Shown piece by piece: positions 1-64,000 of a DNA stretch of 64,000 nt. Location of the stretch: NCBI GenBank assembly GCA_031362805.1, contig JANLTG010000215.1, positions 13,522 to 77,521 on the forward strand, in the 5' to 3' direction. How positions within the stretch are numbered: position 1 is the stretch's first letter; each line of letters opens with the position of its first letter. The stretch is from a bacterium (lineage in GTDB: Bacteria > Verrucomicrobiota > Verrucomicrobiia > Limisphaerales > RI-55). The position numbers and the translations under genes were made by a program. The notes beneath the pieces were generated by a model. That model was not told the DNA's origin, searched no databases, and saw only the letters and a program-made list of their open reading frames with translations.

Positions 1-455
1 GCTTCAATTTCTTGAACTGTGCTTATGGCGGGAAAACACCCAACCGATGACCGGTCGGAAAGTGGGGTGGCGGTAGAATATGGAGCGCCGAGCATTGCTC
101 GGCTTGGGGTGCGTCGATCCATTCGTGCCGAGCGATGCTCGGCGCTCCGGTTCCTCCGCATTCGGTAACACCACCCAAAGCCTGGCTTTCTGATTCAATG
201 CCCACGGGGATGCCTCTGGGCCTTGCCCTCAACGAGGCCGAATGTGAATAGCCGCAGTTGAAATCTGCGGTACCGGCGGGCAGGGAGTTCGACCCCTTTA
301 CCTTTGTGGCTTCTCCGAGCCGACGAAAGAAACGCCCCGGCCCTCTCCGCCGAGGAGAGGGTGAATCGTCCGCCGTTTCTTTGGAATGTCGGGCGCCGTA
401 GCTGGCAGGTGAGTCTCCGAGCAATCAGCCGACGGGCGGAGGCGATCACTCCCCG
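1..455. repeat. Non-coding, palindrome-rich region (nested hairpins) downstream of the DUF885 gene; no convincing ORF
   Basis: Arms ggagcgccgagcattgctcggc (83-104) and gccgagcgatgctcggcgctcc (127-148) are reverse complements with 1 mismatch. Stem aaagaaacg/cgtttcttt (326-334/374-382) encloses ccctctcc/ggagaggg (341-348/354-361). Only Arg/Pro-rich shadow ORFs are present. Confidence 0.6.
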
Positions 456-2273
456 TTATTTCGTGCGTTGAATGTACGCCAGCACCTGCTCCTCAAGAAT
501 CTCGAGCGGCAGGGCGCCGTTCCTGAGCACGACGTCATGGAATTCCCGCTGGTCGAACTTCGGTCCCAATTCTGTCTGCGCCCGCGTCCGCAATTCCTGC
601 AGCTTCAGCATCCCGACTTTGTAGGCGCAGGCCTGGCCGGGCCAAACAATGTAGCGCTCGATCTCGGCGGTTACTTGCTTTTCGCCGATACCAGTCTTGT
701 CGCGCATGTAAGCAATCGCCTGTTCCCGGGGCCACCGTTTCGCATGAATCCCGGTGTCCACGACCAGTCGGACCGCGCGGACGAGCTCGTCCCGCAAGCG
801 TCCCAGGTCGCCGAAGGGATCACCCTGGTACCAGCCCGCCTCTTTCGCCAGCCATTCCGTGTAGAGCGCCCAGCCTTCCACATACGCGGTAAACGGAATG
901 ACCTTCCGGAATTGCGGCAGGCCTTTTAGCTGCTGCGCGGTGGAAATCTGCCAGTGATGCCCAGGAACTCCCTCGTGGTAGGCCAGCGTTGGCATTGACC
1001 ACTTTGGGATTTCGTTCATATCACGAAGGTTCGCATAGAAGATGCCGGGCCGCGTCCCGTCCATCGCGGCTCCCTCGTAGTTGCCTTTAGCCGCTGTCGC
1101 CTGCTTGAATTCCGGTACGCGCCGCACTTCGATCTTGGCCTTCGGCATGGTCACGAACAATTGTTTCGAGCGCTCCGTCGCTTGGGTGATGAGCCGGGTG
1201 TATTCCGCAAGCGCTTCCGTCCGGCCCCTGTCATCGTCTGCGAAAAGGAAACGCGGGTCCTTCTCCAACGCGGCCATCGCTTCGCCAATCGGCCGGCCCG
1301 CGTACCCATTCGCGTCGAGGATCGCGCGCATCTCCGTCTCGATTCTGGTGACCTCGCGCAATCCCAGATCATGCACCTCCTGCGGCTTGAGCGTTGTTGT
1401 CGTGCTCATCCGCAGCGCGTGAGCGTAGAAGGCGTCGCCGTCCGGCATTTTCCAGACACCATCATCGGTCGTGGTCTTGGGCAGGAGGCCGTTGAAGTAA
1501 TCAATCAGTTTCTGGTAGGCCGGATAGACCACCTTCGTCACCGTCGCTTCCACCCGCGTTTGAAAAGCGGCGCGTTCCGCGTCGGTGAGTTCCTTGATGG
1601 TTCCCGCTCGGGTCTTGAACGAAGTGGCAAGAATGTTCTCGGCAGCCGGTTGGGCTGCGAAGTCTGTCATCTCCTTCAAGACCCTCTCGACGACGAAGCG
1701 CGGCGGCAAAATCTCCTTTTGCTCGCGCACGCGCAGGCTTTCGAGCAGTTGGTCGAACTTGGTGGGCAGCGCGTTGAGCCGCTGGAGGTAATACTCACAA
1801 TCGCGCCGGGCCAGGAGCCGGTGCGTGTTCGCCATGAATGAGGGAAATCCGTTCTGCACCCCTCCCATCTGGTTCACGGGATAGTCGTGCCATTGATACT
1901 TCCCGCCCTCGACTGCCCGCTCAATGTACCAATCGAGGATATGAGTGGAGAGCTGCTGCGACGGCGTTTGCCCCGCGAGCGAGTAGGCGCGCAAGTCCGC
2001 CAGGTTTTGCTTCGCCCGGTCGAAGTCGCGTTGCTGATGCGCGGGCGACACATCGCCGAGCTTTGCGTTGTGGCCGGTAATGCCAAATTGTTCAACGAGT
2101 CCAAGCGAGGAGAGCAACTCCGGCTCCTCGAAAAGCACCTGTGCGAAAACCTTCTCGTAGAAGAGATTGAGGCTCCAGGGACGGAACCAGATAAGATTGA
2201 TGAGGAATATCGCCGCAGCGACGAGCAGCACGGTAAAGATCGCGAGAAGCCACTTCAAAGATTTCTTGACCAT
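456..2273 (-). CDS. DUF885 family protein (metallopeptidase-like), N-terminal membrane anchor
   Basis: 605-aa ORF. N-terminal hydrophobic helix (LLAIFTVLLVAAAIFLINLIW). The HEGVPGHHWQ motif and overall layout are typical of DUF885 proteins. Confidence 0.75.
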   Translation of the reverse strand: MVKKSLKWLLAIFTVLLVAAAIFLINLIWFRPWSLNLFYEKVFAQVLFEEPELLSSLGLVEQFGITGHNAKLGDVSPAHQQRDFDRAKQNLADLRAYSLAGQTPSQQLSTHILDWYIERAVEGGKYQWHDYPVNQMGGVQNGFPSFMANTHRLLARRDCEYYLQRLNALPTKFDQLLESLRVREQKEILPPRFVVERVLKEMTDFAAQPAAENILATSFKTRAGTIKELTDAERAAFQTRVEATVTKVVYPAYQKLIDYFNGLLPKTTTDDGVWKMPDGDAFYAHALRMSTTTTLKPQEVHDLGLREVTRIETEMRAILDANGYAGRPIGEAMAALEKDPRFLFADDDRGRTEALAEYTRLITQATERSKQLFVTMPKAKIEVRRVPEFKQATAAKGNYEGAAMDGTRPGIFYANLRDMNEIPKWSMPTLAYHEGVPGHHWQISTAQQLKGLPQFRKVIPFTAYVEGWALYTEWLAKEAGWYQGDPFGDLGRLRDELVRAVRLVVDTGIHAKRWPREQAIAYMRDKTGIGEKQVTAEIERYIVWPGQACAYKVGMLKLQELRTRAQTELGPKFDQREFHDVVLRNGALPLEILEEQVLAYIQRTK

Positions 2274-2328
2274 GCGGGAGGTTGCCCGCCCGCCCTCAAA
2301 CGATCAATCCAAACTTCTCATATCCGGT

Positions 2329-2550
2329 GGTTGCGAGCCGCCGGGTGCAGTGGTTCCCACGGTGGCCACGGTAGGTTTCCCCAACATCGGCTTGCAAGGG
2401 TTCGCGCCCAAGCTGGCCAAGGGGGAGATCGCGTCGGTGTCCGGCGGGGGGGATGACGCGAGCTATTTCCAGATCAGCGTGCCGGTGCAGCCGGGCAATT
2501 CGGGCGGCGCTCGATCACAGTTTCTTGAACGCAGATTTGTTCCGCCCTGA
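2329..2550 (+). pseudogene. Remnant of a trypsin-like (S1/HtrA-type) serine protease: C-terminal half of the catalytic domain only
   Basis: Translation ...VATVGFPNIGLQGFAPKLAKGEIASVSGGGDDASYFQISVPVQPGNSGGA contains the catalytic-Ser motif GNSGG and the preceding G.P/T.G.VS pattern. The His and Asp regions are absent and the frame stops 12 codons after GNSGGA. Confidence 0.4.
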
Positions 2551-2786
2551 CAGGGCTTGATCCCCAACGACTCCCAACCCAGGACTTCATCCTGGGCTAT
2601 GGAATGGCGGCCTTTCAGGCCTGCCCGGGCGACTTCGACAATTGGGTCGTGACCGGGAAACGTTTTCGCAATCCACAAGTATCGACCCAGTTATCCGCCA
2701 CTTCCAATCGCCCCCGTCACCTGGAACTTCTGGGCTGCACGGTCGGTGGCTTGCATCGCGACGGCGAAGAGTTCAACTATCACCCC

Positions 2787-4406
2787 ATGCCCAACTTCTT
2801 CCGACGGCACAAGATTTTCACCGGCTTGCTGAGCCTCTTCCTGCTGGCGGTGCTGGCCTTGTTTGTCTTCGTGCGGGTGCGGATGCACGGCCCCTATCGC
2901 GAGTATCGCGTGGACACGGAGTTCGTTTCCGCAGCGGCGGGCACGGTCGATCCGGCACCGCTGCTCGTGGGCGTGGCCAAGCGCGACATCACGCCCGATC
3001 TCGCGCAGTTCGATTCGTGGGTGGACGCGGACAAGAACAGCAAGTTCGAGCAGGAGAAGGGCGACACCTACACGGACCGCAATGGCAACGGCGATTTCGA
3101 CTTCGTCTGGATGGGCGGCTTCGACGAGAACCGGCCGGCCCAAGGCGTGAACGATCCGCTCTGGACGCGCGCCATCGCCTTCCGTCATCACGGCACGACG
3201 GTGGTGCTGGTGAGCATCGATTGTGTCGGGCTCACGCACGAGCGCTTCATCAAGCTGCGCAAGTCCATCGACCACGCGCAGCACGGCATCACGCACCTCG
3301 CCTTCTCCTCGACGCACACGCACAACGGCCCGGACACGATGGGCATCTGGAGTTACCGGCCGGTGTTCGGCAAGTTCAGCGAAGCCTACGTCGAGTCGAT
3401 CCTCACCAAGTCGCGCGAGGCGATTCTCGAAGCGGTCGGCAATCTGCAACCGGCCGACGCCATCATCGCGACGGAGCAACTGGAGGCGCCAGGTTTTGTG
3501 CGCGATGCGCGGAAGCCGCAGGTCTTCGATCATCATTTGAACGCCGCGCGTTTTGTGAAGGCCGGCACCCGCGAGACGATTGCGACGCTCGTGAGCTGGG
3601 GCAATCACCCCGAGGCGATGGGCGGCGACAATCCGTTGCTCAGCTCGGACTTCGCCCATTACTGGCGCGAAGGCATGGAGCAGGGATTGCCGCAGCCGAA
3701 CGGCGTCGAAGGGCTCGGCGGCATATGCGTGTTCGTCCAGGGCCCGGTCGGCGGATTGATGACGCCGCTCGGGCTCGATGTGCCGGATCGCGACGGGCAG
3801 ACGATTCACAAGGACAATGGCGTCGGCAAAACCCGCGCGCTGGGTGAGAACCTGGCGCTGCGCACGATCAAGCTGCTGGCGTCGGATCGCGCCCAACGCA
3901 TGACGAATCACACCGTCGCCGGCGTGGCGAAGACGATCTTCGCGCCGATCGAGGGCACGTATCGGATTCCGCTCATGCTTGGGTTGATTCATCCGGGTTG
4001 GTACAACGGCACCGCGAAGACCGAGGTGAGCGCGTTGCGCATCGGCGACCTTGAGATCCTGAACATCCCCGGTGAAATTTATCCGGAGATTGTGGATGGC
4101 GGCATCGAAGCTCCCGAGGGCGGCGACTTCCCAGGCCAGCCGCTCGAAGTCCCGCCGTTGCGCTCGGAGATGAGCGGCGCGGTCAACATGGTGTTCAACC
4201 TCGCGAACGACGAGATCGGCTACATCATCCCGCGCACGCAATGGGACGTGCAACCGCCCTACACCTACGGCGCGAAGGACGCACCTTACGGCGAGGTGAA
4301 TTCAGGCGGGTACGACGTTGCGCAAGTGGTTCATGCCGCGAGCCGGGATGTTTTGAAGCGCTTGCATGACCTGCTGGATGGCGCGGCCAAACCCGCTGGT
4401 CGTTGA
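2787..4406 (+). CDS. Membrane-anchored hydrolase with a neutral/alkaline ceramidase-like N-terminal domain
   Basis: The ORF runs 2604-4406. ATG at 2787 precedes a TM helix (IFTGLLSLFLLAVLALFVFV). Motifs GVNDPLWTRAIAF and AFSSTHTHNGPD resemble the neutral ceramidase N-domain. Confidence 0.55.
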   Translation: MPNFFRRHKIFTGLLSLFLLAVLALFVFVRVRMHGPYREYRVDTEFVSAAAGTVDPAPLLVGVAKRDITPDLAQFDSWVDADKNSKFEQEKGDTYTDRNGNGDFDFVWMGGFDENRPAQGVNDPLWTRAIAFRHHGTTVVLVSIDCVGLTHERFIKLRKSIDHAQHGITHLAFSSTHTHNGPDTMGIWSYRPVFGKFSEAYVESILTKSREAILEAVGNLQPADAIIATEQLEAPGFVRDARKPQVFDHHLNAARFVKAGTRETIATLVSWGNHPEAMGGDNPLLSSDFAHYWREGMEQGLPQPNGVEGLGGICVFVQGPVGGLMTPLGLDVPDRDGQTIHKDNGVGKTRALGENLALRTIKLLASDRAQRMTNHTVAGVAKTIFAPIEGTYRIPLMLGLIHPGWYNGTAKTEVSALRIGDLEILNIPGEIYPEIVDGGIEAPEGGDFPGQPLEVPPLRSEMSGAVNMVFNLANDEIGYIIPRTQWDVQPPYTYGAKDAPYGEVNSGGYDVAQVVHAASRDVLKRLHDLLDGAAKPAGR

Positions 4407-4507
4407 TGAATCACCTGCCGAACAATTCCTTCCCCGCCCCCGTGCGGCCGGAGCGCACCGCCCGATCGGCGGGAATAAGCCCGGTCAACGACGCCTCCTA
4501 GCTGCGC

Positions 4508-5056
4508 ATGGACACGGAATTTGAGGGCGTGGTGGACCGGTTCTACCAACCGCTTTACCGGTTCGCGTTGAGTCTCACGCGCGCCGAGTCGGAAGCCTTC
4601 GATCTGACGCAACAGACGTTCTACCTGTGGGCGACCCGGGGCCATCAGTTACGCGACCGGTCCAAATCAAAGTCATGGCTGTTTACGACCTTGCACCGGG
4701 AGTTTTTGGGCTCGCGCCGCCGCGGTGTGCGTTTCCCGCACCACGAAGTCAGCTCCGTCGAGCATCAGTTGCCCGTGGTCGCGCCGACCGTCGTCAACGA
4801 TCTGGACGGCACGACGGTCATGGAAGCGTTGCTGGAAGTGGAGGAACTTTATCGCGCGCCGCTCATGCTCTTTTACCTGCAAGATCACGCCTACAAGGAG
4901 ATCGCCGAGATTCTGGAGGTGCCAATCGGCACGGTGATGTCGCGGCTGGCGCGCGGGAAGGATCAATTGCGGGCGTTGATCGCGGACGGAGCGAAACGAG
5001 GCGGGACCAAGATCGTGCCCCTGAAGCAATCCCAACTGAAAGCCGGTAATGGATAA
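4508..5056 (+). CDS. ECF-type RNA polymerase sigma factor (sigma-70 family, group 4)
   Basis: 182 aa. Region 2-like FYQPLYRFALSLT and region 4 HTH YKEIAEILEVPIGTVMSRLARGKDQL. Confidence 0.85.
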   Translation: MDTEFEGVVDRFYQPLYRFALSLTRAESEAFDLTQQTFYLWATRGHQLRDRSKSKSWLFTTLHREFLGSRRRGVRFPHHEVSSVEHQLPVVAPTVVNDLDGTTVMEALLEVEELYRAPLMLFYLQDHAYKEIAEILEVPIGTVMSRLARGKDQLRALIADGAKRGGTKIVPLKQSQLKAGNG

Positions 5057-5843
5057 GCACGAAGCCAAGTTGCTGCTGCAATCGTATCGCCCCAACGGGC
5101 AGGACGCGGGCGATCCGGCATTTGCCGAGGCGCTGGCACTGGCGCGGCAGGATCCGGAGCTGAGCGACTGGTTCCGCCGTGAATGCGAGCTGGATACCGC
5201 CATCGCCGCGAAGCTGGCCGCTACCGCAGTTCCGGCCGATCTGCGCCAGTCCATTCTCACGGGCCAACGCAGCCAGCGCCAGTTCGCGCGCCCTGACTTC
5301 CTCTGGTGGCGTTCGCCCGCCCTGGCGTGGGCTGCCGCCATCGCGGTCGTGTTCGTGGCTGCGTTCTTCTTTCGCGACCAAGGCGGATCACCTTTGTCGA
5401 TCACGGCTTATCGCAATGCGATGGCGGATCATTTGAGTTCGGGATTTGTATTCGATGTGCGGAGTCAACAGCCCGAGCAATTGCAATCCTGGCTGGCCGA
5501 GCGGCGGGCCTTCGGCGCCCTGCAACTCCCCGAGACGCTCCTGTTGAGCAGCTCCATCGGGTGTCAGCTGTTCGAATTCGAGGGCAGAAAATCGGTGTTG
5601 CTCTGTTTCACGCTGGCGGACAAGCAAGTGGTTCACCTGTTCGTGACCGATGCCGCAGCGTTCGAGCTCGGCCAGGTGGGCGAGGAACCGTCGCTCTGCC
5701 GCTGCGAAAAATGGAACGCCTGCTTCTGGCGCAAGGACGGCCTCGTTTATCTGGCGCTGGGCTCGGTAAACGCCGGGCAACTGGCCGAGATCGCCGGCCT
5801 GGGCCCGGCCGCGCCAGCTAATGCTGGAGAAAACCGCCGGTAA
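5049..5843 (+). CDS. Putative anti-sigma factor (single-pass membrane protein)
   Basis: 8-nt overlap with the sigma factor gene (ATGGATAA). Central TM helix (ALAWAAAIAVVFVAAFFF). Position is typical of ECF anti-sigma partners. Confidence 0.55.
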   Translation: MDKHEAKLLLQSYRPNGQDAGDPAFAEALALARQDPELSDWFRRECELDTAIAAKLAATAVPADLRQSILTGQRSQRQFARPDFLWWRSPALAWAAAIAVVFVAAFFFRDQGGSPLSITAYRNAMADHLSSGFVFDVRSQQPEQLQSWLAERRAFGALQLPETLLLSSSIGCQLFEFEGRKSVLLCFTLADKQVVHLFVTDAAAFELGQVGEEPSLCRCEKWNACFWRKDGLVYLALGSVNAGQLAEIAGLGPAAPANAGENRR

Positions 5844-6314
5844 TACCTTGGGGCGAATCAGAGCGTCGCTTGACAGCTTCGGCTACCGATGTTCTTGTCT
5901 GCCCAGATTACGCCGCAACTTTCGGACACACGTGAAACTTGTTCTTTGAGTGTCCACCAGATTTCGGAGCGGCCGCAGTACACGGTTGCTCCGAATATCC
6001 CGCATAATCCCACATTGTACATTCGAACATTCCCCGGGCCGCCAGACATCTCCTGTTCTGAGCGGCCCGGTTACTTTTGGTACTGCTCCCAAATGCTTCC
6101 CAGTTTTCTTCCAACCTTTAGCTCCTCCCGCCGGCCGGCTTCCGGGAGGCCAAAGCGAGTTTACCTTCACTGACCCAGATTTGGAGGCCGTGGGCTGATC
6201 CAATCTGTGATTCTACCCTTGCTGCGACGGGATCGCTTCGATTATCGACAGCCCGTCCGGACTGGGGTTCGGTCCCACGAATCACCGACAAACTAGTTTA
6301 CTTGTCCACCGCCC

Positions 6315-7208
6315 ATGCGCCGCATCTGCGTCATTTACAATCCGGTCGCACAGGGCGGCAAGGCCAAGCGCTTTCTCAAACATCGCGATTGGTTCGATCA
6401 CGGCACCGTCTTCCGGCCCACCGATGCGCCGCATGCGGCCACCCGCATCGCGGCGGAAGCGATCGGGGAAGGATTCGAGACCATTGTCGCCGCGGGCGGT
6501 GACGGCACCCTAAACGAAGTGCTCAATGGTTTCGGATTGGTTGAAGGCGGATTCAAGAAGGCGCGGCTGGCCGTGATCCCACTCGGCACCGTGAATGTCT
6601 TCGCCAAGGAGCTTGCCCTGCCCGCCCAACTTCGCCGCAGCTGGGACGTCATCCTGCGCGGCAAAGAGCGCTTGATCGACGTCGGGGTTGCGGAGTTCGA
6701 GCGCGACGGTCAAGCGCAGCGACGCTTCTTCGTGCAACTCGGCGGGGCCGGACTCGACGCACGCGCCATCGAACTCGTGGACTGGGAGCAAAAGAAGAAG
6801 CTGCTCCAGTTTGCCTACGTGATCGCCGGCTTGAAGGCGTTGCGCGAGCCGCTGCCGGAAATCACCTGCGAAGCCGACGGCCAGGTGCATCGCGGCCAGC
6901 TGGTGCTGTTCGGCAATGGCAAATTCTACGGCGGCCGCCTGCCCATCTTTCCCCGTGCTGAGCTCGCCGACGGGCTCCTGCATGTCTGCGTCTTCGCGAA
7001 GGTGAACCTGTGGGTCGCAGCGCGTTACGGCCTCGGCTTCTTGACCCGCAGCGCGAATCCGCCCCCGAGCGTTCGATACCTCCAGACCCAGGAGTTCAAA
7101 CTCACCTGTTCGACAAAGACGCCGTTCGAACTCGAGGGTGATTTGGCGGGGCATCTGCCCATTCGCGTGAAGCTCCACCCTGAAAAGCTGCGCGTGGTGT
7201 GCGCTTAA
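6315..7208 (+). CDS. Diacylglycerol kinase family lipid kinase (YegS/BmrU-like)
   Basis: 297 aa. N-terminal NP.AG-type start and the GGDGTLNEVLNG catalytic motif. Confidence 0.8.
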   Translation: MRRICVIYNPVAQGGKAKRFLKHRDWFDHGTVFRPTDAPHAATRIAAEAIGEGFETIVAAGGDGTLNEVLNGFGLVEGGFKKARLAVIPLGTVNVFAKELALPAQLRRSWDVILRGKERLIDVGVAEFERDGQAQRRFFVQLGGAGLDARAIELVDWEQKKKLLQFAYVIAGLKALREPLPEITCEADGQVHRGQLVLFGNGKFYGGRLPIFPRAELADGLLHVCVFAKVNLWVAARYGLGFLTRSANPPPSVRYLQTQEFKLTCSTKTPFELEGDLAGHLPIRVKLHPEKLRVVCA

Positions 7209-7270
7209 CCCTCGATTGCCGCCAAAAACCCGTTGACCCGTCCGGGGGGCGATTGCTAGCTTGCGCGCCC

Positions 7271-7318
7271 GTGAAAATCATCACTCAAGCCCCGGTAGTA
7301 GCCGTCGTCGTCGGTTGA
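7271..7318 (+). promoter_or_regulatory. Candidate ilv leader peptide (15 codons, Val/Ile-rich)
   Basis: gtg aaa atc atc act caa gcc ccg gta gta gcc gtc gtc gtc ggt tga encodes (M)KIITQAPVVAVVVG*. A possible promoter, TTGACC (7233-7238) with TAGCTT (7257-7262), lies just upstream. Confidence 0.4.
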
Positions 7319-7355
7319 CGCGGCCTGTGGCTTTGGTGGTGTCGCCCGCAGGTCG

Positions 7356-7391
7356 CCCGCCGTTCCTCCAGGGACGCGGGTCTTTTAGTTT
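7356..7391 (+). terminator. Terminator-like hairpin plus U-tract between the leader ORF and ilvN (candidate attenuator)
   Basis: 7356-7366 pairs with 7371-7380 (about 10 bp with one bulge, loop tcca), followed by tcttttagttt. The 5' arm is duplicated (gtcgcccgc at 7341 and 7352), which offers alternative pairings. Confidence 0.45.
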
Positions 7392-7457
7392 GCGCGGGCG
7401 GGGTTTTCCGGTCCGGCGGCAGACGGCGGGCGGTTCAACCGGCAGACCAGACACATT

Positions 7458-7931
7458 ATGCGCCATACCATATCGATCCTCGTGGAGAACAAGTTCGGCG
7501 TGCTCACGCGCATCGCCGGCCTGTTCAGCGGCCGCGGCTACAACATCGACACGCTCAACGTCGGTCCCACCCAGGACCCCAACACGTCCCGCATGACGAT
7601 CGTCACCCGCGGCGACGACGCCACGCTCGAGCAGATCGTCAAGCAGCTCAACAAGCTGGTCGATGTCCTCAAGGTCCAGGACTACCGCGACGACGAATAC
7701 ATCGACCGCGAGCTGGTGCTCGTGAAGGTGAGCGTCGATTCCAAGAGCCGGTCCGAGGTGATGCAGATCACCGACATCTTCCGCGCGAAGATCGTGGACG
7801 TGCAGCCCAAGAGTCTGACCATCGAAATCACCGGCGGCGAGGGCAAGGTCGAGAAGTTCCTCGGTCTCATGGCCCCGTTCGGCATCATCGAGCTGACGCG
7901 CACCGGCAAAGTGGCTTTGCCGAGGAAGTAG
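7458..7931 (+). CDS. ilvN: Acetolactate synthase small (regulatory) subunit
   Basis: 157 aa. The N-terminus [38 protein letters not shown] is the canonical ACT-domain start of IlvN/IlvH. Confidence 0.9.
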
Positions 7932-7990
7932 CCTTCAAGGACGAGGACGACGACCAGAACGAACTAGCAAACAATTTAACCAACCAAACC

Positions 7991-9016
7991 ATGCCAGCCA
8001 AAGTATTCACTGACAAAGACGCGGACTTGAACGTCCTGAAAAACAAAACCCTCGCCGTGCTGGGCTTCGGCTCGCAGGGCCACGCGCACGCGCTCAACCT
8101 GCGTGACAGCGGCCTCAACGTGATCATCGGCCTGTACGAAGGCTCGAAGTCCAAGGCCGTCGCCGAGGAAAAGGGCCTCAAAGTTTATTCGACCGCCGAA
8201 GCGGTGAAGCGCGCCGACGTCATCATGGTCGCGCTGCCCGACACCAAGCAGCCCGCTTGCTACGAGAAAGACATCAAGCCGAACCTGACCAAGGGCAAGA
8301 CGCTGCTCTTCAGCCACGGCTTCGCCATCCATTTCAAGACGATCAAGCCGTTGAAAGATGTGAACGTGATCATGGTCGCGCCGAAAGGTCCGGGCCATAT
8401 CGTGCGCCGCCAATTCACCGAAGGCAAAGGTGTGCCGTCGTTGATTGCGATCTATCAAAACCCCGGCAAGGACGCGAAGAAGATCGCGCTCGCCTGGGCC
8501 AAGGGCATTGGTGGTACCCGCGCAGGTGTCATCGAAACGACTTTCAAAGAAGAGACCGAGACCGACTTGTTCGGCGAGCAGACCGTGCTGTGCGGCGGCG
8601 CGAGCGCGCTGGTGCTGGCCGGTTACGAGACGCTCGTCGAGGCGGGTTACTCGCCGGAGATGGCCTACTTCGAGTGCCTGCACGAGTTGAAGCTGATCGT
8701 CGATCTGATGAACGAAGCGGGCATCAGCGGCATGCGCTTCTCGGTGTCCGAGACCGCCAAGTGGGGTGACATCTCGGTCGGCCCGAAGATCATCGACAAG
8801 TCGGTGAAGGCGCGGATGAAGGTCGCGCTCAAGAACATTCAGTCCGGCAAGTTCGCCAAGGGCTGGGTGCGTGAATACAAGGGTGGCTACAAGAAATACA
8901 ACGCGCTGCTCAAGAAGGGCGAGCAGCACAGCATCGAGAAGACCGGCGCCCGGTTGCGGTCGATGATGCCGTGGATGCAGAAGCGCGCGATCAAAGGCGC
9001 CCAGGCGGCTTACTAA
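7991..9016 (+). CDS. ilvC: Ketol-acid reductoisomerase (class I)
   Basis: 341 aa. [17 protein letters not shown] Rossmann motif and conserved GEQTVLCGG and [14 protein letters not shown] segments. Confidence 0.95.
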
Positions 9017-9040
9017 GCGAACGCGCTGATAAATTGCCAA

Positions 9041-9073
9041 GCCGGCGTGGATTTCCGCGCCGGCTTTTTGTTT
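9041..9073 (+). terminator. Rho-independent terminator after ilvC
   Basis: gccggcg (9041-9047) pairs with cgccggc (9058-9064), followed by tttttgttt. Confidence 0.8.
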
Positions 9074-9183
9074 CGCCATTCCAGCGAAGCGCAGCGATTG
9101 CGCAGCGGCAATCTCCCTTTCATACTCCGCCCGCCGTGCCCAACCCGTTCCATGATTCTGTGCCGCCGCCGGGCGCTGCCGCC

Positions 9184-11172
9184 ATGCCGCCCCAGGTAGG
9201 CCGCCCGCCGGAAAAGCCGGTCATGATCTTCGACGGCGACTGCGGGTTCTGCCGGTTCTGGATCGAGCGTTGGCGCCGGTGGACGCAAGCGCAGGTGGAG
9301 TTCGTGCCGTATCAAGATGCCTCGGTCGCCGAACGCTTTCCCGAAGTTTCCGTTGCCGCCTGCGAGAAAGCGGTGCACTTGGTGGAGCGGGATGGCCGGG
9401 TGTTTCGTGGCGCGGAGGCGGTGTTTCAGTCGCTCGCAGGCGTGTTCCTGCTCGCCTGGTTGATCCGGATCTATCGTGCGATCCCGTTATTCGCGAGATT
9501 GAGCGAGACGGCATATCGGTTTGTGGCCAGCCACCGCCAGTTGTTCTCGCGCATCAATCGCTGGCTATGGGGCGCCCGCCCGGAACTGCCGCGTTACGAA
9601 CTCACCACTGCCCTGCTCGTGCGGGCGTTGGGGTTGATCTTCCTGACCGCGTTCATTTCCCTTTGGGTGCAGATCCACGGACTCGTCGGCGAGAATGGAA
9701 TCCTGCCCGCCGGAGATTTCATGAGATCAGCCGCCGCCTACTTCGATCAAACGGGGGAGACCTTCAACCGCTACTTCCGGTTGCCGACACTTGGGTGGAT
9801 CGCGGCCGGCAATCTGGCATTGCACACGTACTGCCTGCTTGGCGTGCTGTGTTCACTCCTCGTGGTGATCGGTCGGGCGCCGGCGGCAGCGCTCGCGGGT
9901 TGCTGGCTTTTCTACCTCACGCTGGTTGGGCTCGGACAAGATTTCCTCAGCTTTCAATGGGACGTGCTGCTGCTCGAGGCGGGCCTGCTGGTCGCGTTGA
10001 TTGCGCCGTGGTGCCGTCGCTTGGAGCTTGGCAGAATCTCCCGGCCGCTGCTGGGCATCCTGCTCGTGCGCTGGCTGCTCTTCCGGTTGATGCTCGAATC
10101 GGGCGCGGTGAAGTGGCTGAGCGGCGACCTCGCGTGGCGCAACTTTTCGGCACTGCAATTTCATTTCGAGACCCAGCCGCTGCCGCACTGGCTGAGCTGG
10201 CACGTGCATCATCTGCCCGCCTGGCTGCTCAAGGCCGCCACGCTCGGCATGTTCGCCATCGAGTTGCTTGTGCCGTTTCTGATCTTCGCGCCGCGGCGGT
10301 TGCGACTGTTTGCCGCCGGGGCTTTCGCGGTCCTTCAGTTCGGCATTATTGCCACCGGCAACTACGGCTGCTTCAACTGGCTGACACTGGTGCTCTGCCT
10401 GGCGTTGCTGGATGACCGCGCCTTCCGCGACTCCATGGAATGGCTCAAGCGAAAAATGCCAGCGCTGGCAAAATCGAAAGCAGGATTGTGGGCCGGCAGG
10501 ACCTTCAACCAGGGCGACGAAACCCGTGCTGCGGATGCACCACCGGCCCAGCCCGTATCGACGAGCCGCCTCGAACGAATTCGCCGGCGTGTGCTGATCG
10601 CCTATGCGGTGACCGTGGTCCTGATCGGCCTGGCGCAACTCGACAACGTCTTTGGCTCACGTTCGCGGAGCGGCGGCCCCGTGACCTGGCTGCGGAGCAA
10701 AGTCGAACCGTTTCGCGTCGTGAACACCTACGGGTTGTTCGCGGTGATGACGACCTCGCGCCCGGAGCTGATCATCGAAGGCAGCCTCGATGGGGTTGCG
10801 TGGCGTCCTTATGTGTTCAAGTACAAGCCCGGGCCGCTGGCTCGCCGGCCGCCGATCGTGCCGCTTCACATGCCGCGGCTCGACTGGCAGCTGTGGTTCG
10901 CCGCGTTGCAGGAGGGCAATCCACCGCGCTGGCTGGGCAATTTCGCGCAGCGCCTGTTCGAACGCTCGCCGGACGTGCTCGATCTGCTCGCCAACGATCC
11001 CTTTCCGGACCAGCCGCCGCGTTACATGCGCGTGCTCGCGTTTGATTACCGCTTTTCAAATTCCAGCATGCGCAAGAATACTGGCCACTGGTGGATCGGC
11101 CTCAATCGCCGCCATTACGTACCGATGATGCAGTGGGAGCCGCCCAAGCCTGGGCCAACCAAACGCAAGTGA
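9184..11172 (+). CDS. Fusion protein: DCC-family thiol-disulfide oxidoreductase domain (DUF393) plus polytopic lipase maturation factor (LMF) family domain
   Basis: The ORF opens at 8971 inside ilvC. ATG at 9184 lies after the ilvC terminator. The N-terminus has FDGDCGFCRFW (DCC CxxC motif). The remainder is multi-TM with the LMF-like C-terminus ...LHMPRLDWQLWFAAL. Confidence 0.7.
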   Translation: MPPQVGRPPEKPVMIFDGDCGFCRFWIERWRRWTQAQVEFVPYQDASVAERFPEVSVAACEKAVHLVERDGRVFRGAEAVFQSLAGVFLLAWLIRIYRAIPLFARLSETAYRFVASHRQLFSRINRWLWGARPELPRYELTTALLVRALGLIFLTAFISLWVQIHGLVGENGILPAGDFMRSAAAYFDQTGETFNRYFRLPTLGWIAAGNLALHTYCLLGVLCSLLVVIGRAPAAALAGCWLFYLTLVGLGQDFLSFQWDVLLLEAGLLVALIAPWCRRLELGRISRPLLGILLVRWLLFRLMLESGAVKWLSGDLAWRNFSALQFHFETQPLPHWLSWHVHHLPAWLLKAATLGMFAIELLVPFLIFAPRRLRLFAAGAFAVLQFGIIATGNYGCFNWLTLVLCLALLDDRAFRDSMEWLKRKMPALAKSKAGLWAGRTFNQGDETRAADAPPAQPVSTSRLERIRRRVLIAYAVTVVLIGLAQLDNVFGSRSRSGGPVTWLRSKVEPFRVVNTYGLFAVMTTSRPELIIEGSLDGVAWRPYVFKYKPGPLARRPPIVPLHMPRLDWQLWFAALQEGNPPRWLGNFAQRLFERSPDVLDLLANDPFPDQPPRYMRVLAFDYRFSNSSMRKNTGHWWIGLNRRHYVPMMQWEPPKPGPTKRK

Positions 11173-11330
11173 CTGCCGTCTGACGCCAGCGGGTGAACAG
11201 CCGCAGGGAAGCCTGGCGTGAGCGGTTGGAAAGGCGTTGACCCTTGCGGGTTGGAGCATTGTCATTTCGATTTCGCCTTTCCAGTTGTCTCCCGCAGCAA
11301 ACCTCTGCACCCTCGCGATATCAGCATTCT

Positions 11331-12980
11331 ATGAGTGAGATCCTCGTCATTGGCCACCGCAATCCCGACACCGACGCCATTTGCTCGGCGATTGGCTACG
11401 CCGAATTCAAACGGCGGACCGGCATGAAGGAAGCCGTGGCCGCGCGCTGCGGCGACACCAATGAGCGAATCGACTTTGTCTTGCGCACATTTGGCGTGCC
11501 GGCGCCCAAGTTTGTCTCCGACGTCTCGCCGCGCGTGCGCGATGTGATGGCGCCGCACACGATAGCTGTCACCCCCGACTCGTCCGCCGCCGAGGCGCTC
11601 GCGGTGCTGGAAGATCGTGGCAAGCGGGTGTTGCCGGTGCTCGACGCCGAGGGCCGGTGCATGGGCCTGGTGTCCGTGTTCAAGATGACGCGGTCGTTTT
11701 ATCCTTCACCGGAGCGCTTGTTCGACTCACGGCGGGTGCTGGCGACCTTGAACAGTCTGGTACGAACACTGGGTGGCGAACTGGTGTATGGGATTGAACC
11801 GGACCGCGAGGACGACCTAGTCATGATGATCAGCGCCATGAGCCTCGGTTCGTTCGTGCAACGCCTGCCCATCTACCAGCCAGAGAAGCTGCTGGTCATC
11901 GTCGGCGACCGCGAGGATGTGCAGCAGGTGGCCGTCGATGAACACATTCGCGTGCTCATCGTCACGGGTGGTCTGCCGGTCACGGCGCCGGTGTTGAGCG
12001 ACGCACAAGCCAATGGAGTCAGCATCATCAAGTCACCGCACGACACCGCCACCACGGCGATGCTGTGCCGGGGCGCGATCGCGGTGCGCCACTTGTTGAC
12101 GGAGCATGTGTTGAAATTCAACGAAGACGAGCAGCTCGCGGGCATCCGCAATCTCGCGGCCGAATCCCAGTTTCAAGCCTTCCCCGTGGTCAACGACCGC
12201 CAGCAGGTCATCGGCATGTTGTCGAAGTCCGACTTCCTGAAGTCCGTCGAACGCAAGCTGATCCTCGTCGATCACAATGAACTCTCCCAGGCCGTGCGCG
12301 GCGCGGATCAGGTCGAGATCCTGGAAATCATCGACCACCACCGGATCGGCGCGCTGACCACTTCCCAGCCCATCCTTTTCCGCAACGAACCAGTCGGCTC
12401 GACCTCGACGATCGTCGCCGACTGCTTTCAACGTCACCAGCTCGAGCCCCCGCAACACATCGCCGGCCTGCTGCTGGCGGGGCTCGTATCCGACACGCTC
12501 AACCTCACCTCGCCCACCACCACCTCGCGCGACGTCGAAGTCCTCGCCTGGCTGGAGAAGATCAGCCGCATCAACGCGGCGCGCTTCACCGAGAAGTTGT
12601 TCGAGTCCGGCTCGCTGTTAATTTCCCGGCCGGCGGATCAAGCGATCACCACCGACTGCAAGGAATACACGGAGGACGAGCGGCGGTTCAGTGTCGCGCA
12701 GATTGAGGAGATCGGGTTCGACCAGTTTCACAAACGCAAGGCCGAGGTAAGGGCCGCGCTGGACCGCTACCAGAGCGACAAGGATTACTATTTCTCCGCC
12801 CTGCTCGTCACGGACGTCGTGGGCCAGACCAGCCTCCTGGTCGTCGCGGGCTCGAACAGCTTTCTCAAGCAGATCGACTACCCCGAAATCGAGCCGGGCA
12901 TTTACGAACTGGAAGGCGTTGTGTCCCGGAAGAAACAGCTGTTGCCGTTCCTCACGCACTGCATGAAACGGGCGGGTTGA
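11331..12980 (+). CDS. CBS-domain-containing family II (DHH/DHHA2) inorganic pyrophosphatase
   Basis: ATG at 11331 (MSEILVIGHRNPDTDAICS, DHH motif I). CBS-like segments, a DRTGG-like insert (IVGDRED...VTGG), LVDHNE, IIDHHR and a DHHA2 tail. Confidence 0.8.
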   Translation: MSEILVIGHRNPDTDAICSAIGYAEFKRRTGMKEAVAARCGDTNERIDFVLRTFGVPAPKFVSDVSPRVRDVMAPHTIAVTPDSSAAEALAVLEDRGKRVLPVLDAEGRCMGLVSVFKMTRSFYPSPERLFDSRRVLATLNSLVRTLGGELVYGIEPDREDDLVMMISAMSLGSFVQRLPIYQPEKLLVIVGDREDVQQVAVDEHIRVLIVTGGLPVTAPVLSDAQANGVSIIKSPHDTATTAMLCRGAIAVRHLLTEHVLKFNEDEQLAGIRNLAAESQFQAFPVVNDRQQVIGMLSKSDFLKSVERKLILVDHNELSQAVRGADQVEILEIIDHHRIGALTTSQPILFRNEPVGSTSTIVADCFQRHQLEPPQHIAGLLLAGLVSDTLNLTSPTTTSRDVEVLAWLEKISRINAARFTEKLFESGSLLISRPADQAITTDCKEYTEDERRFSVAQIEEIGFDQFHKRKAEVRAALDRYQSDKDYYFSALLVTDVVGQTSLLVVAGSNSFLKQIDYPEIEPGIYELEGVVSRKKQLLPFLTHCMKRAG

Positions 12981-13059
12981 AGCCCTCTCATCACTCCGGA
13001 CGCGCCGGCGTCTCGTCATACGGCTTGCCTTGGCGGGCGCAGTTTCGCATTTTCCCACC

Positions 13060-13548
13060 ATGCAATCCCACGAGATGTTGCGCGAGGTGTTCAAAGGTTC
13101 CAGCCCGAAACAGATTGCCGCCGAGTTGGGCATCTCGCTTTCGATGGTTTACAAATGGGCCGAGTCGCAGGAAGGCGAGGGGAGCGGCGCCACCAACCCG
13201 CTGGACCGCATCCACTCCATCATCCGCACGACCAACGATCCCCGGATCGTGCAATGGATCTGCGAGAAGGCCGGCGGATTCTTCATTCAGAACCCAAAGC
13301 ACAAACATCCACATCCCGACTATCTCATCCCGGCGACCAATTCGATCGTCCAGGAATTCGCCGACCTGCTCTCCGTGATCGCGGTCGCCGCCGCCGACAA
13401 CCACATCAGCAAGCAGGAGGCGAAAGACATCCGCCGACGTTGGGAAGACCTCAAGTCCGTCACCGAATGTTTTGTCGAATGCTGCGAGGAAGGCAACTTC
13501 AGCCGACTCAAGGAAAGCCCGCCGGCTCTGCCCACCGAGGCGAAGTAA
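13060..13548 (+). CDS. Hypothetical helix-turn-helix protein (phage CII/regulator-like)
   Basis: ATG at 13060. The segment SPKQIAAELGISLSMVYKWAE is a clear HTH. No further family was recognised. Confidence 0.4.
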   Translation: MQSHEMLREVFKGSSPKQIAAELGISLSMVYKWAESQEGEGSGATNPLDRIHSIIRTTNDPRIVQWICEKAGGFFIQNPKHKHPHPDYLIPATNSIVQEFADLLSVIAVAAADNHISKQEAKDIRRRWEDLKSVTECFVECCEEGNFSRLKESPPALPTEAK

Positions 13549-13678
13549 GCAGGCTGGTCCAAGTTCGGTGTTGGACGTTGGAGGTTTGGAACCCCTTTGG
13601 ATTTCGGTTTTCAGCCTTTGGCTTTTCTTCTTCCCTCCCCCCACGGTTGACCGACCCCGCCCGCTAGACTGCGGGCGT

Positions 13679-13900
13679 ATGAAGCTTGAACAACAGCCCG
13701 TCAGTCAGATTGAACTGACCCTCGTCACCGAAGCCCGCCCCCGCCGCCAGGCACCGCCTCGGCCCTACCAACGTCGCCGCCAGCAGGCCCTCTGGTGGTT
13801 CCGTGAAATGCACCGCGTCGTGGATGATGCCATCGGCTGGTCCACCCAGCCTTCGGCCCGACCGGAGCAGCGGCGCTTGACCCTCGTGGCTGGGGAATAG
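13679..13900 (+). CDS. Small hypothetical protein (73 aa), weakly supported
   Basis: ATG at 13679 (MKLEQQPVSQIELTL...WWFREMHRVVDDAIGW). It lies in an otherwise non-coding gap. Arg-rich; could be noise. Confidence 0.2.
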   Translation: MKLEQQPVSQIELTLVTEARPRRQAPPRPYQRRRQQALWWFREMHRVVDDAIGWSTQPSARPEQRRLTLVAGE

Positions 13901-13920
13901 GGAGCGGGGCGCTCCGTTCT

Positions 13921-15030
13921 TCAGACCGCCAGTCGTCGAGCCCGCGCGCTGATCACCCAGCGATCCACGGCCTGGCCTTGATCGACCACGACGGCTTCGT
14001 TGTACAGCGCGACGGTCGGGCAGATGTGTTTCGGCACGGCGTAGAGGCGGTCGCCCACGGCGAAGCGATCGGCAAACTCCGTTTCGACGACGAGATGTTC
14101 CTCGCTGTGCATCATAGGCCGGGCGTCGGGCAGATTCAGGAAACGCACCCGCGGTGGTGGGTTCTCGGCGGCCACGGCCTTGTGGCCGAGATCGAGGCAA
14201 AGCCGGTTGCCGGCGGGCTTGCTCACGACCCGGGTCAACAGGAGAGCCGCCAGCTCGAAGGGCAGGTCGGGCAGCATGTCCGCGTAGCCGAAGTCCCACA
14301 GCACGTAGGTGCCGGGGCTGCATTCGACCTGCGGATTCCCGGCGTGAAACGGAAAGGTGGGCGTGCCACCCGCAACCACCAGCGGAACCGACAAGCCGGC
14401 GGCCACGAGCTGCTCGCGGAGCTGGTTCACTGGCGCAAAGGCTTCCTCACATTGTTTGCGCCGCAGTGCGAGATCCGTCTCGTGGAGGTGTCCGTCGTAA
14501 GCGTGCAGGCCGGCCGCGTTGAGCGCGGGCGAAGCCGCGATCGCCCGGTAGAGCGCCACGGCCTGCAGCCCTGGGGCCACGCCGCTGCGGCGCATTCCAC
14601 AATCGACGTCGAGCAGCATATCCAGCGACAAGCCCGCCGCACTCACCGCGCACGACAGCTGTTTGATCGCACCTTCGTCATCGGCGATGACGGAGAACTT
14701 TGTCTCGGGAAACCGGCGGATCAATTCAATGACGCGCGCGACGTTGGGCCCAACCGGCTGATAGGCAAGCAGCACGTCCGGCGCGGAATGCGTGGCCAGC
14801 AGCTCGGCCTCGGCGATGGTCGCGCACTTGAACTTCGTGATGCCCTGGGCGAGGTGCATGATCACGATCATCCCCGCCTTGTGCGTTTTGATGTGCGGCC
14901 GCAATCGGTCGGTGCCGCCAGCGATCTCGATCACGCACGCGATGTTCGCCGCGATGCGCTCGGGATAGAACAACAGTGCGGGTGACGCGACCTCGTCGAC
15001 ATTCTCGATCTCGTACCAGTTCGCGCTCAT
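13921..15030 (-). CDS. PLP-dependent D-threonine aldolase / D-serine dehydratase-like enzyme (alanine racemase N-domain fold, D-TA family)
   Basis: 369 aa. LRPHIKTHK contains the PLP-lysine motif typical of DSD1/D-TA proteins. C-terminal H..P.H motif region. Confidence 0.75.
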   Translation of the reverse strand: MSANWYEIENVDEVASPALLFYPERIAANIACVIEIAGGTDRLRPHIKTHKAGMIVIMHLAQGITKFKCATIAEAELLATHSAPDVLLAYQPVGPNVARVIELIRRFPETKFSVIADDEGAIKQLSCAVSAAGLSLDMLLDVDCGMRRSGVAPGLQAVALYRAIAASPALNAAGLHAYDGHLHETDLALRRKQCEEAFAPVNQLREQLVAAGLSVPLVVAGGTPTFPFHAGNPQVECSPGTYVLWDFGYADMLPDLPFELAALLLTRVVSKPAGNRLCLDLGHKAVAAENPPPRVRFLNLPDARPMMHSEEHLVVETEFADRFAVGDRLYAVPKHICPTVALYNEAVVVDQGQAVDRWVISARARRLAV

Positions 15031-15048
15031 GGCTCAGTTGTAGTTGGT

Positions 15049-15510
15049 TTAGTGCAGCTCAAAGATCGCCTCGATCTCGACGGCGATGTTGCCGGGCAGC
15101 GAGCCCATGCCCACGGCGCTCCGGGCGCCGATGCCATTCTCGGGACCGAACACCTCCGCGAACAATTCGCTACAGCCGTTGATCACCTTGGGATGGTCGG
15201 CGAAGTCTGGCGTGCAGTTGACCATGCCCAGCACTTTCACGACTCGCTTGAGGCGGTCGAGGCTGCCGAACTGGCTGCGCAAGGTCGCGAGGATTGCCAG
15301 TCCGACCTGACGCGCGGCCGCCTTGCCACCCTCAAGGTCGAGGTCGGCGCCGACGCGGCCGGTGATCAGCGTCTTATCCGGACGGAGCGGGCCGTGGCCC
15401 GAGACGTAGGCAAGCTTGTCCACCACCACGATGGGCCGATACACGGCAATGGGCTTGGGCGCGGGCGGCAGTTCGAGTTTCAGTTCCTTGATACGGTCTT
15501 CGGCATTCAT
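15049..15510 (-). CDS. ridA: RidA/YjgF family reactive-intermediate deaminase
   Basis: ATG at 15510 (MNAEDRIKELKLELP...). The C-terminus PARSAVGMGSLPGNIAVEIEAIFEL is the RidA signature. Confidence 0.85.
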   Translation of the reverse strand: MNAEDRIKELKLELPPAPKPIAVYRPIVVVDKLAYVSGHGPLRPDKTLITGRVGADLDLEGGKAAARQVGLAILATLRSQFGSLDRLKRVVKVLGMVNCTPDFADHPKVINGCSELFAEVFGPENGIGARSAVGMGSLPGNIAVEIEAIFELH

Positions 15511-15641
15511 GGAGTGCGAACGGTTTAGCAAGTCGCGCTGCGAATGGGAACACCAATGTCCGGCCAAGCGATCGCAGATTTCTTGCCGGCCGGTTTTTTC
15601 GACGTTGCCGCCCCCGATGGCCCCCTCTACAATCTCCCCCC

Positions 15642-16619
15642 ATGAAACATCAGCTTGATTTCGAAAAGCCCGTTTTCGAATTGCAGCGCAAGCTGGAGGA
15701 GTTGCGGAAGCACCCGGAAACTCACTCGATGGGAGTGAGCTTTGAGGATGAGATTGCGCTGATCGAGACCAAGATCGCGGAAACCCGCCGCCAGATTTTC
15801 CTCAACCTCACCCCCTGGCAACGGGTGCAGCTCGCGCGCCATCCCCGTCGGCCCTTCTCGCTCGATTACCTCAGCCACGCCTTCGAGGATTTCAGTGAAT
15901 TACACGGCGACCGGCTGTTTGCCGAAGACCGGGCCATGGTGGGCGGCTTCGCCCGGCTCGGGCATCACAAGGTCGTGGTCGTCGGCACCCAAAAAGGCCG
16001 TGACACCAAGGAGAACATCCGCCGCAACTTCGGCTCGGCCCACCCGGAGGGCTACCGCAAGGCCCTGCGCCTGATGCAACTGGCAGACAAATTCAATCTG
16101 CCCATCATCACCTTGATCGACACCGCCGGCGCTTATCCCGGCATCGGCGCCGAGGAGCGCCATATCGCCGAGGCCATTGCCGTGAATCTACGCGAGATGA
16201 TGCTCATCCGCACGCCCATCATCGCGGCCGTCATCGGCGAAGGTGGCTCCGGGGGCGCGCTCGGCATTGGCGTCGCCAACCGCGTGTTGATCCTCGAAAA
16301 CGCCTACTACTCGGTCATCAGCCCGGAAGGTTGTGCGGCAATTCTTTGGAAGGATCGCGCCGCCGCACCGCAGGCCGCCGAGGCCTTGAAAATCACCGCC
16401 CGCCATTTGCTGGAGCTTGGGCTGGTGGACGAAGTCGTGCCCGAGCCGCTCGGCGGCGCGCACAACGATCTCGAGACCACCGCCGCGACGCTCAAAAGTG
16501 CCCTGCTTAACCATCTCGAGAGCTGCCTCAGCTTGAGCGTCGAGCAGCGCCTGCAACAGCGCTACCAAAAGTTCCGGGCCTTTGGTCGCTTCGACGAGGG
16601 ACAGGCGAAGGCCGCCTGA
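15642..16619 (+). CDS. accA: Acetyl-CoA carboxylase carboxyltransferase alpha subunit
   Basis: 325 aa. LDFEKPVFELQRKLEEL start, DTAGAYPGIGAEERHIAEAIA and SVISPEGCAAILWKD motifs. Confidence 0.95.
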   Translation: MKHQLDFEKPVFELQRKLEELRKHPETHSMGVSFEDEIALIETKIAETRRQIFLNLTPWQRVQLARHPRRPFSLDYLSHAFEDFSELHGDRLFAEDRAMVGGFARLGHHKVVVVGTQKGRDTKENIRRNFGSAHPEGYRKALRLMQLADKFNLPIITLIDTAGAYPGIGAEERHIAEAIAVNLREMMLIRTPIIAAVIGEGGSGGALGIGVANRVLILENAYYSVISPEGCAAILWKDRAAAPQAAEALKITARHLLELGLVDEVVPEPLGGAHNDLETTAATLKSALLNHLESCLSLSVEQRLQQRYQKFRAFGRFDEGQAKAA

Positions 16620-16647
16620 CGGAGCTGGATCAAGGCTCGGACGGCAC

Positions 16648-16730
16648 GGGCTATAAACAGTTCGGCCTGATGGGCCTGACGAATGGCGGGATTCTGCGGC
16701 AGTGTTTGAAAGCGGTAACTCCGCTCCCGC
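16648..16730. repeat. REP-like intergenic repeat, copy A (upstream of the MazEF-like pair)
   Basis: The 83-nt gggctataaacagttcggcctgatgggcctgacgaatggcggg...gaaagcggtaactccgctcccgc matches copy B at about 75 of 83 positions by hand alignment. Contains hairpin agcgg-taact-ccgct. Confidence 0.85.
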
Positions 16731-16939
16731 CTTCGCAACGCTCCGGCGCGGCCCGCCGTTTCCACCGCTGGGCGAGCCGGAGTCCGACGTGTGGACGAAT
16801 GCTGCTCCAAAACCTGGCGGACAAGGACGCAGCGATATGCCGCTTCGGGGAATGCTGACAAAGCAGCGGCCGACACTTGTCTGACAATCCCGCTCAGGTT
16901 CGGCTTGACGGCCCAGACAGCGGCGGGGAACTTCCCACC

Positions 16940-17230
16940 ATGGCAAACGTCAAGAACAGGCCTCGCTCGACGCCCTCCCGGTTAAGCACCACGCGGGTCG
17001 ATTCTCGTCGGCGGGTGGTGATGCCGACGACGCTGCCGCCGGATGCGGTCGTCACAATTCAGCAACTCGAGGACGACTGCTGGGTGGTGCGCCGGGTCCG
17101 CCCCAGCCGGAAGGTGCGGATGATTTCGATTCCCGTCGTGGACAAGCTCCCGAGGGATTCCAACTGGGAGCGAGCGGAGACGGCTTTTGCCGGAACGGCG
17201 AATCGCGGGCTCACGCCGTTTGAAGAATGA
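16940..17230 (+). CDS. Putative AbrB/MazE-type antitoxin
   Basis: ATG at 16940. The segment RRRVVMPTTLPPDAVVTIQQLEDDCWVVRRV resembles a SpoVT/AbrB swapped-hairpin. 4-nt ATGA overlap with the toxin gene. Confidence 0.45.
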   Translation: MANVKNRPRSTPSRLSTTRVDSRRRVVMPTTLPPDAVVTIQQLEDDCWVVRRVRPSRKVRMISIPVVDKLPRDSNWERAETAFAGTANRGLTPFEE

Positions 17231-17559
17231 AACAGTGGGACATCGTGAGCTGGCAGCCGCCAGGCTGGCCGGAGCCGCATCCCGCGGTGATCGTGTCCCA
17301 CGCGCAACGGGCCGTCGGCAAGCCGGAGGTCGAGGTGATTCTGTGTTCCACCCAGCGGGCCAACCGTAAGGCCGCGTCTCACGAATTCGTACTCGACGAG
17401 GCGGACGGGCTGGACTGGCCCACGCTCTGCAAATGCGATTTGATCTATGCGGTCAACCGCCAGGCGCTGGGCCGGAAGCGCGGCCAGGTTTCCGATCAAC
17501 GCAAAGGGACGCTTGCGCGAACACTCCTCGCCGCCCACGGCTGGGCTGAATTCATGTAG
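17227..17559 (+). CDS. PemK/MazF family toxin (mRNA interferase-like)
   Basis: 110 aa. The pattern WDIVSW...PHPAVIVSH...VILCSTQ...EFVLDEADGLDWPTLCKCDLIYAVNRQALGRKRGQVS follows PemK family order. Confidence 0.7.
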   Translation: MKQWDIVSWQPPGWPEPHPAVIVSHAQRAVGKPEVEVILCSTQRANRKAASHEFVLDEADGLDWPTLCKCDLIYAVNRQALGRKRGQVSDQRKGTLARTLLAAHGWAEFM

Positions 17560-17747
17560 GCTCAACCCGTATCACGAGGGCCAACGGCCCGGCAGATTCC
17601 AGCCTGGGGCAGCGCCCCAGGAATCGCGGTCCCAATCGTTCCAAGGGCTGACGGCCCGCCCTATTACAAAACGGGCAAGGCTGCGGGCCTTCAGTCCTGT
17701 GCCGTGATTTGGAACGATGGACTTGGGGCGATGCCCCCGGCTGGGAT

Positions 17748-17830
17748 GGGCTATAAGCAGTTCGACCCGATGGGCCTGACGAATGGCGGGGATCTTCGGC
17801 GTTGTTTGAAAGCGGTAACTCCGCTCCCGC
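17748..17830. repeat. REP-like intergenic repeat, copy B (downstream of the MazEF-like pair)
   Basis: Same 83-nt element as 16648-16730, offset by exactly 1,100 nt. It is followed by the inverted motif ccgcagtccaagac / gtcctggactgcgg (17838-17903). Confidence 0.85.
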
Positions 17831-18161
17831 TGCGTGACCGCAGTCCAAGACCTGGCGGAAGTTCGAGAGCACCCGATGTGCGCGGTAGCGTCCTGGACTG
17901 CGGCTGCGCAACGCAGTGGAGTTGCCGCTTTGGGACGCGGTCCGATGGCCCGGAGCACTCCCGAACATCGTTGGCCGGTGGCTCCTCGCGCCGTGCGGGA
18001 TTCTGACGGCTGCCCCAACGCTCACCGACGGGGTGCTGGTGACAGTCTCGACCCGGGAAGGTTCGGGTTCGATTCCCCCCTCCGGAATGGATGTGCCAAT
18101 ACGACGGACCGGCACCTTCTAGTGCCCTTGGGGCACAAACGGTCTGGCGGTCGCCTCTCCG

Positions 18162-19088
18162 CTACCATTGGTCAGCCTCATCTTCACCCAGCGAACCAAT
18201 CTTGTCCTCGAGCAGGCATATCAAATCACTAACTCGGTCTGAACCTACGACCGATGACAGGATTTCTTCATTCTTGAACATCAGTCTCCGCAACCCCTTA
18301 AGGTCATTCAGCGATTCCTCGGGTAAGCAATTTGCGATGCCTGTTCTCCGGACGTCGGAATCAGGATACCGAATGCGATGATCAATCGCCAAATCGACTG
18401 CCGCTCTAAACCTTCTCGGACGGTTGTCCTCACACATCGAAAGCATATTTACAAATACAAACAGCGATTTTGCACCCAACTTGTGAATAATTGTGGTGTA
18501 AAGGCTAAGTCTTGATGCAGGAGAAGGGCATTCAAACGGAGTAAACAGCGTGCCCGCTTTAGGTATAGAAGGAGATTCATCGTCGATAGTATCCAAGCGA
18601 CCGATAATAATTCGCCCAACCTCAATTTGATCACAGGCAGAAATGGCTTCAACGTACCTGAAGAGCAACCTCAAGTCTTCGTCGGTCGGAGCACGTCTGA
18701 CGCAGCATCTATCAAATTCTCCTTCTGCGAAATTGAACAGCTGCTTCGGTCCGTCCGGCAATCGACGGATTAAGTAACGAGCAAAACCAACTTCATCAAT
18801 ATCGGAAGATCTCAAGAAGTATCTGGTCAACAATTCAAATGTTCGTTCCGTCGCGGATTTGGCTGCCAAATACTCAATGAAGGGCTGGCCATTGTATGGA
18901 ACGGGCGGAACCCAATCACCGACATTCACACCAAACCCAAGTGCAGACTGGAACCGTGGGAACTCCTGTAAGAGTTTACGAAATAGCCATCTCGATCCAA
19001 AATCAAACCACCTTGTCGAATTGTCGAATAACTTCTCCGCGGTAGTCTGTAAATCGTGCTCTTGATGCCCTCTCATATTCATAGACAC
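18162..19088 (-). CDS. Hypothetical protein (308 aa), AT-rich orphan
   Basis: Long ORF in visibly AT-richer DNA. A sample 60-nt line at 18421 counts about 25 G+C, against far higher counts in flanking genes. No recognisable motif. A hairpin gtgccc-ttg-gggcac lies just 3' (18122-18136). Confidence 0.5.
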   Translation of the reverse strand: MSMNMRGHQEHDLQTTAEKLFDNSTRWFDFGSRWLFRKLLQEFPRFQSALGFGVNVGDWVPPVPYNGQPFIEYLAAKSATERTFELLTRYFLRSSDIDEVGFARYLIRRLPDGPKQLFNFAEGEFDRCCVRRAPTDEDLRLLFRYVEAISACDQIEVGRIIIGRLDTIDDESPSIPKAGTLFTPFECPSPASRLSLYTTIIHKLGAKSLFVFVNMLSMCEDNRPRRFRAAVDLAIDHRIRYPDSDVRRTGIANCLPEESLNDLKGLRRLMFKNEEILSSVVGSDRVSDLICLLEDKIGSLGEDEADQW

Positions 19089-19348
19089 GCCAAATCTGTT
19101 TTAACACCAGCGAGCCGGTAGTCGCGGACCTGGACGCCGGAGAGGGTCTGGATATGATTCATCAGGTCAACTAAGCCTTTGCAAGGTCTCGGCTCACGTT
19201 CTGGTTGAGACTCGCCGGTGATCTACGCTCTCAGCCGGAAGGCCTCGGGCGCGAAGTGTAGGCAGATATTCACTCACCGAAAAGTGTCCTTGGTGCCCGG
19301 TGGCTAGATGCGGGGCATGGCTGGGCGGCGTGGATATTGGGTTAGATT

Positions 19349-19840
19349 TCACCGAAAAAACGATTCTAGAGAAAGAAGCCGCCCGATACAGGGTGACAGC
19401 GCTGTAATACGGTCAACGTAGTGAACTTTCTTTTTATTCAAAAGCAATCTAACTCTGATTTCGAATTGCTCGGCTTCTGTCAACTCAGAGTGATTTTCGA
19501 GGACCTTCTCGCGGCCGGGTGGCAGCTCGGCGTGAATGTCATTCAGAATTTCGTTCATTATCTGATTTACTGCGTGCTTAGCGCTCGGCTGTGATTCGTG
19601 CGCCAAACGAAAACACGCAGTGTCAAATGCCGACCGAACCAGCTGCGCTATCTCGTTAAATAGTAGGTTCCTGGAGGCAACATTCAAATCCAGTTGTAGG
19701 AGAAGAATTCGTTCGTCCAAGCCATAGACGGCGTGGGCGAGGTCCGCGACTATGTCACGAAACCGAAAATAGCATGCGGCTAACAAATTCGCGTATAAGC
19801 CGAGAATCGCACCCATGAACAACGAAACAGTGACGCTCAT
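19349..19840 (-). CDS. Hypothetical protein (163 aa) with an N-terminal transmembrane helix, AT-rich orphan
   Basis: ATG at 19840, 3 nt after the DUF1501 stop. N-terminus VSLFMGAILGLYANLLAACYF; the rest is predicted helical. No family recognised. Confidence 0.45.
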   Translation of the reverse strand: MSVTVSLFMGAILGLYANLLAACYFRFRDIVADLAHAVYGLDERILLLQLDLNVASRNLLFNEIAQLVRSAFDTACFRLAHESQPSAKHAVNQIMNEILNDIHAELPPGREKVLENHSELTEAEQFEIRVRLLLNKKKVHYVDRITALSPCIGRLLSLESFFR

Positions 19841-19843
19841 AAA

Positions 19844-21277
<1,434 letters not shown>

Positions 21278-21364
21278 GATGATTACCGGTTGCTGACGAC
21301 GATGCGTTGATACGCCTTCAAGAAAGGTTGGGCAACTGAAAGGTGGGAACCAAATGTGAAACCC

Positions 21365-21459
21365 GAAGCCCGAGATCCGAAGGCCGAATCAACACCGAAA
21401 TCCGAGGAGCGCGGGTGCCGATTCGGTGTTCGGACTTCGGCGTTCGGATCTCGGGCCTC
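21365..21459. repeat. Long imperfect palindrome (REP-like, possible terminator) 3' of the acyl-CoA ligase gene
   Basis: gaagcccgagatccgaa (21365-21381) versus ttcggatctcgggcctc (21443-21459) is a reverse complement with 1 mismatch. Inner arms are partly complementary. It translates as the common 'PKSE/FGVRTSAFGSR' repeat. Confidence 0.7.
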
Positions 21460-21463
21460 CGGT

Positions 21464-22966
<1,503 letters not shown>

Positions 22967-23175
22967 TGAATTGGCACCGGGCGGAGGCGTCAAGCCCACG
23001 CGTGGCGCTGGGCCGGAACCGGGTGAGATGTTTGCGGAACAAAACGTAAAGATACCGCCACCCTCGCCATCAAGTCCGGATGAAGCATGGCAACGCCACC
23101 GGTGGACCTGATCTCACCCCCGCTGAAACGCAATTCCTGGCGCAGCGTCGGACCGGCCGATCCCAAAGGCGGTCC

Positions 23176-23460
23176 TCAGCGCAATCGCGACTTCCAATAG
23201 CCCGGCCGGCGCTTGCCGTGCATCACGGCGACGATCCACACCCGGTCCGGCTGTTCGATGTAAACCACGGCATAAGGGAATTCCCGCGCCAACGCGCGCC
23301 GGGTTGGTGGGCAAAAACGAAGGTGCCGCTTTGGTTTTTCACACACTTCGCGAATGAGCCGTTCGATCTCGCGAAAGAAACGCACCCCTAACCCCGAATC
23401 AATCGAACCATAGTAGCGGACCGCCTCGGCAAACTCAGCGTCGGTTTCGGGATGAATGAC
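23176..23460 (-). CDS. RelE/ParE family toxin; 5' end uncertain (no canonical start codon at the conserved N-terminus)
   Basis: VIHPETDAEFAEAVRYYGSIDSGLGVRFFREIERLIREV...FPYAVVYIEQPDRVWIVAVMHGKRRPGYW matches the ParE/RelE pattern. It sits immediately after the antitoxin stop at 23466. Confidence 0.6.
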   Translation of the reverse strand, partial: VIHPETDAEFAEAVRYYGSIDSGLGVRFFREIERLIREVCEKPKRHLRFCPPTRRALAREFPYAVVYIEQPDRVWIVAVMHGKRRPGYWKSRLR

Positions 23461-23465
23461 GTGCC

Positions 23466-23696
23466 TTACAGGCCGGCAATCTTGCGGATGCGGGCGAGCG
23501 ATTCTTCGACCGGAATCCCCCGCGCCTTGCCGGTCTCGATCTCCTCCACGCGCCGGTTGATTTCCAGCCGCCACGCCGCCTCCGCCTCCGGATCGGGCGC
23601 CGGCGCGTCTTCGGTCAGGCGATCCAGCAGTTCGCCGACTTTCTCCGGTGGCCATTGCCGCGTCTCCGCCACGATTTGTTCAACGGTCAATGCCAT
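23466..23696 (-). CDS. Putative addiction-module antitoxin (TIGR02574-like component)
   Basis: ATG at 23696. MALTVEQIVAETRQWPPEKVGELLDRL...EAAWRLEINRRVEEIETGKARGIPVEESLARIRK is the typical pattern of this antitoxin family. Confidence 0.65.
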   Translation of the reverse strand: MALTVEQIVAETRQWPPEKVGELLDRLTEDAPAPDPEAEAAWRLEINRRVEEIETGKARGIPVEESLARIRKIAGL

Positions 23697-23774
23697 GAAT
23701 GGAAGCGAGGTCAAGACCGCTTGGAATGACAACGTCGGACTCAAGAAGCAGGAAGCTACTTGTCGGCTTGTACT

Positions 23775-24077
23775 TCAAGCGGCGCGCCTCGCATAGTATC
23801 CATACTTCCGTGCAACCTTCGAGGCGACCTCGAAGCTAACCAGTGCAAAAATGTTCACGAACACACCGAACTCCATCAGATCGGCAACAATCTTGAATGG
23901 CTTTTCCCGCAGAGTTGTCGCCAGTTCTGCGACAACAACCGGATCGGGGATGTTAATATGAGGGCCTTCTGGAGATTCGTCGCCCGATTCCAGTGTCGCC
24001 TCCTTCGGAGGTCGGGGCGGCCCGCCAGAGGATGCAGCCTGCGTCTTTGGCATCTTGGGTGGTGGTGAATCACTCAT
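23775..24077 (-). CDS. Small protein with an IF2 N-terminal-like domain
   Basis: 100 aa. Pro-rich N-terminus, then PVVVAELATTLREKPFKIVADLMEFGVFVNIFALVSFEVASKVARKYGY, resembling the IF2_N pattern (V.ELA..L......V..LM..GV...I...L..E.A......G). Confidence 0.4.
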   Translation of the reverse strand: MSDSPPPKMPKTQAASSGGPPRPPKEATLESGDESPEGPHINIPDPVVVAELATTLREKPFKIVADLMEFGVFVNIFALVSFEVASKVARKYGYYARRAA

Positions 24078-24101
24078 ACTTGTTGTGTGGCCTGGTACCC
24101 C

Positions 24102-24398
24102 TCAGTTCTTGGCAGCACGCCATCGTAAGCGCAACACGACATCAACCACCGTCACGAGCCCTGCGAACGATAGTAAGACTTTCCACCGTAACGGATGAAC
24201 CGAGTATCCGGTGACTGTATCCAACGCAGACAAGTAGTTACTGTGCGGGTTTAGCGCGCCCAAGAAAGTGGCAGCCAACAATAAGCCGGTGGCGCAAAGA
24301 ATTGAAACGACGTACAAAGTCGTGGCCGCCGCCCGCGTAGCCCTAACAAGCCAGTGCCTGTACTCAGGCATTTGCACTTGGCTTGTCGAACAATTCAT
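24102..24398 (-). CDS. Hypothetical small membrane protein (2 predicted TM helices)
   Basis: 98 aa. Hydrophobic stretches LYVVSILCATGLLLAATFLGAL and VLLSFAGLVTVVDVVL. AT-richer DNA, 24 nt upstream of the IF2_N-like ORF. Confidence 0.35.
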   Translation of the reverse strand: MNCSTSQVQMPEYRHWLVRATRAAATTLYVVSILCATGLLLAATFLGALNPHSNYLSALDTVTGYSVHPLRWKVLLSFAGLVTVVDVVLRLRWRAAKN

Positions 24399-24755
24399 GT
24401 GGCAGGAAAGAATCTCTTGGTGGCGGATAATGTGTCCGGAACCAGGAAATGAAACTCAGAGTTAACGTCTGACCAATCACAACGGTTTGATCTCAAATGC
24501 AGGTGGCCGGGTCAAGCGAGGGTTGAGCGAAAGGACAGGTAAGTATGTATCCGCATTCTGCCCTAATCGCAAACGGGCCGGACCGTGGCTGTGTGCTAGG
24601 CATCAGCCGCAGCATCCGATGAGGTTCATGGCCCCAGATGTGATCCAACACACAATCCCTGCGAAGCCGCTGCGGCTGGGCCTTGCCACAGCCGCGCTCC
24701 GGGAACAGCGCACTGTTGCGCCAAGCCTCGCTTTGCCCAATCCTCCCGCACCACA

Positions 24756-26018
24756 ATGAAGATCAACCTGGCTTACGGCGACGGGCACCTGCCGGTGGAG
24801 TTTCCTGGCGAGCGCACCACGGTCATCGCGCCGGCGCATCGATCGGGCCTGCCCGATGAACGTGCGGCGTTGAGGGCGGCGCTGGAGCGGCCGATTGGTT
24901 GCGCGCCGTTGCGTGAGTTGATCAAGCCTTCGGACAAGCTCTGCATCCTCTTTACCGACATCACGCGCGCGACGCCGAACGAGCGGTTGATTCCCTGGTT
25001 GCTCGAGCATCTTGCGGATCATCCGCGAGAGAACATCACGTTGCTGAACCAGCTCGGCACGCATCGCCCGAACACGCAGGCGGAGCTGGAGAAGATGCTG
25101 ACGCCGGCCGTCGTGCGCGATTACCGCGTGCTCAATCACGAACCGGAGAACGACAACGAACTGGTGCAACTGGGCGAGACGCGGTCCGGTGTGCCGGCGT
25201 TGATCAATCGCCACGCCGTCGAGGCGGACTGGCGGATCGTGACCGGCTTCATCGAGCCGCATTTCTTCGCGGGGTTCAGCGGTGGGCCGAAAGGCATCAT
25301 GCCCGGCGTGGCCGGCTTGAGAACCGTGATGAGCAACCACGGCCACGCCAACATGGGTGATCCGCGCGCGACGTTTGGCGTCACCGAAGGCAATCCGATC
25401 TGGGAGGAGATCCGTGAGATCGCGTTGCGCACTGGCCCGAAGTTTCTGGTGAACGTCACGCTCAACGAAGAACGCCGGATCACCGGTGTGTTCGCCGGCG
25501 ACCTGCTGGCCGCGCACCGGGCTGGCTATGAATTCGTCCGCACGTCCGCGATGCAAAAAGTGGCGGCACCTTTCGACATCGTGGTGACGACCAACTCCGG
25601 GTACCCGCTCGACCAGAATCTTTATCAAGCCGTCAAGGGCATGAGCGCCGGCGCGCGCATTCTCAAGGAGGGCGGCTTGTTGATCATCGCGTGTGAGTGT
25701 CGCGAAGGCGTGCCGGCGGGCAGTCCGTTCTATCAGTTGCTCGGCGAATGCGCATCGCCGGAGGAGCTGCTCACGCGGCTCGCGTCTCCTGGTTTTGTCC
25801 GGCCCGAGCAATGGCAGGGTCAGATCCAGGCGTTGATTCAGCGCCGCGCCCGTGTGCTGGTGAAATGCTCGTTGCCCGATGAAGTGCTGAAGGCGTGTCA
25901 CCTCGCTGCGTGTCCGAACATCGCGGCCACGGTCGCTGCTGAATTGGAGCGATTGGGCCCCGCGGCGCGCGTCGCCGTGCTGCCGCAAGGGCCGCTGACG
26001 ATTCCTTATCTGGCGTGA
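24756..26018 (+). CDS. Lactate racemase (LarA)-like, DUF2088 domain protein
   Basis: 420 aa. LNQLGTHRPNT and TGFIEPHFFAGFSGGPKGIMPG motifs match the LarA N-domain and catalytic region. Confidence 0.75.
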   Translation: MKINLAYGDGHLPVEFPGERTTVIAPAHRSGLPDERAALRAALERPIGCAPLRELIKPSDKLCILFTDITRATPNERLIPWLLEHLADHPRENITLLNQLGTHRPNTQAELEKMLTPAVVRDYRVLNHEPENDNELVQLGETRSGVPALINRHAVEADWRIVTGFIEPHFFAGFSGGPKGIMPGVAGLRTVMSNHGHANMGDPRATFGVTEGNPIWEEIREIALRTGPKFLVNVTLNEERRITGVFAGDLLAAHRAGYEFVRTSAMQKVAAPFDIVVTTNSGYPLDQNLYQAVKGMSAGARILKEGGLLIIACECREGVPAGSPFYQLLGECASPEELLTRLASPGFVRPEQWQGQIQALIQRRARVLVKCSLPDEVLKACHLAACPNIAATVAAELERLGPAARVAVLPQGPLTIPYLA

Positions 26019-26285
26019 GAAGGTTTTACTTAAGAAGCCTTGCGCCTGGCCGATAACATCAGTACTTAACTTTCGTGCGGTCAAACGCACCCCGCCTGGT
26101 GACGAAGCCGGGAACCTAACAGTGATGGCTGTGGCACGGCTGATTATGGTTTCCGGGGGAAGCGACAGGGTGATGACGTAACACTTGGTTAGAACCAAAA
26201 GCGTGACTTTTCCCAGGGTAAGAGAGAAAACCTTGGAACTTCTTTTCTGCCAGTTGCCCGCCCGCACTTCCCAACCGATCCCCGA

Positions 26286-28124
26286 TTGCTTAACGTCTCG
26301 GCCGTGAAGCAAACCGATTCTCCAGCGGCCTTTCTCGGCATCGAATGCGGCGGCACGCGCACGATCGCACTGCTCGCCGACACTAATGGCAAGTTGCTGC
26401 AACGCCTTGAAGCCGGCCCGGCCAACTGGCGCTTGCTCGGTGGCGCTGGACTGCATCGACTGCTCCGCCAACTCGCGCGACAACTTCCCAAACCAACGTC
26501 TGTCGCCATCGGCATGGCCGGTGTGCGCGGCGATGACGATCGGGCGAAGGTGCGTGCGGTCGCGGCGAAAGTCTGGCGCGACGTGCCGATCCATACCTGT
26601 CACGACCTCGAAACGGCGCTGTGGGCGGCCGGTGGGTCGCCGGACAAACTGCCGCGGGTCATCGCCCTGAGCGGGACGGGTTCCTGTTGTTACGGTCGTT
26701 CGCCTGACGGACAGACGGTGAAGATCGGCGGCTGGGGCCACATTCTCGGCGACAAAGGCAGCGGTTACGAAATCGGCTTGCGCGCGCTGAAGGCCGTCGT
26801 GTTTTACCTCGATCGGGACGGCGAGTGGACGGAGCTCGGTCAACGAATTTTGCGCGCGACCCAATTGAACGACCCCGAACAACTCATCGCCTGGGTGCAG
26901 ACCGCCACCAAGGATCAGGTCGCCGCGCTGGCCATCGAGGTGTTCGCGGCCGCGCAAAACCGCGACGCGATTGCGCGCGACATCCTCGCAGGGGCAGCCA
27001 GCGTGTTGGCCAAGGATGCGGTCGCCTGTGCGCGGCGGTTCGCACCGAAAGGCGGGCCGGTCGAATTTGTGTTTGCCGGGAGCGTATTGCAGAAGCAGCC
27101 GAAATTCGCCGCGCAGGTGCGTCGCGCGATCAAGGAGCGCTGGCCCGAGGCGAAATTCACCAAGCTCACCCGCGAGACGGCCTGGGGCGCAGTGGAACTC
27201 GCGCGCGACGCCGGAGCGCCGATCTCCGAATCGGCCCGCGCGACGCAGGTGAAGGCCGGCGCGCCGAATCGGAGTTCGGCGCTCCTGGCAGTGGCGAGTT
27301 CGCCGACTGAACAGCGCAACCCGCGCTCACTGAAGCTCGATCGGATGAGCATCGGCGAAACGATGGGTCTGATGCTCTCCGAAGATGCGAAGATTCCCGC
27401 AGCGATTCGCCGCGAGCGCGCGACCATCGAGAAACTTATCGGCCTCGTCGTGCGCGCCTTCAAAAGCGGCGGTCGCCTTTTTTACATCGGTGCCGGCACG
27501 AGCGGGCGGCTGGGCATTCTCGACGCGAGCGAATGTCCGCCGACGTTTCGCACGCCGCCGGAACTGGTGCAGGGAATTATCGCAGGTGGCCAGCAAGCCA
27601 TCTGGTCCGCTGTTGAAGGCGCTGAGGATGATCGCGAAGCCGGCGGGCGGGCCATCGCTTATCGCGGCATCACCCGCAAGGACGTCGTGGTCGGCATCGC
27701 GGCGAGTGGACGAACGCCATTTGTCTGGGGGGCACTCAAGGAAGCGAAACGGCGCACGGCGAAAACGGCGCTGATCTGTTTTAATCCGAATCTGAAAATC
27801 CCGCCGAAGGACAAGCCAACAATTCTGATCTGTCCACGCATTGGTCCGGAAGTCTTGACCGGCTCAACGCGGCTCAAGGCCGGCACGGCGACCAAGCTCA
27901 TCCTGAACCTGATCACCACGATCGCGATGGTTCGCCTTGGCAAAGTGATCAGCAACCTGATGGTCGATTTGAATCCGTCGAACGTGAAGCTGCGCGATCG
28001 TGCGACGCGAATCGTGGCGACGCTCACCGGCCGCACGATGGAAGAATGCCTGACTGCCTTGGAGCGCGAGCAGTGGGATGTGAAGCAAACGGTGAAGCGG
28101 CTGACCGCCACCAAGCGTCGGTAG
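26286..28124 (+). CDS. murQ: Bifunctional fusion: BadF/BadG/BcrA/BcrD-type sugar kinase (GlcNAc/MurNAc kinase-like) plus N-acetylmuramic acid 6-phosphate etherase
   Basis: The N-half has LGIECGGTRT...GTGSCCYG...GGWGHILGDKGSGYEIG (BadF-type ATPase). The C-half has TEQRNPRS...GGRLFYIGAGTSGRLGILDASECPPTF...GSTRLKAGTATKLILN (MurQ SIS domain). Start is TTG 26286 or GTG 26304. Confidence 0.8.
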   Translation: MLNVSAVKQTDSPAAFLGIECGGTRTIALLADTNGKLLQRLEAGPANWRLLGGAGLHRLLRQLARQLPKPTSVAIGMAGVRGDDDRAKVRAVAAKVWRDVPIHTCHDLETALWAAGGSPDKLPRVIALSGTGSCCYGRSPDGQTVKIGGWGHILGDKGSGYEIGLRALKAVVFYLDRDGEWTELGQRILRATQLNDPEQLIAWVQTATKDQVAALAIEVFAAAQNRDAIARDILAGAASVLAKDAVACARRFAPKGGPVEFVFAGSVLQKQPKFAAQVRRAIKERWPEAKFTKLTRETAWGAVELARDAGAPISESARATQVKAGAPNRSSALLAVASSPTEQRNPRSLKLDRMSIGETMGLMLSEDAKIPAAIRRERATIEKLIGLVVRAFKSGGRLFYIGAGTSGRLGILDASECPPTFRTPPELVQGIIAGGQQAIWSAVEGAEDDREAGGRAIAYRGITRKDVVVGIAASGRTPFVWGALKEAKRRTAKTALICFNPNLKIPPKDKPTILICPRIGPEVLTGSTRLKAGTATKLILNLITTIAMVRLGKVISNLMVDLNPSNVKLRDRATRIVATLTGRTMEECLTALEREQWDVKQTVKRLTATKRR

Positions 28125-28152
28125 GGCTGACCTGCCGGTCAGCCCACTGTTT
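28125..28152 (+). terminator. Hairpin terminator between convergent genes
   Basis: ggctgacc-tgcc-ggtcagcc (28125-28144) starts directly after the stop codon and is followed by cactgttt. Confidence 0.5.
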
Positions 28153-28259
28153 AGCGAACCAGCGAAGCGAAGTTCGCAATCAGCGAAATGTCGAAGTGCC
28201 TCGGCAAGCTGGGAGCTCGTCGGGAAGTTTCGGCGGCGCAGCAGCACCGCCCTACCCGC

Positions 28260-29186
28260 CTACGCTTTCCCTTCCAACGTCTTCACGTAATCCGCGATGC
28301 CGGTGACCGGCGTGAACTTCGGCACCCAGCCGAGTTCCGTCTTCGCCTTCGACATGTCGGCCTCGGTGTGCGGCTGGTAAAACGCGTACGGATTGTCGAT
28401 GTAATCCGTCTCGAACTTCGTACCGAGGTTCTGGTTCAGCTCCGCGATCACGTCGTTGAACGACACGGCCACGCCCGAGCCGCAGTTGAAGATGTCGCTG
28501 CGCTTGGCCGTGAGCGCGTGGATCGTCATGCCGACCACGTCCTTCACATACACAAAGTCGCGCTTGTGCTCGCCGGCGCGGAACACGCGCGGACGCTTGC
28601 CCGCTTTCATCTGGCAATAGAGCTGGTAGATCATGCTGGCGGCCGCCTTCTTGTGCGGCTCGTTCGGGCCATAGACGTTGAAGTAACGCAGGCCAACGAT
28701 CTTCCACGACGGCACGCGACGGGCGTAATCGCGCGCCAGATTGTCGAGTTGCACCTTGCTGAAGGCATAGACATTTGCGGGCGCGGGCGGTTGATCTTCA
28801 CGGTTGATGCCAGCCGCTATGCCGTACGTCGCGGCCGACGACGCATAGACGACCGGCGTCTGGCTGGGCGCGGCGAACTCGAGCAGCTTGCGGAAGCCCT
28901 CGATGTTGTCGTGCGACTGAAGCAGCTGGCCGTGCTCCGTGGTGTCGGTGATCGAGGCTTCGTGGAAGATGGCGTCAAAGGAGAGATCCTTGAACTGCTT
29001 CTGCCAGTCTAGCCGCGAGACATCGGCGGCCACGAAGTCGCCCGTGAAGCCGCGGAGGTTCTTGAAGTCGCCCGAGCGGAAGTCATCGAGCACGACGATT
29101 CGCGCGTCGGGATGCTGCGCCTGGAGGGCGAGCGTGAGATTCGAGCCGATGAACCCGGCGCCGCCGGTGACGAGAATGTTACGCAT
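28260..29186 (-). CDS. hldD: ADP-L-glycero-D-manno-heptose 6-epimerase-like NAD-dependent epimerase
   Basis: ATG at 29186 (MRNILVTGGAGFIGSN). YASSAATYG, NVYAFSK, RYFNVYGPNE, KRDFVYVKDV track E. coli HldD closely. Confidence 0.8.
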   Translation of the reverse strand: MRNILVTGGAGFIGSNLTLALQAQHPDARIVVLDDFRSGDFKNLRGFTGDFVAADVSRLDWQKQFKDLSFDAIFHEASITDTTEHGQLLQSHDNIEGFRKLLEFAAPSQTPVVYASSAATYGIAAGINREDQPPAPANVYAFSKVQLDNLARDYARRVPSWKIVGLRYFNVYGPNEPHKKAAASMIYQLYCQMKAGKRPRVFRAGEHKRDFVYVKDVVGMTIHALTAKRSDIFNCGSGVAVSFNDVIAELNQNLGTKFETDYIDNPYAFYQPHTEADMSKAKTELGWVPKFTPVTGIADYVKTLEGKA

Positions 29187-29329
29187 GGGCGGGAGGCTAG
29201 GAATCGATGCGCTTTTGGCGAGGAAGAAAACGAATGGCTGGGTGGGAAAGTGAGCGGGTGGGAAAGCGGGCGAGGGCCAGAGGAGCAAGGGTGAAAAGGA
29301 GCGGAGGAGTAAAGGTGAAAGGGGGTGCC

Positions 29330-29520
29330 ACGGGCATCCGCTAGGTTTTGGAGTGCGGCGGTGCCCCGCCGCTTTTCGGGGTGGCGGTGATTTGGAAACA
29401 AAATCAACCGGCCCGCCAGTGCGGATGCCTCACAAAGCGGTGCAGCAGCACACGCAGTCCAAGACGCTGGCGCGCCTGCGGTAATCCTGCATGGCAGTCT
29501 AGGATGCAACGCGTCCCCAA
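29330..29520. repeat. REP-like intergenic repeat ('KRRGTAALQNLADARG' type)
   Basis: gagtgcggcggtgccccgccgcttttc and gcagtccaagacgctggcg share the TCCAARAC-CTGGCG motif with 16806-16820 and 17843-17858. Confidence 0.6.
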
Positions 29521-29618
29521 TCGCTTGAATTCAGCCGACGACCAAAGCAGAATCTCCGCGCTATCGAATCGCGCTTCACAGCCCGATGCAGAATCACGCC
29601 AAAGCAAAGCTCTCCGGC

Positions 29619-30203
29619 ATGCCCACAATTTCTGATTTACTTGAAAGAATTCGCCAACGCCCCGGCATGTATCTCGGGGAGCGCTCGCTAACGGCATTGC
29701 GTTCCACGCTGGCAGGCTACGAACTGGCACTCGGCTTACATCGCATCGAAGGCGATTTATCCATGCGGCTGCCAGTTGGGTTTAACGACTGGGTTGCGTA
29801 CCGCCAGCACTTCTACGAGCCAACAAGTGGTTGGAAGAACATGATCCTGAGCAAGAGTCAAAGTGAGGCAGTCGCTTTCGATCGATTCTTTGAACTGCTT
29901 GATCAGTTCACCGATCGGAAGAGCAGAATCGTAGCAAAGCTGGCCGATGTGCGGAAGACCTACACCGTGAGTTCAGGAGGGACAGAACAGACCGAGCGTT
30001 ATCCTGCGAATATTTCGTTGGTTACCTTCACGGATGACCCGGGATTCTTTGCACAATCTGACGAGCCTGGGTGTTCGCTCCCTGGCGGAGATTTTGAATT
30101 CTATCCTTCCCTCAAATCATTTGAGGTCAGAATGAGGATTAATCGTTCACTACTTACCGTGGTCGATACGGAAACTTTTGAGCGATGGATAAGCAGCGTC
30201 TAG
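29619..30203 (+). CDS. Hypothetical protein (194 aa) with an N-terminal RQRPGMYLG motif
   Basis: ATG at 29619. MPTISDLLERIRQRPGMYLGERSL echoes the R.RPGMYIG start of GyrB/topoisomerase ATPase domains, but the rest is unrelated and short. AT-richer than the flanks. Confidence 0.4.
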   Translation: MPTISDLLERIRQRPGMYLGERSLTALRSTLAGYELALGLHRIEGDLSMRLPVGFNDWVAYRQHFYEPTSGWKNMILSKSQSEAVAFDRFFELLDQFTDRKSRIVAKLADVRKTYTVSSGGTEQTERYPANISLVTFTDDPGFFAQSDEPGCSLPGGDFEFYPSLKSFEVRMRINRSLLTVVDTETFERWISSV

Positions 30204-30261
30204 TCGGCCGAAGCAATTCTATTGGATCCAATCAGGGCCGGTATGAGCCTCACCCCACCAC

Positions 30262-30945
30262 TCACTGTTGACTCGCGCTGGATTGCTCGGCGGCGCGGGC
30301 GTTGCGGATGAAGGCGGCGATCTTCGCGTGATCCTTCTTCCCCGGCGCGGATTCCACGCCGCTCGAAACATCGAAGCCGAATGGCCGGACGTGCGCGACC
30401 GCTGCCGCGACGTTCTCGGGATTCAAGCCGCCCGCCAGGATCACCGGCCGGCCCTTGAGCTTCGCAGCGATGGCCAGCTCCCAGTCGAAGCCGTGGCCGG
30501 TGCCGCCGTGGCTGCCGGCCACATGGCTGTCGAGCAACCAGGCATCGGCCTCGGGATAGCGGCGCACGACGCGCAAGGAGTCGGCGCTCTCGATTCGGAA
30601 CGCCTTCCAGGTGGGCAGTGGGCGAAAGCTCGCGCAGAACTCCGGCGTTTCCTCCCCGTGAAATTGCAACGCGTCGATGCCGGTGGCGGCAATGACTTCG
30701 CGCACCTCGGCCTCCGTGGCATTCACGAAGACGCCGACCTTCGCGACACGGGCGGGAATTTGATCGATGATCTGCCGCGCAGCCGGCGCTTCGATGAACC
30801 GTTTGCTCGGGCGGTAGAACATGAAGCCCAGCGCATCGGCGCCCGACGCGACGGCGGCCTGCGCGTCCGCGAGGTTCGTGATGCCGCAGATTTTGATGAG
30901 CAAAGGCACGGGCGGGAAGGTGTTGATCGGGTGCCGGGATGACAA
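30262..30945 (-). CDS. trpF: Phosphoribosylanthranilate isomerase
   Basis: 227 aa. LIKICGITNLADAQAAVASGADALGFMFY.PSKR and LAGGLNPENV motifs. Confidence 0.85.
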   Translation of the reverse strand: MSSRHPINTFPPVPLLIKICGITNLADAQAAVASGADALGFMFYRPSKRFIEAPAARQIIDQIPARVAKVGVFVNATEAEVREVIAATGIDALQFHGEETPEFCASFRPLPTWKAFRIESADSLRVVRRYPEADAWLLDSHVAGSHGGTGHGFDWELAIAAKLKGRPVILAGGLNPENVAAAVAHVRPFGFDVSSGVESAPGKKDHAKIAAFIRNARAAEQSSASQQ

Positions 30946-31065
30946 GGGGGAATTCCGATGGTAGGGCGAGGCTCCTGCCGAGCCATGAACATCGCTGCGC
31001 TCGTTCCTGGCGAAGCCACGGCGGACCAGCAGGTCCGCCCCACCATTTCAAACCGTTGCCCGACC

Positions 31066-32382
31066 TTACCTGGCGGCGGTCTTCGTCTCTGTCGAGATGC
31101 ACCAGAGGCCCTTGTAGGTGCGGAGGATCAGGTCCTTGCCGGAGACGATGAGCGAGGAATTAGTGGGTTCACCGAGCGCGTTGCTGGCGAGCACTTCAAA
31201 CTTACGACTCGCCCGGACGACGTGCGTTTCGCCAGCTTGATTAACAAAATAAACGCGATCGCCGGCGAGCATCGCCGAGGACCAGGAGTCTCCTTTGGCC
31301 CCCAGCACGGGCAATCGCTCCACCCAGACTTGTTTGCCAGTCGCCAGTTCGAGGCACTCAACCATGCCGTCCTGGTTGATCAGAAACACGAGGCCGTCCT
31401 TGATGACACTCGAACCGATCCGGCCTTTTCTGGCGCGTTGTTCGTGCCAGACGCGGGCCTGGGCGGTGATGTCGCCGGTGCCCGCGGGTTTGACCAACAT
31501 GCCCGAGCCCATAAAGCCGCCGAGCGTCAGCACCTGCCCATCGTGAATCACCGGGCTGGTGTAAACGAGTGGGTTGAGCCCGCCGCAGCGCCAGAGCTCC
31601 TTGCCGGTGGCGGGGTCGAAGGCGTGGAGGAATTCCGGCAGGCTGATGACGAGCTGGTCGTGGCCATCGATCTTCGTGAGCACGGGCGTACTGAAACTGC
31701 CGATGATGCCGGGTCCGCGGCCGGCGAAGCCGTCGGTGCGTTCGCCGGGAACGGGCTCCGGCAGGGCGACGCGCCAGAGGGTTTCGCCATTCTTCAAATT
31801 GAGCGCGTAAAAGGCGGAGTGGGTGCCGGGGCCGTGATAGATGAAAACGCGATCGCCAAGAATCACTGGCGAGGAGGCATTGCCCCAGGTGTGAATCTGG
31901 GGGCCGAGATCGCGGTGCCAGAGCTCCTGACCTTTGAAGTCATAGGCGAAGATGCCGGCCGAGCCGTAGGTCGCGACGACCGTCTTGCCATCCGTAACGG
32001 GTGAGGCGGCGCAATAGGGATTGTCGCTGTGGGTGGACTCCTCCTGCGCGAATGTGGTGCCCTTTTGCCAGAGCAAATTGCCCGTGCGGGAGTCGAACGA
32101 CAGGAGACCGCGGAAGTGATCCTTCTCGATGGCTTGCGTGACGAAGATTTGGTTGCCCGAGACGATCGGCGAGGAGTTGCCGCGCTCCGGGAGGTCCACC
32201 CGCCAAAGAATGTTTTTGGTCGGGCTCCATTCGAGCGGGACATTGGCCTCGGGGGAGAAGCCGTTGGCGTTGGGTCCGCGCCAGGCGGGCCAGTTGGCTT
32301 GAGAAAAAGCGGGTAGCGTGAGGCTCGCGGCCACCAGCAGCGCTGACAGCAGGGTCAATCGGACGGAGGGTCGGGCGTTCAT
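31066..32382 (-). CDS. Secreted PQQ-like beta-propeller repeat protein
   Basis: ATG at 32382 gives a signal peptide (LTLLSALLVAASLTLPAFSQA). NWPAWRGPNANG start and repeated ...LWR/LWQ propeller blades. Confidence 0.7.
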   Translation of the reverse strand: MNARPSVRLTLLSALLVAASLTLPAFSQANWPAWRGPNANGFSPEANVPLEWSPTKNILWRVDLPERGNSSPIVSGNQIFVTQAIEKDHFRGLLSFDSRTGNLLWQKGTTFAQEESTHSDNPYCAASPVTDGKTVVATYGSAGIFAYDFKGQELWHRDLGPQIHTWGNASSPVILGDRVFIYHGPGTHSAFYALNLKNGETLWRVALPEPVPGERTDGFAGRGPGIIGSFSTPVLTKIDGHDQLVISLPEFLHAFDPATGKELWRCGGLNPLVYTSPVIHDGQVLTLGGFMGSGMLVKPAGTGDITAQARVWHEQRARKGRIGSSVIKDGLVFLINQDGMVECLELATGKQVWVERLPVLGAKGDSWSSAMLAGDRVYFVNQAGETHVVRASRKFEVLASNALGEPTNSSLIVSGKDLILRTYKGLWCISTETKTAAR

Positions 32383-32553
32383 GGGACGGACGCTAGCCAG
32401 CCCGGCGGCGAATGCCAAGCGACAAGGCGGTGACTGCCCGGCACGATTTTCCGGTAAAGTACCGGCGGAAGAGTGCCGATGAGTTGGTGGCAACCATTCG
32501 AGCATCGCCGTGGCCGGCGACGCTGATCGGCGGCACGCGACCTGTCATCCATC

Positions 32554-33375
32554 ATGAGGACGTCCACGTCCGAGGCGAAAGCCTTCGACTACATCATCTC
32601 GTTGATCTACGAGCGCACCCGCATCCGGTTGCACGACGGGAAGCAGCACCTGATTCGCTCGCGCCTGGGCAAGCGCATGCGGCTTCACGGCATTGAGCTG
32701 TTTGAGGATTATTGCGACTTCCTGCAGAACCGCGCAGACGAAGAGGAGTTCACGCACGTCGTGGACGCGTTGACGACGAACTTCACCAATTTTTTGCGCG
32801 AGAAGGATCACTTCGATTTCATGGTTGATAAGGGGCTGCCAGCCGTGCTGCCGGAGGGCCGCCGCAGTTTCAAAGTCTGGAGTGCGGCCAGCGCGACCGG
32901 CGAGGAGCCGTATAGCATCGCGTTCTATCTGGCGGAAAAGTTTCCCCTGGCGCAGGCGTGGGATTGGCGGATTCTCGCGACGGATATTTCAACGAAAGCG
33001 CTGGGCAAGGCGCGGGCAGGCGTTTACCCGCTTGAACGGGCGGCGGCGGTCCCACGTGAGTGGCTGAAGCGCTACTGCCAGCGCGGCACCGGCGAGTATG
33101 AAGGCCACTTCCGCATCAAGCCCGCCATCAGCGACCGGGTGGAGTTCAAGCACCTGAATCTCCTGGGTCAGATCTCGCTGCCGTCGGCGTTTGACTTGAT
33201 CTTTTGCCGCAACGTCATGATCTATTTTGACCGGCCGACGCAGGAGCAACTGGTGACCGAGCTGGCGCGCTTTCTGGTGCCCGGCGGTTACCTCCTGATC
33301 GGCCATTCGGAAAGCCTGAACGGCCTGAACGTGCCGTTCAAATGCGAGCGGCCCAGCATCTACCGAAAGCTATAA
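32554..33375 (+). CDS. cheR: Chemotaxis protein-glutamate O-methyltransferase
   Basis: 273 aa. TTNFTNFLRE, KVWSAASATGEEPYSIA, IFCRNVMIYFD motifs. Confidence 0.9.
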   Translation: MRTSTSEAKAFDYIISLIYERTRIRLHDGKQHLIRSRLGKRMRLHGIELFEDYCDFLQNRADEEEFTHVVDALTTNFTNFLREKDHFDFMVDKGLPAVLPEGRRSFKVWSAASATGEEPYSIAFYLAEKFPLAQAWDWRILATDISTKALGKARAGVYPLERAAAVPREWLKRYCQRGTGEYEGHFRIKPAISDRVEFKHLNLLGQISLPSAFDLIFCRNVMIYFDRPTQEQLVTELARFLVPGGYLLIGHSESLNGLNVPFKCERPSIYRKL

Positions 33376-33382
33376 ACCACGC

Positions 33383-33907
33383 ATGGCCTCACCATCACTA
33401 GCGGGCTTGTTCGAGCAGAAGGTCGTCGTGGGCATCGCCGATCTGGCGGTCTCCAACAATCAGACCCTGACGCTGGCGACCTATTCGCTCGGCAGTTGCA
33501 TCGGCGTCTCCATCTACGATCCCGTCGCCAAAGTGGGCGGACTGTTGCACGTCATGCTGCCCGAGTCGAAGATCGACATCGACAAGGCCCAGCGGCAGCC
33601 CGCGATGTTCATGGACACCGGCGTCCCCGCGTTGTTCCGGGCGGCCTATCAGCTCAAGGCGGAAAAATACCGCGTGCAGATCTGCGTGGCCGGGGGCGCG
33701 CAAGTCATGGACAGCAGCGGCTTCTTCAGCATTGGCAAACGGAATTACGAGGGGCTCAAGGTTCTTTTGAACGAGCACGGGCTAAAGGTCCAAGCGGAAC
33801 AAGTGGGTGGCATGGTCAGCCGGTCAATGTATCTCAACCTCGCCACGGGCGAAGTGAAGTTGAAAGTATCGGGCCAGACAGAGGACTTCATATTATGCAA
33901 GAGCTAG
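33383..33907 (+). CDS. cheD: Chemoreceptor glutamine deamidase
   Basis: 174 aa. LATYSLGSCIGVSIYDPVAKVGGLLHVMLP is the CheD catalytic Cys region. Confidence 0.9.
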   Translation: MASPSLAGLFEQKVVVGIADLAVSNNQTLTLATYSLGSCIGVSIYDPVAKVGGLLHVMLPESKIDIDKAQRQPAMFMDTGVPALFRAAYQLKAEKYRVQICVAGGAQVMDSSGFFSIGKRNYEGLKVLLNEHGLKVQAEQVGGMVSRSMYLNLATGEVKLKVSGQTEDFILCKS

Positions 33908-34749
33908 ACGACTACATCAACCGGGTGAAACACCTGCCGCCTGCGCCGCTCGTGCTGCCGCAGTTGCTGCCGTTGTTAAACCAGCCGGACATCGATTGCA
34001 GCAAGGTGGTGGAGGTCATCACCTACGATCAATCCCTCACGGCCGCGGTCATCCAGACCTGCAACAGCGCGTTCTTCGCCGGCCGGTCGCCCGTGGATGA
34101 TCTTCAGGAAGCCATCCAGCGAATCGGTTTCCGCGAGGTTTACCAGGTGGTGCTCGCGGTCAGCGGCGCCCGCGTGCTCGGACCCGCGCAAAAAGGCTAC
34201 GGCATCGCCGAGGGCGAACTATGGCAGCACTCGGTCTGCACGGCGGTCGCCGCGCAGCTCATGGCGGAGGACAAGGGCGAGGATACGAGCGTGGTCTTCA
34301 CGGCGGCCCTCATGCATGACGTGGGCAAACTGGTGCTGGCCGGTGCGCTCGAGGGCATCTACACCAAAGTCATGGAGGAGACCGAGCAGAACCAGTACTC
34401 GCTGCTGGAGACGGAGAAGAAGCTGCTGGGAGTGCAGCACGCCGAGATTGGCGGCCGCCTGCTCGCGCGCTGGAAATTTCCGGCCAACCTCGTCAGTGCG
34501 GTGTGGTTCCATCATCAACCCAGTGCGGCCAAACCATTTGAGAAGCTGGCTTCGTTCGTTTACCTCGGCAACATGATTGCCCACTTCCTCGGCTTTGGCT
34601 TCGGCCACCAGGCGTTTGCGCTTCGGGGCCGCTCCGACGCGATGGAGATTCTTGAGTTCACGTCGGACGATCTGGCGCGGTACATGATCAAGACGCTCGA
34701 AAAGTTTGCCGAGGTTCAGAAACTGTTCGGCGGGATGGGGGAGAAATGA
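33895..34749 (+). CDS. HDOD domain signalling protein
   Basis: ATG at 33895 (MQELDDYINRVKHLPPAPLVLPQLLPLL...). Motifs ITYDQSLTAAVIQTCNSAFF, HDVGKLVL, HAEIGGRLLARW. It overlaps cheD by 13 nt and cheB by 4 nt. Confidence 0.8.
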   Translation: MQELDDYINRVKHLPPAPLVLPQLLPLLNQPDIDCSKVVEVITYDQSLTAAVIQTCNSAFFAGRSPVDDLQEAIQRIGFREVYQVVLAVSGARVLGPAQKGYGIAEGELWQHSVCTAVAAQLMAEDKGEDTSVVFTAALMHDVGKLVLAGALEGIYTKVMEETEQNQYSLLETEKKLLGVQHAEIGGRLLARWKFPANLVSAVWFHHQPSAAKPFEKLASFVYLGNMIAHFLGFGFGHQAFALRGRSDAMEILEFTSDDLARYMIKTLEKFAEVQKLFGGMGEK

Positions 34750-35831
34750 ACACCGGCCCCGTTCGCGTGCTGATCGTGGACGACTCGGCGGTCGTACGGA
34801 AAATCCTTTCTGACTGCCTCGCCGGCCAGCCCGGCATCGAGGTGGTTGGAACCGCCGTCAACCCGTACGAGGCCCGGGACAAGATCCTGGAACTGAAGCC
34901 CGACGTCCTGACGCTCGACATCGAGATGCCGCTGATGGACGGCCTGACCTTTCTCAAGGTGATCATGCAGCACCGGCCGATGCCGGTGATCATTGTCAGC
35001 TCGCTGGCGGCCGCCGGTTCCGACAAGGCCCTCGAAGCTTTGCAAGCAGGCGCGGTCGACATCATGCAGAAGCCGGACAGCGCCCTGTTCCACGCCGAGG
35101 ATACGGCGGTGCTGGCGGAGAAGATACGTGCGGCCGCGCACAGCCGGTTTAAACGGCAACTGCCATCCGAGCATACTATTTTCACCCGGCGCCCCGCGGT
35201 TGCCGGGGAACAGGCGCGGCGGTTTCATCCCCGGGAACTGATCCTGGTCGGGTCGTCCACGGGCGGCACCGAGGCGATTCGCAAGGTCTTCACCCGGCTG
35301 CCCCCCAGCCTGCCGCCCATCGCGGTCGTGCAGCACATCCCGGCTTATTTTTCCGCCGCCTTCGCCAAACGCCTCAATGAGCTGTGCCGCATTGAAGTAC
35401 GGGAAGCCCGCAACGGCGACCGGCTCGTGCCGGGCCTGGCGTTGATTGCGCCGGGAGGGCATCACCTGCTCATCCGTTGGATCGGCGATCACTACGAGGC
35501 GATTCTGAACGACGGACCGAAGATTCATCATCAGCGACCAGCGGTGGATGTGCTGTTCGAGTCCGCCGTCAAATGCGGGGCCGCCCGCCACACCCTGGCG
35601 TTAATTCTAACCGGCATGGGGTCCGATGGCGCCTCGGGGTTGCTGCGATTGAGGGAAGACGGGGCCGACACGGTGGCTCAGGATGAGGATTCTTGTGTCG
35701 TGTTCGGCATGCCCCGGGAAGCGATCAAGGCCGGTGCCGCCCGGAAGGTCTTGCCCCTTGAAGACATGGCCGACTACATCGAGAAACACGCGGCGCAACG
35801 GGCGCTGGCTGGTTTGCCGGCCGGCGCTTGA
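34746..35831 (+). CDS. cheB: Chemotaxis response regulator protein-glutamate methylesterase
   Basis: 361 aa. Receiver domain VLIVDDSAVVRK...DVLTLDIEMPLMDGL. Methylesterase motifs GSSTGGTEA and LTGMGSDG. Confidence 0.95.
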   Translation: MNTGPVRVLIVDDSAVVRKILSDCLAGQPGIEVVGTAVNPYEARDKILELKPDVLTLDIEMPLMDGLTFLKVIMQHRPMPVIIVSSLAAAGSDKALEALQAGAVDIMQKPDSALFHAEDTAVLAEKIRAAAHSRFKRQLPSEHTIFTRRPAVAGEQARRFHPRELILVGSSTGGTEAIRKVFTRLPPSLPPIAVVQHIPAYFSAAFAKRLNELCRIEVREARNGDRLVPGLALIAPGGHHLLIRWIGDHYEAILNDGPKIHHQRPAVDVLFESAVKCGAARHTLALILTGMGSDGASGLLRLREDGADTVAQDEDSCVVFGMPREAIKAGAARKVLPLEDMADYIEKHAAQRALAGLPAGA

Positions 35832-35943
35832 GCTTCCGAGGCGGGTGCTCCGGGTAGTCTGGACGGTCGAGAAGCCGCTATTTTGAGCCGATTTCGGACT
35901 TGCGTTTTGGAGGGGTGGCCCGGAGATTTCGCGCCTCATTTTT

Positions 35944-36714
35944 ATGGACCAGCAGCCGCCACAGCAGTCACCGCGCGTTACGATTGAAGAGATCATTGTC
36001 TGGATCGCCGACCGGAAGATGTTCGTGCTGGGCGGCATTGCCGCGATCGGCATCGCCGGCCTGGTCATCGTGTCTTATCAGTCGAGCGCCGAGGGCAAGG
36101 AACATCGGGCGACCGCCGCGCTGTTTCAATTGCAGGCCGCGAGCAACGCCAAGACGAACGAACCCACCGTAGCTGAATACCAGACCCTGCTGCCGCAAAC
36201 GGAAGGCACCGGCATCACCCAGCACATCAAGCTGCGGGAGGCTGCCAGCCTGTTTGCCGACGGCAAGTATGCCGAGGCACAACAGGGATTCGAAGCGTTC
36301 GGGCGGGACTTTCCCGAAAGCCGCCTCCTGCCGGAAGCCTACCTCGGTGGAGCGGCAAGTCTGGAAGCCCAAGGCAAGGCCGCCGAAGCCCTGATCCGTT
36401 ATCAGGAATTGAGCACCCGCTTTGCCCAATCATCACTCGTCAGCCGCGCCCGGTTGGGACAGGCCAGACTGTTTGAGAAACAAGGCGAGCAGCAACAGGC
36501 GTTTCGCATTTATCAGGAGCTGGCCTCGCAAAACTCGACGGGCGGCGGGCAATTCGGCCAGACGTCGCCGTTGCAAGTGGACGCCAGCATCGCCGCCCGG
36601 CGTATGGTTAAAGCGAATCCCGCGTTGATCCAGACCAACGCGCCCAGCGCCACGCCGCTGATCGCTCCCACCAATTTGCCCGCGTTGACTCCGGCTCCGG
36701 CAGGCTCGCAATAG
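35944..36714 (+). CDS. Membrane-anchored tetratricopeptide-repeat protein (YfgM-like)
   Basis: 256 aa. TM helix FVLGGIAAIGIAGLVIV followed by TPR-like helices (YAEAQQGFEAF..., AEALIRYQEL...). Confidence 0.55.
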   Translation: MDQQPPQQSPRVTIEEIIVWIADRKMFVLGGIAAIGIAGLVIVSYQSSAEGKEHRATAALFQLQAASNAKTNEPTVAEYQTLLPQTEGTGITQHIKLREAASLFADGKYAEAQQGFEAFGRDFPESRLLPEAYLGGAASLEAQGKAAEALIRYQELSTRFAQSSLVSRARLGQARLFEKQGEQQQAFRIYQELASQNSTGGGQFGQTSPLQVDASIAARRMVKANPALIQTNAPSATPLIAPTNLPALTPAPAGSQ

Positions 36715-36809
36715 CGTGCGCTGTTCCGGAGGCGCGTCGGCGCGAGGGCGGTCCTGATCCCGGCTCCAATGTTTGGCGGATCGCTCGCAACCTCAGTGTC
36801 AGGCCAATC

Positions 36810-38108
36810 ATGAAGATCGCGATCATCGGAACGGGCTACGTGGGTTTGGTCACGGGCACGTGCTTTGCCGCCGTGGGCCACGACGTGACCTGCGTGGACA
36901 ACGACGCGAGGAAGGTTGCGCTCCTCCAGAGCGGCGGCATCCCCATCTACGAGCCCGGCCTCGAGGAGCTGGTCAAACAGAACGTCGCCGCCGGGCGCCT
37001 GCGCTTCACCGACAACATCGTCGAGGGCGTCCAGCGCTCGCAGGTCATCTTCATCGCCGTCTCCACCCCGCCGCTGGCGGACGGCGGCGTTGACCTGAGC
37101 TTTGTCGAGCGCGTCACCCGCGAAGTCGCCCAGGCGATGACCGACTACAAGATCATCGTCGACAAGAGCACCGTGCCCGTGAAGACCGGGGAGAAGGTTG
37201 CCGCGACCATCCGCCGCTATTGCAAGGCCCAGGTTGAGTTTGACGTGGTGAGCAACCCCGAATTCCTGCGCGAAGGCTTCGCCGTCGAGGACTTGATGAA
37301 GCCCGACCGCATCGTCATCGGCGTGACCAGCGCACGGCCCGTGTCGGCGATGAAGGAGATCTACACGCCCTTCAACGCGCCGATCATCGTCACGGACATC
37401 AATTCCGCCGAGCTGATCAAGCACGCCGCCAACTCCTTCCTGGCGCTCAAGATCTCCTACATCAACGCCATCGCCGTCGTGTGCGAAGCTTCGGGCGCCA
37501 ACGTGCAGGAAGTGGCGAACGGCATCGGGATGGACGAACGCATCGGCCGGCGGTTCCTGAACCCTTCTCTGGGCTTTGGCGGCAGTTGCTTCCCGAAAGA
37601 TCTGAGCGCGTTCATCAAGATTTCCGAACAGTTGGGTTACGACTTCCGGTTGCTCAAGGAAGTGCAGCGGATCAACGCCGAGCAGATGGCGCGGTTTGTG
37701 AAGAAGATCACCGATACGCTGTGGGTGTTGCAGGACAAGACGCTGGGCGTGCTGGGGCTGGCGTTCAAGCAGAACACCGACGACGTGCGGATGAGCCCGG
37801 CGATTGAACTGTGCCAGCGGTTGCTGAAGGAAGGAGCCCGGCTGCGGGTGTATGACCCGCAGGCGATGGAGAAGGCCAAGGCGCTGCTGCCCGCGGGCGA
37901 GCAAGTGACCTACGTGGCGGCGATGAACGACGTGGCCGCAGGCTGTGATGCGCTGGTGATCGCGACAGAGTGGCCGGAGTTCAAGCAGCTTGATTTGGAA
38001 CGGGCACGCAAGCAATTGAGCCACCCGATCCTGTTTGACGGCCGGAACCTGTTCGACCCCGCCGAAATGGAACGCCTGGGCTTCGTCTACAAGTCGATCG
38101 GCAGGTAG
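36810..38108 (+). CDS. ugd: UDP-glucose 6-dehydrogenase
   Basis: 432 aa. MKIAIIGTGYVGLVTG, GFGGSCFPKD catalytic Cys motif, LAFKQNTDDVR. Confidence 0.9.
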   Translation: MKIAIIGTGYVGLVTGTCFAAVGHDVTCVDNDARKVALLQSGGIPIYEPGLEELVKQNVAAGRLRFTDNIVEGVQRSQVIFIAVSTPPLADGGVDLSFVERVTREVAQAMTDYKIIVDKSTVPVKTGEKVAATIRRYCKAQVEFDVVSNPEFLREGFAVEDLMKPDRIVIGVTSARPVSAMKEIYTPFNAPIIVTDINSAELIKHAANSFLALKISYINAIAVVCEASGANVQEVANGIGMDERIGRRFLNPSLGFGGSCFPKDLSAFIKISEQLGYDFRLLKEVQRINAEQMARFVKKITDTLWVLQDKTLGVLGLAFKQNTDDVRMSPAIELCQRLLKEGARLRVYDPQAMEKAKALLPAGEQVTYVAAMNDVAAGCDALVIATEWPEFKQLDLERARKQLSHPILFDGRNLFDPAEMERLGFVYKSIGR

Positions 38109-38118
38109 GGCAATTGCC

Positions 38119-38526
38119 GTGGCAACCCATGTCATTGAAGTTGCCGCCGGGTTGGTTTTTCACGAGGGCAGGCTGCTCATCACCCAGCGTCCGACGACTG
38201 GGCATCTTGCCAACTTGTGGGAGTTTCCGGGCGGCAAGCGCGAGCCTGACGAATCATTCGAGGAATGTCTCCAGCGGGAATTGCGGGAGGAATTGGCCAT
38301 CGAGATCGAGATCGGCGAGTTGCTGGCCGACCTTGAACACGCTTACGCCGAGAAAACCGTCCGATTGAAGTTCTTCCGCTGTCGGTGGGTGGGCGGGACG
38401 CCGGTCGCGATGGGCTGCCAAGCTTTCCAATGGGTGGACCGCTCGACGTTGGGGAACTTCACATTTCCGGAAGCCGACCGGCGGTTGCTGGATGATTTGC
38501 GGAACTCGCCGGACTGGTGGGACTAA
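38119..38526 (+). CDS. NUDIX hydrolase (MutT-like)
   Basis: Nudix box GGKREPDESFEECLQRELREELAI. The ORF opens at 38035 inside ugd. In-frame GTG at 38119 is the first start after the ugd stop. Confidence 0.75.
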   Translation: MATHVIEVAAGLVFHEGRLLITQRPTTGHLANLWEFPGGKREPDESFEECLQRELREELAIEIEIGELLADLEHAYAEKTVRLKFFRCRWVGGTPVAMGCQAFQWVDRSTLGNFTFPEADRRLLDDLRNSPDWWD

Positions 38527-38723
38527 GTCGCGATCGGATTACCGGAGGCCGCTGGCGGTGTGGCCGGACCCGTTGCTGCCTTGCCGCCCAGAATCTTGAA
38601 CATCACGGTCCCACAGGTAACGCACCTGCCCTTAATCGCCCGGCGGCCGTTCTTCATCGTTTCCTCGACCCCGTCGGTGATTTCCTTCCGGGTCTTGCAT
38701 TTGACGCAGTAGCCTTCGGTCAT
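38523..38723 (-). CDS. DUF5679-like small zinc-ribbon protein
   Basis: 66 aa. GYCVKCKTRKEI...MKNGRRAIKGRCVTCGTVMFKI carries two CxxC pairs. Its stop codon overlaps the convergent NUDIX stop (ctaa). Confidence 0.6.
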   Translation of the reverse strand: MTEGYCVKCKTRKEITDGVEETMKNGRRAIKGRCVTCGTVMFKILGGKAATGPATPPAASGNPIAT

Positions 38724-38964
38724 AAATAGGACGAGTCAGCCGGGAAACCGGATCGGACTGTTGAGGGCCGACTGTAGGGGCCATGAAAACCCACCGTCAA
38801 CGCGGAAAACCGGCGGATTTCCCCCTGTCTCGCGGCTGTCAGGCGCCGCAAGAAAGGGAGTCGCCGCGGCGAGGCGGGCGTATTCTCGTCTTGCCGCGAT
38901 GTTCTTCGCGCAGGTAGTTTGCGCCGCCATGAAGCCACTTTTCTTGGGCCACCCAACGTCACTT

Positions 38965-40155
38965 ATGTCCATCTTCAATCCCCGGAAAACTCAACGCGGC
39001 AGTGCGGTTTGTGCGATTGCCCCGCTCGCCGCCGCCGCCGCCCTGGCCCTCGTCGGCTGCAAGCCGGCCGCTGACTCTGGTGCTGGACCGGCGCCGGCCA
39101 CGATCAAAGTCGGCGAATACGCGTCGCTGACCGGCAGCGAGGCGGCGTTTGGCCAGTCGTCCCACAAGGGCACCCTGCTGGCCATCGAAGAAGTCAACCA
39201 GGCGGGCGGGGTCCTCGGGAAGCAGATCGAACTGGTCACCGAAGACAACCAGTCCAAGGCCGGCGAGTCCGCGACCATCGTCAAGAAGTTCATCAGCCGC
39301 GACAAAGTGGTGGCCGTGCTCGGTGAGGTGGCTTCCGGGCGGTCGCTTGAAGCCGGCCCCATCTGCCAGGCCGCTGGCATTCCCATGGTTTCGCCGTCGT
39401 CCACCAACCCGAAGGTCACGCAGGTCGGTGACTACATCTTCCGAGTCTGCTTCATTGATTCCTTCCAGGGGAAATTGATCGCGGACTTCGCGCAGAAGAC
39501 GCTCAAGGCCAAACGCGTCGCCATTCTCTTCGATGTCTCGCAAGCCTACTCGGTCGGGCTGGCGGAGTTCTTCGCGCAACCCTTCGTCGCCGGTGGTGGC
39601 GAGATCATCGCAAAACTCAACTTCACTTCCGCCGACAAGGATTTCCGCGCGCAACTCACCAACCTCAAGGCCCTCAATCCCGACGCGATCTGCGTGCCCG
39701 CGTACTATGGACCGGTCGGCCTGATCGTGAAGCAGGCGCGCGAGCTGGGCATCATGGTGCCGATCTTCGGCGGCGACGGTTGGGAAGCACCCGAACTGAT
39801 CGAACTGGCCGGCGGCGAGGCGCTGAAGAACACCTACTACTCGACGCACTTCTCGCCCGCGCAGGACACGCCGTCGGCGAAGAAGTTCGTCGCGGCGTTC
39901 AAAGCGAAGTTCAACGGCGAAGTGCCCGACGCGATGGCCGCGCTGGGCTACGACTCGGCCCTCGCGTTGATCGAGGCGATCAAGAAGGCCGGCTCGGCCG
40001 AGTCCGCGAAGATCAAGGAAGCGCTCAAGACCACTGATTTCACGGGCGCCACGGGCCGCACGTTGCTCGACGCCAACCGCGACGCCACCAAGCCGGCGGT
40101 CATCATCACGGTCGAGAACAACGCATTCAAGTTTCTGCAAACGGTCGAGCCTTGA
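38965..40155 (+). CDS. Branched-chain amino acid ABC transporter substrate-binding lipoprotein (paralog 1)
   Basis: ATG at 38965 gives a lipobox ...ALALVGC. IKVGEYASLTGSEAAFG and the periplasmic binding protein type I pattern. Confidence 0.8.
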   Translation: MSIFNPRKTQRGSAVCAIAPLAAAAALALVGCKPAADSGAGPAPATIKVGEYASLTGSEAAFGQSSHKGTLLAIEEVNQAGGVLGKQIELVTEDNQSKAGESATIVKKFISRDKVVAVLGEVASGRSLEAGPICQAAGIPMVSPSSTNPKVTQVGDYIFRVCFIDSFQGKLIADFAQKTLKAKRVAILFDVSQAYSVGLAEFFAQPFVAGGGEIIAKLNFTSADKDFRAQLTNLKALNPDAICVPAYYGPVGLIVKQARELGIMVPIFGGDGWEAPELIELAGGEALKNTYYSTHFSPAQDTPSAKKFVAAFKAKFNGEVPDAMAALGYDSALALIEAIKKAGSAESAKIKEALKTTDFTGATGRTLLDANRDATKPAVIITVENNAFKFLQTVEP

Positions 40156-40170
40156 GGCGAACCCAAGCGC

Positions 40171-41346
40171 ATGAATCACATTGCCTTTGCCGTCCGCCGC
40201 GTCCGAGTGGGATCGATCGGATTGCTGTTGGTTCTGATCGTTGCCACGACGGGCGGCTGTGATCGCCCAACCGCTTCCTCCAAAGCCAGCGATCCCATTC
40301 GCATTGGCCAGCTCGCTTCGTTGACCGGCCGGCAGGCGAGCCTTGGTCAATACAGTCACGCTGGCTCCGTCGCCGCCGTGAAGGAATTGAATGCGGCCGG
40401 CGGCGTTCTCGGACGCCAGATCGAACTGATCACCGAGGATCTCCGCTCGAACTCCGGCGAGGCCGCCACGGCGGTTCGCAAGCTGATCTCCCGCGATGGT
40501 GTGGTCGCCATGATCTCCAGCGGAACGTCCGGCCAGGCGTTGGAGGCTGGTCCCTTCTGCCAGCAACAGGGGATTCCCATGGTCTGCGACGGAGCCACCG
40601 CCCAGGAAGTGACGGCGATGGGCGACGCCATCTTCCGCGTGTGTTTCACCGATCCGTTTCAAGGCACGGTGATGGCCCGGTTCGCCCGCGAGAACTTGAA
40701 GATCCAGCGCATCGGCCTGCTGGTCGATTCGAGTTCACACTACAGCGTCGGGCTGGCCGACTTCTTCAAGCGGCGGTTCCTCGCCGACGGCGGCACGATC
40801 GTCGGTGAACAGAAATACTCCGGTGGCGATCGCGACTTCCGGCCGCAGCTCACCGCGCTCAAGGCCGCGCAGCCCGAGGCGCTGTTCATCCCCGGTTTGT
40901 ATGCGGAGACGGGTTTGATCCTGCCGCAAGCTCGCGAGCTGGGTTTCACCGGAACCATGCTGGGTGGCGACGGCTGGGAGGCGCCCGAACTGTTGCAGCT
41001 CGCGGACAAGTCAGCGGAAGGCGGCTACTTTCCAGTGCATTTTTCCACGGCATCTCCCACTCCTCGGGTCCGGGAATGGATGCAGCGAGTCGCGGCGGAA
41101 TTCGGCCGTGAACCGAACGGCATCACCGCCCTGGGCTACGATGCCGTGATGTTGCTGGCGGATGCGATTCGCCGCGCCGGCACGACGGACCCCGCTGCGA
41201 TTCGTTCCGCCCTGGCGACGACGAAAGACTTCGACGGATTGACGGGCCGCATCACTCTCGATGCCCAGCGCAACGCGCAAAAGCCGGCCGTCATCGTCAA
41301 GATCGAGGACGGTGCGTTCAAGTTTTTGCAGACAGTGGAGCCTTGA
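40171..41346 (+). CDS. Branched-chain amino acid ABC transporter substrate-binding lipoprotein (paralog 2)
   Basis: Lipobox VATTGGC. IRIGQLASLTGRQASLG. The C-terminus ...KPAVIVKIEDGAFKFLQTVEP parallels paralog 1 (...KPAVIITVENNAFKFLQTVEP). Confidence 0.8.
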   Translation: MNHIAFAVRRVRVGSIGLLLVLIVATTGGCDRPTASSKASDPIRIGQLASLTGRQASLGQYSHAGSVAAVKELNAAGGVLGRQIELITEDLRSNSGEAATAVRKLISRDGVVAMISSGTSGQALEAGPFCQQQGIPMVCDGATAQEVTAMGDAIFRVCFTDPFQGTVMARFARENLKIQRIGLLVDSSSHYSVGLADFFKRRFLADGGTIVGEQKYSGGDRDFRPQLTALKAAQPEALFIPGLYAETGLILPQARELGFTGTMLGGDGWEAPELLQLADKSAEGGYFPVHFSTASPTPRVREWMQRVAAEFGREPNGITALGYDAVMLLADAIRRAGTTDPAAIRSALATTKDFDGLTGRITLDAQRNAQKPAVIVKIEDGAFKFLQTVEP

Positions 41347-41378
41347 ACCTGGCTGGCATTGGTGGCTACTTTGCGCAC

Positions 41379-41579
41379 ATGAAGCAGCAGCCAATGACCG
41401 TGGAGCTTCCGCCCGAACTCGCTGCGCGATTGCGCGCCTACATCGCGGAAGGCTGGGCGGCGAGCGCCGAAGAGGTGGTGGCGGAAGCGACCCGTCGGTA
41501 TCTGTGGACTCATCGACCGGAAGTTGTTGAGCGTCATTTGCGGGAAGACGTCGCCATGGCCCTGCGCGATGGCAAATGA
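41379..41579 (+). CDS. Putative ribbon-helix-helix antitoxin
   Basis: ATG at 41379. MTVELPPELAARLRAYIAEGWAASAEEVVAEATRRYL fits an RHH beta-strand plus two helices. ATGA overlap with the PIN gene. Confidence 0.5.
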   Translation: MKQQPMTVELPPELAARLRAYIAEGWAASAEEVVAEATRRYLWTHRPEVVERHLREDVAMALRDGK

Positions 41580-42073
41580 GTCACGCCGTGCTTTTGGATG
41601 CCGGTCCGTTGATTCATCTCGACGAACTGGGTTGCCTCAGCCTGTTCGCCACGCTGGGTGAACTCTTGATACCCGCCGAAGTTTGGTCGGAGACATTCGC
41701 CCACCGACCAGCCCTCCGCCTCGAAGACGTGCCTCAAGCCCGAATTCTGGACGCCGCGCCCGCTCCGTCCGTGGAGCTACGCTACCGGTTACGGCATTTC
41801 AATCTGGACGAGGGTGAAGCGGCGGCTCTCTCATGGCTTGAAACCCTGCGTGGTGGAATCCTTGTTTCCGACGATGGCGAAGCGCGAGATGCCGCAAGAG
41901 AATTGAACTTCAAAGTGATTGGCACACTGGGAATCATTGTCCGAGCCAGCCGCCGGGGTGTGATTTCAATTGCCCAGGCCCGGGGTCATTTCGCGCGCAT
42001 TCGAGCCGACTCCAGTCTGCATGTGTCGGCCCAACTGCTGGCTGAATTGATCGCAGCGCTACCCACCGAATGA
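41576..42073 (+). CDS. PIN-domain protein of the DUF3368 type (putative toxin)
   Basis: 165 aa. VLLDAGPLIHLDELGCLSL...LIPAEVWSE...LDEGEAAALSW...ILVSDDGEARDAAREL...VIGTLGIIVRA follows the DUF3368/COG2405 pattern. Confidence 0.7.
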   Translation: MSHAVLLDAGPLIHLDELGCLSLFATLGELLIPAEVWSETFAHRPALRLEDVPQARILDAAPAPSVELRYRLRHFNLDEGEAAALSWLETLRGGILVSDDGEARDAARELNFKVIGTLGIIVRASRRGVISIAQARGHFARIRADSSLHVSAQLLAELIAALPTE

Positions 42074-43002
42074 GTGAGTTCCTCCAACAGCTGCTCAACG
42101 GCATCAACCTTGGCGCCATCTACGCGCTCATCGCGTTGGGCTACACGATGGTGTATGGCGTCCTGCGCTTCATTAACTTCGCCCACAGCGATGTCTTCAT
42201 GGTTGGAGCCTTCGTGGGTTACTACGCCGGACAAAAGTGGGGATTCCCCACCGGCTCCATCGGCGGCGGCCTGCTGGTCCTCATCACGGCGATGGCCGTC
42301 TGCGCGGCATTGGGAGTTACGGTTGAGCGTCTCGCTTACAAGCCGTTGCGTGGTCGATCGACGTTGACCGTCCTCATTACCGCCATCGGCGTTTCACTCC
42401 TGATCCAGAATGTGGCGCAGCACAGCCGGATCGGGTTTGGTCCCAATCCGAAGTCATTCCAATTCGACGGCCCCAATGGCACGCGCCACGGGCTCTTTCC
42501 TGAAACACCGATCACGCTCGGCGACCTCACTGTTTCGAGCAACCAGGTCATTATTCTCGTCGTGACGCTCGCCTTGCTGGCCGCGCTCTGGTGGATTGTG
42601 CATCGCACCAAGATCGGCACGGCCATGCGCGCCGTCTCGTTCAATGCCACCGCGGCGTCACTCGTGGGGATCAACAACAACGCCGTGATCTCATTTACCT
42701 TCGCGCTCGGCTCGGCGCTCGCGGGTGCGGGCGGCGTCCTCTACGCGATGAATTATCCAAGCATCGATCCGCTGATGGGCACATTGCCGGGGCTCAAAGC
42801 ATTTGTCGCGGCCGTGCTCGGCGGCATTGGCAACCTGCCCGGCGCGGCGCTCGGCGGGCTGTTGATCGGCATGATCGAGACCTTCGTGAAAGGCAGTCCG
42901 TTCTCGACTTACACCGACGCCATCGCCTTTGCGATCCTGATTCTGATCCTCCTGTTTCGCCCCGCCGGCTTGCTGGGGACCTTGAAGACGGAGAAAGTTT
43001 AA
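42070..43002 (+). CDS. livH: Branched-chain amino acid ABC transporter permease
   Basis: 310 aa. LLNGINLGAIYALIALGYTMVYGVLRFINFAHSD is the canonical LivH start. ATGA overlap with the PIN gene stop. Confidence 0.9.
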   Translation: MSEFLQQLLNGINLGAIYALIALGYTMVYGVLRFINFAHSDVFMVGAFVGYYAGQKWGFPTGSIGGGLLVLITAMAVCAALGVTVERLAYKPLRGRSTLTVLITAIGVSLLIQNVAQHSRIGFGPNPKSFQFDGPNGTRHGLFPETPITLGDLTVSSNQVIILVVTLALLAALWWIVHRTKIGTAMRAVSFNATAASLVGINNNAVISFTFALGSALAGAGGVLYAMNYPSIDPLMGTLPGLKAFVAAVLGGIGNLPGAALGGLLIGMIETFVKGSPFSTYTDAIAFAILILILLFRPAGLLGTLKTEKV

Positions 43003-43100
43003 GAACCACGAATGGGCAAAAAATTTAGCCGCAAAGGAACGCAGAGAACGCAAAAGGAAGAGTTTTCTTTGTGCTCTTTGCGTTCTCTTGTGGCAATTTA
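43003..43100. repeat. REP-like element inside the liv operon
   Basis: Begins g-aaccacgaatg directly after the livH stop. Hairpin aacgcagagaacgcaaa / tttgcgttctct (about 43044-43090). Confidence 0.65.
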
Positions 43101-43158
43101 TCCGGGTGCGGCGTCCGTCGCGCCAAGTTCATTTGTGTCCTTGCGCGGCTAACAAACG

Positions 43159-44118
43159 ATGTTTCCCCGCTCCCAAATCTGGCTTCTCCTCGCGCTGGCG
43201 CTCGCCGGTGGGCTGGCAGCGGTGTCAGGTAGCATTGATCCTTACTTTCTCGACGTGGCGATGGGAGTGGGCATCAACCTGATCCTCGCCGTCAGCTTGA
43301 ATCTCATCAACGGCTTCACGGGGCAGTTCTCGCTCGGGCACGCCGGGTTCATGGCGGTCGGCGCCTACACCGCCGGCACCGTGACCACTACGCTCGGCTC
43401 GAAACTTCTGCCGCTCGTCGGTGGACAACCCTGGTTGCTGTTTCCCTTCGCTCTCATCTCCGGCGGTTTGCTTGCGGCGTTGGCGGGGCTCGCGGTTGGC
43501 GCGCCTTCCCTCCGGCTCAAGGGCGATTACCTCGCCATCGTCACGCTCGGGTTCGGCGAGATCATCAAAGTCATCTTGCAGAACCTGGACTTTGTCGGGG
43601 GTGCTCGCGGCTTGACCGGCATTCCCTCCGGCATCCCGCCTTACACGCAGATCGTCACCTTCTGGACGATCGCCATGGCGGCACTGACCATTTACGTCGT
43701 GTGGGGACTGTTGAACTCGACCTATGGCCGGGGCTTTCTGGCGGTGGCCGACGACGAGATTGCCGCCGAGTCGATGGGCCTGAACACCACGCGCTACAAA
43801 ATCACCGCGTTCGTGGTCGGCTCGTTCTTCGCAGGAATTGCCGGCGGACTTTACGCGCACTTGAAAGGCTACTTGAACCCGAGCGGCTTTGATTTCAACA
43901 AGAGCATCGAGGTGGTGGTGATGGTGATCCTTGGTGGCATGGGCCGGCACGTGGGCGTGATCATCGCCGCCGTCCTTTTGACTGTCGTCCAGGAACCGCT
44001 GCGGCAGCTCGGTGATTGGCGGATGATTCTCTACGCACTGCTGCTGATCGTCCTGATGCTCACCCGTCCGCAAGGCCTCTTCACCTGGCCGTTGTGGAAA
44101 AGGAAGAAGACGACTTAG
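43159..44118 (+). CDS. livM: Branched-chain amino acid ABC transporter permease
   Basis: 319 aa. INLILAVSLNLINGFTGQFSLGHAGFMAVGAY is the LivM signature. Confidence 0.9.
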   Translation: MFPRSQIWLLLALALAGGLAAVSGSIDPYFLDVAMGVGINLILAVSLNLINGFTGQFSLGHAGFMAVGAYTAGTVTTTLGSKLLPLVGGQPWLLFPFALISGGLLAALAGLAVGAPSLRLKGDYLAIVTLGFGEIIKVILQNLDFVGGARGLTGIPSGIPPYTQIVTFWTIAMAALTIYVVWGLLNSTYGRGFLAVADDEIAAESMGLNTTRYKITAFVVGSFFAGIAGGLYAHLKGYLNPSGFDFNKSIEVVVMVILGGMGRHVGVIIAAVLLTVVQEPLRQLGDWRMILYALLLIVLMLTRPQGLFTWPLWKRKKTT

Positions 44119-44400
44119 AACCACGAATGAACACCAATTCACACGAAGCTGATTGTCGGCGGAAGGCGCTCTCACTTGGGTTCGGAGGAGGCGGTCAGCG
44201 GGGTGACGGACCGCGGGCTTGCAGCCCGCAGCGGGCGAGGATGTCCGTCGGGTACAGGGCACTCCTGCCTGCTCACGGAGCCGCTGCGGACAAAATGTCC
44301 GCGGTCCGCCCGCCCGGCTGCGTGCACCTGTCCGTCGTCCGTCATTCCCAAGCGCATCCGGTGCTCTCGAATTCGTGTCCATTCGTGTCTATTCGTGGTT
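44119..44400. repeat. 282-nt intergenic insertion with about 30-nt terminal inverted repeats built from tandem decamers (MITE/REP-like)
   Basis: Left end aaccacgaat-gaacaccaat-tcacacgaag (44119-44148). Right end attcgtgtcc-attcgtgtct-attcgtggtt (44371-44400). The reverse complement matches at 24 of 30 positions by hand count. It starts directly after the livM stop and ends 5 nt before the livG ATG. Confidence 0.7.
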
Positions 44401-44405
44401 AACTT

Positions 44406-45176
44406 ATGCAACCGCTCCTCCAACTCGACAACGTGACGATCCGCTTCGGTGGGTTGACCGCGGTGTCAGCCGTGTCCGCGACGGTGGGGGAACGCGAACT
44501 CGTCGGGCTCATCGGCCCGAACGGCGCCGGCAAGACCACAGTGTTCAACATGGTCACCGGCGTTTATCAACCGACGGAAGGCGAGATCCGGTTCACCGGC
44601 GATCGCATCTGCAACCGCAAGCCGTTCGAGATCACGGAATGCGGCATCGCCCGCACGTTTCAAAACATCCGGCTCTTCCCGAGCCTCAGCGTCTTCGACA
44701 ATGTCCGTGTCGCGTTTCATCTGCACCTCGAACACGATGCACTCCATTCGCTCACGCGCGGCCGGCGTTTCCATCAGGAGGAACGCGAGATCGCCGCTCG
44801 CACGCGGGAGTTGCTCGACATCTTCAACCTCGGCCGCGTGCGGGATGAGCCGGCCAAGTCGCTGCCGTATGGGGATCAACGCCGGCTCGAAATCATCCGC
44901 GCGCTGGCCACGCGTCCGAAGCTGTTGCTGCTCGACGAACCCGCCGCCGGCATGAACCCGACCGAGAAGGTTGAGCTCATGAAGTTGATTCGGTTCATTC
45001 AGGAGAAATTCCAGCTCGCCATCCTGCTGGTCGAGCACGACATGAAGGTGGTCATGGGCATCTGCGAACGCATTCACGTGCTGGAGTACGGGCGCAAGAT
45101 CGCCGAGGGCACGCCCGAAGAGATCCGGAACAACGAGGCGGTAATTGCGGCCTACTTGGGGAAAGAGCACGCATAG
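44406..45176 (+). CDS. livG: Branched-chain amino acid ABC transporter ATP-binding protein
   Basis: 256 aa. Walker A GPNGAGKTT, signature LPYGDQRRLEI, Walker B LLLLDEPAAG. Confidence 0.9.
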   Translation: MQPLLQLDNVTIRFGGLTAVSAVSATVGERELVGLIGPNGAGKTTVFNMVTGVYQPTEGEIRFTGDRICNRKPFEITECGIARTFQNIRLFPSLSVFDNVRVAFHLHLEHDALHSLTRGRRFHQEEREIAARTRELLDIFNLGRVRDEPAKSLPYGDQRRLEIIRALATRPKLLLLDEPAAGMNPTEKVELMKLIRFIQEKFQLAILLVEHDMKVVMGICERIHVLEYGRKIAEGTPEEIRNNEAVIAAYLGKEHA

Positions 45177-45200
45177 GCTCACACTTGGCGTCACAATCCT

Positions 45201-45904
<704 letters not shown>

Positions 45905-45908
<4 letters not shown>

Positions 45909-45995
45909 CAGCCGAGGTGACGAGGCTCTGTTTGAAGGAAATGGTCTGAACGTGGAATCTGAAATTGGAGCCTCCTCACGTCGGCTGCTACCAAT
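45905..45995. repeat. Long REP-like hairpin after livF
   Basis: gtagcagccgaggtgacgaggctc versus gagcctcctcacgtcggctgctac is a reverse complement with 2 mismatches in 24. Confidence 0.7.
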
Positions 45996-46008
45996 CTGGA
46001 TCTGCCCC

Positions 46009-46044
46009 AAAAAGAAAAACCGCGGCCACCCAAGGCGGCCGCGG
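46009..46044 (-). terminator. Rho-independent terminator of fba
   Basis: ccgcggcc (46020-46027) pairs with ggccgcgg (46037-46044). On the minus strand it is followed by tttttcttttt (46009-46019). Confidence 0.8.
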
Positions 46045-46065
46045 TCAGTTGCTTCAAATCGTCGC

Positions 46066-47031
46066 TTAATCGAAAGCGTGACCGGCGCAGCAGAGCACGT
46101 TTTTGATCTTATGGCGCACGAGGTCCTTCACCATCTTGCGCGCTGGCGAGAGGTATTTCCGCGGATCGAATTCCTTCGGGTTTTCGAAGAGCACTTTGCG
46201 GATGCCGGCGGTCATCGCCATGCGCAGGTCGGTGTCGATGTTCACCTTGGTGCAACCCACGCGGCGGGCGATCTCGATGTCGGCTTCCGGCACCCCAGCG
46301 GTATCGGTGCCCATCGCGCCGCCGTATTTGTTGATCTCTTCGGCGAGATGCTTCGGCACGCTGGAAGCGCCGTGCAACACGAGCGGATAATCACCCATGC
46401 CGGCTTCCATGAGGGCTTTCTTGATGGCTTTCAAGCGCTCGAGATCGAGGTGCTGCTCGCCCTTGAACTTGTAGGCGCCGTGGCTGTTGCCGATCGCGAC
46501 GGCCAGTGAGTCCACGCCGGATTGCTTGACGAACTGCACCGCTTCATCGGGGTGGGTGTAGGCCCCGCCCTTGGAGTAAGCGCCGCCTTCTTCGCCGTCA
46601 TCGTGCTGCGCGCCGACGAGCATGCCGAGTTCGCCTTCGACGACGCAGTTATGCTTGTGCGCGTATTCGACCACCTTGCGGCAGACTTCGACGTTTTTCT
46701 CGAACGGATCGTGCGAGGCGTCGATCATGACGCTGGTAAAACCTTCATCGATGCACTCCTTGCACAGCTCGAAGGTGTCGCCGTGATCGAGGTGAACTGC
46801 GATCGGGATGGTCGAGACGCTGACGGCGGCTTCGATAAGCTTCTTGAGGTAAACTGGGTTGGCGTATTGGCGGGCGCCCTTGGAAATCTGGAGCATCACG
46901 GGCGCTTTTTCTTCTTCGCAGGCTTCGATGATCGCCTGGAGCAGCTCCATGTTGTTCACGTTGAAAGCGCCGAGGGCGTACTTGCCCTTGAGCGCCTTGG
47001 CGAACAAGTCGGTGGTGTGTGTCAGTGGCAT
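46066..47031 (-). CDS. fba: Class II fructose-bisphosphate aldolase
   Basis: 321 aa. YALGAFNVNNMELLQAIIEA, HLDHG, VMIDASH, LVLHGASSVP motifs. Confidence 0.9.
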   Translation of the reverse strand: MPLTHTTDLFAKALKGKYALGAFNVNNMELLQAIIEACEEEKAPVMLQISKGARQYANPVYLKKLIEAAVSVSTIPIAVHLDHGDTFELCKECIDEGFTSVMIDASHDPFEKNVEVCRKVVEYAHKHNCVVEGELGMLVGAQHDDGEEGGAYSKGGAYTHPDEAVQFVKQSGVDSLAVAIGNSHGAYKFKGEQHLDLERLKAIKKALMEAGMGDYPLVLHGASSVPKHLAEEINKYGGAMGTDTAGVPEADIEIARRVGCTKVNIDTDLRMAMTAGIRKVLFENPKEFDPRKYLSPARKMVKDLVRHKIKNVLCCAGHAFD

Positions 47032-47201
47032 AATCTTTGTCGTGTAGGTTTGGGGCTCCTCTCACCAGCAGTGGCAGTGAACAGAACCGGCAGCAGGCTA
47101 GGGAAAGCCCGTGGCCGAAGGAAACAAAAAATCCAGCCTGCCGGCGGCCACGCCTGGCCATTTTGGTGACTTTTCTTGCCGGCCACGCTAGCCTGCCGCC
47201 G

Positions 47202-47945
47202 ATGTCCGAAACACTGGTGATCAACGAGATCTACGTCAGTTTGCAGGGCGAAAGCACCTTTACGGGGCTGCCGTGCATCTTCATCAGGCTTACCGCCTGC
47301 AACCTGCGCTGCTCCTATTGCGACACGGCGTATGCCTTTACTGAGGGGAAGAAACGCACTCTGGAGGAAGCGCTCGTCGACGTGCGCCGGCTCGCGCAGC
47401 CTTTCCGATCTTCCAACTCCGATCTCCCAGCGCCAAAATTTCCGCTCGTCGAATTGACCGGCGGCGAACCCTTGCTCCAGCCCAACGCCCTGCCGTTGAT
47501 GCAGCGGCTCTGCGACGACGGCTTCACGGTGCTGCTCGAGACCAGCGGCGCCCACGACATCGCGAAAGTCGATCCGCGCGTCCGGCGCATCATGGATCTC
47601 AAATGCCCGAGCAGCGGCGAAGTGGCGCGAAATCGTTGGGAGAACCTGCCGCATTTGAAGGCCACGGACGAAGTGAAGTTCGTCATCGGCACGGTCGAGG
47701 ACTATGCGTGGGCGAAGCAAGTGCTGGCCGAGCACAAGCTTGCCGCCGTCTGCCCGATCCTTTTCTCGTGGGTCGCGCCGTTGCAACCGCATCAGCAGGA
47801 CAAATCGCTCAAACCGGTGCCGGCCGGACAAACGCCCATTGCCCGGGAGCAGCTCGTCGAGCGGATCATTGCCGACGCCTTGCCGGTGCGGTTCCAACTG
47901 CAACTGCACAAGATCATCTGGCCGCCGGATCAGCGGGGGGTTTGA
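47202..47945 (+). CDS. queE: 7-carboxy-7-deazaguanine synthase (radical SAM)
   Basis: ATG at 47202. INEIYVSLQGESTFTGLPCIFIRLTACNLRCSYCDT is the QueE CxxxCxxC region. Confidence 0.85.
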   Translation: MSETLVINEIYVSLQGESTFTGLPCIFIRLTACNLRCSYCDTAYAFTEGKKRTLEEALVDVRRLAQPFRSSNSDLPAPKFPLVELTGGEPLLQPNALPLMQRLCDDGFTVLLETSGAHDIAKVDPRVRRIMDLKCPSSGEVARNRWENLPHLKATDEVKFVIGTVEDYAWAKQVLAEHKLAAVCPILFSWVAPLQPHQQDKSLKPVPAGQTPIAREQLVERIIADALPVRFQLQLHKIIWPPDQRGV

Positions 47946-48018
47946 ACGCACACGGTTCGTCTTTGCCCGCAACGCGGCGGAGCAGTTTCCAAAGACATTG
48001 GCCACCTTGACCGGTCGG

Positions 48019-51000
48019 TCACGCGGCTTCGATGCCCACCTGTTCCATCAACTTGCCGAGCGCGCGGGCCGCCGAGGGGAGGACCAGGGTCAGCATTTCC
48101 AGGCGCTCGCCGACCGTCGCCACGCCTTCGGCGGCTCGAAAGTGGATGAGGCGACGATACCAGTTCAGGAACTCCTGACTGACCTCGGCTTCGTTGGCGG
48201 GCGGGCCGTCGATGCTGAATTCGCCCTGCATCAGCTCACAATGCAACCGGGCCGAGAGCGCCCGCGGATGGCCATTGAGTTGCCGCCAGAAAGGCAGCGC
48301 GTCCACGTATTGCTGGGTGAGCAACAAGGTTTCTCCCCGGGCGGCGATCAGCTCGCGATGGGTGGGATGATGCTGGATCGCCTCCCGGGTCCAATCGCGG
48401 GCAAACTCTATGAAATCAGGCTGGCTCAGTGCCAGCCGGGCGCCCAGCAGCCACGCGTCGATGAACGCACCGTTCTCAGCGACGAGTCCGTGCAAGAGCT
48501 GAAGCGCCGCGATCGGCTCGCCGTGCTCAATTTGGAAACGCGCGGCGTCCATCCGCAACGGAGCCAGCGTCGGATCTTCGTTCAAGGCAGTCGTGAATTC
48601 CTTCGCCGCCTCCGCGATGGCGCCCGACTTCCAAAGCGCGAGCGCGAGGCAGTGCCGGGGCGCACCGCCGAGGATGACCCGGTTGATGAGATAGAATGAG
48701 GGCTCGCCGCGCCGGTCGAGGCAGTTGCGGAACTGCTCAACGGCTTCCGCCCAGCGATGCAGTTCTTGATAGGCAAGGCCCAACGTGAAGTGCAACGAGG
48801 AGCTCAGCGGCTCACGGCTGGCCGCGCCGGAGGTCAGCACGGCGATGATCGCCTGCCAGCGATTGTGCTTCATCAGATGCGACGTGTATTGCGTCAGCAA
48901 CGATTCGCGCAGCTCGGGCGTGATTTCGTTGGCGGGTTTCTCGTTCAGCGCGGTGAAGGCCTCCGCGTAGCGCTGCATGCCTTCATCCATGCGCCCGGAC
49001 CGGATCAGCTCGAGACCCAGGTTCATGAGCAGGTTCGGTTCGCCCGGCAGTTCTTCGACGGCGAGTTCGAGCAGATGCAGATTGCGTGCAACCTTGTTGC
49101 GATCTTTCAACACCTCGGCGGTGTAGCCGTGATGGATCAACGGCGCCGTGCCGACACTCGATTCCATGCGCCACTCTTCGCGACGGACTTCAACGCTGCT
49201 AAACACCTGTTCGTGAACGCGGCTGATGTAGAACAATCCCGGCGCGTTGCGGAACAGCCGCGGGACGTACGTGCAGCCCTCGGCTTCTTTGCCGTGATCC
49301 ACGATGGGCAGGCGCCAGCTGATCGTATTCGGCACGGCGAGCGAGCGCATCAACTCCGCCTTGCCGGCTGCCGCCAGTTCTTCGTCCGCGTCCAGCACCA
49401 GCACCCAGTCGCCCGTGGCGTGCGCAAGGGCGGCATTGCGGGCCGCGCTGAAATCGTCGCACCAGGCGAACGAATGAACTTCGGCGCCGTGCGCCTTGGC
49501 GATCTCCACCGTGCGATCGGTCGAACCCGTGTCAACGACGACGATCTGGTGGGCGATGTCTTTGACGGAGGCCAGGCACTGACCGAGGAACTTCTCTTCG
49601 TTCTTCGCGATCAGACAGACGCTCAGCCGGGGCGCACCCGCCGGCGGCAACGGAGCCAGCGCGACTTGACTGGCTTGCTTGGTCACTGGATGCGCCTTAA
49701 GAAATTTTTGTGCTGGCGGCCAGTTTGGCGCCAGAGCCAGGGCGCGATCGACACACTCGCTCATGCGCCCGCGGTCGCCGAGATTCCAGGCGATCTCAGC
49801 GAGCAGCAGCAGTGCCTCGGGGTGGCACGGCCGGCTAGTCAGCGCGGCGTGCGCGGCGTTCCAGGCGGGAACGAACTTGTTCTGCTGGAGCAACGCGCGG
49901 GCGGAGCCGAGGAAACCCAGTCTTGCGACGGCCGGCAGTTCGATCCTCAGCGGTTGCTTCAAAGGTCGTTTGCCACTTGCGGGCAGCGCGGCCGGCTGGC
50001 AGCCCGCTAAACTCTGTGCCGCCGGCAGGCTGCCGGCAGCACATTGCCGGGCCAACCCGGCCAATCGGTTGGCGGTGTGATTCCAAGTCCAATTCTCGCG
50101 GGCATGAGCGCTGGCAAACTTGCCTTTGGCGCGAGCCTCATCGCGGTTCGCGACCACGTGCCGCATCAATTGCTGCAGCGTTGCAGCATCCGGTTCCAGC
50201 AACCAACCGTCGGCGACCAGCGGCATCCCGCTGATCTCACGTCCAAAGACCTTGCGCACTGACGGAATCTGATAGCCAGCCGCGGCCGGCACGAAATCAT
50301 CCGTTGAACCGCCTGCGGTGACGATCACCGGCCGACCACAAGCCATCGCTTCCAGCACGGGCAGCCCGAAGCCTTCGCCGCGATACGGATGCACGAGGCA
50401 GTCGCAAGCGGTGTAAAGTCCCGGCAACTCCTGCGGCGAGAGTTCCTGGTTGAGATAAAGGATCTCCGGCGCGTTAGGCTGCTTCTGAAGCTCGCGAATC
50501 TGTTGCTCCAGCGTCTGGCCGGCGTAAACGGACTGGCCGCCAAAATCTTTGATCACCAGGCAGACATCGTCTTTTGCCGTGAAGGATTCGGCGTAGGCCT
50601 TGAGCAACACGTCTGGGCCTTTGCGATAAATAGTGCCGCCAACAAAGAGGAACTTGAACGACTTGTTGGTCGCGAGTTTCAACGGCGTCACGTTCGGTTG
50701 GAAAACCTTGGGGTCAATCCCGTTGGGGAGGATGTGAACTTTCTCCGCCGGCACACCGCTGTCGATGTAGACTTGGCGGACGTAGTTCGAAGGCACCCAG
50801 AAGGCATCGACGTTCGCCGCCGCGATCACCCAATCCTTCGGCAGCGCGCCGGATTCCCAGGGCTGGATCACGGCGAGTTTGCCGGTCAACGGCCGGCTCC
50901 AGTCCGGCGGCCACGCGTGGCGGACGGTGAGCGGGGCATTGGGATTCGCTTTCGCTGCCAGCTTGCCGCGATACGATTGCAGCGGCTTCGCGAGCTTGCC

Positions 51001-54000
51001 GGTCACCGACGAAGTCTGCACCCGACGAATGGAGGCGCCGTTCTGGATGACCAGTGCGTCGGTCAGGACGCGGTTGATGTTCGAGAGGCTGCCATAGTCG
51101 AGGAATGAACCCAGCCAGTTGAGCTCGAGTTTGCCCCTGGCGGCGGAAGTCAGTGCGACGGGCGGTGTCGACTGGGGTGCCTCGGGGTCTGTCTGCCGAG
51201 CCACGTTCGCAGCCAGCAATTCCGGCAGCTTCATCCGGTTGGCGACATCGGCTAGCACCTGCCGGCGATCGCTATAATTGCCGGCCGTCCGAATCGCGTG
51301 CGCGAAGAGTCGGCGCACCTCGTCGAGTTCCCGCGCTTGATGCGCTTGGAGGATGGCCTCCATCAAATGGTCGAACTGATAGATGCGGCGATCGACCCGC
51401 GCATAGCGATCATCGTCGTGCATGACCGTTGCGAACACGTTGTAACGAATCGTGAAGCCGGCGGCTTTCAAGCGGCTCGCGTAATCGACATCTTCACGCT
51501 CGTAGAAGCCACGCGAATCGTCCCACTTCACCTGGTCGAGCACGGCGGTCTTGAGCACGCAGAGGCCGCCGGTGATGTAGGTGCTTGGATCGGCATCCCA
51601 ATAGTCGAGCAGCACGGAACCCTTGGTCCCACCCGTGGTGGCCCAGTCCCAGAACCGGCTGCCATCTGGATTCATAATGCGCACCGCCATCGCGTCGTAA
51701 CCTTCGCCGAAGCGTTGGAGACCGGCGGCAAAGCCAGGGTCAAAAACCAGATCGTCGTCGGCCACCACGAGGTGATCGTATTGCGCGTGGCGGCCGAGTT
51801 CGTTGCGCATCTTGCCCAACCGACCCGCGCGAGCCGCGTCGGCCAGGTCGACGCGCCGCACGGTGGCCGGTACGTTCGACACCTCGCCGCCCACCAGAAT
51901 CTCGTAAGCGGGCAGGTTCAATGCCTGGATGCTGGCGATCTGCCGGGCGAGTTTCTCGGCGCGCTTGCCAGCGGTGATAATGCAGAAGGAGTAACCTGCC
52001 TTGCGGGACGAATTGGAAACGGGCTGCGGTTGAAGCGCCTGTCGAACCCGCGCGATCTGAGCGGCCACCTGCGCCTCGACACACTTGCCCAACTCGTCCG
52101 GGCGCAAGCTGAGGAGCGCGAAGAACAAAGGTGTTTCACCTTCACGCTGGCCCGCCAGAAATCTGGAAACATCCGCTGAAGCAGCTGCCTCTGCGATGAA
52201 CGAAAGTGACTTCGCGATGGCCGAGTCGGGCACCGTGGATTCGCCGAACATGGGTGCTAGCAAGTGGCCCAGCGTGTGGGCTTCGGCTGTCGCCGTCGTG
52301 CGGAGCGATTCCGCTTCGGTGAGGGCTTCGACATGAGCGCGCTCGCATTGACGTTGCACGAGGCAACGGAACGCGGTCTTGGCGTCATGCGGATTCGCCC
52401 AGCGTTGCAGGCTCAAGCCGACGAGCAACAAGGTCTCCGCCGCGTCCGGTCGCAGTTCGGTGAGCTGCGCGCAAGCTTGGGCGCAGGGCTGGACCTGGCC
52501 GCTGCTGAACAGCTTCGCCGCGAGTTCGACCAGTTTGCCGAAATCATCCGTGGCCTTCGGTCCGGGCAGCGATTTCATCCGGCCGGTAATCACCTGAAGA
52601 ATGCCTGCGATGCGGACGTTCAAGCCAAGCTGGGCGCACGCCTCGCTGCGCCTGGCGAATTCCACCGCCGTCGGGAGGTCGCCGTACTTCACCATGAGCA
52701 ACGCAGCGATCAACCACGCGCGTGCCTCGCCAGATTTCTCCGGTGAACCAGCGGCATGGCAGAAAGGGAAGAGTGAGCGGAGTGAGTGTTTCTCCAGCAT
52801 CGCCTTCACCGCCTTCGCCTCGTACGAGGTGTTCACCTGCTTGCGCACCTTCGAGAGCGACTGCTCGTGCCGGCGATAAATGCCCACCTCCGTGTTCACA
52901 GACTTGAACGTCGCGACCGGTGTCAGGCGCGTCCAAAATTCGTAGTCGTGCGCGCGCGGGAAAGCGGGGTTATAGCCACCGGCCTGGGCGTAGCAGGACT
53001 TGCGGACCAGCGTGCAGACATTCGGAATGCGGTTCTCCACGACGGTGTCACCGAGAAGCGTCGCGCCCCAGCCGTGATAATCGCGGAAGACCCAGCGCTC
53101 GCAGATGTTGAGCTGCTCATCCGCCACCTGCAAGTGACCGTAGAGCACATCGACGTCGGGATGCTCACTTAACGTCCTGGCGTAAAGCTCGAGCGTCGTG
53201 GGCAGCAAGACATCGTCGGAATCCAGCCACACCAGAAACTCGCCGCGCGCCTCGGCGACACATCGATTGCGCGTCTCCGGACCGCCGCTGTGTTCTTTGA
53301 CAATGAACCGCACGCGGGGATCGGTGATGCGTTTCATCACCTCGGCCGTGCCGTCGGTGGAACCGTCGTCCACCACCACGAGCTCAAAGTTTTGATGCGT
53401 CTGGTTGAAGGCGCTCGCCAGGGTTTGCGCGATGAACTCCGCCCGGTTGTAAGTGGGCACGCAGATTGAAAAGAATTGTTCGCCGGTTTTCGTCGGCAAC
53501 GGCGCGGCGGCCTTCGCGGGTACTCGTGCGGCGTGGCGCGGCAGCAGTCGGTGACCTTCCGCCTTGGTCTCATTGCTGCGCGCAAAGGCGACGAGCTTGT
53601 TGTGAAACGTGTAGAGGTCCGGCTGCTTGAAGACCGAGTATTCGCGCATCAACCCGTGGCGCGAGCTCTTCGTCTCGAGTTTGTTGTCGGTCACCGCGTA
53701 GTCATGCTGGATGACCATGAACGGCCAGTACATCAGCACGAAATCACCGTGGACCTTGCTGATGCGGCACGAGAGATCGACACCTTCACCGCCAAAGAGC
53801 AGCGGGTCTTGTCCGCCCAGCTTGCGCCAGGTGTCGATGCGGAACGCGCTGTTGCCCTCCGTGTCGATGTCCGCCGGAAACGGCAGGTCACCCAGGTTGT
53901 AGTGCCGGGCGCGACTGTTGTGCGGGTGATCCGACTTCGGCAGCACCTTGCCGCGAAACGCATGAACATCGAATGCTTCAAAGCCCTCCAGCGCAGCGGC

Positions 54001-57000
54001 GAGATAGCCGGGTGCGGCGATGGCGTCGTCATCGATGAACACCGCGAAGTTCGAGCGGGCGAAATGCACGCCTATGTTGCGGCCCTCGGCGAGGATGGCG
54101 TTGAAGCCGACGCGGAGGTGCAGGATCGGCCGGCGCGCGAGCTCGGCGTGGATCGCCTCGTTGCCCCCGTTGTCCACCACGATGATCTCGTGCGGCGGGT
54201 TCGTCGAAGCGGCGAGCGAGTCCAAGCACTGGATCAACCCCTGGTTGATCTTGTAAGCGACGATGATGACCGACAATTGCGGCTTCGCCTCCGCACGGTG
54301 GTCCGTGCGCGGCAGCCTGTCGTAGTTGATCAACGACTGGTATTGGCGGCACTCCATTTGCGCGGCGGCAAACTGTCTTTCCTTCAAGAGATCGAAGCCG
54401 CGTTGCAGATGGGCGAACGCAGTCTGGTTGCCGGTTGGCGCGTCGCCGCCGGTCACCTCGGCCTGCGCAATCACTGCGCGCTTCTGGAACTTGGCGGACA
54501 AAATCCCGTAGCGCTTCTGGCCCTTGGCATGATCATAGGGCACCGCATCCGTCACGCCCTTGTAGAGACCGCCTTTGGCTGGCTTCTCAAATTGCTTCTG
54601 TTCGATGAGGTTGAATGCCCCGGCAAACTTCTCCGTGATATCCCACGAGAATTCAATCGGCTCACATGGCGTCGCCGAGTGATTCACATCCGTCAGCAGC
54701 AGGAACAGCCCGCCTGGTTTCACCACGCGCATGACCTCCCGAATGGTTTGCTCCAGATCCGCGACGTGGTCGAGCGAGTTGAACGACATCACGACGTCAA
54801 AGTGATCAGCGGGAAACGGAATCGACTCGGACGGCGCAGCGACGTAGCGCATCCGGTGCTGGTCAGCGCCCAGTTTCAAATACTGGCCGGCCAGCGGGTC
54901 GAGGCCGACGCGTTCGGCCGTCATGTTTGCCCATTCCAAACTGCCGCGCGGTCCGCAGCCGAGGTCGAGAATGCGTTTGCCGGTGAAAAATGCGTGATCC
55001 AAACCGAAGTGCGTCGTATAGTACTGTTCGTAATGCTTGTTGCTCAAAGTGCCTTCGCGCTCCTTCTGAAGTTTCCAATAGTCGAGCTCGTGCGTTTCCT
55101 TGAAAGCCACGTCGGGCGCGGCGCCGGATGCGGGAAAGCGGGGAGGGACAGCCTGCGGAGGAGTCGCGGTGGAGGTTGTGGCGGCGGGGAGAGTGGCCGC
55201 TTCGCCGCTGAGCGCGAGCTCCACCAACAAGCTGCTTGCTTCGGGGTGCTTGGGCACGAGCAAGAGCGCCTGCGAGAGATGACGGCGCGCGACTTCAATA
55301 TTGCCGACCGCGAGCTGCAAGCCCGCCACGGCCACCAGCAGGTCAGCATCGGTTTGATCTAGTTGTAGTGCCTGCTCCAGCAGCGTGATGGCTCCAGCCG
55401 CATTGCCTTGTCCAATCGCTTCCTGTCCGGACTTAAGCAGGCTCTCCAGTTGTTGAACGCGCTCGCGCACCGAGCTGGGTGCCGGTCCGAGATCAGCGAG
55501 GTTGCTCTGGGCAAGGGCGTTCTGTGGCTCAATTGCCAACACGCGCTCCAACGCGAGGCGGGTTGATTCCCGGTCACCCGTCTTGAAGAAGCACTTCGCG
55601 AGGATCAGCAACGATTCGATGTCTTCGGGGCGTTGCGCCAGCACGCGCGCGGCAGCCCTGGCTGCCTCGAGCCAGCGCCCGCCGTGGAGGCAGACGTTGG
55701 CGAACAGCTTCAGGGCAGCGACCCCATTGGGATCAATGGCCAAGGCTTCGCACGCCTGCGTTTCGATCGCGGCCAATGACGGTGAAGAGGCAGAGGCAGG
55801 GGCGGAGGCCGGGGCCGGGGCGACGGGAACGATCGGTTTCATAACTTCGGCCGCCTTGGGCGCGGGGGCAGTTTCCTGTTCGGTGAATGCGCAGATGGGC
55901 TGATGGCCTTGCTCGAGTTCAAACAGCTCCACGCCCTCGCGAATGACCGGGAACAATTTGATGTCCTTGATCGCCGGAGCCTGGCCGGTCGCGAGTGCGG
56001 CTTTGAGCACGTCGACGATTTCCTTCACCCGCTTGTGCGCAGCCACCGGCAGGTGGGGCAGGCACTGTTGGACGCCTGCCCACTGTCCTTTGCGAGCGAA
56101 GGCGACCGCGAGATTGGCCAGCACCTCATAGCGCGCATCGCGGTGGAATGCTTCCGTCAACACCTTGATCGCCAGCTCCAGCGGGGCGATGTGCGATTGC
56201 AGGAGCAGCGTGCCCAGGTCAAACAGCGCCATGGCCTCGGCCTTGGGCCGGTCGGCGCAACGTGCGAGCGTCGGGTAAAGTTTGGCGAGATCGAGGCCGC
56301 CCAAACGATCGATCGTGCGCTGGAACGCCAGGGCACAGGCGGTTTGAATCTGCGCCGCCTTGCGAGCGGTCATGCTGTCGTCGTGTCGGCGATAGTAGTA
56401 GAGAATCTCCGGCACTTGAACGGTGGCAAACTTCTCCCCGATGCGAAGCCACATCTCCCAGTCTTCCGCTCCTTCGAGGTCGGTGGCGTAGAGCCCCACG
56501 ACCTCCTGGCATTGCCGCCGGTAGAGAAATGCCGCGTTGCCCGGATTGCCGCGCAGCACATTGCGGAACGTCATGTCGGGGGCGGGGCGCACGTCGCTGA
56601 GCCGGCTTTGCCCGTCGATGGACGCAAATGCGCCGACGGCCAGGCCGGCGGCCGGATGCTGGTCGAGGGCAACAACGAGGGCTTCGAGGAAAATCGGGGC
56701 GCAATAATTGTCGGCCGAAGTCCAGGTGAGCAACTCACCGCGCGCGATTTGAAAACCGGCGTTCAACGCCCTGGGCAGGCGCTGGTTCGTTTGGTGGAGG
56801 ACGCGCACCCGCGGGTCTTTGAGCGTATCCAGATACTCCCGCGTGCCATCCGTCGAGCCGTCGTTGACGATGATGAGTTCGAAGTCATTGAAGGTCTGGG
56901 CCAGGATGCTTTCAATCGCTTGCGGCAGGAGCCGCAGGTGATTGTAAGTCGGGAGAACCACGGATGCGCGGGGTGTTCCGGCTGTTCCATTTTTCCGGAA

Positions 57001-57672
57001 TTGTCCCACGCCAACCTGCGAATAGCCCGAGGTGTAGTCCAGCTTGCTGACCGGGCCGTAGGCTGACTCGAGGTGCGACACGAACTCGCGCTCGCTGAAG
57101 CCCCGGGTGTGATGGGGGTCTTCCATCCAGCCGATCGGCGTCGAGACGATGAACCGGGTTTGGGGGTGAATGTAAGGCGCGAGCCGTTCCAGAAACGACT
57201 GCTCTTCCTCCGGGTAGATGTGCTCCAGCACCTCGCACAGCACCACCGTGTCAAAAGGTTTCATGGCCCCGAGATCGAGCGACTCAAGGGCCGTCAGCAC
57301 GGGGGTTACCTTGGGCAGCGCGAAACGGCGCAGCCCATCCAGGGCCTCGGCAAACGCGTCCACCGCGACGATTTCGGTCACCGCCGGCGCCGCGGCGAGC
57401 CAGCGGGTCACGTTGCCGATGCCGCAGCCGATTTCGAGGACCCGACCCGTGGCGTGGCGGACAGTGAATTGCAGGCGCTCAAAATAAGCGGGCGCCTCCT
57501 GCCGGGTTTCTTCCCACGAACAGCGCATGAGTTTCTCGTAGGTGGCGAGCTGCTTCTCGCCACCGTCCTGACCAACGCGCCACTGATTGCGCTGTGCCAG
57601 ACTCAGGCCGGGGCGCCGGATCGGCGAGCTGGGCGACGCGGGCTGCGGGGATGGGTTGGATGAAGTGTTCAT
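48019..57672 (-). CDS. Giant (about 3,217 aa) multidomain glycosyltransferase/methyltransferase/TPR protein
   Basis: Single uninterrupted ORF (track 48019-57876). ATG at 57672 lies 19 nt after the upstream stop. Motifs, in plus-strand coordinates: MT VLEIGCG 57421-57450; GT2 VVLPTYN 56941-56970 and FELIIVNDGSTDGT 56842-56889; TPR about 55500-55760; MT RILDLGCGP about 54943-54981; GT2 LSVIIVAYK 54241-54280 with FIDDDA 54022-54042; GT2 FSICVPTYN 53441-53475 with LDSDD 53211-53240; GT-A-like YSFCIITAGK 51961-52000 with VVADDD 51741-51770; GT4 GEGFGLPVLEAMACGRPVIV 50321-50389; GT2 LSVCLIAKNEEK 49591-49630 with LVLDADE 49381-49410; C-terminal TPR 48019 to about 49100. Confidence 0.85.
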   Translation of the reverse strand: MNTSSNPSPQPASPSSPIRRPGLSLAQRNQWRVGQDGGEKQLATYEKLMRCSWEETRQEAPAYFERLQFTVRHATGRVLEIGCGIGNVTRWLAAAPAVTEIVAVDAFAEALDGLRRFALPKVTPVLTALESLDLGAMKPFDTVVLCEVLEHIYPEEEQSFLERLAPYIHPQTRFIVSTPIGWMEDPHHTRGFSEREFVSHLESAYGPVSKLDYTSGYSQVGVGQFRKNGTAGTPRASVVLPTYNHLRLLPQAIESILAQTFNDFELIIVNDGSTDGTREYLDTLKDPRVRVLHQTNQRLPRALNAGFQIARGELLTWTSADNYCAPIFLEALVVALDQHPAAGLAVGAFASIDGQSRLSDVRPAPDMTFRNVLRGNPGNAAFLYRRQCQEVVGLYATDLEGAEDWEMWLRIGEKFATVQVPEILYYYRRHDDSMTARKAAQIQTACALAFQRTIDRLGGLDLAKLYPTLARCADRPKAEAMALFDLGTLLLQSHIAPLELAIKVLTEAFHRDARYEVLANLAVAFARKGQWAGVQQCLPHLPVAAHKRVKEIVDVLKAALATGQAPAIKDIKLFPVIREGVELFELEQGHQPICAFTEQETAPAPKAAEVMKPIVPVAPAPASAPASASSPSLAAIETQACEALAIDPNGVAALKLFANVCLHGGRWLEAARAAARVLAQRPEDIESLLILAKCFFKTGDRESTRLALERVLAIEPQNALAQSNLADLGPAPSSVRERVQQLESLLKSGQEAIGQGNAAGAITLLEQALQLDQTDADLLVAVAGLQLAVGNIEVARRHLSQALLLVPKHPEASSLLVELALSGEAATLPAATTSTATPPQAVPPRFPASGAAPDVAFKETHELDYWKLQKEREGTLSNKHYEQYYTTHFGLDHAFFTGKRILDLGCGPRGSLEWANMTAERVGLDPLAGQYLKLGADQHRMRYVAAPSESIPFPADHFDVVMSFNSLDHVADLEQTIREVMRVVKPGGLFLLLTDVNHSATPCEPIEFSWDITEKFAGAFNLIEQKQFEKPAKGGLYKGVTDAVPYDHAKGQKRYGILSAKFQKRAVIAQAEVTGGDAPTGNQTAFAHLQRGFDLLKERQFAAAQMECRQYQSLINYDRLPRTDHRAEAKPQLSVIIVAYKINQGLIQCLDSLAASTNPPHEIIVVDNGGNEAIHAELARRPILHLRVGFNAILAEGRNIGVHFARSNFAVFIDDDAIAAPGYLAAALEGFEAFDVHAFRGKVLPKSDHPHNSRARHYNLGDLPFPADIDTEGNSAFRIDTWRKLGGQDPLLFGGEGVDLSCRISKVHGDFVLMYWPFMVIQHDYAVTDNKLETKSSRHGLMREYSVFKQPDLYTFHNKLVAFARSNETKAEGHRLLPRHAARVPAKAAAPLPTKTGEQFFSICVPTYNRAEFIAQTLASAFNQTHQNFELVVVDDGSTDGTAEVMKRITDPRVRFIVKEHSGGPETRNRCVAEARGEFLVWLDSDDVLLPTTLELYARTLSEHPDVDVLYGHLQVADEQLNICERWVFRDYHGWGATLLGDTVVENRIPNVCTLVRKSCYAQAGGYNPAFPRAHDYEFWTRLTPVATFKSVNTEVGIYRRHEQSLSKVRKQVNTSYEAKAVKAMLEKHSLRSLFPFCHAAGSPEKSGEARAWLIAALLMVKYGDLPTAVEFARRSEACAQLGLNVRIAGILQVITGRMKSLPGPKATDDFGKLVELAAKLFSSGQVQPCAQACAQLTELRPDAAETLLLVGLSLQRWANPHDAKTAFRCLVQRQCERAHVEALTEAESLRTTATAEAHTLGHLLAPMFGESTVPDSAIAKSLSFIAEAAASADVSRFLAGQREGETPLFFALLSLRPDELGKCVEAQVAAQIARVRQALQPQPVSNSSRKAGYSFCIITAGKRAEKLARQIASIQALNLPAYEILVGGEVSNVPATVRRVDLADAARAGRLGKMRNELGRHAQYDHLVVADDDLVFDPGFAAGLQRFGEGYDAMAVRIMNPDGSRFWDWATTGGTKGSVLLDYWDADPSTYITGGLCVLKTAVLDQVKWDDSRGFYEREDVDYASRLKAAGFTIRYNVFATVMHDDDRYARVDRRIYQFDHLMEAILQAHQARELDEVRRLFAHAIRTAGNYSDRRQVLADVANRMKLPELLAANVARQTDPEAPQSTPPVALTSAARGKLELNWLGSFLDYGSLSNINRVLTDALVIQNGASIRRVQTSSVTGKLAKPLQSYRGKLAAKANPNAPLTVRHAWPPDWSRPLTGKLAVIQPWESGALPKDWVIAAANVDAFWVPSNYVRQVYIDSGVPAEKVHILPNGIDPKVFQPNVTPLKLATNKSFKFLFVGGTIYRKGPDVLLKAYAESFTAKDDVCLVIKDFGGQSVYAGQTLEQQIRELQKQPNAPEILYLNQELSPQELPGLYTACDCLVHPYRGEGFGLPVLEAMACGRPVIVTAGGSTDDFVPAAAGYQIPSVRKVFGREISGMPLVADGWLLEPDAATLQQLMRHVVANRDEARAKGKFASAHARENWTWNHTANRLAGLARQCAAGSLPAAQSLAGCQPAALPASGKRPLKQPLRIELPAVARLGFLGSARALLQQNKFVPAWNAAHAALTSRPCHPEALLLLAEIAWNLGDRGRMSECVDRALALAPNWPPAQKFLKAHPVTKQASQVALAPLPPAGAPRLSVCLIAKNEEKFLGQCLASVKDIAHQIVVVDTGSTDRTVEIAKAHGAEVHSFAWCDDFSAARNAALAHATGDWVLVLDADEELAAAGKAELMRSLAVPNTISWRLPIVDHGKEAEGCTYVPRLFRNAPGLFYISRVHEQVFSSVEVRREEWRMESSVGTAPLIHHGYTAEVLKDRNKVARNLHLLELAVEELPGEPNLLMNLGLELIRSGRMDEGMQRYAEAFTALNEKPANEITPELRESLLTQYTSHLMKHNRWQAIIAVLTSGAASREPLSSSLHFTLGLAYQELHRWAEAVEQFRNCLDRRGEPSFYLINRVILGGAPRHCLALALWKSGAIAEAAKEFTTALNEDPTLAPLRMDAARFQIEHGEPIAALQLLHGLVAENGAFIDAWLLGARLALSQPDFIEFARDWTREAIQHHPTHRELIAARGETLLLTQQYVDALPFWRQLNGHPRALSARLHCELMQGEFSIDGPPANEAEVSQEFLNWYRRLIHFRAAEGVATVGERLEMLTLVLPSAARALGKLMEQVGIEAA

Positions 57673-57691
57673 GGCGTCTTGGGGCGGGTGA

Positions 57692-60600
57692 CTACGGTTC
57701 GTTGAGGACGAGGCACTCGAAGGAGTCCTCCCACAGGAAGATGGTTTCGATGACCGGTGAATGGCTGTACCAGAGTTCCCGCAAGCGCGCGCTGAGCCGC
57801 TCGAATTGGGAACTCTCCGGTTCGCGATACCACTCACCGTCGTTGAGCAGAATGTCGAACGGGTTGGTTTCAGCACTGGCGAACCAACCGCGGCCAGGGG
57901 CGAACTCCGGGTGCAGTCCGAACGGGCGGTCCTCTTCGGTGCGCTTGTTGAGGAAGATCAATTTGCCCGCCCGCTCGGTGACGAGCCAGCGATGGTACGG
58001 GCGGCCAAAGGCAAACTCGGCGAAGGGCGCGGGCGTGATGATCGCGCCGGCCTTGGCGATGCGGACCATTTCCCGGCACGCGGTCGCGGGATCGTCGAGG
58101 TGCTCAAAGACGTGATGACTGTAGGCAAAGTCGAACTCCTTGTCGCGGAACGGGAGCGGGCCGTCGATGCGGGCGTTGACAAAGCGAATGCCGCGGCGCG
58201 CGAAGGCTGCCACATCGATCGTGGGTCCATGGCCAAGGGCGCGCTCGGCGGGAGCGACATGTAAATCGACGGCGACGGTAGCGCCTGCCACCGGATTATT
58301 GCCACAACCGAGATCGACGATCGCCTTGCTCGCGCGCAGTCGCGCCTGCAGCAATTGATGACGCGCGTGCGGCTGCGGTTTCGCCGGCTTGGCCGGCCGG
58401 GCCGGTGAGTTGCGTCGGGCGTTGGGGGTGGCCTGCTTGCCGAGCAGGACTTCGTACATCGACGCTTCCAACGAATCGACGTCCTTGCGTTCAAAACGTC
58501 GCACTGAGTCCCGGGCTTTCAGCGTCAAACGGGCGCGGAGCAACGTATCGGTGCAGGCGAGGTTGATCGCGGCGGCGAGCGTCGCGGGATGCTCCAGCTC
58601 CTTGACGAGCAATCCATTTTCGTGGTGACGAACAACCTCATTCATCGGCGCGAGATCGGACGTGATCACCAGCGCTTCACAGGCCAGGGCCTCAATGAAC
58701 ACGATGCCAAAGCCTTCCTGTCGGCTGGGGGTGCAGAAGCAATCGCAGAAGCTGTAGTACTCGGGCAGCTCCCCGCTGGGTACGCTCTCGATAAAGTGGC
58801 AGCGGGCGCTCACGCCCAGCTCCTTCGCGAGCTGCGCATAGGGGCGCACGTCGCCCCGGCCCACGGCGATCACCGAGTAATCAGCCCCCAACAACGGCAG
58901 AGTCCGGATCACCGTATCGAGGTTTTTTTCGGCACTCTTCCGGCCCACGTGGAGAATCCGGTGCTTGCCGGGAAAACGTTGTTCAAATGCGGCGCGTCGT
59001 TGCGGAGCCTCGATCCGGCGGAACACCTCGAAGTCCACCCGGTTGGGAAGGGTGACAATTTGCGATTCAGCGACGCCGCGTGCCACCACCAACCGGCGGA
59101 CGACGTCGCTGACGGCGATGACCTGGTCGGCTTGGCGAATGGAATCATGCAACCAATCCGCACGTTGGTCGTGGACGGAGACGATCACCGGAACTCCGGG
59201 GACTTTTGCCGCGGTGGCAAAGTCGCAGGCCCAATAGCCGCCATAGGCGCGCACCACGTCGATGTTGAGCTCGCGGATTCGAGCCGCCAGTTCCCCTTCG
59301 GTGGTGGGGATGACCTGCATGCCGTGGGCGCAGCGGGCCACCGACTCCTTCGGTGACAGGCAGTAGACTTCATCAAAGCAGCCGGCGGGATTGTAGTAGC
59401 CCTTCAGCCAGCTCGCATAGCCCGCGCGTTCGTACGCTTCCAGCGGATCGCTCGGCACCACCGCCAGCCGGCGCGGCTCACGAACCTTGCCCGTCGTTCC
59501 CAGCAGGTAGCCTTGATCCAGTTGTTGCAACTGGGGCGCGGGCAGGTGCCGCAGAAAGCCATCGAGCTTTTGGCGCAGCGGTGCCAACTCGGCCGAGTCG
59601 AGGAAGTTGAGCGAATGCAACGGCCCGACCGTGAACTCCCGCACCGACTTCAATCCGGCCCGCGCGAACAGCTGGGCCAGCGAGTGCTTGGGATCTTCAT
59701 AGCCGTATTTCCACCGGCCGCCCTGCTCCTGATCGGACTTGCCAATCCGGTAGGCCAGCGACCGCGCGTTGGGCACCAGGGAGAAAACTTGCTTGCGGGC
59801 AACGCGGCGGGATTCGCTCAGGATATGCACGATTTCGTCGTCGCTAAAATGTTCCAGCACGCCGCTGCTCCAGACGAAATCCACGGTGCCGTTGCCCAGC
59901 GGCAGAGGTTGGCGAAGGTCAACACAGTGCGTCGGCGGCGGTTCGAGTCCCAGCTCGCGGAAGACCGCCAGGCCGAAGTCGAGACAGGGCTGGCTGTAGT
60001 CGAGCAGGACGATCTTGCGCCCTTGCAGCGCCAGCCAGGCGGACATCGCGGCCGTGCCGCTGCCTTGTTCCAGCACCACATCGCCGGGTTGAGTCAGCTC
60101 GAGCACCGGCTTTACCCATTCGGGGACGTTGCCTTTGCGCACGCGGGCGGCGATCTCGCCGGGAGTCGCCCCCGCAGTGATGGCTTCATGCCACTCCTCC
60201 GAGTCCAAGGCGCGCGTCGTTCCCGCCGCCCGCTTTGCGCCTGGGCGCGGTTGCGCATTTTCTTCCGTAACAAGCTTCTCGCGGGACACCGGCGCAACGG
60301 CGGGTGCGGCGGACACCGGCTCGCTGGTTGGCGATGTCTTGTGGCCATGCCAGGCGACGAACAGGCCGTCGGCCGGCTTCTTATCATAGGCCACGAATTT
60401 CCATTCCGCTGCGCCACAGAGGGCGCGAAGCTGCGCGGTCAAAGGCTCGGGCTTGAACCATTTTTCCCAGGCCGGCGTCTTGAACGCACCCCAACGTTCC
60501 GCGTTCTTGTCGATCACGACCAGGTGTCCGCCGGGCTTGAGCAGGCGGTTCATTTCCCGCAAAGCGGCGGCCTCGCTCTGGGCGTGTTCCAGAGCCTCCA

Positions 60601-61795
60601 CGCAATAGAGCACGTCAAACGAGGCGTCCGGCCAGGGCAGTTGCAGCATGCTGCCGAGCCGCGTGGGAATGCCCGGCGGCACGGACTTCAATAGCTCGGC
60701 GGAGATGTCCACGCCGCTGATCAGGGCGCGCGGGAACCGCTGGCGGAGGGACGCGGCGAAACGGCCCTTGCCGCACCCCACATCCAAAACGGTGCGCCCG
60801 TTCAGATCGCCGGCAAATTCACTGATCGCCCGGAGTCGCCCATCTTCGGCGTTGATCTGGGTGGGAAAGACCGCGTGTTCGGCGTCGAAGAACTGCGTGA
60901 CGCGCGCGTTGCACGCGTCGATGTAGAACTTGACCGCCCAGCTGAGTTCCGCTGCCGGGAAGTAGGTGGCGGCCACGCCATAGCTGCCGAAGAAGCCCCC
61001 CGAGGGATTCATGCACTTCTCGGCAAACGCCAGCGTCCGATCCGCCCGGGCGCGATCCCCGAGTTTGTACCAAACGCTGGCCGCCTGGATCTGCCCCGGG
61101 GCGCAAAGCCAGGGGGCATCAAAGAAACCGGGCAAGGCACCGTTGTCCTGCTGGTAGCGAGCGAGCTGATCCATGCCCTGCTTCGCGAGTTCGCATTCAC
61201 CCAGGTCAAACAAGGCTTCCTGGATGTAACAGAACAAGTGAGTCAACATGTGACTCTGTTCAAAATTCGTGAGCTCAATGTTCTCGAGGTACCACCGTTT
61301 GCTCCGGGTTACGAAGTCGAGATAACGCGGCTCACCGAGTTGTTTGCCGGCCCGTTGCAGCGGCCACAGCGCGTAGAGATGCACGCCTTCGCTGACACTG
61401 CCGCGCTTGCCCATGCCCCAGGCACCGCCGTTCGGAACGAGGAGGCGGCCCGTGGCCGGATCGGCCGATTGAATCAACCAATCACACGCCCGGCGCAGGG
61501 GCTTTTCGAGCTCTGGGCGGGTCGGCAATAGTTCGACCCAGCCACGAATCACCTGGCCGGTGTCAAAGGCATAGGGCGCCTTGCCGTCGGGATCCAGAAA
61601 CGAGCCGTCCGGCTGTTGGATCGCACACAGGTGATCCGCGTATTGATTCGCGAGCGGCCGCTCCCCGATGGAGAGCAATGTGGGTATGAAGTAGCCGGTG
61701 ACCTCCGGGTAACAAATGCGCTTCCGGCTATGTACCATGATGCCGCCGTCTTGAAGGGTGTGGCGTTTGATCCACTTGATTGCCTGGTCGATCAT
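57692..61795 (-). CDS. Large (1,367 aa) multidomain protein: prenyltransferase/terpene-cyclase-like alpha/alpha toroid, three SAM-methyltransferase domains and a GT4 glycosyltransferase
   Basis: The N-terminus has QQPDGSF (about 61601-61620), QQDNGALPGF and NPSGGFFGSYG repeats. MT motif I: VLDVGCGKGR 60761-60796, VVLEQGSGTAAMS 60041-60085, IVDLGCGNNP 58281-58325. GT4 motif QEGFGIVFIEALACEALVITSD 58661-58726. ATGA overlap with the upstream epimerase gene. Confidence 0.85.
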   Translation of the reverse strand: MIDQAIKWIKRHTLQDGGIMVHSRKRICYPEVTGYFIPTLLSIGERPLANQYADHLCAIQQPDGSFLDPDGKAPYAFDTGQVIRGWVELLPTRPELEKPLRRACDWLIQSADPATGRLLVPNGGAWGMGKRGSVSEGVHLYALWPLQRAGKQLGEPRYLDFVTRSKRWYLENIELTNFEQSHMLTHLFCYIQEALFDLGECELAKQGMDQLARYQQDNGALPGFFDAPWLCAPGQIQAASVWYKLGDRARADRTLAFAEKCMNPSGGFFGSYGVAATYFPAAELSWAVKFYIDACNARVTQFFDAEHAVFPTQINAEDGRLRAISEFAGDLNGRTVLDVGCGKGRFAASLRQRFPRALISGVDISAELLKSVPPGIPTRLGSMLQLPWPDASFDVLYCVEALEHAQSEAAALREMNRLLKPGGHLVVIDKNAERWGAFKTPAWEKWFKPEPLTAQLRALCGAAEWKFVAYDKKPADGLFVAWHGHKTSPTSEPVSAAPAVAPVSREKLVTEENAQPRPGAKRAAGTTRALDSEEWHEAITAGATPGEIAARVRKGNVPEWVKPVLELTQPGDVVLEQGSGTAAMSAWLALQGRKIVLLDYSQPCLDFGLAVFRELGLEPPPTHCVDLRQPLPLGNGTVDFVWSSGVLEHFSDDEIVHILSESRRVARKQVFSLVPNARSLAYRIGKSDQEQGGRWKYGYEDPKHSLAQLFARAGLKSVREFTVGPLHSLNFLDSAELAPLRQKLDGFLRHLPAPQLQQLDQGYLLGTTGKVREPRRLAVVPSDPLEAYERAGYASWLKGYYNPAGCFDEVYCLSPKESVARCAHGMQVIPTTEGELAARIRELNIDVVRAYGGYWACDFATAAKVPGVPVIVSVHDQRADWLHDSIRQADQVIAVSDVVRRLVVARGVAESQIVTLPNRVDFEVFRRIEAPQRRAAFEQRFPGKHRILHVGRKSAEKNLDTVIRTLPLLGADYSVIAVGRGDVRPYAQLAKELGVSARCHFIESVPSGELPEYYSFCDCFCTPSRQEGFGIVFIEALACEALVITSDLAPMNEVVRHHENGLLVKELEHPATLAAAINLACTDTLLRARLTLKARDSVRRFERKDVDSLEASMYEVLLGKQATPNARRNSPARPAKPAKPQPHARHQLLQARLRASKAIVDLGCGNNPVAGATVAVDLHVAPAERALGHGPTIDVAAFARRGIRFVNARIDGPLPFRDKEFDFAYSHHVFEHLDDPATACREMVRIAKAGAIITPAPFAEFAFGRPYHRWLVTERAGKLIFLNKRTEEDRPFGLHPEFAPGRGWFASAETNPFDILLNDGEWYREPESSQFERLSARLRELWYSHSPVIETIFLWEDSFECLVLNEP

Positions 61796-62970
61796 GGGCG
61801 GGTGAGTTCGGGTTGGGGATGCAACTTGAAATGGGGTTTGGAACTTCCCAGCAGCAGTCGGCGGGCGATGCGCTGCGCGGCCCGGCCGTCGCCAAACGGA
61901 CTGGCGGGCCGGCTCATGGCGGCGTGCAGATCGTCGTTGAGCAACAGCGACTCCACCACGGCGGCGATCACCCCGGCGTCCGTGCCGACGAGTTGCGCCA
62001 TGCCGGCCTCGACGGCTTCGGGACGTTCGGTCTTTTCGCGGAGCACCAAGACCGGCACGCCGAGGCTGGGTGCTTCTTCCTGCAGCCCGCCCGAATCAGT
62101 CATGACGAGCCAGCACTGCTTCAGGAGATGAATCATCTCGAGATACGGCAGCGGCTCGATGAGGTGAACGTTGGAAAGCTGTTGCAGGTAAGCTCCAGCC
62201 ACTTTCTGCACCGCCGGGTTGGGGTGAACCGGGAATACAAATTCGATGCGCCCCTCATGGCGCCGGGCCAGTCGCGCCACTGCGGAAAGCACCCGATCCA
62301 ACGGTTTTCCGTGATTCTCGCGCCGGTGGCAGGTCAGGAGGATGAGCTTGCGGGCCGGGTTTAGACGGGCCAGGAGATCGGGCAGGGGACCGGCGGAAGA
62401 AACGAGTTGTCGCGTGGCCCATTGCAACGTGTCCACCACGGTATTGCCGGTGAACTCGATCGCCTCCTCGGCGATGCGCTCGTCGAGCAGATTCTGGCGG
62501 GCCGAGGCGGTGGGCGCGAAATGAACATCCGCCACCTGCGTAACCAGGCGGCGGTTGATCTCTTCCGGAAAGGGTTGCTGCCGGTCGCCCGTGCGGAGGC
62601 CGGCCTCCACGTGGGCGACCTTCGCCTTGGCGTAAAATGCGGCGAGGGCGGCGGCGAGCGTGGTGGTGGTATCGCCCTGGACGAGCACCCAGTCCGGGGC
62701 TTTCGTCTGCCACAAGATGCCGAGCTTCTCGATGAGTGCGGCCAGCACCTCGGTCGGTCGCTGGCCCGGCTTCATGATCGCCAGGTCGAGATCGGGTCGG
62801 AGGTCGAACAGCTCGACCAGCGGCGCAATCATTTCCCGATGTTGCCCGGTCAGGCAGACCGTGACCTGGCAGTGCTCGGGGTGGCGGCGGAGTTCCTGGA
62901 TGACCGGAGCCAGTTTGATGGCTTCCGGGCGGGTTCCCAGAACGCACCAGATATTTTGCCGGGTGGGCAT
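61792..62970 (-). CDS. wecB: UDP-N-acetylglucosamine 2-epimerase (WecB/NeuC family; hydrolysing versus non-hydrolysing type not resolved)
   Basis: 392 aa. VLGTRPEAIKLAPV, VQGDTTT, HVEAGLRT, TDSGGLQEEAPSLGVPVLVLRE motifs. Confidence 0.85.
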   Translation of the reverse strand: MPTRQNIWCVLGTRPEAIKLAPVIQELRRHPEHCQVTVCLTGQHREMIAPLVELFDLRPDLDLAIMKPGQRPTEVLAALIEKLGILWQTKAPDWVLVQGDTTTTLAAALAAFYAKAKVAHVEAGLRTGDRQQPFPEEINRRLVTQVADVHFAPTASARQNLLDERIAEEAIEFTGNTVVDTLQWATRQLVSSAGPLPDLLARLNPARKLILLTCHRRENHGKPLDRVLSAVARLARRHEGRIEFVFPVHPNPAVQKVAGAYLQQLSNVHLIEPLPYLEMIHLLKQCWLVMTDSGGLQEEAPSLGVPVLVLREKTERPEAVEAGMAQLVGTDAGVIAAVVESLLLNDDLHAAMSRPASPFGDGRAAQRIARRLLLGSSKPHFKLHPQPELTRP

Positions 62971-63122
62971 GGCGACCTCATCTTCCTTGACGGGTGCAAC
63001 CGGTGTTCCCTTTTCCTGCGCTGCTGCTGGCGGGCGGTGGCCGCAGGGCGGTCGGGCCGGGCCCGAAAGTTTAGCGGTGCGGCCGCTGGCTCAGCGGAAA
63101 AGCGGGACGTGCCGGCGCGCCG

Positions 63123-63932
63123 TTATTGGAGCAACCGGAGCACGCTTTGCGGGAGCTGGTTCGCCTGCGCGAGCATCGCGGTGCCAGATTGCACGAGGAT
63201 GTTGTAGCGGGCGTACTGTGTGGATTCGTCCGCGACATCGACGTCTTGAATGACGGAGCTGGCGGCAGAGAGATTTTCGCGGCTGACCATGAGCTGCTCG
63301 GAGGTGAAGTTCAAACGGCTCTGGTAGGCGCCGATGTTGGCGCGGTCCGAGGCGAGCTGCGTGATCGCAGCCTTGACGCTGTTCAGCGCGGCCACGGCGG
63401 CGGCCGTCGTGGAGATCACCGTCGTGTTCGCCGTGGCGTTGGCGTATTGGGAGATGGTCAGGTCGATGCCGTTCATCGTGAACGTCCCGCCTTCGGAATC
63501 GATGGTCACGTTGAGCGGGGTGACGGAGAACAGGCTGACGCCGTTGAACTCGCGGGCGGAGGTGTTCGTCACGTAGCCCTGCAGCTGGGTGAACTCAGAA
63601 TTGTAAAGCGCGCGGTCCGCGTCGGACTTGGTGACGTCCTGCGCGAGGATCGCCAGTTCGCTCATGCGATCGTAGGCCTTGGCGACCTTCTTCAGGTAGC
63701 CGTCCTGCGTCTGCGTGAAGGAGATGGCGTTGCCCACGTTGGACTTCGCGGCGGCGAGGCGCTTGATCTGCGCGTCGAGCCGCGAGGCCACCGCGAGGCC
63801 GGCGGCGTCGTCGGCGGGGTTGACGATTTTGGAGCCGCTGCTCAAGCGCGAAAGCGACTTGCTCAGCATGTCCGTGCTGGTTTGCAGGTTGGAGGCGGCG
63901 GCCTGGGCCTGCGTATTTGTATTGATGACCAT
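63123..63932 (-). CDS. fliC: Flagellin (short, D0/D1-only type)
   Basis: 269 aa. N-terminus MVINTNTQAQAAASNLQTSTDMLSKSLSRLSSGSKIVNPADDAAGLAVASRL and C-terminus LAQANQLPQSVLRLLQ are canonical flagellin termini. Confidence 0.95.
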   Translation of the reverse strand: MVINTNTQAQAAASNLQTSTDMLSKSLSRLSSGSKIVNPADDAAGLAVASRLDAQIKRLAAAKSNVGNAISFTQTQDGYLKKVAKAYDRMSELAILAQDVTKSDADRALYNSEFTQLQGYVTNTSAREFNGVSLFSVTPLNVTIDSEGGTFTMNGIDLTISQYANATANTTVISTTAAAVAALNSVKAAITQLASDRANIGAYQSRLNFTSEQLMVSRENLSAASSVIQDVDVADESTQYARYNILVQSGTAMLAQANQLPQSVLRLLQ

Positions 63933-64000
63933 ACTATCTTTGGTGGTGGTGGTTGGTTGCTCTAGTTCGTTGGCGTTCCTTGCCGGGCGGCGTCATTTGA

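Follow-up and report, generated by a model that had tools for sequence, protein, structure and literature searches.

In VapBC toxin-antitoxin (TA) pairs with ribbon-helix-helix (RHH) antitoxins, such as FitAB and the CopG/RHH VapB pairs, a small RHH gene lies upstream of an overlapping gene for a PIN-fold toxin. The same arrangement occurs in the sequence analysed here, a window of 64,000 nucleotides from a Verrucomicrobiota genome, where such a pair is embedded in an operon for amino-acid uptake. As in the VapBC-type pairs, the putative toxin has a PIN fold according to its structure model and Foldseek, acidic residues occupy the first three canonical positions, and the antitoxin is modelled with an additional helix at its C terminus, such as toxin binding would call for. 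Unlike those pairs, its toxin falls in the COG2405/DUF3368 branch rather than in Pfam PIN (PF01850), lacks a sequence-level match to solved structures, and has a threonine at the fourth acidic position. The toxin family is itself known from predicted TA pairs of COG2405 (DUF3368) with COG2886 (UPF0175) (Makarova et al. 2009; Matelska et al. 2017, PMC5499597), an example being GK1949/GK1950 of Geobacillus (PMC6929052). The present pair shares with these the toxin family and the overlapping two-gene layout, whereas its partner gene belongs to a separate RHH family, and no match to UPF0175 (PF03683) was found in the window antitoxin or in any of the 38 family members.

TA modules can be co-transcribed with host operons, as are mazEF upstream of rsbUVW-sigB in S. 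aureus and relA-mazEF in E. coli. Like these, the pair described here is co-directional inside a housekeeping transcription unit, and its promoter could feed downstream genes. Here, by contrast, the toxin stop overlaps the start codon of the gene downstream, which encodes a transporter permease, and just a minority of related genomes have the cassette, with allele replacement at the same site. A further likeness is to the PADLOC system PDC-S70, whose models match the PIN protein over its full length (E=3.8e-22), although the window copy lies outside any defence island. PDC-S70 is a statistical candidate, and we know of no demonstrated function for it anywhere.

As a TA system, the pair is ordinary in kind: its toxin belongs to a branch of the PIN/VapC proteins and is partnered by an RHH protein. 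It is a new member of a TA family already known computationally. The useful part is the context, in which one cassette lineage occupies a single intergenic site within a core operon for nutrient uptake in divergent Verrucomicrobiota. The site combines presence/absence polymorphism, base-pair-sharp allele replacement, a toxin decaying in one lineage and a probable leaderless promoter. It thereby offers a natural system for asking whether chromosomal TA modules persist by addiction or defence or through co-option as promoters of their neighbours, and how TA cassettes spread without an integrase.

Gene order of the liv operon

Open reading frames and Pfam matches agree with the operon order proposed in an earlier note on this DNA, that is, two substrate-binding protein genes (SBP1 and SBP2), the RHH gene, the PIN gene and livHMGF, all on the forward strand. 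SBP1 (38965-40155; Peripla_BP_6, E=4.9e-63) encodes a LivJ/K-like substrate-binding protein with a lipoprotein-type signal peptide, its start being that of the L002 gene call (396 aa). SBP2 (40171-41346; Peripla_BP_6, E=1.3e-68) is a paralogue of SBP1, about 50% identical to it, and the two cross-hit each other in tblastn searches. The RHH gene (41379-41579) and the PIN gene (41576-42073; 165 aa) are followed by the permease genes livH (42070-43002; BPD_transp_2, E=2.2e-44) and livM (43159-44118; BPD_transp_2, E=1.5e-46) and by the ATPase genes livG (44406-45176; ABC_tran and BCA_ABC_TP_C) and livF (45201-45908; ABC_tran), the domain scan giving a BCA_ABC_TP_C match on livF too. With Pfam matches on all six transport genes, the unit is an ABC operon of the LIV-I type, putatively for branched-chain amino acids.

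A DUF3368-family PIN protein with conserved acidic residues

Sequence comparison places the PIN gene product in DUF3368 clearly by homology, if marginally by single-model score. The protein itself scored 26.8 bits against the Pfam model (PF11848.13; gathering cutoff, 27.3), whereas an identical database protein (P0001) and 92 other homologues, 93 in all, have a precomputed PF11848 (PF11848.14) match, and 20 of the 28 members of the family alignment A1 matched PF11848 at E<=0.05. The AF2 model (pLDDT 95) has the PIN fold expected of the toxin, since Foldseek matched it to the PIN domains of HARP, VapC4 and PAE2754 in the PDB with probability 1.0. Because PDB sequence searches with the PIN protein, both as a single sequence and as a profile, returned no match to any solved structure, this fold comparison is the sole link of the protein to PIN structures. 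Family members match PIN_4 and PIN_6 by sequence.

The acidic residues, whose conservation the earlier note had left to be checked, turned out to be retained across the 28 homologues of A1: E39, E81 and D99 are invariant, and D8 and D100 are near-invariant. D8, E39 and D99 are placed where the expected strands or helix end and correspond to the first three canonical acidic positions, while the fourth, after strand 113-115, is a conserved threonine (T117). The loss of this fourth acidic residue would be expected if the DUF3368 protein had given up nuclease activity and now formed, with its RHH partner, a non-toxic DNA-binding pair acting as a two-component transcription regulator. In line with such a role, RefSeq/NCBI homologues are named 'DNA-binding protein' or 'nucleic acid-binding protein', and the COG2405 active site has been rated as variably conserved (+/-) (Matelska et al. 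2017, PMC5499597). The names are, however, automatic annotations, and the invariant and near-invariant acidic residues would make little sense in the absence of a metal-binding catalytic site, making loss of toxicity very unlikely. Toxicity of the PIN protein is assumed from family and fold, because our literature search found no experiment on any COG2405/DUF3368 toxin; judged by sequence and model, the pair is probably an active TA pair. For a first biochemical test of the COG2405/DUF3368 family, the pair is a compact and clearly delimited candidate.

The antitoxin and its association with the PIN gene

The earlier note began the antitoxin gene at TTG 41343, overlapping the SBP2 stop. This codon merely opens the longest reading frame and was rejected as the start: all homologues begin at the equivalent of ATG 41379, and gene callers place the start at 41379 or 41394. 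The product from ATG 41379 begins with MK and has 66 aa, and this start leaves a gap of 32 nt after SBP2, so that overlaps occur at just two of the junctions.

The DNA-binding RHH identity of the antitoxin is supported at the level of its family, the window protein on its own falling below every RHH model threshold (at best NCBIfam ParD, E=0.021). Its homologues P0095-P0098 are 68-76% identical to it, and P0096-P0098 are labelled CopG/Arc/MetJ RHH by JGI. Pfam RHH_8 was matched by 13 of the 38 members of the family alignment A2 and RHH_1 by 7 of the 38, and the best PDB match of the A2 profile was the CopG RHH structure 9kkd_A (E=0.0038). The family is very uniform, with lengths of 64-66 aa and the pattern GW...EALRRYL...EDVxWGL. 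The AF2 monomer, modelled from a shallow 5-sequence alignment (pLDDT 72.6), has coil at residues 1-11 and helices at 12-23, 30-44 and 47-64, which would fit a strand, helix, helix arrangement with an additional C-terminal helix; through this last helix, an RHH dimer would neutralise the PIN nuclease. Foldseek with the monomer model gave no meaningful match, an outcome expected of an obligate-dimer RHH protein and hence neither for nor against this assignment. The dN/dS ratios were approximately 0.1-0.2 for the antitoxin and 0.1-0.3 across both cassette genes, values that are rough because synonymous sites were saturated (dS>1) in most pairs.

An RHH gene lies directly upstream in 72 of the 80 nearest PIN loci, so the two genes are conserved as a pair elsewhere. 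The antitoxin-first, co-directional and overlapping two-gene layout is that of a type II TA system; family profiles, fold model and layout thus bear out the pairing of an RHH protein with a DUF3368/COG2405 PIN protein. In one homologous pair, located on a plasmid, PGAP names the products 'ribbon-helix-helix domain-containing protein' and 'DNA-binding protein'. The TA family often adjoins host genes, with members tightly 5' of a fumarase beta subunit gene, a thrA-like gene and a PLD-SNF2 helicase gene. One member sits within a ketosynthase cluster.

Gene junctions and a promoter-like element

The RHH/PIN and PIN/livH overlaps were both found as claimed, the former as ATGA at 41576-41579 (4 nt) and the latter as ATGA at 42070-42073. 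At the second junction, livH translation would begin at the PIN stop codon. The livH gene partly explains this ATGA, because it starts with ATGA(C/G)N in relatives whether or not they carry the cassette. Of 8 cassette-bearing lineages, 4 have the overlap and the remainder are gapped by 3-17 nt, giving a PIN-livH distance of -4 to +17 nt throughout.

According to the earlier note, an internal terminator and promoter that uncoupled the pair from liv would speak against their coupling. A terminator scan found no terminator-like site in 41320-43100, and the sequence from PIN into livH is uninterrupted. The promoter part went against the claim as stated, a motif match revealing a promoter-like element (41343-41372) directly 5' of the antitoxin gene. 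Its -35 hexamer, TTGAAC (41343-41348), overlaps the SBP2 stop and is separated by an 18-nt spacer from the -10 hexamer, TACTTT (41367-41372), which ends 6 nt 5' of ATG 41379. This is a leaderless geometry, and a Shine-Dalgarno sequence is absent before ATG 41379. The same geometry (TTGAnn-N16-18-TAnnnT, ending 6-7 nt before the ATG) recurs in 6 of the 8 other liv-embedded loci, L001 and L092 being the two without it, and in 16 of 65 TA family members (all unique upstream regions of the family, liv-embedded loci included) as against 1.4% of shuffles. A generic promoter scan did not call the element, owing to its weak -10. Based on this recurrence of the motif, 41343-41372 is a probable antitoxin promoter that would give a leaderless transcript. 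The RHH-PIN complex would repress it, and the cassette transcript, together with read-through from the SBP genes, would continue into livHMGF because there is no terminator and no room for a second promoter.

Distribution and exchange of the cassette

Comparison of related liv operons, as suggested in the earlier note, showed that at least eight further lineages, whose LivH proteins are 58-88% identical, have the pair in this SBP-livH spacer (L001, L007, L008, L009, L010, L056, L090 and L092). The arrangement SBP, RHH, PIN, livH was read as far as each contig extends, that of L008 ending just after RHH. The six closest cassettes are monophyletic with 100% bootstrap (99-100% for the core cassettes), and the cassette lineage appears to have been long resident at this one site. 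Only 2 of 72 species-representative relatives carry the cassette, and most of the cassette-free ones have an SBP-livH spacer of 20-150 nt.

Two of the loci, L007 and L056, are 90-97% identical in their flanks and just 35-72% in their cassettes, with sharp edges between them, and dS is 0.23 for livH and 1.55 for the PIN gene. Near-identical flanks that carry divergent cassettes with sharp boundaries point to allele replacement. The TA tree is also incongruent with that of LivH for L056, and strictly vertical inheritance from a single origin was rejected as the sole process because this cassette disagrees with its flanks. In L010, the toxin has an in-frame deletion of approximately 33 aa, from R104 to GTLG, beside an intact livH. 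GC3 is 60-67% in the cassette (60% in the PIN gene), lower than the 77-84% of the liv genes. A search around the cassette for a target-site duplication, terminal inverted repeats, an integrase or an IS gave nothing convincing, and homologous recombination is therefore preferred over transposition or site-specific integration. Homologous recombination through the flanking genes, which are conserved, would have allowed related lineages to gain, lose and swap the cassette, a route suggested mainly by one locus pair, L007 and L056.

Accessory, defensive or regulatory role

The most likely reading of these comparisons is that the pair is an accessory cassette of a selfish or defence type that shares a transcript with livHMGF. 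More fully, we consider it fairly probable that a type II TA-like, accessory and exchangeable cassette occupies the SBP-livH spacer, where it would be maintained as a selfish (addictive) and/or phage-defence module that is not integral to uptake. The earlier note had offered domestication or selfish stabilisation of the operon as alternatives. An accessory, exchangeable cassette is favoured because the pair is present in only two species representatives, has been replaced between near-identical backgrounds, has a decayed toxin in L010, shows atypical GC3 and belongs to a family that abuts unrelated host genes, whereas domestication as a regulator found no direct support.

Such a domesticated module would have exchanged a native internal livH promoter for the TA promoter. 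Antitoxin turnover during amino-acid starvation would then derepress it and raise permease and ATPase synthesis as amino acids run short, and livH translation would be tied to that of the PIN gene. From the SBP stop to livH, cassette loci indeed have a single promoter-like element, the one before the antitoxin gene, the short PIN-livH gap leaving too little space for another. A TTGACC-N17/18-CAGGCT-like spacer element occurs in 7 of 37 cassette-free relatives, compared with 0.6% of shuffles, and four more of these relatives have such an element with its -35 over the SBP stop. Retention of the site over the range of LivH divergence, purifying selection on both genes and an ATGA junction kept in half of the eight lineages point the same way. 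On the other hand, 70 of the 72 species representatives run the operon without the pair, cassette alleles have been exchanged, the L010 toxin decayed while livH remained intact, GC3 is atypical, and the functionally unrelated neighbours of the family indicate no specific tie to amino-acid transport. Regulatory domestication is disfavoured by these comparisons, and we regard it as quite improbable. There is a similarly slim chance that in some of the Verrucomicrobiota one TA lineage has come to provide livHMGF with its internal promoter and its module for translation initiation, antitoxin stability gating permease synthesis. If true, this would be a starvation-sensing TA switch wired to nutrient uptake via a leaderless promoter and stop/start coupling.

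The accessory reading has to accommodate one cassette lineage kept at its site across LivH identities that fall to about 60%, purifying selection and tight coupling, features that would also fit a host-beneficial role. One such benefit could be abortive infection, with the PIN nuclease released upon phage infection and the liv location incidental. The full-length PDC-S70 match is consistent with this, as is a family member with a DUF1156 methylase-like gene on one side and a PLD-SNF2 helicase gene on the other. Replacement of alleles among close relatives, which is typical of defence loci, agrees as well. Nevertheless, PDC-S70 is itself only a candidate system, and Pfam searches of the window detected no further defence genes beside the pair, so that a dedicated anti-phage module seems to us unlikely, if less than far-fetched. 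This reading overlaps that of an accessory cassette and differs from it only in the benefit that maintains the cassette.

Two minor observations concern the sequence around the antitoxin start. In several loci, an operator search of the promoter spacers recovered short repeats, either inverted or direct (AGCAAAC-N8-GTTTGCT in L056, ACCGC-N7-GCGGT in L001, and I7 at 41357-41371/41382-41396 in the window), which vary between loci and are indistinguishable from chance; no operator is claimed from them. A variant junction at 41389 in L003 was set aside, this 1.8-kb MAG contig being a probable chimera, because two independent assemblies, L002 and L004, reproduce the arrangement of the window.

Gene order and junctions of the liv operon

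In the window, two binding-protein genes (SBP1, 38965-40155; SBP2, 40171-41346), a small ORF and a 165-aa ORF are followed by livH (from 42070), livM (43159), livG (44406) and livF (45201), all on the plus strand; Pfam assigned Peripla_BP_6 to SBP1 and SBP2, BPD_transp_2 to LivH and LivM, and ABC_tran with a BCA_ABC_TP_C tail to LivG and LivF. An earlier note had read the two ORFs as a ribbon-helix-helix (RHH)-PIN toxin-antitoxin (TA) pair inserted ahead of livH by stop/start overlaps. This order and both ATGA overlaps (41576-41579 and 42070-42073) were confirmed, and the arrangement is identical base for base in two independent assemblies (L002 and L004). The antitoxin start proposed at 41343 was not upheld, being only the TTG of the longest ORF, within the Pro-stop codons of SBP2. 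The equivalent of the ATG at 41379 is the start in every homologue (MK...; 66 aa), and the distance between SBP2 and the antitoxin gene (41379-41579) is therefore 32 nt. The PIN/livH ATGA appears to be helped by livH's own start sequence: livH begins with ATGA(C/G)N whether the cassette is present or absent, and the variable PIN C-terminus extends to the ATGA stop in four lineages and stops 3-17 nt before it in four others.

A 1.8-kb MAG contig (L003, 1-709; GCA_031374345.1, JANMFV010001164.1) is identical to window positions 41389-42483, and upstream of the junction it carries unrelated sequence with PNPOx_N and DUF3237 genes on the opposite strand. The junction is probably an assembly chimera; a real rearrangement, which would have broken the antitoxin gene 10 nt from its start, is less likely.

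The PIN and RHH proteins

The 165-aa protein (41576-42073) scored 26.8 bits against Pfam DUF3368 (cutoff 27.3), and its 93 homologues, including one identical database entry, all carry a precomputed PF11848 match (93/93). No entry was detectable in PDB sequence searches with this protein; its AlphaFold2 model, built from 28 homologues (pLDDT 95), matched PIN domains of known structure, among them HARP minimal RNase P, VapC4 of P. horikoshii and PAE2754 (Foldseek probability 1.0). The PIN catalytic residues, named in the earlier note as a check on the toxin assignment, are conserved in part. E39, E81 and D99 do not vary in the homologue alignment, and D8 and D100 hardly do; in the model, D8, E39 and D99 occupy the first three canonical acidic positions relative to the strands, but the fourth is a conserved Thr. 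A previous study listed COG2405/PF11848 within the VapC group, calling its proteins "potential toxins" and rating conservation of their active site as variable; it gave UPF0175 as the partner characteristic of the family (Matelska et al. 2017, PMC5499597). The partner in the window is of the RHH type and not UPF0175. No experimental study of the COG2405/DUF3368 family was found in the literature; the PIN protein matched the PADLOC phage-defence candidate PDC-S70 (E=3.8e-22).

The 66-aa protein alone gave no Pfam match and only a non-significant NCBIfam ParD match (E=0.021). It belongs to a very uniform family of 64-66 aa with the pattern ...P..L.....LV..GW.......EALRRYL.SHRPEL.E.FI.EDV.WGL, in which Pfam detected RHH_8 in 13/38 members and RHH_1 in 7/38; a CopG-family RHH protein was the top PDB match of the family profile, and homologues are named RHH proteins by JGI and PGAP. 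The AlphaFold2 monomer has an unstructured N-terminus, taken to be the strand that would form only in the dimer. Two helices follow, and a further helix at the C-terminus would suit the role of a toxin-binding tail. The two genes proved to be conserved as a pair elsewhere, with an RHH gene of this family directly upstream of the PIN gene in 72 of the nearest 80 metagenome PIN loci.

The pair is best interpreted as an accessory cassette resembling type II TA systems, with an RHH antitoxin and a COG2405 PIN nuclease. The window cassette is probably active, given an uninterrupted gene, retained acidic residues and purifying selection (dN/dS ~0.1-0.3 in both genes where measurable, most dS values being saturated).

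Distribution and exchange of the cassette

Among the best 80 LivH relatives in species-representative genomes, all labelled Verrucomicrobiota or mis-binned MAGs, 72 had at least 800 nt upstream of livH; the pair was present in only 2 of these 72 (L010 and L056) and absent from the rest, and the SBP-livH spacer of the remaining relatives is mostly 20-150 nt. The few close antitoxin homologues all lie between a binding-protein gene and, contig permitting, livH (L001, L007, L008 and L009). The best two PIN matches in a metagenome scan (L090, 46% identical; L092, 42%) also show the order SBP, RHH, PIN, livH, with LivH 62% and 58% identical to that of the window. The six closest cassettes within liv operons form a single clade in neighbour-joining trees (bootstrap 99/100 for PIN alone, 100/100 for RHH plus PIN), to which L090 attaches with 70% support and L092 with 40%; in the LivH tree, cassette-bearing loci form two separate groups interleaved with cassette-free loci. 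In L092, the binding-protein gene upstream of the pair (2551-3773) is divided between ORFs at 2551-3342 and 3375-3773; this is either a pseudogene with a frameshift or a mistake in the sequence.

Between L007 and L056, the binding-protein and livH genes are 90-97% identical in nucleotide sequence, whereas the segment from SBP stop to livH start is 35-72% identical, with sharp edges. Synonymous divergence is 0.23 for livH against 1.55 for PIN, a gap that reflects a different cassette history and not faster protein evolution; in the TA tree, L007 groups with L010 (100%) and L056 falls outside. A block of ~200 nt in the binding-protein gene (L007 1200-1400) is only 56-67% identical to L056, which suggests that recombination inside this gene has made it a mosaic. 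The RHH and PIN genes of the window have GC3 values of 67% and 60%, compared with 77-84% in the six liv genes. No repeats, integrase or IS were found in the cassette flanks. Because those flanks (...FKFLQTVEP* and MTEFLQQLING...) are highly conserved, homologous recombination through them would be the simplest way for the cassette to spread and be replaced. The cassette is best regarded as a long resident of the SBP-livH spacer in some Verrucomicrobiota, where it would have been gained, lost and swapped through such recombination. Decay is seen in L010, a species-representative MAG, whose PIN gene (5587-5985) has an in-frame deletion of ~33 aa (the conserved R104 to GTLG segment), leaving 132 aa beside an intact antitoxin. 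Protein P0005, also of 132 aa, may be the same variant in other samples.

Family members beside other host genes

Elsewhere, on the same strand as its neighbours, the pair lies upstream of a fumarase beta subunit gene (L105, 4501-5076, and L126; -4 and +6 nt) or an aspartokinase-homoserine dehydrogenase gene (L153, 3938-5533; +2 nt), between DUF1156 and PLD-SNF2 helicase genes (L144, 646-7254; +18 and -4 nt) and inside a ketosynthase/ACP/FabA cluster (L005); on Methylomonas plasmid pUP202 the RHH gene overlaps the preceding gene by 4 nt. Given such tight junctions at several loci, the family in general tends to be embedded in operons through stop/start overlaps. The embedding in a nutrient-uptake operon that the earlier note singled out is real in the window but not particular to liv.

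Promoter-like elements and expression

An internal terminator and promoter had been named as features that would uncouple the pair from liv. No terminator-like site was found in a scan from the SBP2 end to the livH-livM spacer, which favours co-transcription, but a promoter-like element does precede the antitoxin gene: TTGAAC-N18-TACTTT followed by 6 nt lies directly before the ATG, with no Shine-Dalgarno sequence. The geometry (TTGAnn, 16-18 nt, TAnnnT, 6-7 nt, ATG) is common to L007, L008, L009, L010, L056 and L090, with no sequence conservation between the hexamers across loci. Among 65 distinct family upstream regions, liv-embedded loci included, 16 contain the strict pattern (for example TTGACG-N18-TATAAT-6-ATG in L005 and TTGACC-N17-TATCAT-7-ATG in L094), compared with 1.4% of shuffles; most other members have a Shine-Dalgarno sequence instead. 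These features point to a leaderless antitoxin transcript, which would start at the ATG itself. This geometry and a swappable cassette lineage faithful to one site are comparative findings of modest interest.

In all lineages PIN and livH lie -4 to +17 nt apart, and livHMGF would therefore be transcribed from the predicted TA promoter and/or by SBP read-through. The cassette would be co-transcribed with livHMGF, and the two may also be coupled in translation. Co-transcription of TA modules with host operons has precedents in S. aureus mazEF-sigB and E. coli relA-mazEF. Relatives that lack the cassette frequently carry a TTGACC-N17/18-CAGGCT-like element of their own ahead of livH, likely an internal livHMGF promoter with an unusual -10. 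In L011, L013-L015, L018, L024, L026, L028, L029, L031 and L047, TTGACC-N17/18-(T)CAGGCT or CACGCT lies 11-33 nt before livH, with the -35 over the SBP stop codon in several loci.

Of the two origins initially considered, domestication or selfish stabilisation of the operon, a cassette fully domesticated to regulate liv is the less favoured, given its rarity among relatives, its swapping, toxin decay and the promiscuous contexts of the family; this reading keeps some probability because the predicted TA promoter is the sole candidate internal promoter for livHMGF where the cassette is present. The favoured accessory cassette may be maintained by addiction, by defence or through a side-effect on liv regulation.

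Other elements in the liv spacers

The SBP-livH spacer of Verrucomicrobiota appears to be an insertion hot spot. In Opitutaceae MAGs it holds a small insert, an ORF of 122-123 aa (L062 and L064, both 5590-5958; L083, 5584-5949; L089, 2874-3242; a remnant in L071), which by eye resembles four-helix-bundle ("23S rRNA intervening sequence"-like) proteins, and in L034 a 251-aa ORF on the opposite strand (1525-2277, minus), SRAP/YedK-like by eye. The 287-nt livM-livG spacer of the window (44119-44400) looks like a MITE, having 16-nt terminal inverted repeats (AACCACGAATGAACAC / GTGTCTATTCGTGGTT) at its boundaries and an end-to-end fold (RNA z=-5.6). Its 11-mer AACCACGAATG also opens the livH-livM spacer (43004-43158), which is 156 nt in the window and only 5 nt in L001; the window contains 3 matches to the pattern AACCACGAATRRRCA, where 0 are expected.

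Follow-up and report, generated by a model that had tools for sequence, protein, structure and literature searches.

Introduction

Proteins that combine a glycosyltransferase (GT) with TPR repeats in flagellar loci are treated as flagellin glycosyltransferases (PMC13317340, PMC7591256). GmaR of Listeria monocytogenes glycosylates flagellin and has a GT-then-TPR order (PMC9638930); it is a protein of 637 aa with a single GT, adds one GlcNAc and is also the MogR anti-repressor. FlmG of Caulobacter and Maf of Campylobacter, Aeromonas, Shewanella and Clostridium add sugars to flagellin while it is still in the cytoplasm, recognise it through a TPR or a dedicated binding domain, and are encoded in flagellar loci (PMC7591256, PMC4065374, PMC13317340). 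Both transfer nonulosonic acids; FlmG (596 aa) places its TPR before a GT-B domain, and Maf contains the MAF_flag10 domain. SunS and ThuS, which join a GT-A domain to helical repeats, also act directly on a polypeptide, but their S-glycosylation targets are Cys residues in small bacteriocin precursors, and they possess one catalytic domain and have no flagellar context. Variable glycosylation islands beside flagellin in Pseudomonas, Clostridioides difficile type B, Geobacillus and Enterobacteriaceae comprise GTs, sugar-nucleotide enzymes and methyltransferases (MTs), and flagellins bearing methylated sugars are known (PMC5109656, PMC5207246, PMC5207245, PMC4875605); these islands, however, consist of many separate genes of ordinary size.

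Fused GTs, sometimes together with an MT, are found in WbdA/WbdD and in the Klebsiella O-PS modules, soluble or peripheral cytoplasmic proteins that make a defined, template-free glycan (PMC3482155 and PMC11231755), but their acceptors are undecaprenyl-PP-linked, their products leave through Wzm/Wzt, and they have no flagellin linkage. The mycobacterial ManT, MeT1, MeT3 and MmpH bring together a glycosyltransferase, sugar O-methyltransferases and an (alpha/alpha)6-barrel protein (PMC9883506), although their product is a free cytoplasmic polysaccharide and their genes are separate and non-flagellar.

Here, we analyse a stretch of 64,000 nucleotides (the window) from an uncultured Verrucomicrobiota member of soil or water, known solely from metagenomes, in which such activities are concatenated in two polypeptides. 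Flagellin glycosylation in Verrucomicrobiota was not shown in the literature searched. The locus shares with GmaR a homologous GT2 followed by TPR, the linkage to flagellar genes and, as proposed here, the flagellin substrate, but the GmaR-like module is the C-terminal part of a two-protein, 4,584-aa system with 12 catalytic modules, far more than in the WbdA/WbdD and Klebsiella systems. Unlike Maf, the system has no MAF_flag10 domain, and it differs from both FlmG and Maf in encoding WecB rather than NeuC and in containing many GT and MT modules.

Results

Organization of the putative operon

The unit runs on the minus strand from flagellin through a WecB epimerase, ORF-A and ORF-B to the convergent queE, which is its downstream boundary and lies outside the system:

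63123-63932, minus strand: flagellin, 269 aa (Pfam Flagellin_N and Flagellin_C; NCBIfam flagellin)
62971-63122, minus strand: flagellin-epimerase spacer, 152 nt
61792-62970, minus strand: epimerase, 392 aa (Pfam Epimerase_2, 2e-108)
57692-61795, minus strand: ORF-A, 1,367 aa; (alpha/alpha)6 barrel-MT-MT-GT4-MT
48019-57672, minus strand: ORF-B, 3,217 aa; MT-GT2-TPR-MT-GT2-GT2-helical-GT-A(divergent)-GT4-TPR-GT2(GmaR-like)-TPR
47037-47945, plus strand: queE, convergent (TIGR04349, 1.9e-76)

The ORF list and direct reading of the sequence reproduced the gene order, coordinates and junctions given in a preliminary description of this DNA. Epimerase, ORF-A and ORF-B are tightly coupled: the ORF-A start overlaps the epimerase stop by 4 nt (ATGA), and a 19-nt gap separates ORF-A from ORF-B, whose reading frame is open from 57876 to 48019 and yields 3,217 aa from the ATG at 57672. 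A terminator scan of the 152-nt spacer revealed no intrinsic terminator and no promoter match, and its predicted RNA structure was not unusual (RNA fold z-score -0.07). Immediately upstream of flagellin, beyond the window end, lie fliW and csrA.

The flagellin is short and lacks a D2/D3 insert; its central segment (aa 121-180) consists of 30% Ser/Thr by residue count and is the variable part in an alignment of seven relatives. The epimerase had been labelled "WecB/NeuC-type", of which only the first half stands: it scores 440 bits against the TIGR00236 wecB model (cutoff 210) and 69 bits against the NeuC model (cutoff 236), so that a NeuC identity was rejected. As judged from these family models, it is a non-hydrolysing UDP-GlcNAc 2-epimerase of the WecB type, expected to supply UDP-ManNAc, and since it is not NeuC, a sialic-acid-like route is unlikely.

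Domain composition of ORF-A and ORF-B

Pfam searches with the whole proteins and with 17 segments, complemented by AlphaFold2 (AF2) models, gave the following modules:

ORF-A aa 1-305, 60881-61795, minus strand: (alpha/alpha)6 barrel (AF2 model)
ORF-A aa 320-490, 60326-60838, minus strand: class I SAM methyltransferase 1 (Methyltransf_11, 3e-22, aa 323-447; AF2 Rossmann fold)
ORF-A aa 559-717, 59645-60121, minus strand: SAM methyltransferase 2 (Methyltransf_25, 3.7e-11)
ORF-A aa 830-1095, 58511-59308, minus strand: GT4, GT-B (Glycos_transf_1, 5.5e-33; Glyco_transf_4; PimA-like in PDB)
ORF-A aa 1147-1271, 57983-58357, minus strand: SAM methyltransferase 3 (Methyltransf_11, 4.7e-12)
ORF-B aa 62-180, 57133-57489, minus strand: SAM methyltransferase (Methyltransf_12, 6e-12)
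ORF-B aa 237-447, 56332-56964, minus strand: GT2 with PTYN motif (Glycos_transf_2, 3.8e-32)
ORF-B aa 640-820, 55213-55755, minus strand: TPR block 1 (TPR_19, 1.3e-17, and other TPR models)
ORF-B aa 895-1000, 54673-54990, minus strand: SAM methyltransferase (Methyltransf_11, 6.4e-17)
ORF-B aa 1134-1330, 53683-54273, minus strand: GT2 (Glycos_transf_2, 8.5e-15)
ORF-B aa 1402-1610, 52843-53469, minus strand: GT2 with PTYN motif (Glycos_transf_2, 7.7e-32; chondroitin synthase 2z86, 8e-24)
ORF-B aa 1660-1890, 52003-52695, minus strand: no family match; putative helical linker or scaffold, from sequence alone
ORF-B aa 1898-2090, 51403-51981, minus strand: divergent GT-A (Glyco_tranf_2_3, 4.9e-10, 40 bits, cutoff 27; VVADDD and EDVDY motifs)
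ORF-B aa 2275-2540, 50053-50850, minus strand: GT4, GT-B (Glycos_transf_1, 6e-21; GT4-conflict, 7e-13)
ORF-B aa 2580-3217, 48022-49935, minus strand: C-terminal TPR-GT2-TPR anchor with DADE motif, GmaR/SunS-like
ORF-B aa 2590-2660, minus strand, within the anchor: TPR (Pfam)
ORF-B aa 2680-2895, minus strand, within the anchor: GT2, then TPR/helical up to 3217 (Pfam)

The domain searches uphold the GT and MT class assignments, with a smaller total: 13 catalytic modules had been counted and Pfam yields 12, with five GT-A modules instead of six. The five MTs, two GT4 modules and divergent GT-A were all recovered, and four clear GT2 modules were found where five had been proposed. The TPR or helical blocks are likewise present, as three TPR regions and a helical block (Pfam, AF2). 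Within ORF-B, aa 1660-1960 gave no Pfam match at E <= 1 (the remaining unassigned stretches were judged at E <= 0.01 only), and in homologues P0001-P0012 aa 1660-1890 are conserved along with the modules on either side. The modules did not arise from one another by recent internal duplication, and the catalytic motifs are intact. No carrier or tethering domain was found in the system; therefore, "assembly line" can serve as a metaphor only.

RebM and AtmM, both sugar O-methyltransferases, are among the PDB sequences closest to ORF-A methyltransferase 1. Methyltransferase 2 matches the NCBIfam model of the MftM oligosaccharide methyltransferase weakly (4.7e-13, 49 bits, curated cutoff 200, with no stretch passing alone), and the MftF mycofactocin glycosyltransferase model finds its best stretch at ORF-B aa 1128-1324, at a whole-protein score of 165 bits, below the cutoff of 280. 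Neither ORF contains TM-like hydrophobic segments, and both are soluble. The scan covered 34 ORFs of the window and revealed neither a flippase or polymerase nor an ABC exporter or priming transferase, in agreement with what had been noted for the visible unit; the export and priming genes of the WbdA/WbdD systems are accordingly absent from this set.

The AF2 model of ORF-A 1-520 (pLDDT 92.6) comprises an (alpha/alpha)6 barrel (aa 1-305) followed by the Rossmann MT, and the alpha/alpha toroid suggested earlier is real. Its closest solved folds are the methylmannose-polysaccharide hydrolase MmpH (7qsj, TM 0.68, a fold-level likeness at 16% identity) and a small squalene-hopene cyclase (8paj, TM 0.66). 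The barrel unit has 683 homologues, and the barrel with its adjoining MT also occurs as a widespread stand-alone protein of ~500 aa; at two loci (L015, L016) it accompanies epimerase, AsnB and NTP-transferase cassettes, with no flagellar gene visible within 10 kb.

The C-terminal module of ORF-B

The C-terminal ~640 aa of ORF-B are homologous to the proven flagellin O-GlcNAc transferase GmaR of Listeria (22ao, E 1.8e-26 to 3e-27), which is also the closest solved relative of the entire 3,217-aa protein (E 1.8e-25). The alignment covers ~190 aa, in which the DADE, HEQ and HxGY motifs are conserved, including the DxD; the anti-repressor domain of GmaR showed no match beyond the first TPRs, and no mogR was evident in the scanned ORFs. 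SunS (7msp) matches the module at 2e-19. Foldseek with its AF2 model (pLDDT 93.6) returned the polypeptide glycosyltransferases ThuS/SunS as best matches (E 4e-15), followed by the TPR domains of OGT/SPINDLY. We propose this module as the one that would bind and prime flagellin.

The module occupies the extreme C-terminus in 25 of 27 giant homologues, the N-terminal modules differing among them, which gives a nested conservation pattern around a shared C-terminal anchor. The fused architecture is not an isolated case: at least 2,943 cluster representatives bear the module, and the best 150 of these have a median length of 1,845 aa and a maximum of 5,089 aa. The giant proteins belong to a large family without prior study.

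Flagellar neighbourhood and strain variation

ORF-B homologues adjoin fliW/csrA/flagellin/fliD/fliS in eight of the nine neighbourhoods checked, and flagellar genes were present in at least 11 of 17 informative metagenome loci. The same adjacency is seen in both close relatives whose genome sequences include the upstream DNA, and the order fliW-csrA-flagellin-epimerase-ORF-A-ORF-B recurs in six independent assemblies. Flagellar adjacency extends to homologues of 45-58% identity (L007, L009, L010, L012, L027, L028) and to a Sedimentisphaerales (Planctomycetota) MAG (L013). At another locus (L029), an unfused version follows fliW-csrA, with separate GT4/GT2, GT2/GT2 and 722-aa TPR-GT2-TPR genes, and one related lineage encodes CsrA as an in-frame fusion with a GT4, which physically joins flagellin translational control and glycosylation. 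No flagellar gene was seen in the fetched DNA of one giant homologue (P0028) and of six of the 17 metagenome loci, where the flank was often too short; by this measure the present window itself would count as negative. Neither a pilin gene nor a gene for another candidate substrate recurred in the neighbourhoods. The previously suggested link to flagellin is thus borne out by the upstream fliW-csrA and by the conserved adjacency in homologues.

Sliding identity against three related assemblies (L001-L003) placed a recombination breakpoint at 61840-61900, at the 3' end of wecB. On the flagellin side the window is 98-100% identical to them, and on the ORF-A side identity falls abruptly to 64-83% (about 75% DNA identity), DNA similarity ending at 56377. 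In these relatives the epimerase is 99% identical only over aa 1-376, and ORF-A is 78% identical. A hypervariable cassette therefore begins at the wecB 3' end in strains that share an identical flagellin.

Discussion

We consider it probable that this system, carried by an uncultured member of the Verrucomicrobiota, is a flagellin glycosylation island whose genes are fused to an extreme degree, and its sequence suggests that the giant proteins most likely attach a complex, methylated chain of sugars to flagellin. The direct cytoplasmic modification of a protein, put forward earlier, is supported: the GmaR homology (E 3e-27), the SunS/ThuS fold, the OGT-type TPRs and the lack of TM segments and of export and priming genes in the scanned ORFs all point to it.

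Judging from homology and synteny, WecB would turn UDP-GlcNAc into UDP-ManNAc, with other donors coming from general metabolism; the C-terminal TPR superhelix of ORF-B would bind newly made flagellin in the cytoplasm, and the C-terminal GT2 would add the first sugar to Ser/Thr in the exposed middle part of flagellin (aa ~120-180). The other six GT modules (three GT2, the divergent GT-A and a GT4 in ORF-B, one GT4 in ORF-A) may then lengthen this primer to a hetero-oligosaccharide, the substrate being held nearby, and the five class I SAM methyltransferase modules may methylate the sugars. The barrel of ORF-A may act on the glycan by binding, measuring or trimming it, before the modified flagellin would be exported by the flagellar type III system. 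Counting against this reading, a glycan made by seven GTs would have to fit the narrow flagellar export channel.

At the family level, the elongating GT2/GT4 modules are also similar to enzymes of EPS, teichuronic acid and colanic acid, and hence their acceptor is not readable from sequence. It is conceivable, though improbable, that the giant proteins build a non-protein glycan, either a lipid-linked polysaccharide of the cell surface or a polymethylated one, free in the cytoplasm, of the mycobacterial methylmannose/methylglucose type, flagellin being adjacent through co-regulation or chance. Such a product would fit the family-level matches to EpsD, TuaG, WcaA, PgaC and PimA, the occurrence of the barrel-MT unit apart from flagellar genes (L015, L016) and the methylmannose pathway itself, which joins a GT, two MTs and the MmpH hydrolase, the closest solved fold of the barrel (PMC9883506); moreover, TPR-containing multi-domain capsule polymerases are known (PMC5974469). 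However, the MmpH likeness is confined to the fold (TM 0.68, 16% identity), flagellar synteny spans two phyla and many loci, the best-conserved module is a GmaR/SunS-type polypeptide glycosyltransferase and not a polymerase, and the scanned ORFs of the window include neither a priming transferase nor a flippase, Wzy or Wzm/Wzt, the giant proteins themselves being free of TM segments.

A broader protein O-glycosylation machine, whose three TPR blocks recruit flagellin, hook-associated proteins, pilins or other secreted proteins, appears equally improbable. The three separate TPR regions and the helical block would suit it, as would the precedent of OGT-type TPR-GTs, which serve many substrates and whose TPRs are among the fold matches, and that of a cyanobacterial TPR-glycosyltransferase modifying pilin (PMC9306852); yet the constant neighbours are fliW, csrA and flagellin, i.e., specifically the flagellin homeostasis module, and no other candidate substrate gene accompanies them. 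That the giant ORFs are mis-assemblies, frame-fused neighbours or decaying, functionless pseudogenes is very hard to believe. Gene callers do differ in places (e.g., reverse-strand genes are called over the ORF-B homologue in L003), and chimaeras are possible in metagenome assemblies, but an independent assembly (L004) is 100% identical across 6.7 kb of the operon, and therefore the ORFs are not an assembly artefact; L001, L002 and L003 agree with one another at 99.6-99.9%, hundreds of unrelated assemblies contain uninterrupted ORFs of 1,700-5,089 aa that share this C-terminal module, and the catalytic motifs are intact.

Returning to flagellin glycosylation as the preferred reading, we propose that evolution has retained the C-terminal anchor, whereas recombination swaps the elongation and tailoring modules strung in front of it. 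Such module swapping would give rise to strain-specific flagellar glycans on an unchanged flagellin.

Results

Organization and integrity of the putative operon

ORF calling reproduced exactly the order, coordinates and common orientation that the preliminary description had given for four minus-strand ORFs at 48019-63932:

63123-63932, minus strand: flagellin, 269 aa
62971-63122: flagellin-epimerase spacer, 152 nt
61792-62970, minus strand: epimerase, 392 aa
57692-61795, minus strand: ORF-A, 1,367 aa, its ATG overlapping the epimerase stop as ATGA
57673-57691: ORF-A/ORF-B spacer, 19 nt
ATG at 57672, minus strand: ORF-B, 3,217 aa from there, its reading frame open up to 57876

A radical-SAM QueE gene converges on the downstream side of the operon and is followed by genes for a fructose-bisphosphate aldolase and a Liv-type ABC importer. 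The edge of the window lies 68 nt upstream of the flagellin start; on contigs with an identical flagellin, fliW and csrA are found directly upstream on the same strand. At the gene junctions, searches for promoters, terminators and RNA structure gave nothing informative. An assembly accident is excluded as the source of the giant ORFs, since L004, one of the contigs with an identical flagellin, matches the window at 100% identity over 6.7 kb. We also considered, and rejected, that contig L003 represents a strain with an identical flagellin and no ORF-B. L003 is 99.85% identical to contig L002 over 11.5 kb, hence the apparent absence is a gene-calling artefact; at L003 7313-11513 the public calls place reverse-strand genes on top of a giant ORF-B homologue, which exemplifies gene-calling failure for giant GC-rich ORFs.

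Domain content of ORF-A and ORF-B

Pfam searches of the whole proteins and of 17 overlapping segments, together with the structural model of the barrel described below, gave the following arrangement of methyltransferase (MT), glycosyltransferase (GT) and TPR modules.

Modules of the two giant proteins (residue numbers)
ORF-A: barrel 1-305; MT 323-447; MT 559-717; GT4 830-1095; MT 1147-1271
ORF-B, N-terminal part: MT 62-180; GT2 237-447; TPR 640-820; MT 895-1000
ORF-B, middle: GT2 1134-1330; GT2 1402-1610; helical stretch with no family match 1660-1890; divergent GT-A 1898-2090
ORF-B, C-terminal part: GT4 2275-2540; TPR 2590-2660; GT2 2680-2895; TPR/helical repeats up to the end

The five methyltransferases and two GT4 modules of the preliminary description were recovered across the two proteins. 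Its six GT-A modules, however, became five, namely four GT2 and one divergent domain (40 bits on Glyco_tranf_2_3, cutoff 27, with a VVADDD motif), and the 13 catalytic modules it had counted are therefore 12; segment-wise Pfam searches, run at E <= 1 for ORF-B 1660-1960 and at E <= 0.01 for the rest of ORF-B, revealed nothing beyond these 12. GT, MT, TPR and barrel domains were the only ones seen in the whole proteins and segments, with no carrier or tethering domain and no NRPS/PKS-like condensation-type module, and neither protein contains a membrane-spanning hydrophobic stretch. Recent internal duplication was rejected as the origin of the modules, as self-BLAST gave only weak MT-MT and GT4-GT4 similarity (24-27%); the modules are thus old and divergent, with no recent duplicates among them.

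The C-terminal module resembles polypeptide glycosyltransferases

The closest solved relative of the whole 3,217-aa ORF-B is the GT domain of GmaR, the Listeria flagellin O-GlcNAc transferase (22ao; top phmmer PDB match, E 1.8e-25 for whole ORF-B and 2.9e-27 for the module), which aligns to residues 2680-2869 with conserved DADE (DxD), HEQ and HxGY motifs; the peptide S-glycosyltransferases SunS and ThuS follow. A TPR region lies directly after the GT domain (Pfam TPR_2/TPR_19 at ORF-B 2950-3080), and the AlphaFold2 model of residues 2580-3217 (pLDDT 93.6) consists of TPR helices, a GT-A fold and a long continuous helical-repeat superhelix. Foldseek placed ThuS and SunS first for this model (E 4e-15) and the TPR domains of OGT and SPINDLY next. 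The top-ranked relatives by both methods are polypeptide-glycosylating enzymes, with no polysaccharide makers among them.

GmaR adds O-GlcNAc to Listeria flagellin and carries its GT domain ahead of its TPR domain (PMC9638930). The ORF-B C-terminal module shares this order; unlike GmaR, however, ORF-B has no MogR-binding C-terminal anti-repressor domain, its sole match to 7x9r (GmaR 141-637) spanning residues 23-94 of that structure. The anti-repressor domain is specific to Listeria and dispensable for glycosyl transfer.

Epimerase and flagellin

The epimerase had been described as WecB/NeuC-type. Its assignment to the non-hydrolysing WecB type holds (440 bits on the wecB model, cutoff 210), but the NeuC part does not (69 bits, below the cutoff of 236); UDP-ManNAc is therefore indicated and sialic-acid-like sugars are disfavoured. 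A NeuC, sialic-acid or Maf route was rejected on these scores together with the absence of MAF_flag10 (PF01973) from the ORF-A matches, the listed best 25 of 33 ORF-B families and all segment scans. In the flagellin, the central segment at aa 121-180 is variable among relatives, and 18 of its 60 residues (30%) are Ser or Thr.

Flagellar synteny of ORF-B homologues

ORF-B homologues with 45-58% identity were looked up on long contigs.

Neighbourhoods of ORF-B homologues (giant, ORF-B homologue)
L007: fliW-csrA-flagellin-TPR-pyruvyl transferase-giant
L009: fliW-csrA-flagellin-epimerase-barrel/MT-AsnB-DUF362-NTP transferase-sulfatase-giant
L010: fliW-csrA/GT4-giant-TPR-flagellin-fliD-fliS
L012: fliS-fliD-flagellin / fliW-flagellin-giant (4,281 aa)
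L027: flgK-flgL-fliW-csrA-giant
L028: fliW-csrA-MT-GT4-MT-giant
L013 (Sedimentisphaerales MAG): homologue between flgK/flgL and fliD, with an epimerase
P0028: giant at a contig end next to a transposase, no flagellar gene visible
L029: stand-alone homologue of 722 aa (TPR-GT2-TPR) after fliW-csrA, with separate GT4/GT2 and GT2/GT2 genes ahead of it

The last locus is the same system in unfused form. A scan of genome contigs gave three close relatives, and the flagellin is 91-93% identical in the two that include upstream DNA; seven other matches, from Bacteroidota, Pseudanabaena and Hyphomonadaceae, are generic GT2 proteins (24-32% identity) and uninformative for synteny. Metagenomes searched with a C-terminal-module alignment yielded 25 loci with the full module, most of their host ORFs being 1,700-3,500 aa long. 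Where at least 2 kb was visible upstream of the host ORF, which defined an informative locus, the fetched DNA contained fliW, csrA, flagellin, flgK, fliD or fliS in at least 11 of 17 cases, a lower bound, as a 10-kb flank from the module would score the window itself negative. For a random locus, closeness to these genes by chance would be about 1-2%, a rough, uncomputed estimate. The flagellar link proposed in the preliminary description is thus borne out by the homologue neighbourhoods, where GT genes adjoin flagellin or other flagellar genes across relatives (L007, L009, L010, L012, L013, L027-L029 and these metagenome loci).

In addition to the WecB epimerase and five MT domains of the window, the islands of relatives also encode PS_pyruv_trans, AsnB, NTP_transferase, sulfatase and GT29. 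Accessory gene content differs widely among L007, L009 and the related locus L017, and includes polysaccharide pyruvyl transferase, a GT29 sialyltransferase-like domain, Methyltransf_24, DUF268, asparagine synthase, DUF362, NTP transferase and sulfatase. This gene content suggests that flagellar glycans of relatives may be pyruvylated, amidated or sulfated.

One related lineage encodes CsrA and a GT4 glycosyltransferase as an in-frame fusion, a single 476-aa ORF (L010 8569-9999; identical in L011 and, from 4018 onward, in L032) whose first ~58 aa form a typical CsrA domain. This fusion occurs in one ENA, one NCBI and one JGI assembly; CsrA at all other loci is of normal size (74-119 aa). Such a protein would couple the flagellin translational regulator physically to a glycosyltransferase.

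The ORF-A barrel

The N-terminal domain of ORF-A had no significant Pfam or PDB sequence match. Its AlphaFold2 model (44 homologues, pLDDT 92.6) is an (alpha/alpha)6 barrel packed on the first methyltransferase, and together with its fold neighbours confirms the alpha/alpha-toroid recognized earlier. The closest solved folds, of equal quality, are MmpH, the hydrolase of the mycobacterial methylmannose polysaccharide pathway to which the barrel is alike at fold level (TM 0.68, 16% identity), and a small squalene-hopene cyclase (TM 0.66); the fold search cannot tell an MmpH-like hydrolase and a small cyclase apart, and these neighbours offer a lead to the barrel's possible function only. A terpene cyclase or prenyltransferase was not supported by sequence: SQHop_cyclase_C stayed below threshold (E 0.002; 17.5 bits, cutoff 26) and the PDB sequence search gave nothing significant.

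The barrel-MT unit (window 60326-61795) also exists as a widespread stand-alone family of about 500 aa (683 matches) in Deltaproteobacteria, Nitrospiraceae, Planctomycetes, Armatimonadetes, Binatia and Ignavibacteriales, often adjoining Epimerase_2, asparagine-synthase-like, NTP-transferase and multi-GT2 genes and with no flagellar gene closer than 10 kb (loci L015 and L016). The label 'malonyl-CoA O-methyltransferase' given to it in some sources is probably wrong.

Modular evolution and recombination

Homologues mapped on ORF-B form a nested pattern. The C-terminal TPR-GT2-TPR block is common to nearly all and forms the very C-terminal end of 25 of 27 giant homologues; the preceding GT4 is found in fewer, the GT2-GT2-helical-GT-A block in still fewer, and the N-terminal MT/GT2/TPR/MT part is the most variable. 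Among 1.84 billion cluster representatives (50% identity clusters), 2,943 proteins matched at E <= 1e-30, so that the family comprises at least 2,943 clusters at 50% identity. The best 150 have a median length of 1,845 aa, with 66 above 2,000 aa and the longest at 5,089 aa; single-module (about 600-750 aa) and two-GT (about 900-1,100 aa) forms are also abundant. Given this length spectrum, along with the nested pattern, ORF-B lies at the long end of a fusion continuum around one anchor.

Between the window and contigs L001-L003, the flagellin is 100%, the epimerase 99% and the ORF-A protein 78% identical. DNA identity drops from 98-100% to 64-83% at about 61,850 (~61840-61900), in the last 16 codons of the epimerase gene, which is a sharp recombination breakpoint with a different ORF-A/ORF-B cassette beside an identical flagellin. 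The start of ORF-B has about 70% DNA identity, and similarity ends at aa ~430 (window 56377), the sequences being unalignable beyond. Locus L017 has a 93% identical flagellin followed by two giants of 1,494 and 3,399 aa with other modules (Methyltransf_24, pyruvyl transferase, DUF268), and the ORF-B match is limited to the last 1,061 aa. Judged from sequence, this identity pattern is the signature of a recombining surface-glycan locus next to a conserved structural gene.

Other features of the window

The only Rfam match in the window, an Acido-Lenti-1 sRNA motif (RF01687; 2578-2622, plus strand; 42.9 bits, above the gathering score), lies far from the operon and overlaps the start of a 600-aa ORF (2604-4406) without Pfam or NCBIfam match. 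A low-GC island at 18100-19900 (46-53% GC vs about 63% around it) may be foreign DNA; its two minus-strand ORFs are 308 aa (18162-19088, no Pfam match) and 163 aa (19349-19840) long, and no tRNA lies nearby. A chemotaxis cluster at 32554-38108 comprises cheR (32554-33375), an HDOD/HD protein gene (33496-34749) and cheB (34746-35831), followed by genes for a YbgF-like TPR protein and a UDP-glucose 6-dehydrogenase-like protein (36810-38108); the latter could supply uronic acid for glycans.

Discussion

Flagellin glycosylation is well known from systems of many small genes, with most work on single or sialic-acid-like sugars, and a study of Paenibacillus alvei flagellin glycosylation reportedly concerns a multi-GT-domain TPR enzyme. 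Flagellin glycosylation islands and flagellin glycosyltransferases that combine GT and TPR domains are established (PMC7591256, PMC9638930, PMC13317340, PMC5109656). Compared by domain order, FlmG has an N-terminal TPR and then an adjacent GT-B (PMC7591256), whereas ORF-B carries its TPR and GT4 modules in another order. The searchable literature yielded no account of giant fused GT/MT proteins encoded in flagellar loci, nor of flagellin glycosylation in Verrucomicrobiota.

The best-supported interpretation of the locus is a flagellin glycosylation island. Homology and synteny support the recognition and priming of flagellin in the cytoplasm by the GmaR/SunS-like C-terminal module, and the supply of UDP-ManNAc by WecB. 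The remaining six GT modules may lengthen the primer, the five MTs may methylate the sugars and the barrel may bind or trim the glycan; the short flagellin would presumably be modified within its Ser/Thr-rich variable central segment (aa 121-180).

It has to be weighed whether the product is instead a polysaccharide or a free methylated glycan, as suggested by the family-level GT matches, the MmpH-like barrel and the barrel-MT cassettes of L015 and L016, which are not near flagellar genes. This explanation fits the synteny and the anchor homology less well than a flagellin island does. Moreover, in line with what the preliminary description had stated for the visible unit, no priming phosphoglycosyl transferase, flippase/polymerase or Wzm/Wzt exporter was found among the 34 ORFs scanned in the window, where the sole ABC system is the Liv-type amino-acid importer. 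A broader protein-glycosylation role, which would leave flagellin as one substrate of several, likewise fits synteny and anchor homology less well than the flagellin island.

For a flagellin glycosylation island of this kind, 'assembly line' is an analogy only, since there is no carrier domain. We consider it rather unlikely that the two polypeptides form a template-free, substrate-anchored glycan assembly line, in which the C-terminal module would clamp and prime flagellin and the upstream GT and MT modules would be arranged co-linearly with the sugars and methyl groups of the finished glycan. If this were true, the swapping of module trains by recombination would reprogram the flagellar glycan, and the family, with thousands of members of up to 5,089 aa, would be a natural, readable and engineerable protein-glycosylation code.

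The locus places a whole putative pathway, seven GT and five MT modules, in two polypeptides behind a flagellin gene, with a flagellin-type priming module at the C-terminus and a variable module train ahead of it. For cytoplasmic protein glyco-engineering, a soluble multi-GT enzyme anchored on its substrate would offer a useful chassis. Family members are named from Verrucomicrobiota MAGs, and since the family is both large and uncharacterised, bacterial glycobiology has a blind spot here. The fused form, along with the natural module swaps on an identical flagellin, makes the relation between domain order and glycan structure directly testable.

What the first reader, a model, noticed from the sequence alone, without database searches (positions are those of the whole stretch)
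48019..57672. A 3,217-aa single polypeptide with alternating MT/GT/TPR modules and clear internal module duplication
N-to-C order read from the translation: MT, GT2, TPR/helical block, Ala/Pro/Ser linker (APAPASAPASASS), TPR, MT, GT2, GT2, helical block, GT-A-like, GT4, TPR, GT2, long TPR tail. Two GT2 modules are obvious paralogues: ASVVLPTYNHLRLLPQAIESILAQTFNDFELIIVNDGSTDGTREYLDTLKDPRVRVL versus FSICVPTYNRAEFIAQTLASAFNQTHQNFELVVVDDGSTDGTAEVMKRITDPRVRFI. This indicates growth by internal duplication or fusion. The last module (LSVCLIAKNEEKFLGQCL...VVVDTGSTDRT...LVLDADEEL followed by TPRs) is itself the common stand-alone GT2+TPR architecture, so the protein looks like a fusion of several formerly separate enzymes. 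The ORF is uninterrupted over 9.6 kb, which suggests it is maintained by selection.
Basis: seen in the sequence. Interest (0 to 1): 0.8.

Follow-up and report, generated by a model that had tools for sequence, protein, structure and literature searches.

The report
Giant fused flagellin-glycosylating enzyme
This 3,217-residue gene is real and sits just downstream of the flagellin gene; it most likely fuses six sugar-adding and two methyl-adding enzymes onto a GmaR-like flagellin glycosyltransferase, making one soluble machine that decorates the flagellar filament protein, and relatives in the same bacterial phylum range from 640 to over 5,000 residues.

Summary
All catalytic motifs are intact and conserved in orthologous modules.

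The "internal duplication" idea is not supported. The two quoted GT2 modules are only 30% identical over 221 aa. Each has its own orthologues at 50-89% identity, and some relatives carry one module without the other. Growth by fusion is supported.

The gene ends a same-strand run: flagellin (269 aa), WecB epimerase, a 1,367-aa MT/GT4 fusion, then this gene. All nine informative homologue contexts also lie next to flagellar genes, usually fliW-csrA-flagellin.

The C-terminal TPR-GT2-TPR module is the invariant part. It is C-terminal in 150 of 151 family members. It also occurs alone as a 644-aa protein in the same fliW-csrA-flagellin slot. Its best solved relative is the GT domain of Listeria GmaR, a flagellin O-GlcNAc transferase (E 2e-27).

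Best reading: a soluble cytoplasmic megaenzyme of Verrucomicrobiota that starts, extends and methylates an O-glycan on flagellin. No biochemical evidence was available. I found no description of it in the literature searched. It is a new variant of a known kind.

The parts
48019..57672 (-). Complete CDS of the 3,217-aa multi-GT/MT/TPR protein, stop codon included
   Evidence: GC3 is 0.72-0.81 throughout. No transmembrane-like segment; maximum Kyte-Doolittle 19-residue mean is 1.52.
57133..57489 (-). MT1: class I SAM methyltransferase, aa 62-180, motif VLEIGCGIGN
   Evidence: Pfam Methyltransf_12/25/23. Motif conserved in 4 orthologues.
56368..56964 (-). GT2a: GT-A glycosyltransferase, aa 237-435. 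It carries a conserved S-A-D-N in place of the canonical DxD.
   Evidence: PF00535, 112 bits. S, D and N are 100% conserved in 47 orthologous modules.
55873..56265 (-). hel1: helical block, aa 470-600, that travels with GT2a as a cassette
   Evidence: No Pfam hit. Co-occurs with GT2a in P0004, P0006, P0014, P0019-21.
55735..55872 (-). Ala/Pro/Ser-rich linker, aa 601-646
   Evidence: Composition scan. Other linkers lie at aa 812-858 and 2543-2570.
55213..55725 (-). TPR1 array, aa 650-820
   Evidence: TPR_19, TPR_14, TPR_16.
54673..54990 (-). MT2: class I SAM methyltransferase, aa 895-1000, motif ILDLGCGPRG
   Evidence: Methyltransf_11, 62 bits. Motif conserved in 2 orthologues.
53908..54273 (-). 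GT2b: GT-A, aa 1134-1255, DDD at 1214-1216
   Evidence: PF00535, 55.9 bits. DDD 100% conserved in 18 orthologues.
52852..53472 (-). GT2c: GT-A, aa 1401-1607, DSDD at 1484-1487
   Evidence: PF00535, 111 bits. Motif 100% conserved in 14 orthologues.
51988..52755 (-). Helical TPR-like block, aa 1640-1895, with a 49-residue long helix
   Evidence: No Pfam or NCBIfam hit. AlphaFold pLDDT 88, all helical. Only weak TPR-type fold matches, E >= 0.04.
51403..51981 (-). GTAx: divergent GT-A, aa 1898-2090, DDD at 1972-1974
   Evidence: Glyco_tranf_2_3, 40.5 bits. DDD 100% conserved in 15 orthologues.
50053..50844 (-). GT4: GT-B retaining-type glycosyltransferase, aa 2277-2540, E-x7-E at 2433-2441
   Evidence: Glycos_transf_1, 75 bits. 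Both Glu 100% conserved in 27 orthologues.
49693..49905 (-). TPR2: short TPR array, aa 2590-2660, first part of the invariant C-terminal module
   Evidence: TPR_14/TPR_8. AlphaFold helices 1-71 of the model.
49123..49626 (-). GT2d: GmaR/SunS-type protein-directed GT-A, aa 2683-2850, DADE at 2761-2764
   Evidence: PDB sequence search: GmaR GT domain E 2.2e-27, SunS 1e-18, ThuS 9e-13. Foldseek top hits are ThuS/SunS, E 5e-14. Motifs conserved in 28 orthologues.
48022..49119 (-). TPR3: C-terminal TPR superhelix of about 17 helices, aa 2852-3217. Presumed flagellin-binding platform.
   Evidence: Pfam TPR_2, TPR_19. AlphaFold pLDDT mostly above 90. Fold matches to the OGT TPR domain. The binding role is inferred from FlmG and GmaR (PMC7591256, PMC9638930).
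57692..61795 (-). Upstream 1,367-aa partner protein: alpha/alpha-toroid-like N-terminal domain, then MT, MT, GT4, MT
   Evidence: Pfam and NCBIfam. Its stop is 19 nt before the giant's ATG.
61792..62970 (-). Non-hydrolysing UDP-GlcNAc 2-epimerase (WecB). Overlaps the next gene by 4 nt.
   Evidence: TIGR00236, 440 bits against a cut-off of 210; NeuC model only 69 bits. ATGA overlap.
63123..63932 (-). Flagellin, 269 aa (D0/D1 only). Central segment aa 131-190 is 27% Ser/Thr. Presumed acceptor.
   Evidence: Flagellin_N plus Flagellin_C. Alignment and composition.

Best explanation
The gene encodes a soluble, cytoplasmic flagellin-glycan assembly megaenzyme of a Verrucomicrobiota bacterium.

**Shown:**
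- It is the last gene of a same-strand run: flagellin, WecB, a 1,367-aa MT/GT4 protein, then this 3,217-aa protein.
- Relatives occupy the same place next to fliW-csrA-flagellin or other flagellar genes.
- Its C-terminal TPR-GT2-TPR module is the invariant core of the family. This module also occurs alone in the same genomic slot, and it is homologous to the GT domain of GmaR, the Listeria flagellin O-GlcNAc transferase.
- All six GT modules and both MT modules keep their catalytic motifs.
- It has no membrane segment.

**Inferred mechanism:**
- The TPR arrays hold flagellin before it is exported, as shown for FlmG and proposed for GmaR.
- The C-terminal GmaR-like GT2 puts the first sugar, probably a HexNAc, on Ser/Thr of the exposed central segment of the 269-aa flagellin.
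- Four further GT-A modules and the GT4 module, together with the GT4 of the upstream protein, extend the chain using nucleotide sugars. These include UDP-ManNAc made by the adjacent WecB.
- The SAM methyltransferase modules O-methylate or cap the glycan.
- Fusion keeps all steps on one scaffold.
- Gain, loss and swapping of N-terminal modules between lineages changes the glycan.
For: **Genomic context**
- Flagellin, WecB and an MT/GT4 fusion lie directly upstream on the same strand, with a 4-nt overlap and a 19-nt gap.
- Nine of nine homologue contexts with readable flanks are flagellar. These are L001, L002/3, L004, L005, L006, L007, L089, L091 and L093.
- In GTDB genomes, 13 of the 17 Verrucomicrobiota-type loci whose giant ORF start lies within the locus have flagellin, fliW or csrA upstream.

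**The C-terminal module**
- Sequence matches in the PDB: GmaR E 2e-27, SunS E 1e-18, ThuS E 9e-13.
- The AlphaFold model (pLDDT 88.3) is a GT-A domain followed by a TPR superhelix. Foldseek top hits are ThuS/SunS and then the OGT TPR domain.
- The module is at the C-terminus in 150 of 151 family members, which range from 629 to 5,089 aa.
- The stand-alone 644-aa form P0219 is 40.6% identical over 635 aa. It sits right after a flagellin that is 81% identical to the window's.

**Integrity of the enzyme**
- Catalytic motifs are conserved in every module.
- There is no transmembrane segment.

**Family and precedent**
- Some homologue giants carry other glycan-tailoring modules: GT29, GT11, PF01973, pyruvyl transferase, sulfotransferase and radical SAM.
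- Precedent for TPR-mediated flagellin binding: FlmG (PMC7591256) and GmaR (PMC9638930).
Against: - There are no biochemical data. No flagellin glycan has been reported for this lineage in the literature searched.
- The link to flagellin rests on synteny and on homology of one module of fourteen.
- Four of the 17 complete Verrucomicrobiota loci show no flagellar gene within the DNA held.
- Most stand-alone GT2-TPR relatives outside the phylum (43 of 52) are not next to flagellin.
- The helical part of the C-terminal module shows no sequence match to the TPR or antirepressor domains of GmaR.
- The order of action, the donor sugars and the methylation targets are all inferred.
- GT2a has S-A-D-N instead of DxD. 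This variant is conserved, but its activity is untested.
Confidence: 0.7

Rival explanations
1. The enzyme builds a cell-envelope polysaccharide (O-antigen, capsule or EPS), or a soluble oligosaccharide, and its position next to flagellin is incidental.
For: - The GT2 and GT4 modules give their best NCBIfam partial matches to EPS, teichuronic acid and colanic acid transferases, all far below cut-off.
- WecB is also used for enterobacterial common antigen and capsules (established knowledge).
- Four of 17 complete Verrucomicrobiota loci lack a flagellar gene in the DNA held.
Against: - Flagellar synteny recurs in nine of nine inspected contexts, spanning 40-76% protein identity and including a Planctomycetota relative.
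- The locus has no transmembrane segment, no polyprenyl-phosphate priming transferase, no flippase, polymerase or ABC exporter.
- The invariant module belongs to the protein/peptide-directed GmaR/SunS clade.
Confidence: 0.1
2. It is a protein O-glycosyltransferase complex whose main or additional targets are proteins other than flagellin, such as pilins, S-layer or other secreted proteins.
For: - TPR-GT enzymes such as OGT have many substrates; fold match.
- A cyanobacterial OGT homologue modifies a pilin (PMC9306852, listed).
- The protein has several separate TPR arrays.
Against: - The conserved neighbour is flagellin with fliW-csrA. No pilin or S-layer gene was seen.
- The stand-alone form sits immediately after flagellin.
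Confidence: 0.1
3. Only the C-terminal GmaR-like module works on flagellin. Some N-terminal modules are inactive scaffolds, or the protein also acts as a regulator, as GmaR does.
For: - GmaR is a moonlighting anti-repressor (PMC9638930).
- GT2a lacks a canonical DxD.
- fliW-csrA regulators are adjacent in relatives.
Against: - All catalytic motifs, including S-A-D-N, are 100% conserved across 14-47 orthologous modules.
- There is no detectable similarity to the GmaR antirepressor domain.
- Uniform GC3 and conserved modules argue for selection on each part.
Confidence: 0.07
4. The ORF is an assembly chimera or a run of decayed genes that only appears continuous.
For: None found. The window's own sequence is not in the public collections searched (best hit 74% identity), so independent reads could not be checked.
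Against: - Every junction is reproduced in independent assemblies. P0004 is collinear over 93% of the protein.
- Ten family members are 3,500 aa or longer, up to 5,089 aa.
- Coding-type GC3 holds throughout.
- The chance probability of the open frame is about 1e-41 (own arithmetic).
Confidence: 0.02

Closest known systems
GmaR (Listeria monocytogenes flagellin O-GlcNAc transferase and MogR anti-repressor; PDB 22ao, PMC9638930)
   Same: - The GT2 domain of the C-terminal module is homologous (E 2e-27, DADE motif aligned).
- The layout is the same: a GT-A domain followed by a long helical-repeat array.
- Both are encoded among flagellar genes.
- Both are soluble cytoplasmic enzymes.
   Different: - GmaR is 637 aa with one GT. 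Here the module is the tail of a 3,217-aa protein with five more GTs and two MTs.
- There is no detectable similarity to GmaR's TPR, linker or antirepressor domains.
- An extra short TPR precedes the GT.
- An anti-repressor function is not expected.
SunS / ThuS peptide S-glycosyltransferases (PDB 7msn, 7msk)
   Same: They are the best structural matches to the C-terminal module (Foldseek E about 5e-14). They also match by sequence (E 1e-18; NCBIfam TIGR04195, 72.9 bits). Both are a GT-A domain plus helical repeats acting on a polypeptide acceptor.
   Different: - The score is far below the SunS family cut-off (350 bits).
- SunS modifies Cys of a bacteriocin precursor.
- No bacteriocin genes are present here.
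FlmG (Caulobacter flagellin pseudaminyl transferase; PMC7591256)
   Same: It has the same logic: a TPR domain binds flagellin and a fused GT domain glycosylates it in the cytoplasm. Its substrate is also a short flagellin of about 270 aa.
   Different: - FlmG is TPR (N-terminal) plus a single GT-B domain, 596 aa, and transfers a nonulosonic acid.
- No nonulosonic-acid genes lie in this locus.
- The adjacent epimerase is WecB-type, not NeuC-type.
Flagellin glycosylation islands with separate or bi-domain GTs (Pseudomonas Fgt1/Fgt2 and FgtA; Clostridioides difficile flagellar GTs with MT domains; Maf proteins). Recalled from memory, not tested here.
   Same: These are clusters downstream of flagellin that encode several GTs, sugar-nucleotide enzymes and methyltransferases. 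They build methylated oligosaccharides on flagellin Ser/Thr.
   Different: - Those systems use several proteins of up to about 1,200 aa.
- Here the steps are fused into one or two polypeptides of 1,400-5,000 aa.
- The Maf domain (PF01973) is absent from the window protein, though it is listed for homologues P0042, P0056, P0087 and P0088.
Multidomain polysaccharide enzymes such as WbdA/WbdD (E. coli O9a) and WsaE (Geobacillus S-layer glycan). Recalled from memory.
   Same: Several GT domains and a methyltransferase sit on one polypeptide or complex, and methylation caps the chain.
   Different: - Those enzymes act on lipid-linked glycans at the membrane and have at most 2-3 catalytic domains.
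- This protein has eight catalytic domains, TPR arrays, no membrane association and a flagellar context.

Membership tests
GT2 (GT-A, Pfam PF00535 / clan members) | Profile match above the curated cut-off | tested here: met
   GT2a 112 bits, GT2b 55.9, GT2c 111 and GT2d 79.5 against a cut-off of 23.3. GTAx reaches 40.5 bits on PF13641 against a cut-off of 27.
GT2 (GT-A, Pfam PF00535 / clan members) | Acidic DxD-type metal/nucleotide-sugar motif retained | tested here: met
   DDD in GT2b, DSDD in GT2c, DDD in GTAx and DADE in GT2d are all 100% conserved. GT2a has S-A-D-N with S, D and N 100% conserved in 47 orthologues, a non-canonical variant.
GT4 (GT-B, PF00534) | Profile match above cut-off and the E-x7-E motif | tested here: met
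   75 bits against a cut-off of 26.4. E2433 and E2441 are 100% conserved in 27 orthologues.
Class I SAM-dependent methyltransferases | Profile match and the glycine-rich motif I | tested here: met
   MT1 46.5 bits on PF08242 and MT2 62.2 bits on PF08241. Motifs VLEIGCGIGN and ILDLGCGPRG are conserved.
GmaR-type flagellin glycosyltransferase | GT domain homologous to that of GmaR | tested here: met
   phmmer E 2.2e-27 over 189 residues of PDB 22ao_A.
GmaR-type flagellin glycosylltransferase | GT-A domain followed by a helical-repeat (TPR) domain | tested here: met
   AlphaFold model with pLDDT 88.3. Pfam TPR hits.
GmaR-type flagellin glycosyltransferase | Encoded with flagellar genes | tested here: met
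   Flagellin lies 5.5 kb upstream on the same strand. Nine of nine homologue contexts are flagellar.
GmaR-type flagellin glycosyltransferase | Transfers GlcNAc to flagellin Ser/Thr | not testable with these tools
   This needs enzymology or mass spectrometry.
GmaR-type flagellin glycosyltransferase | C-terminal antirepressor domain that binds MogR | tested here: not met
   The PDB sequence search matched only the 204-residue GmaR GT-domain entry. No other GmaR chain appeared among the hits. The module is GmaR-like in catalysis only, and I do not file it as a GmaR orthologue.
SunS-family peptide S-glycosyltransferase (TIGR04195) | Score at or above the family cut-off | tested here: not met
   72.9 bits against a cut-off of 350. 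This is related folds and clade only.
Maf-type flagellin nonulosonic-acid transferase (PF01973) | Presence of the Maf/DUF115 domain | tested here: not met
   PF01973 is not among the 25 best Pfam families shown of 33 for the whole protein, nor among the per-segment hits. It is listed only for homologues P0042, P0056, P0087 and P0088.
FlmG-type flagellin glycosyltransferase | N-terminal TPR plus C-terminal GT-B, with nonulosonic-acid biosynthesis genes | tested here: inconclusive
   TPR arrays and one GT-B (GT4) are present, but in the order GT4 then TPR. The adjacent epimerase is WecB, not NeuC. No FlmG sequence was available for direct comparison.
Membrane-embedded GT2 synthases (cellulose/chitin/PNAG type) | Transmembrane channel segments | tested here: not met
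   No hydrophobic 19-residue window reaches 1.6; the maximum is 1.52.

The most novel reading that the evidence does not exclude
The family is a collinear glycan assembly line, the carbohydrate counterpart of NRPS/PKS megasynthases. The C-terminal GmaR-like module anchors flagellin on its TPR superhelix and primes it. The N-terminal modules then act in a fixed, architecture-encoded order. Under this reading the glycan structure (sugar order, linkages, methyl caps) could be read from the module order. Natural module shuffling, from 644 aa to 5,089 aa beside flagellins that are 81-92% identical, would diversify the flagellar surface, for example against phage or grazers.
Probability: 0.2. Interest if true: 0.85.

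Novelty: new variant of a known kind. Interest (0 to 1): 0.58.

Why it matters
**What is known and what is new.** Flagellin glycosylation is known mostly from pathogens, where it uses sets of separate enzymes. Here an environmental phylum, Verrucomicrobiota, appears to have fused the whole pathway into one soluble polypeptide. It carries up to eight catalytic domains in this window and more in relatives. All of it hangs on a conserved GmaR-like priming module.

**What follows if correct:**
- These bacteria should have unusually complex, methylated flagellar glycans, which nobody has looked at.
- A natural series from 644 to 5,089 aa sits next to nearly identical flagellins. That series allows direct tests of how adding a module changes a glycan.
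- The protein would be a self-contained, membrane-free scaffold for protein glyco-engineering.

**A practical point for annotation.** Pipelines label these genes only as "glycosyltransferase" or "TPR protein" (names).

Tried and rejected
- **Whole-protein self-BLAST** gave no off-diagonal hits at E 1e-3. Tiled and module-wise BLAST was needed. It showed only family-level similarity between modules, so recent internal duplication is rejected.
- **The minus-strand 327-aa ORF 47022..48005** looked like a downstream operon member. It has no Pfam hit and GC3 of 0.62. The real gene there is the convergent plus-strand QueE-like radical SAM gene 47037..47945, with GC3 0.77. I consider it unrelated to the island.
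- **Promoter and terminator scans** of 47-64 kb were at chance level and uninformative.
- **The helical block aa 1640-1895** has no Pfam or NCBIfam hit. The confident AlphaFold model gave only weak TPR-like fold matches, E >= 0.04. No specific function can be assigned.
- **The GTDB scan** did not find the window's own genome; the best match was 69% identity. The organism is placed only at phylum level, by its relatives.
- **Six literature searches** found no description of giant flagellar GT fusions or of Verrucomicrobiota flagellin glycosylation. Absence from this library does not prove absence from the literature.
- **Two context look-ups** fell on contigs too short upstream to be informative: P0001 and P0200.
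Full report
**1. The observation**

The minus strand carries an open frame from 57876 to the stop at 48019-48021. It lies 19 nt downstream of the stop of the preceding same-strand gene.

GC3 is 0.72-0.81 in each 300-codon block, matching the other genes of the window. By my own arithmetic from the base composition, a stop-free run of this length has a chance probability of about 1e-41.

The quoted peptide strings are at the stated places.

No segment is hydrophobic enough to be a membrane helix. The protein is therefore predicted to be soluble.

**2. Are the modules functional?**

For each catalytic module I collected orthologous modules (at least 38% identity) from the homologues found and scored the catalytic motifs.

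- The glycine-rich SAM motifs of both methyltransferases are conserved.
- The acidic motifs of GT2b (DDD), GT2c (DSDD), GTAx (DDD) and GT2d (DADE) are conserved.
- The E-x7-E motif of the GT4 is conserved.
- The key residues are invariant in 14-28 orthologues for the GT modules. The MT comparisons rest on only 2-4 orthologues.
- GT2a has S-A-D-N where DxD is expected, but S, D and N are invariant in 47 orthologues. This is a maintained variant and does not indicate decay.

The refutation condition "motifs degenerate in most modules" is not met.

**3. Duplication or fusion?**

The two "obvious paralogues" share 26 of 57 residues in the quoted stretch but only 29.9% over 221 aa. All other GT2 pairs are weaker.

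Module-by-module BLAST against 106 homologues shows the following.

- Each module has its own orthologues: GT2a at 50-70% identity, GT2c at 50-84%.
- The GT2a-GT2c similarity stays near 30% in every protein.
- The two modules are distributed independently. P0001-3, P0005 and P0007-12 have GT2c without a GT2a orthologue. P0014 and P0019-21 have GT2a without GT2c.
- GT2a travels with the following helical block as a cassette, and in more distant proteins with MT1.

The protein therefore grew by joining modules that had already diverged, not by duplication within the gene.

Every junction in the window protein is seen in at least one independent assembly, and P0004 is collinear over 93% of the protein. 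This also rules out an assembly chimera.

**4.

On the same strand upstream lie three genes.

- A 269-aa flagellin (63123..63932).
- A non-hydrolysing UDP-GlcNAc 2-epimerase, WecB (TIGR00236, 440 bits against a cut-off of 210).
- A 1,367-aa protein that is itself a fusion: a toroid-like N-terminal domain, then MT, MT, GT4, MT.

The epimerase and the 1,367-aa gene overlap by 4 nt, and the giant starts 19 nt after that gene. Downstream, the real neighbour is a convergent QueE-like radical SAM gene, so the giant ends the unit. cheR, cheD and cheB lie 12-15 kb away.

**5. The synteny is conserved**

I looked up the contigs of eleven homologues. Two, P0001 and P0200, had no usable upstream flank. 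All nine others lie beside flagellar genes.

| Homologue | Context |
|---|---|
| P0006, P0004 | fliW-csrA-flagellin, then sugar genes, then the giant |
| P0008 | fliW-csrA-flagellin, a TPR protein, a pyruvyl transferase, then the giant |
| P0030 | fliW-csrA, then MT and GT genes, then the giant |
| P0017 | flgK-flagellin-fliW-csrA, then the giant |
| P0024 (Sedimentisphaerales) | between flgK/flgL and fliD |
| P0003 (73% identity) | fliW-csrA-flagellin, then the giant, with nothing in between |
| P0219 (stand-alone, 644 aa) | fliW-csrA-flagellin, then P0219 |
| P0196 (5,089 aa) | beside flgL-flgK-flgN-flgI-flgH-flgA-rod-fliS |

A scan of one genome per GTDB species gave 28 close loci, nearly all labelled Verrucomicrobiota. 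In 17 of them the 5' end of the giant ORF lies inside the locus, and 13 of those have flagellin, fliW or csrA upstream. Four further ORFs are still open at more than 3,690 aa.

**6. The invariant core**

The C-terminal TPR2-GT2d-TPR3 block (aa 2590-3217) is the only part shared by all near relatives.

A profile of it finds 9,340 proteins at E <= 1e-30 among 1.84 billion cluster representatives. Pooling the proteins returned contain the whole module, and 150 of these have it within 40 residues of the C-terminus. Their lengths are:

| Length (aa) | Proteins |
|---|---|
| under 800 | 13 |
| 800-1,500 | 25 |
| 1,500-2,500 | 64 |
| 2,500-3,500 | 39 |
| 3,500 or more | 10 |

The stand-alone P0219 aligns end to end with the module at 40.6% identity over 635 aa. 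It follows a flagellin that is 81% identical to the window's. The 2,650-aa P0003 follows a flagellin that is 92% identical.

The family is therefore best described as an ancestral stand-alone flagellar GT that has accreted modules at its N-terminus.

**7. What the core is**

- *By sequence.* The best solved relative of GT2d is the glycosyltransferase domain of Listeria GmaR (E 2.2e-27, DADE aligned). Next come the peptide S-glycosyltransferases SunS and ThuS.
- *By structure.* An AlphaFold model built on 12 homologues is confident (pLDDT 88.3, pTM 0.77). It shows a short TPR, a GT-A domain and a TPR superhelix of about 17 helices. Its best fold matches are ThuS/SunS and then the TPR domain of human OGT.
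- *What is known of GmaR.* It transfers GlcNAc to flagellin, and its TPR is proposed to recognise flagellin (PMC9638930).
- *What is known of FlmG.* In Caulobacter FlmG the TPR domain is necessary and sufficient for flagellin binding (PMC7591256).
- *Limit of the homology.* Only the GT domain of GmaR is detectably homologous; the antirepressor part is not. I call the module GmaR-like in catalysis and do not call it a GmaR orthologue.
- *Outside Verrucomicrobiota.* The nearest relatives (34-44% identity) are stand-alone proteins of about 400-800 aa. Nine of these 52 loci have a flagellin ORF within 10 kb, in Ignavibacteria, Planctomycetota including Brocadia, Chloroflexota, Sulfobacillus and Gemmatimonadota. 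This is well above chance but not universal.

**8. Mechanism proposed (inferred)**

- Flagellin is captured on the TPR arrays in the cytoplasm.
- The C-terminal GT2 primes Ser/Thr in the exposed central segment. That segment, aa 131-190, is 27% Ser/Thr and includes NATANTTVISTT.
- The remaining four GT-A modules and the GT4, plus the GT4 of the upstream protein, extend the glycan from nucleotide sugars, including UDP-ManNAc made by WecB.
- The two MT modules here and the three upstream methylate it.
- Relatives carry other tailoring modules: GT29-like, GT11-like, FkbM, pyruvyl transferase, sulfotransferase, radical SAM and PF01973. This is consistent with lineage-specific glycans.
- The other helical blocks are TPR-like with no specific match. 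They may be further docking surfaces or spacers.

**9. Rivals**

- *Cell-envelope polysaccharide role.* Disfavoured by the recurrent flagellar synteny, the lack of any membrane segment, priming transferase or exporter, and the protein-directed clade of the core module.
- *Other or additional protein substrates.* Cannot be excluded.
- *Partial inactivity or a regulatory role.* Disfavoured by motif conservation.
- *Assembly artefact.* Effectively excluded by independent collinear homologues.

**10. Novelty**

Flagellin glycosylation islands, TPR-GT flagellin transferases and GT-MT fusions are all known. I did not find this fused, shuffled megaenzyme form in six full-text searches. The features that appear undescribed are:

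- fusion of the whole pathway into soluble polypeptides of up to 5,089 aa;
- a fixed C-terminal priming module;
- combinatorially varying N-terminal modules;
- a widespread distribution in Verrucomicrobiota.

I rate it a new variant of a known kind, of moderate to good interest. All functional statements remain predictions until a flagellin glycan is measured.

Noticed in passing
window 57692..61795 (-): The upstream 1,367-aa protein is itself a fusion: a ~300-aa N-terminal domain with a faint squalene-hopene-cyclase-like (alpha/alpha toroid) signal, then MT, MT, GT4, MT. In L001 and L004 the toroid-like domain plus the first MT form a separate ~640-aa gene in the same position. What a terpene-cyclase-like fold does in a flagellin glycosylation island is unexplained.
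   Followed up: partly
window 18100..19850: A low-GC island (0.47-0.51 against a window mean of 0.62) holds two minus-strand ORFs (18162..19088, 308 aa; 19349..19840, 163 aa). Neither has a Pfam hit. A PemK/MazF-like toxin ORF lies next to it (17227..17559 +, 30.8 bits). Probably horizontally acquired.
   Followed up: partly
window 2578..2622 (+): Rfam Acido-Lenti-1 sRNA motif (42.9 bits, gathering score 37) overlapping the called start of ORF 2604..4406. This motif family is reported from Acidobacteria and Lentisphaerae, which fits a PVC-superphylum origin for the window.
   Followed up: no
window 32554..35831 (+): Chemotaxis genes cheR, cheD and cheB lie 12-15 kb from the flagellin island. 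They are separated from it by a UDP-glucose/GDP-mannose dehydrogenase-family gene (36810..38108) and a branched-chain amino-acid ABC transporter operon.
   Followed up: no
window 47022..48005 (-) and 47037..47945 (+): The 327-aa minus-strand ORF just downstream of the giant is a shadow ORF (GC3 0.62, no Pfam hit). The real gene is a convergent QueE-like radical SAM on the plus strand (TIGR04349, 256 bits, below the 300 cut-off).
   Followed up: yes
loci L008, L009, L011, L021, L032, L035 (GTDB records): Contigs carrying Verrucomicrobiota-type giants and flagellar genes are deposited under the names Bifidobacteriaceae, Candidatus Angelobacter, Baltobacteraceae and Sulfotelmatobacter. These are likely binning or labelling errors in the public MAGs.
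   Followed up: no
homologues P0002, P0008, P0016-18, P0042, P0056, P0060, P0025, P0034: Other family members carry modules absent here: GT29 sialyltransferase-like, GT11 fucosyltransferase-like, PF01973 (Maf-type), pyruvyl transferase, sulfotransferase, radical SAM/SPASM and even protein kinase domains.
   Followed up: no
L091 against L089 against the window: Flagellins that are 81-92% identical are followed by a 644-aa, a 2,650-aa or a 3,217-aa (plus 1,367-aa) enzyme. This implies very fast turnover of the glycosylation machinery relative to its presumed substrate.
   Followed up: partly
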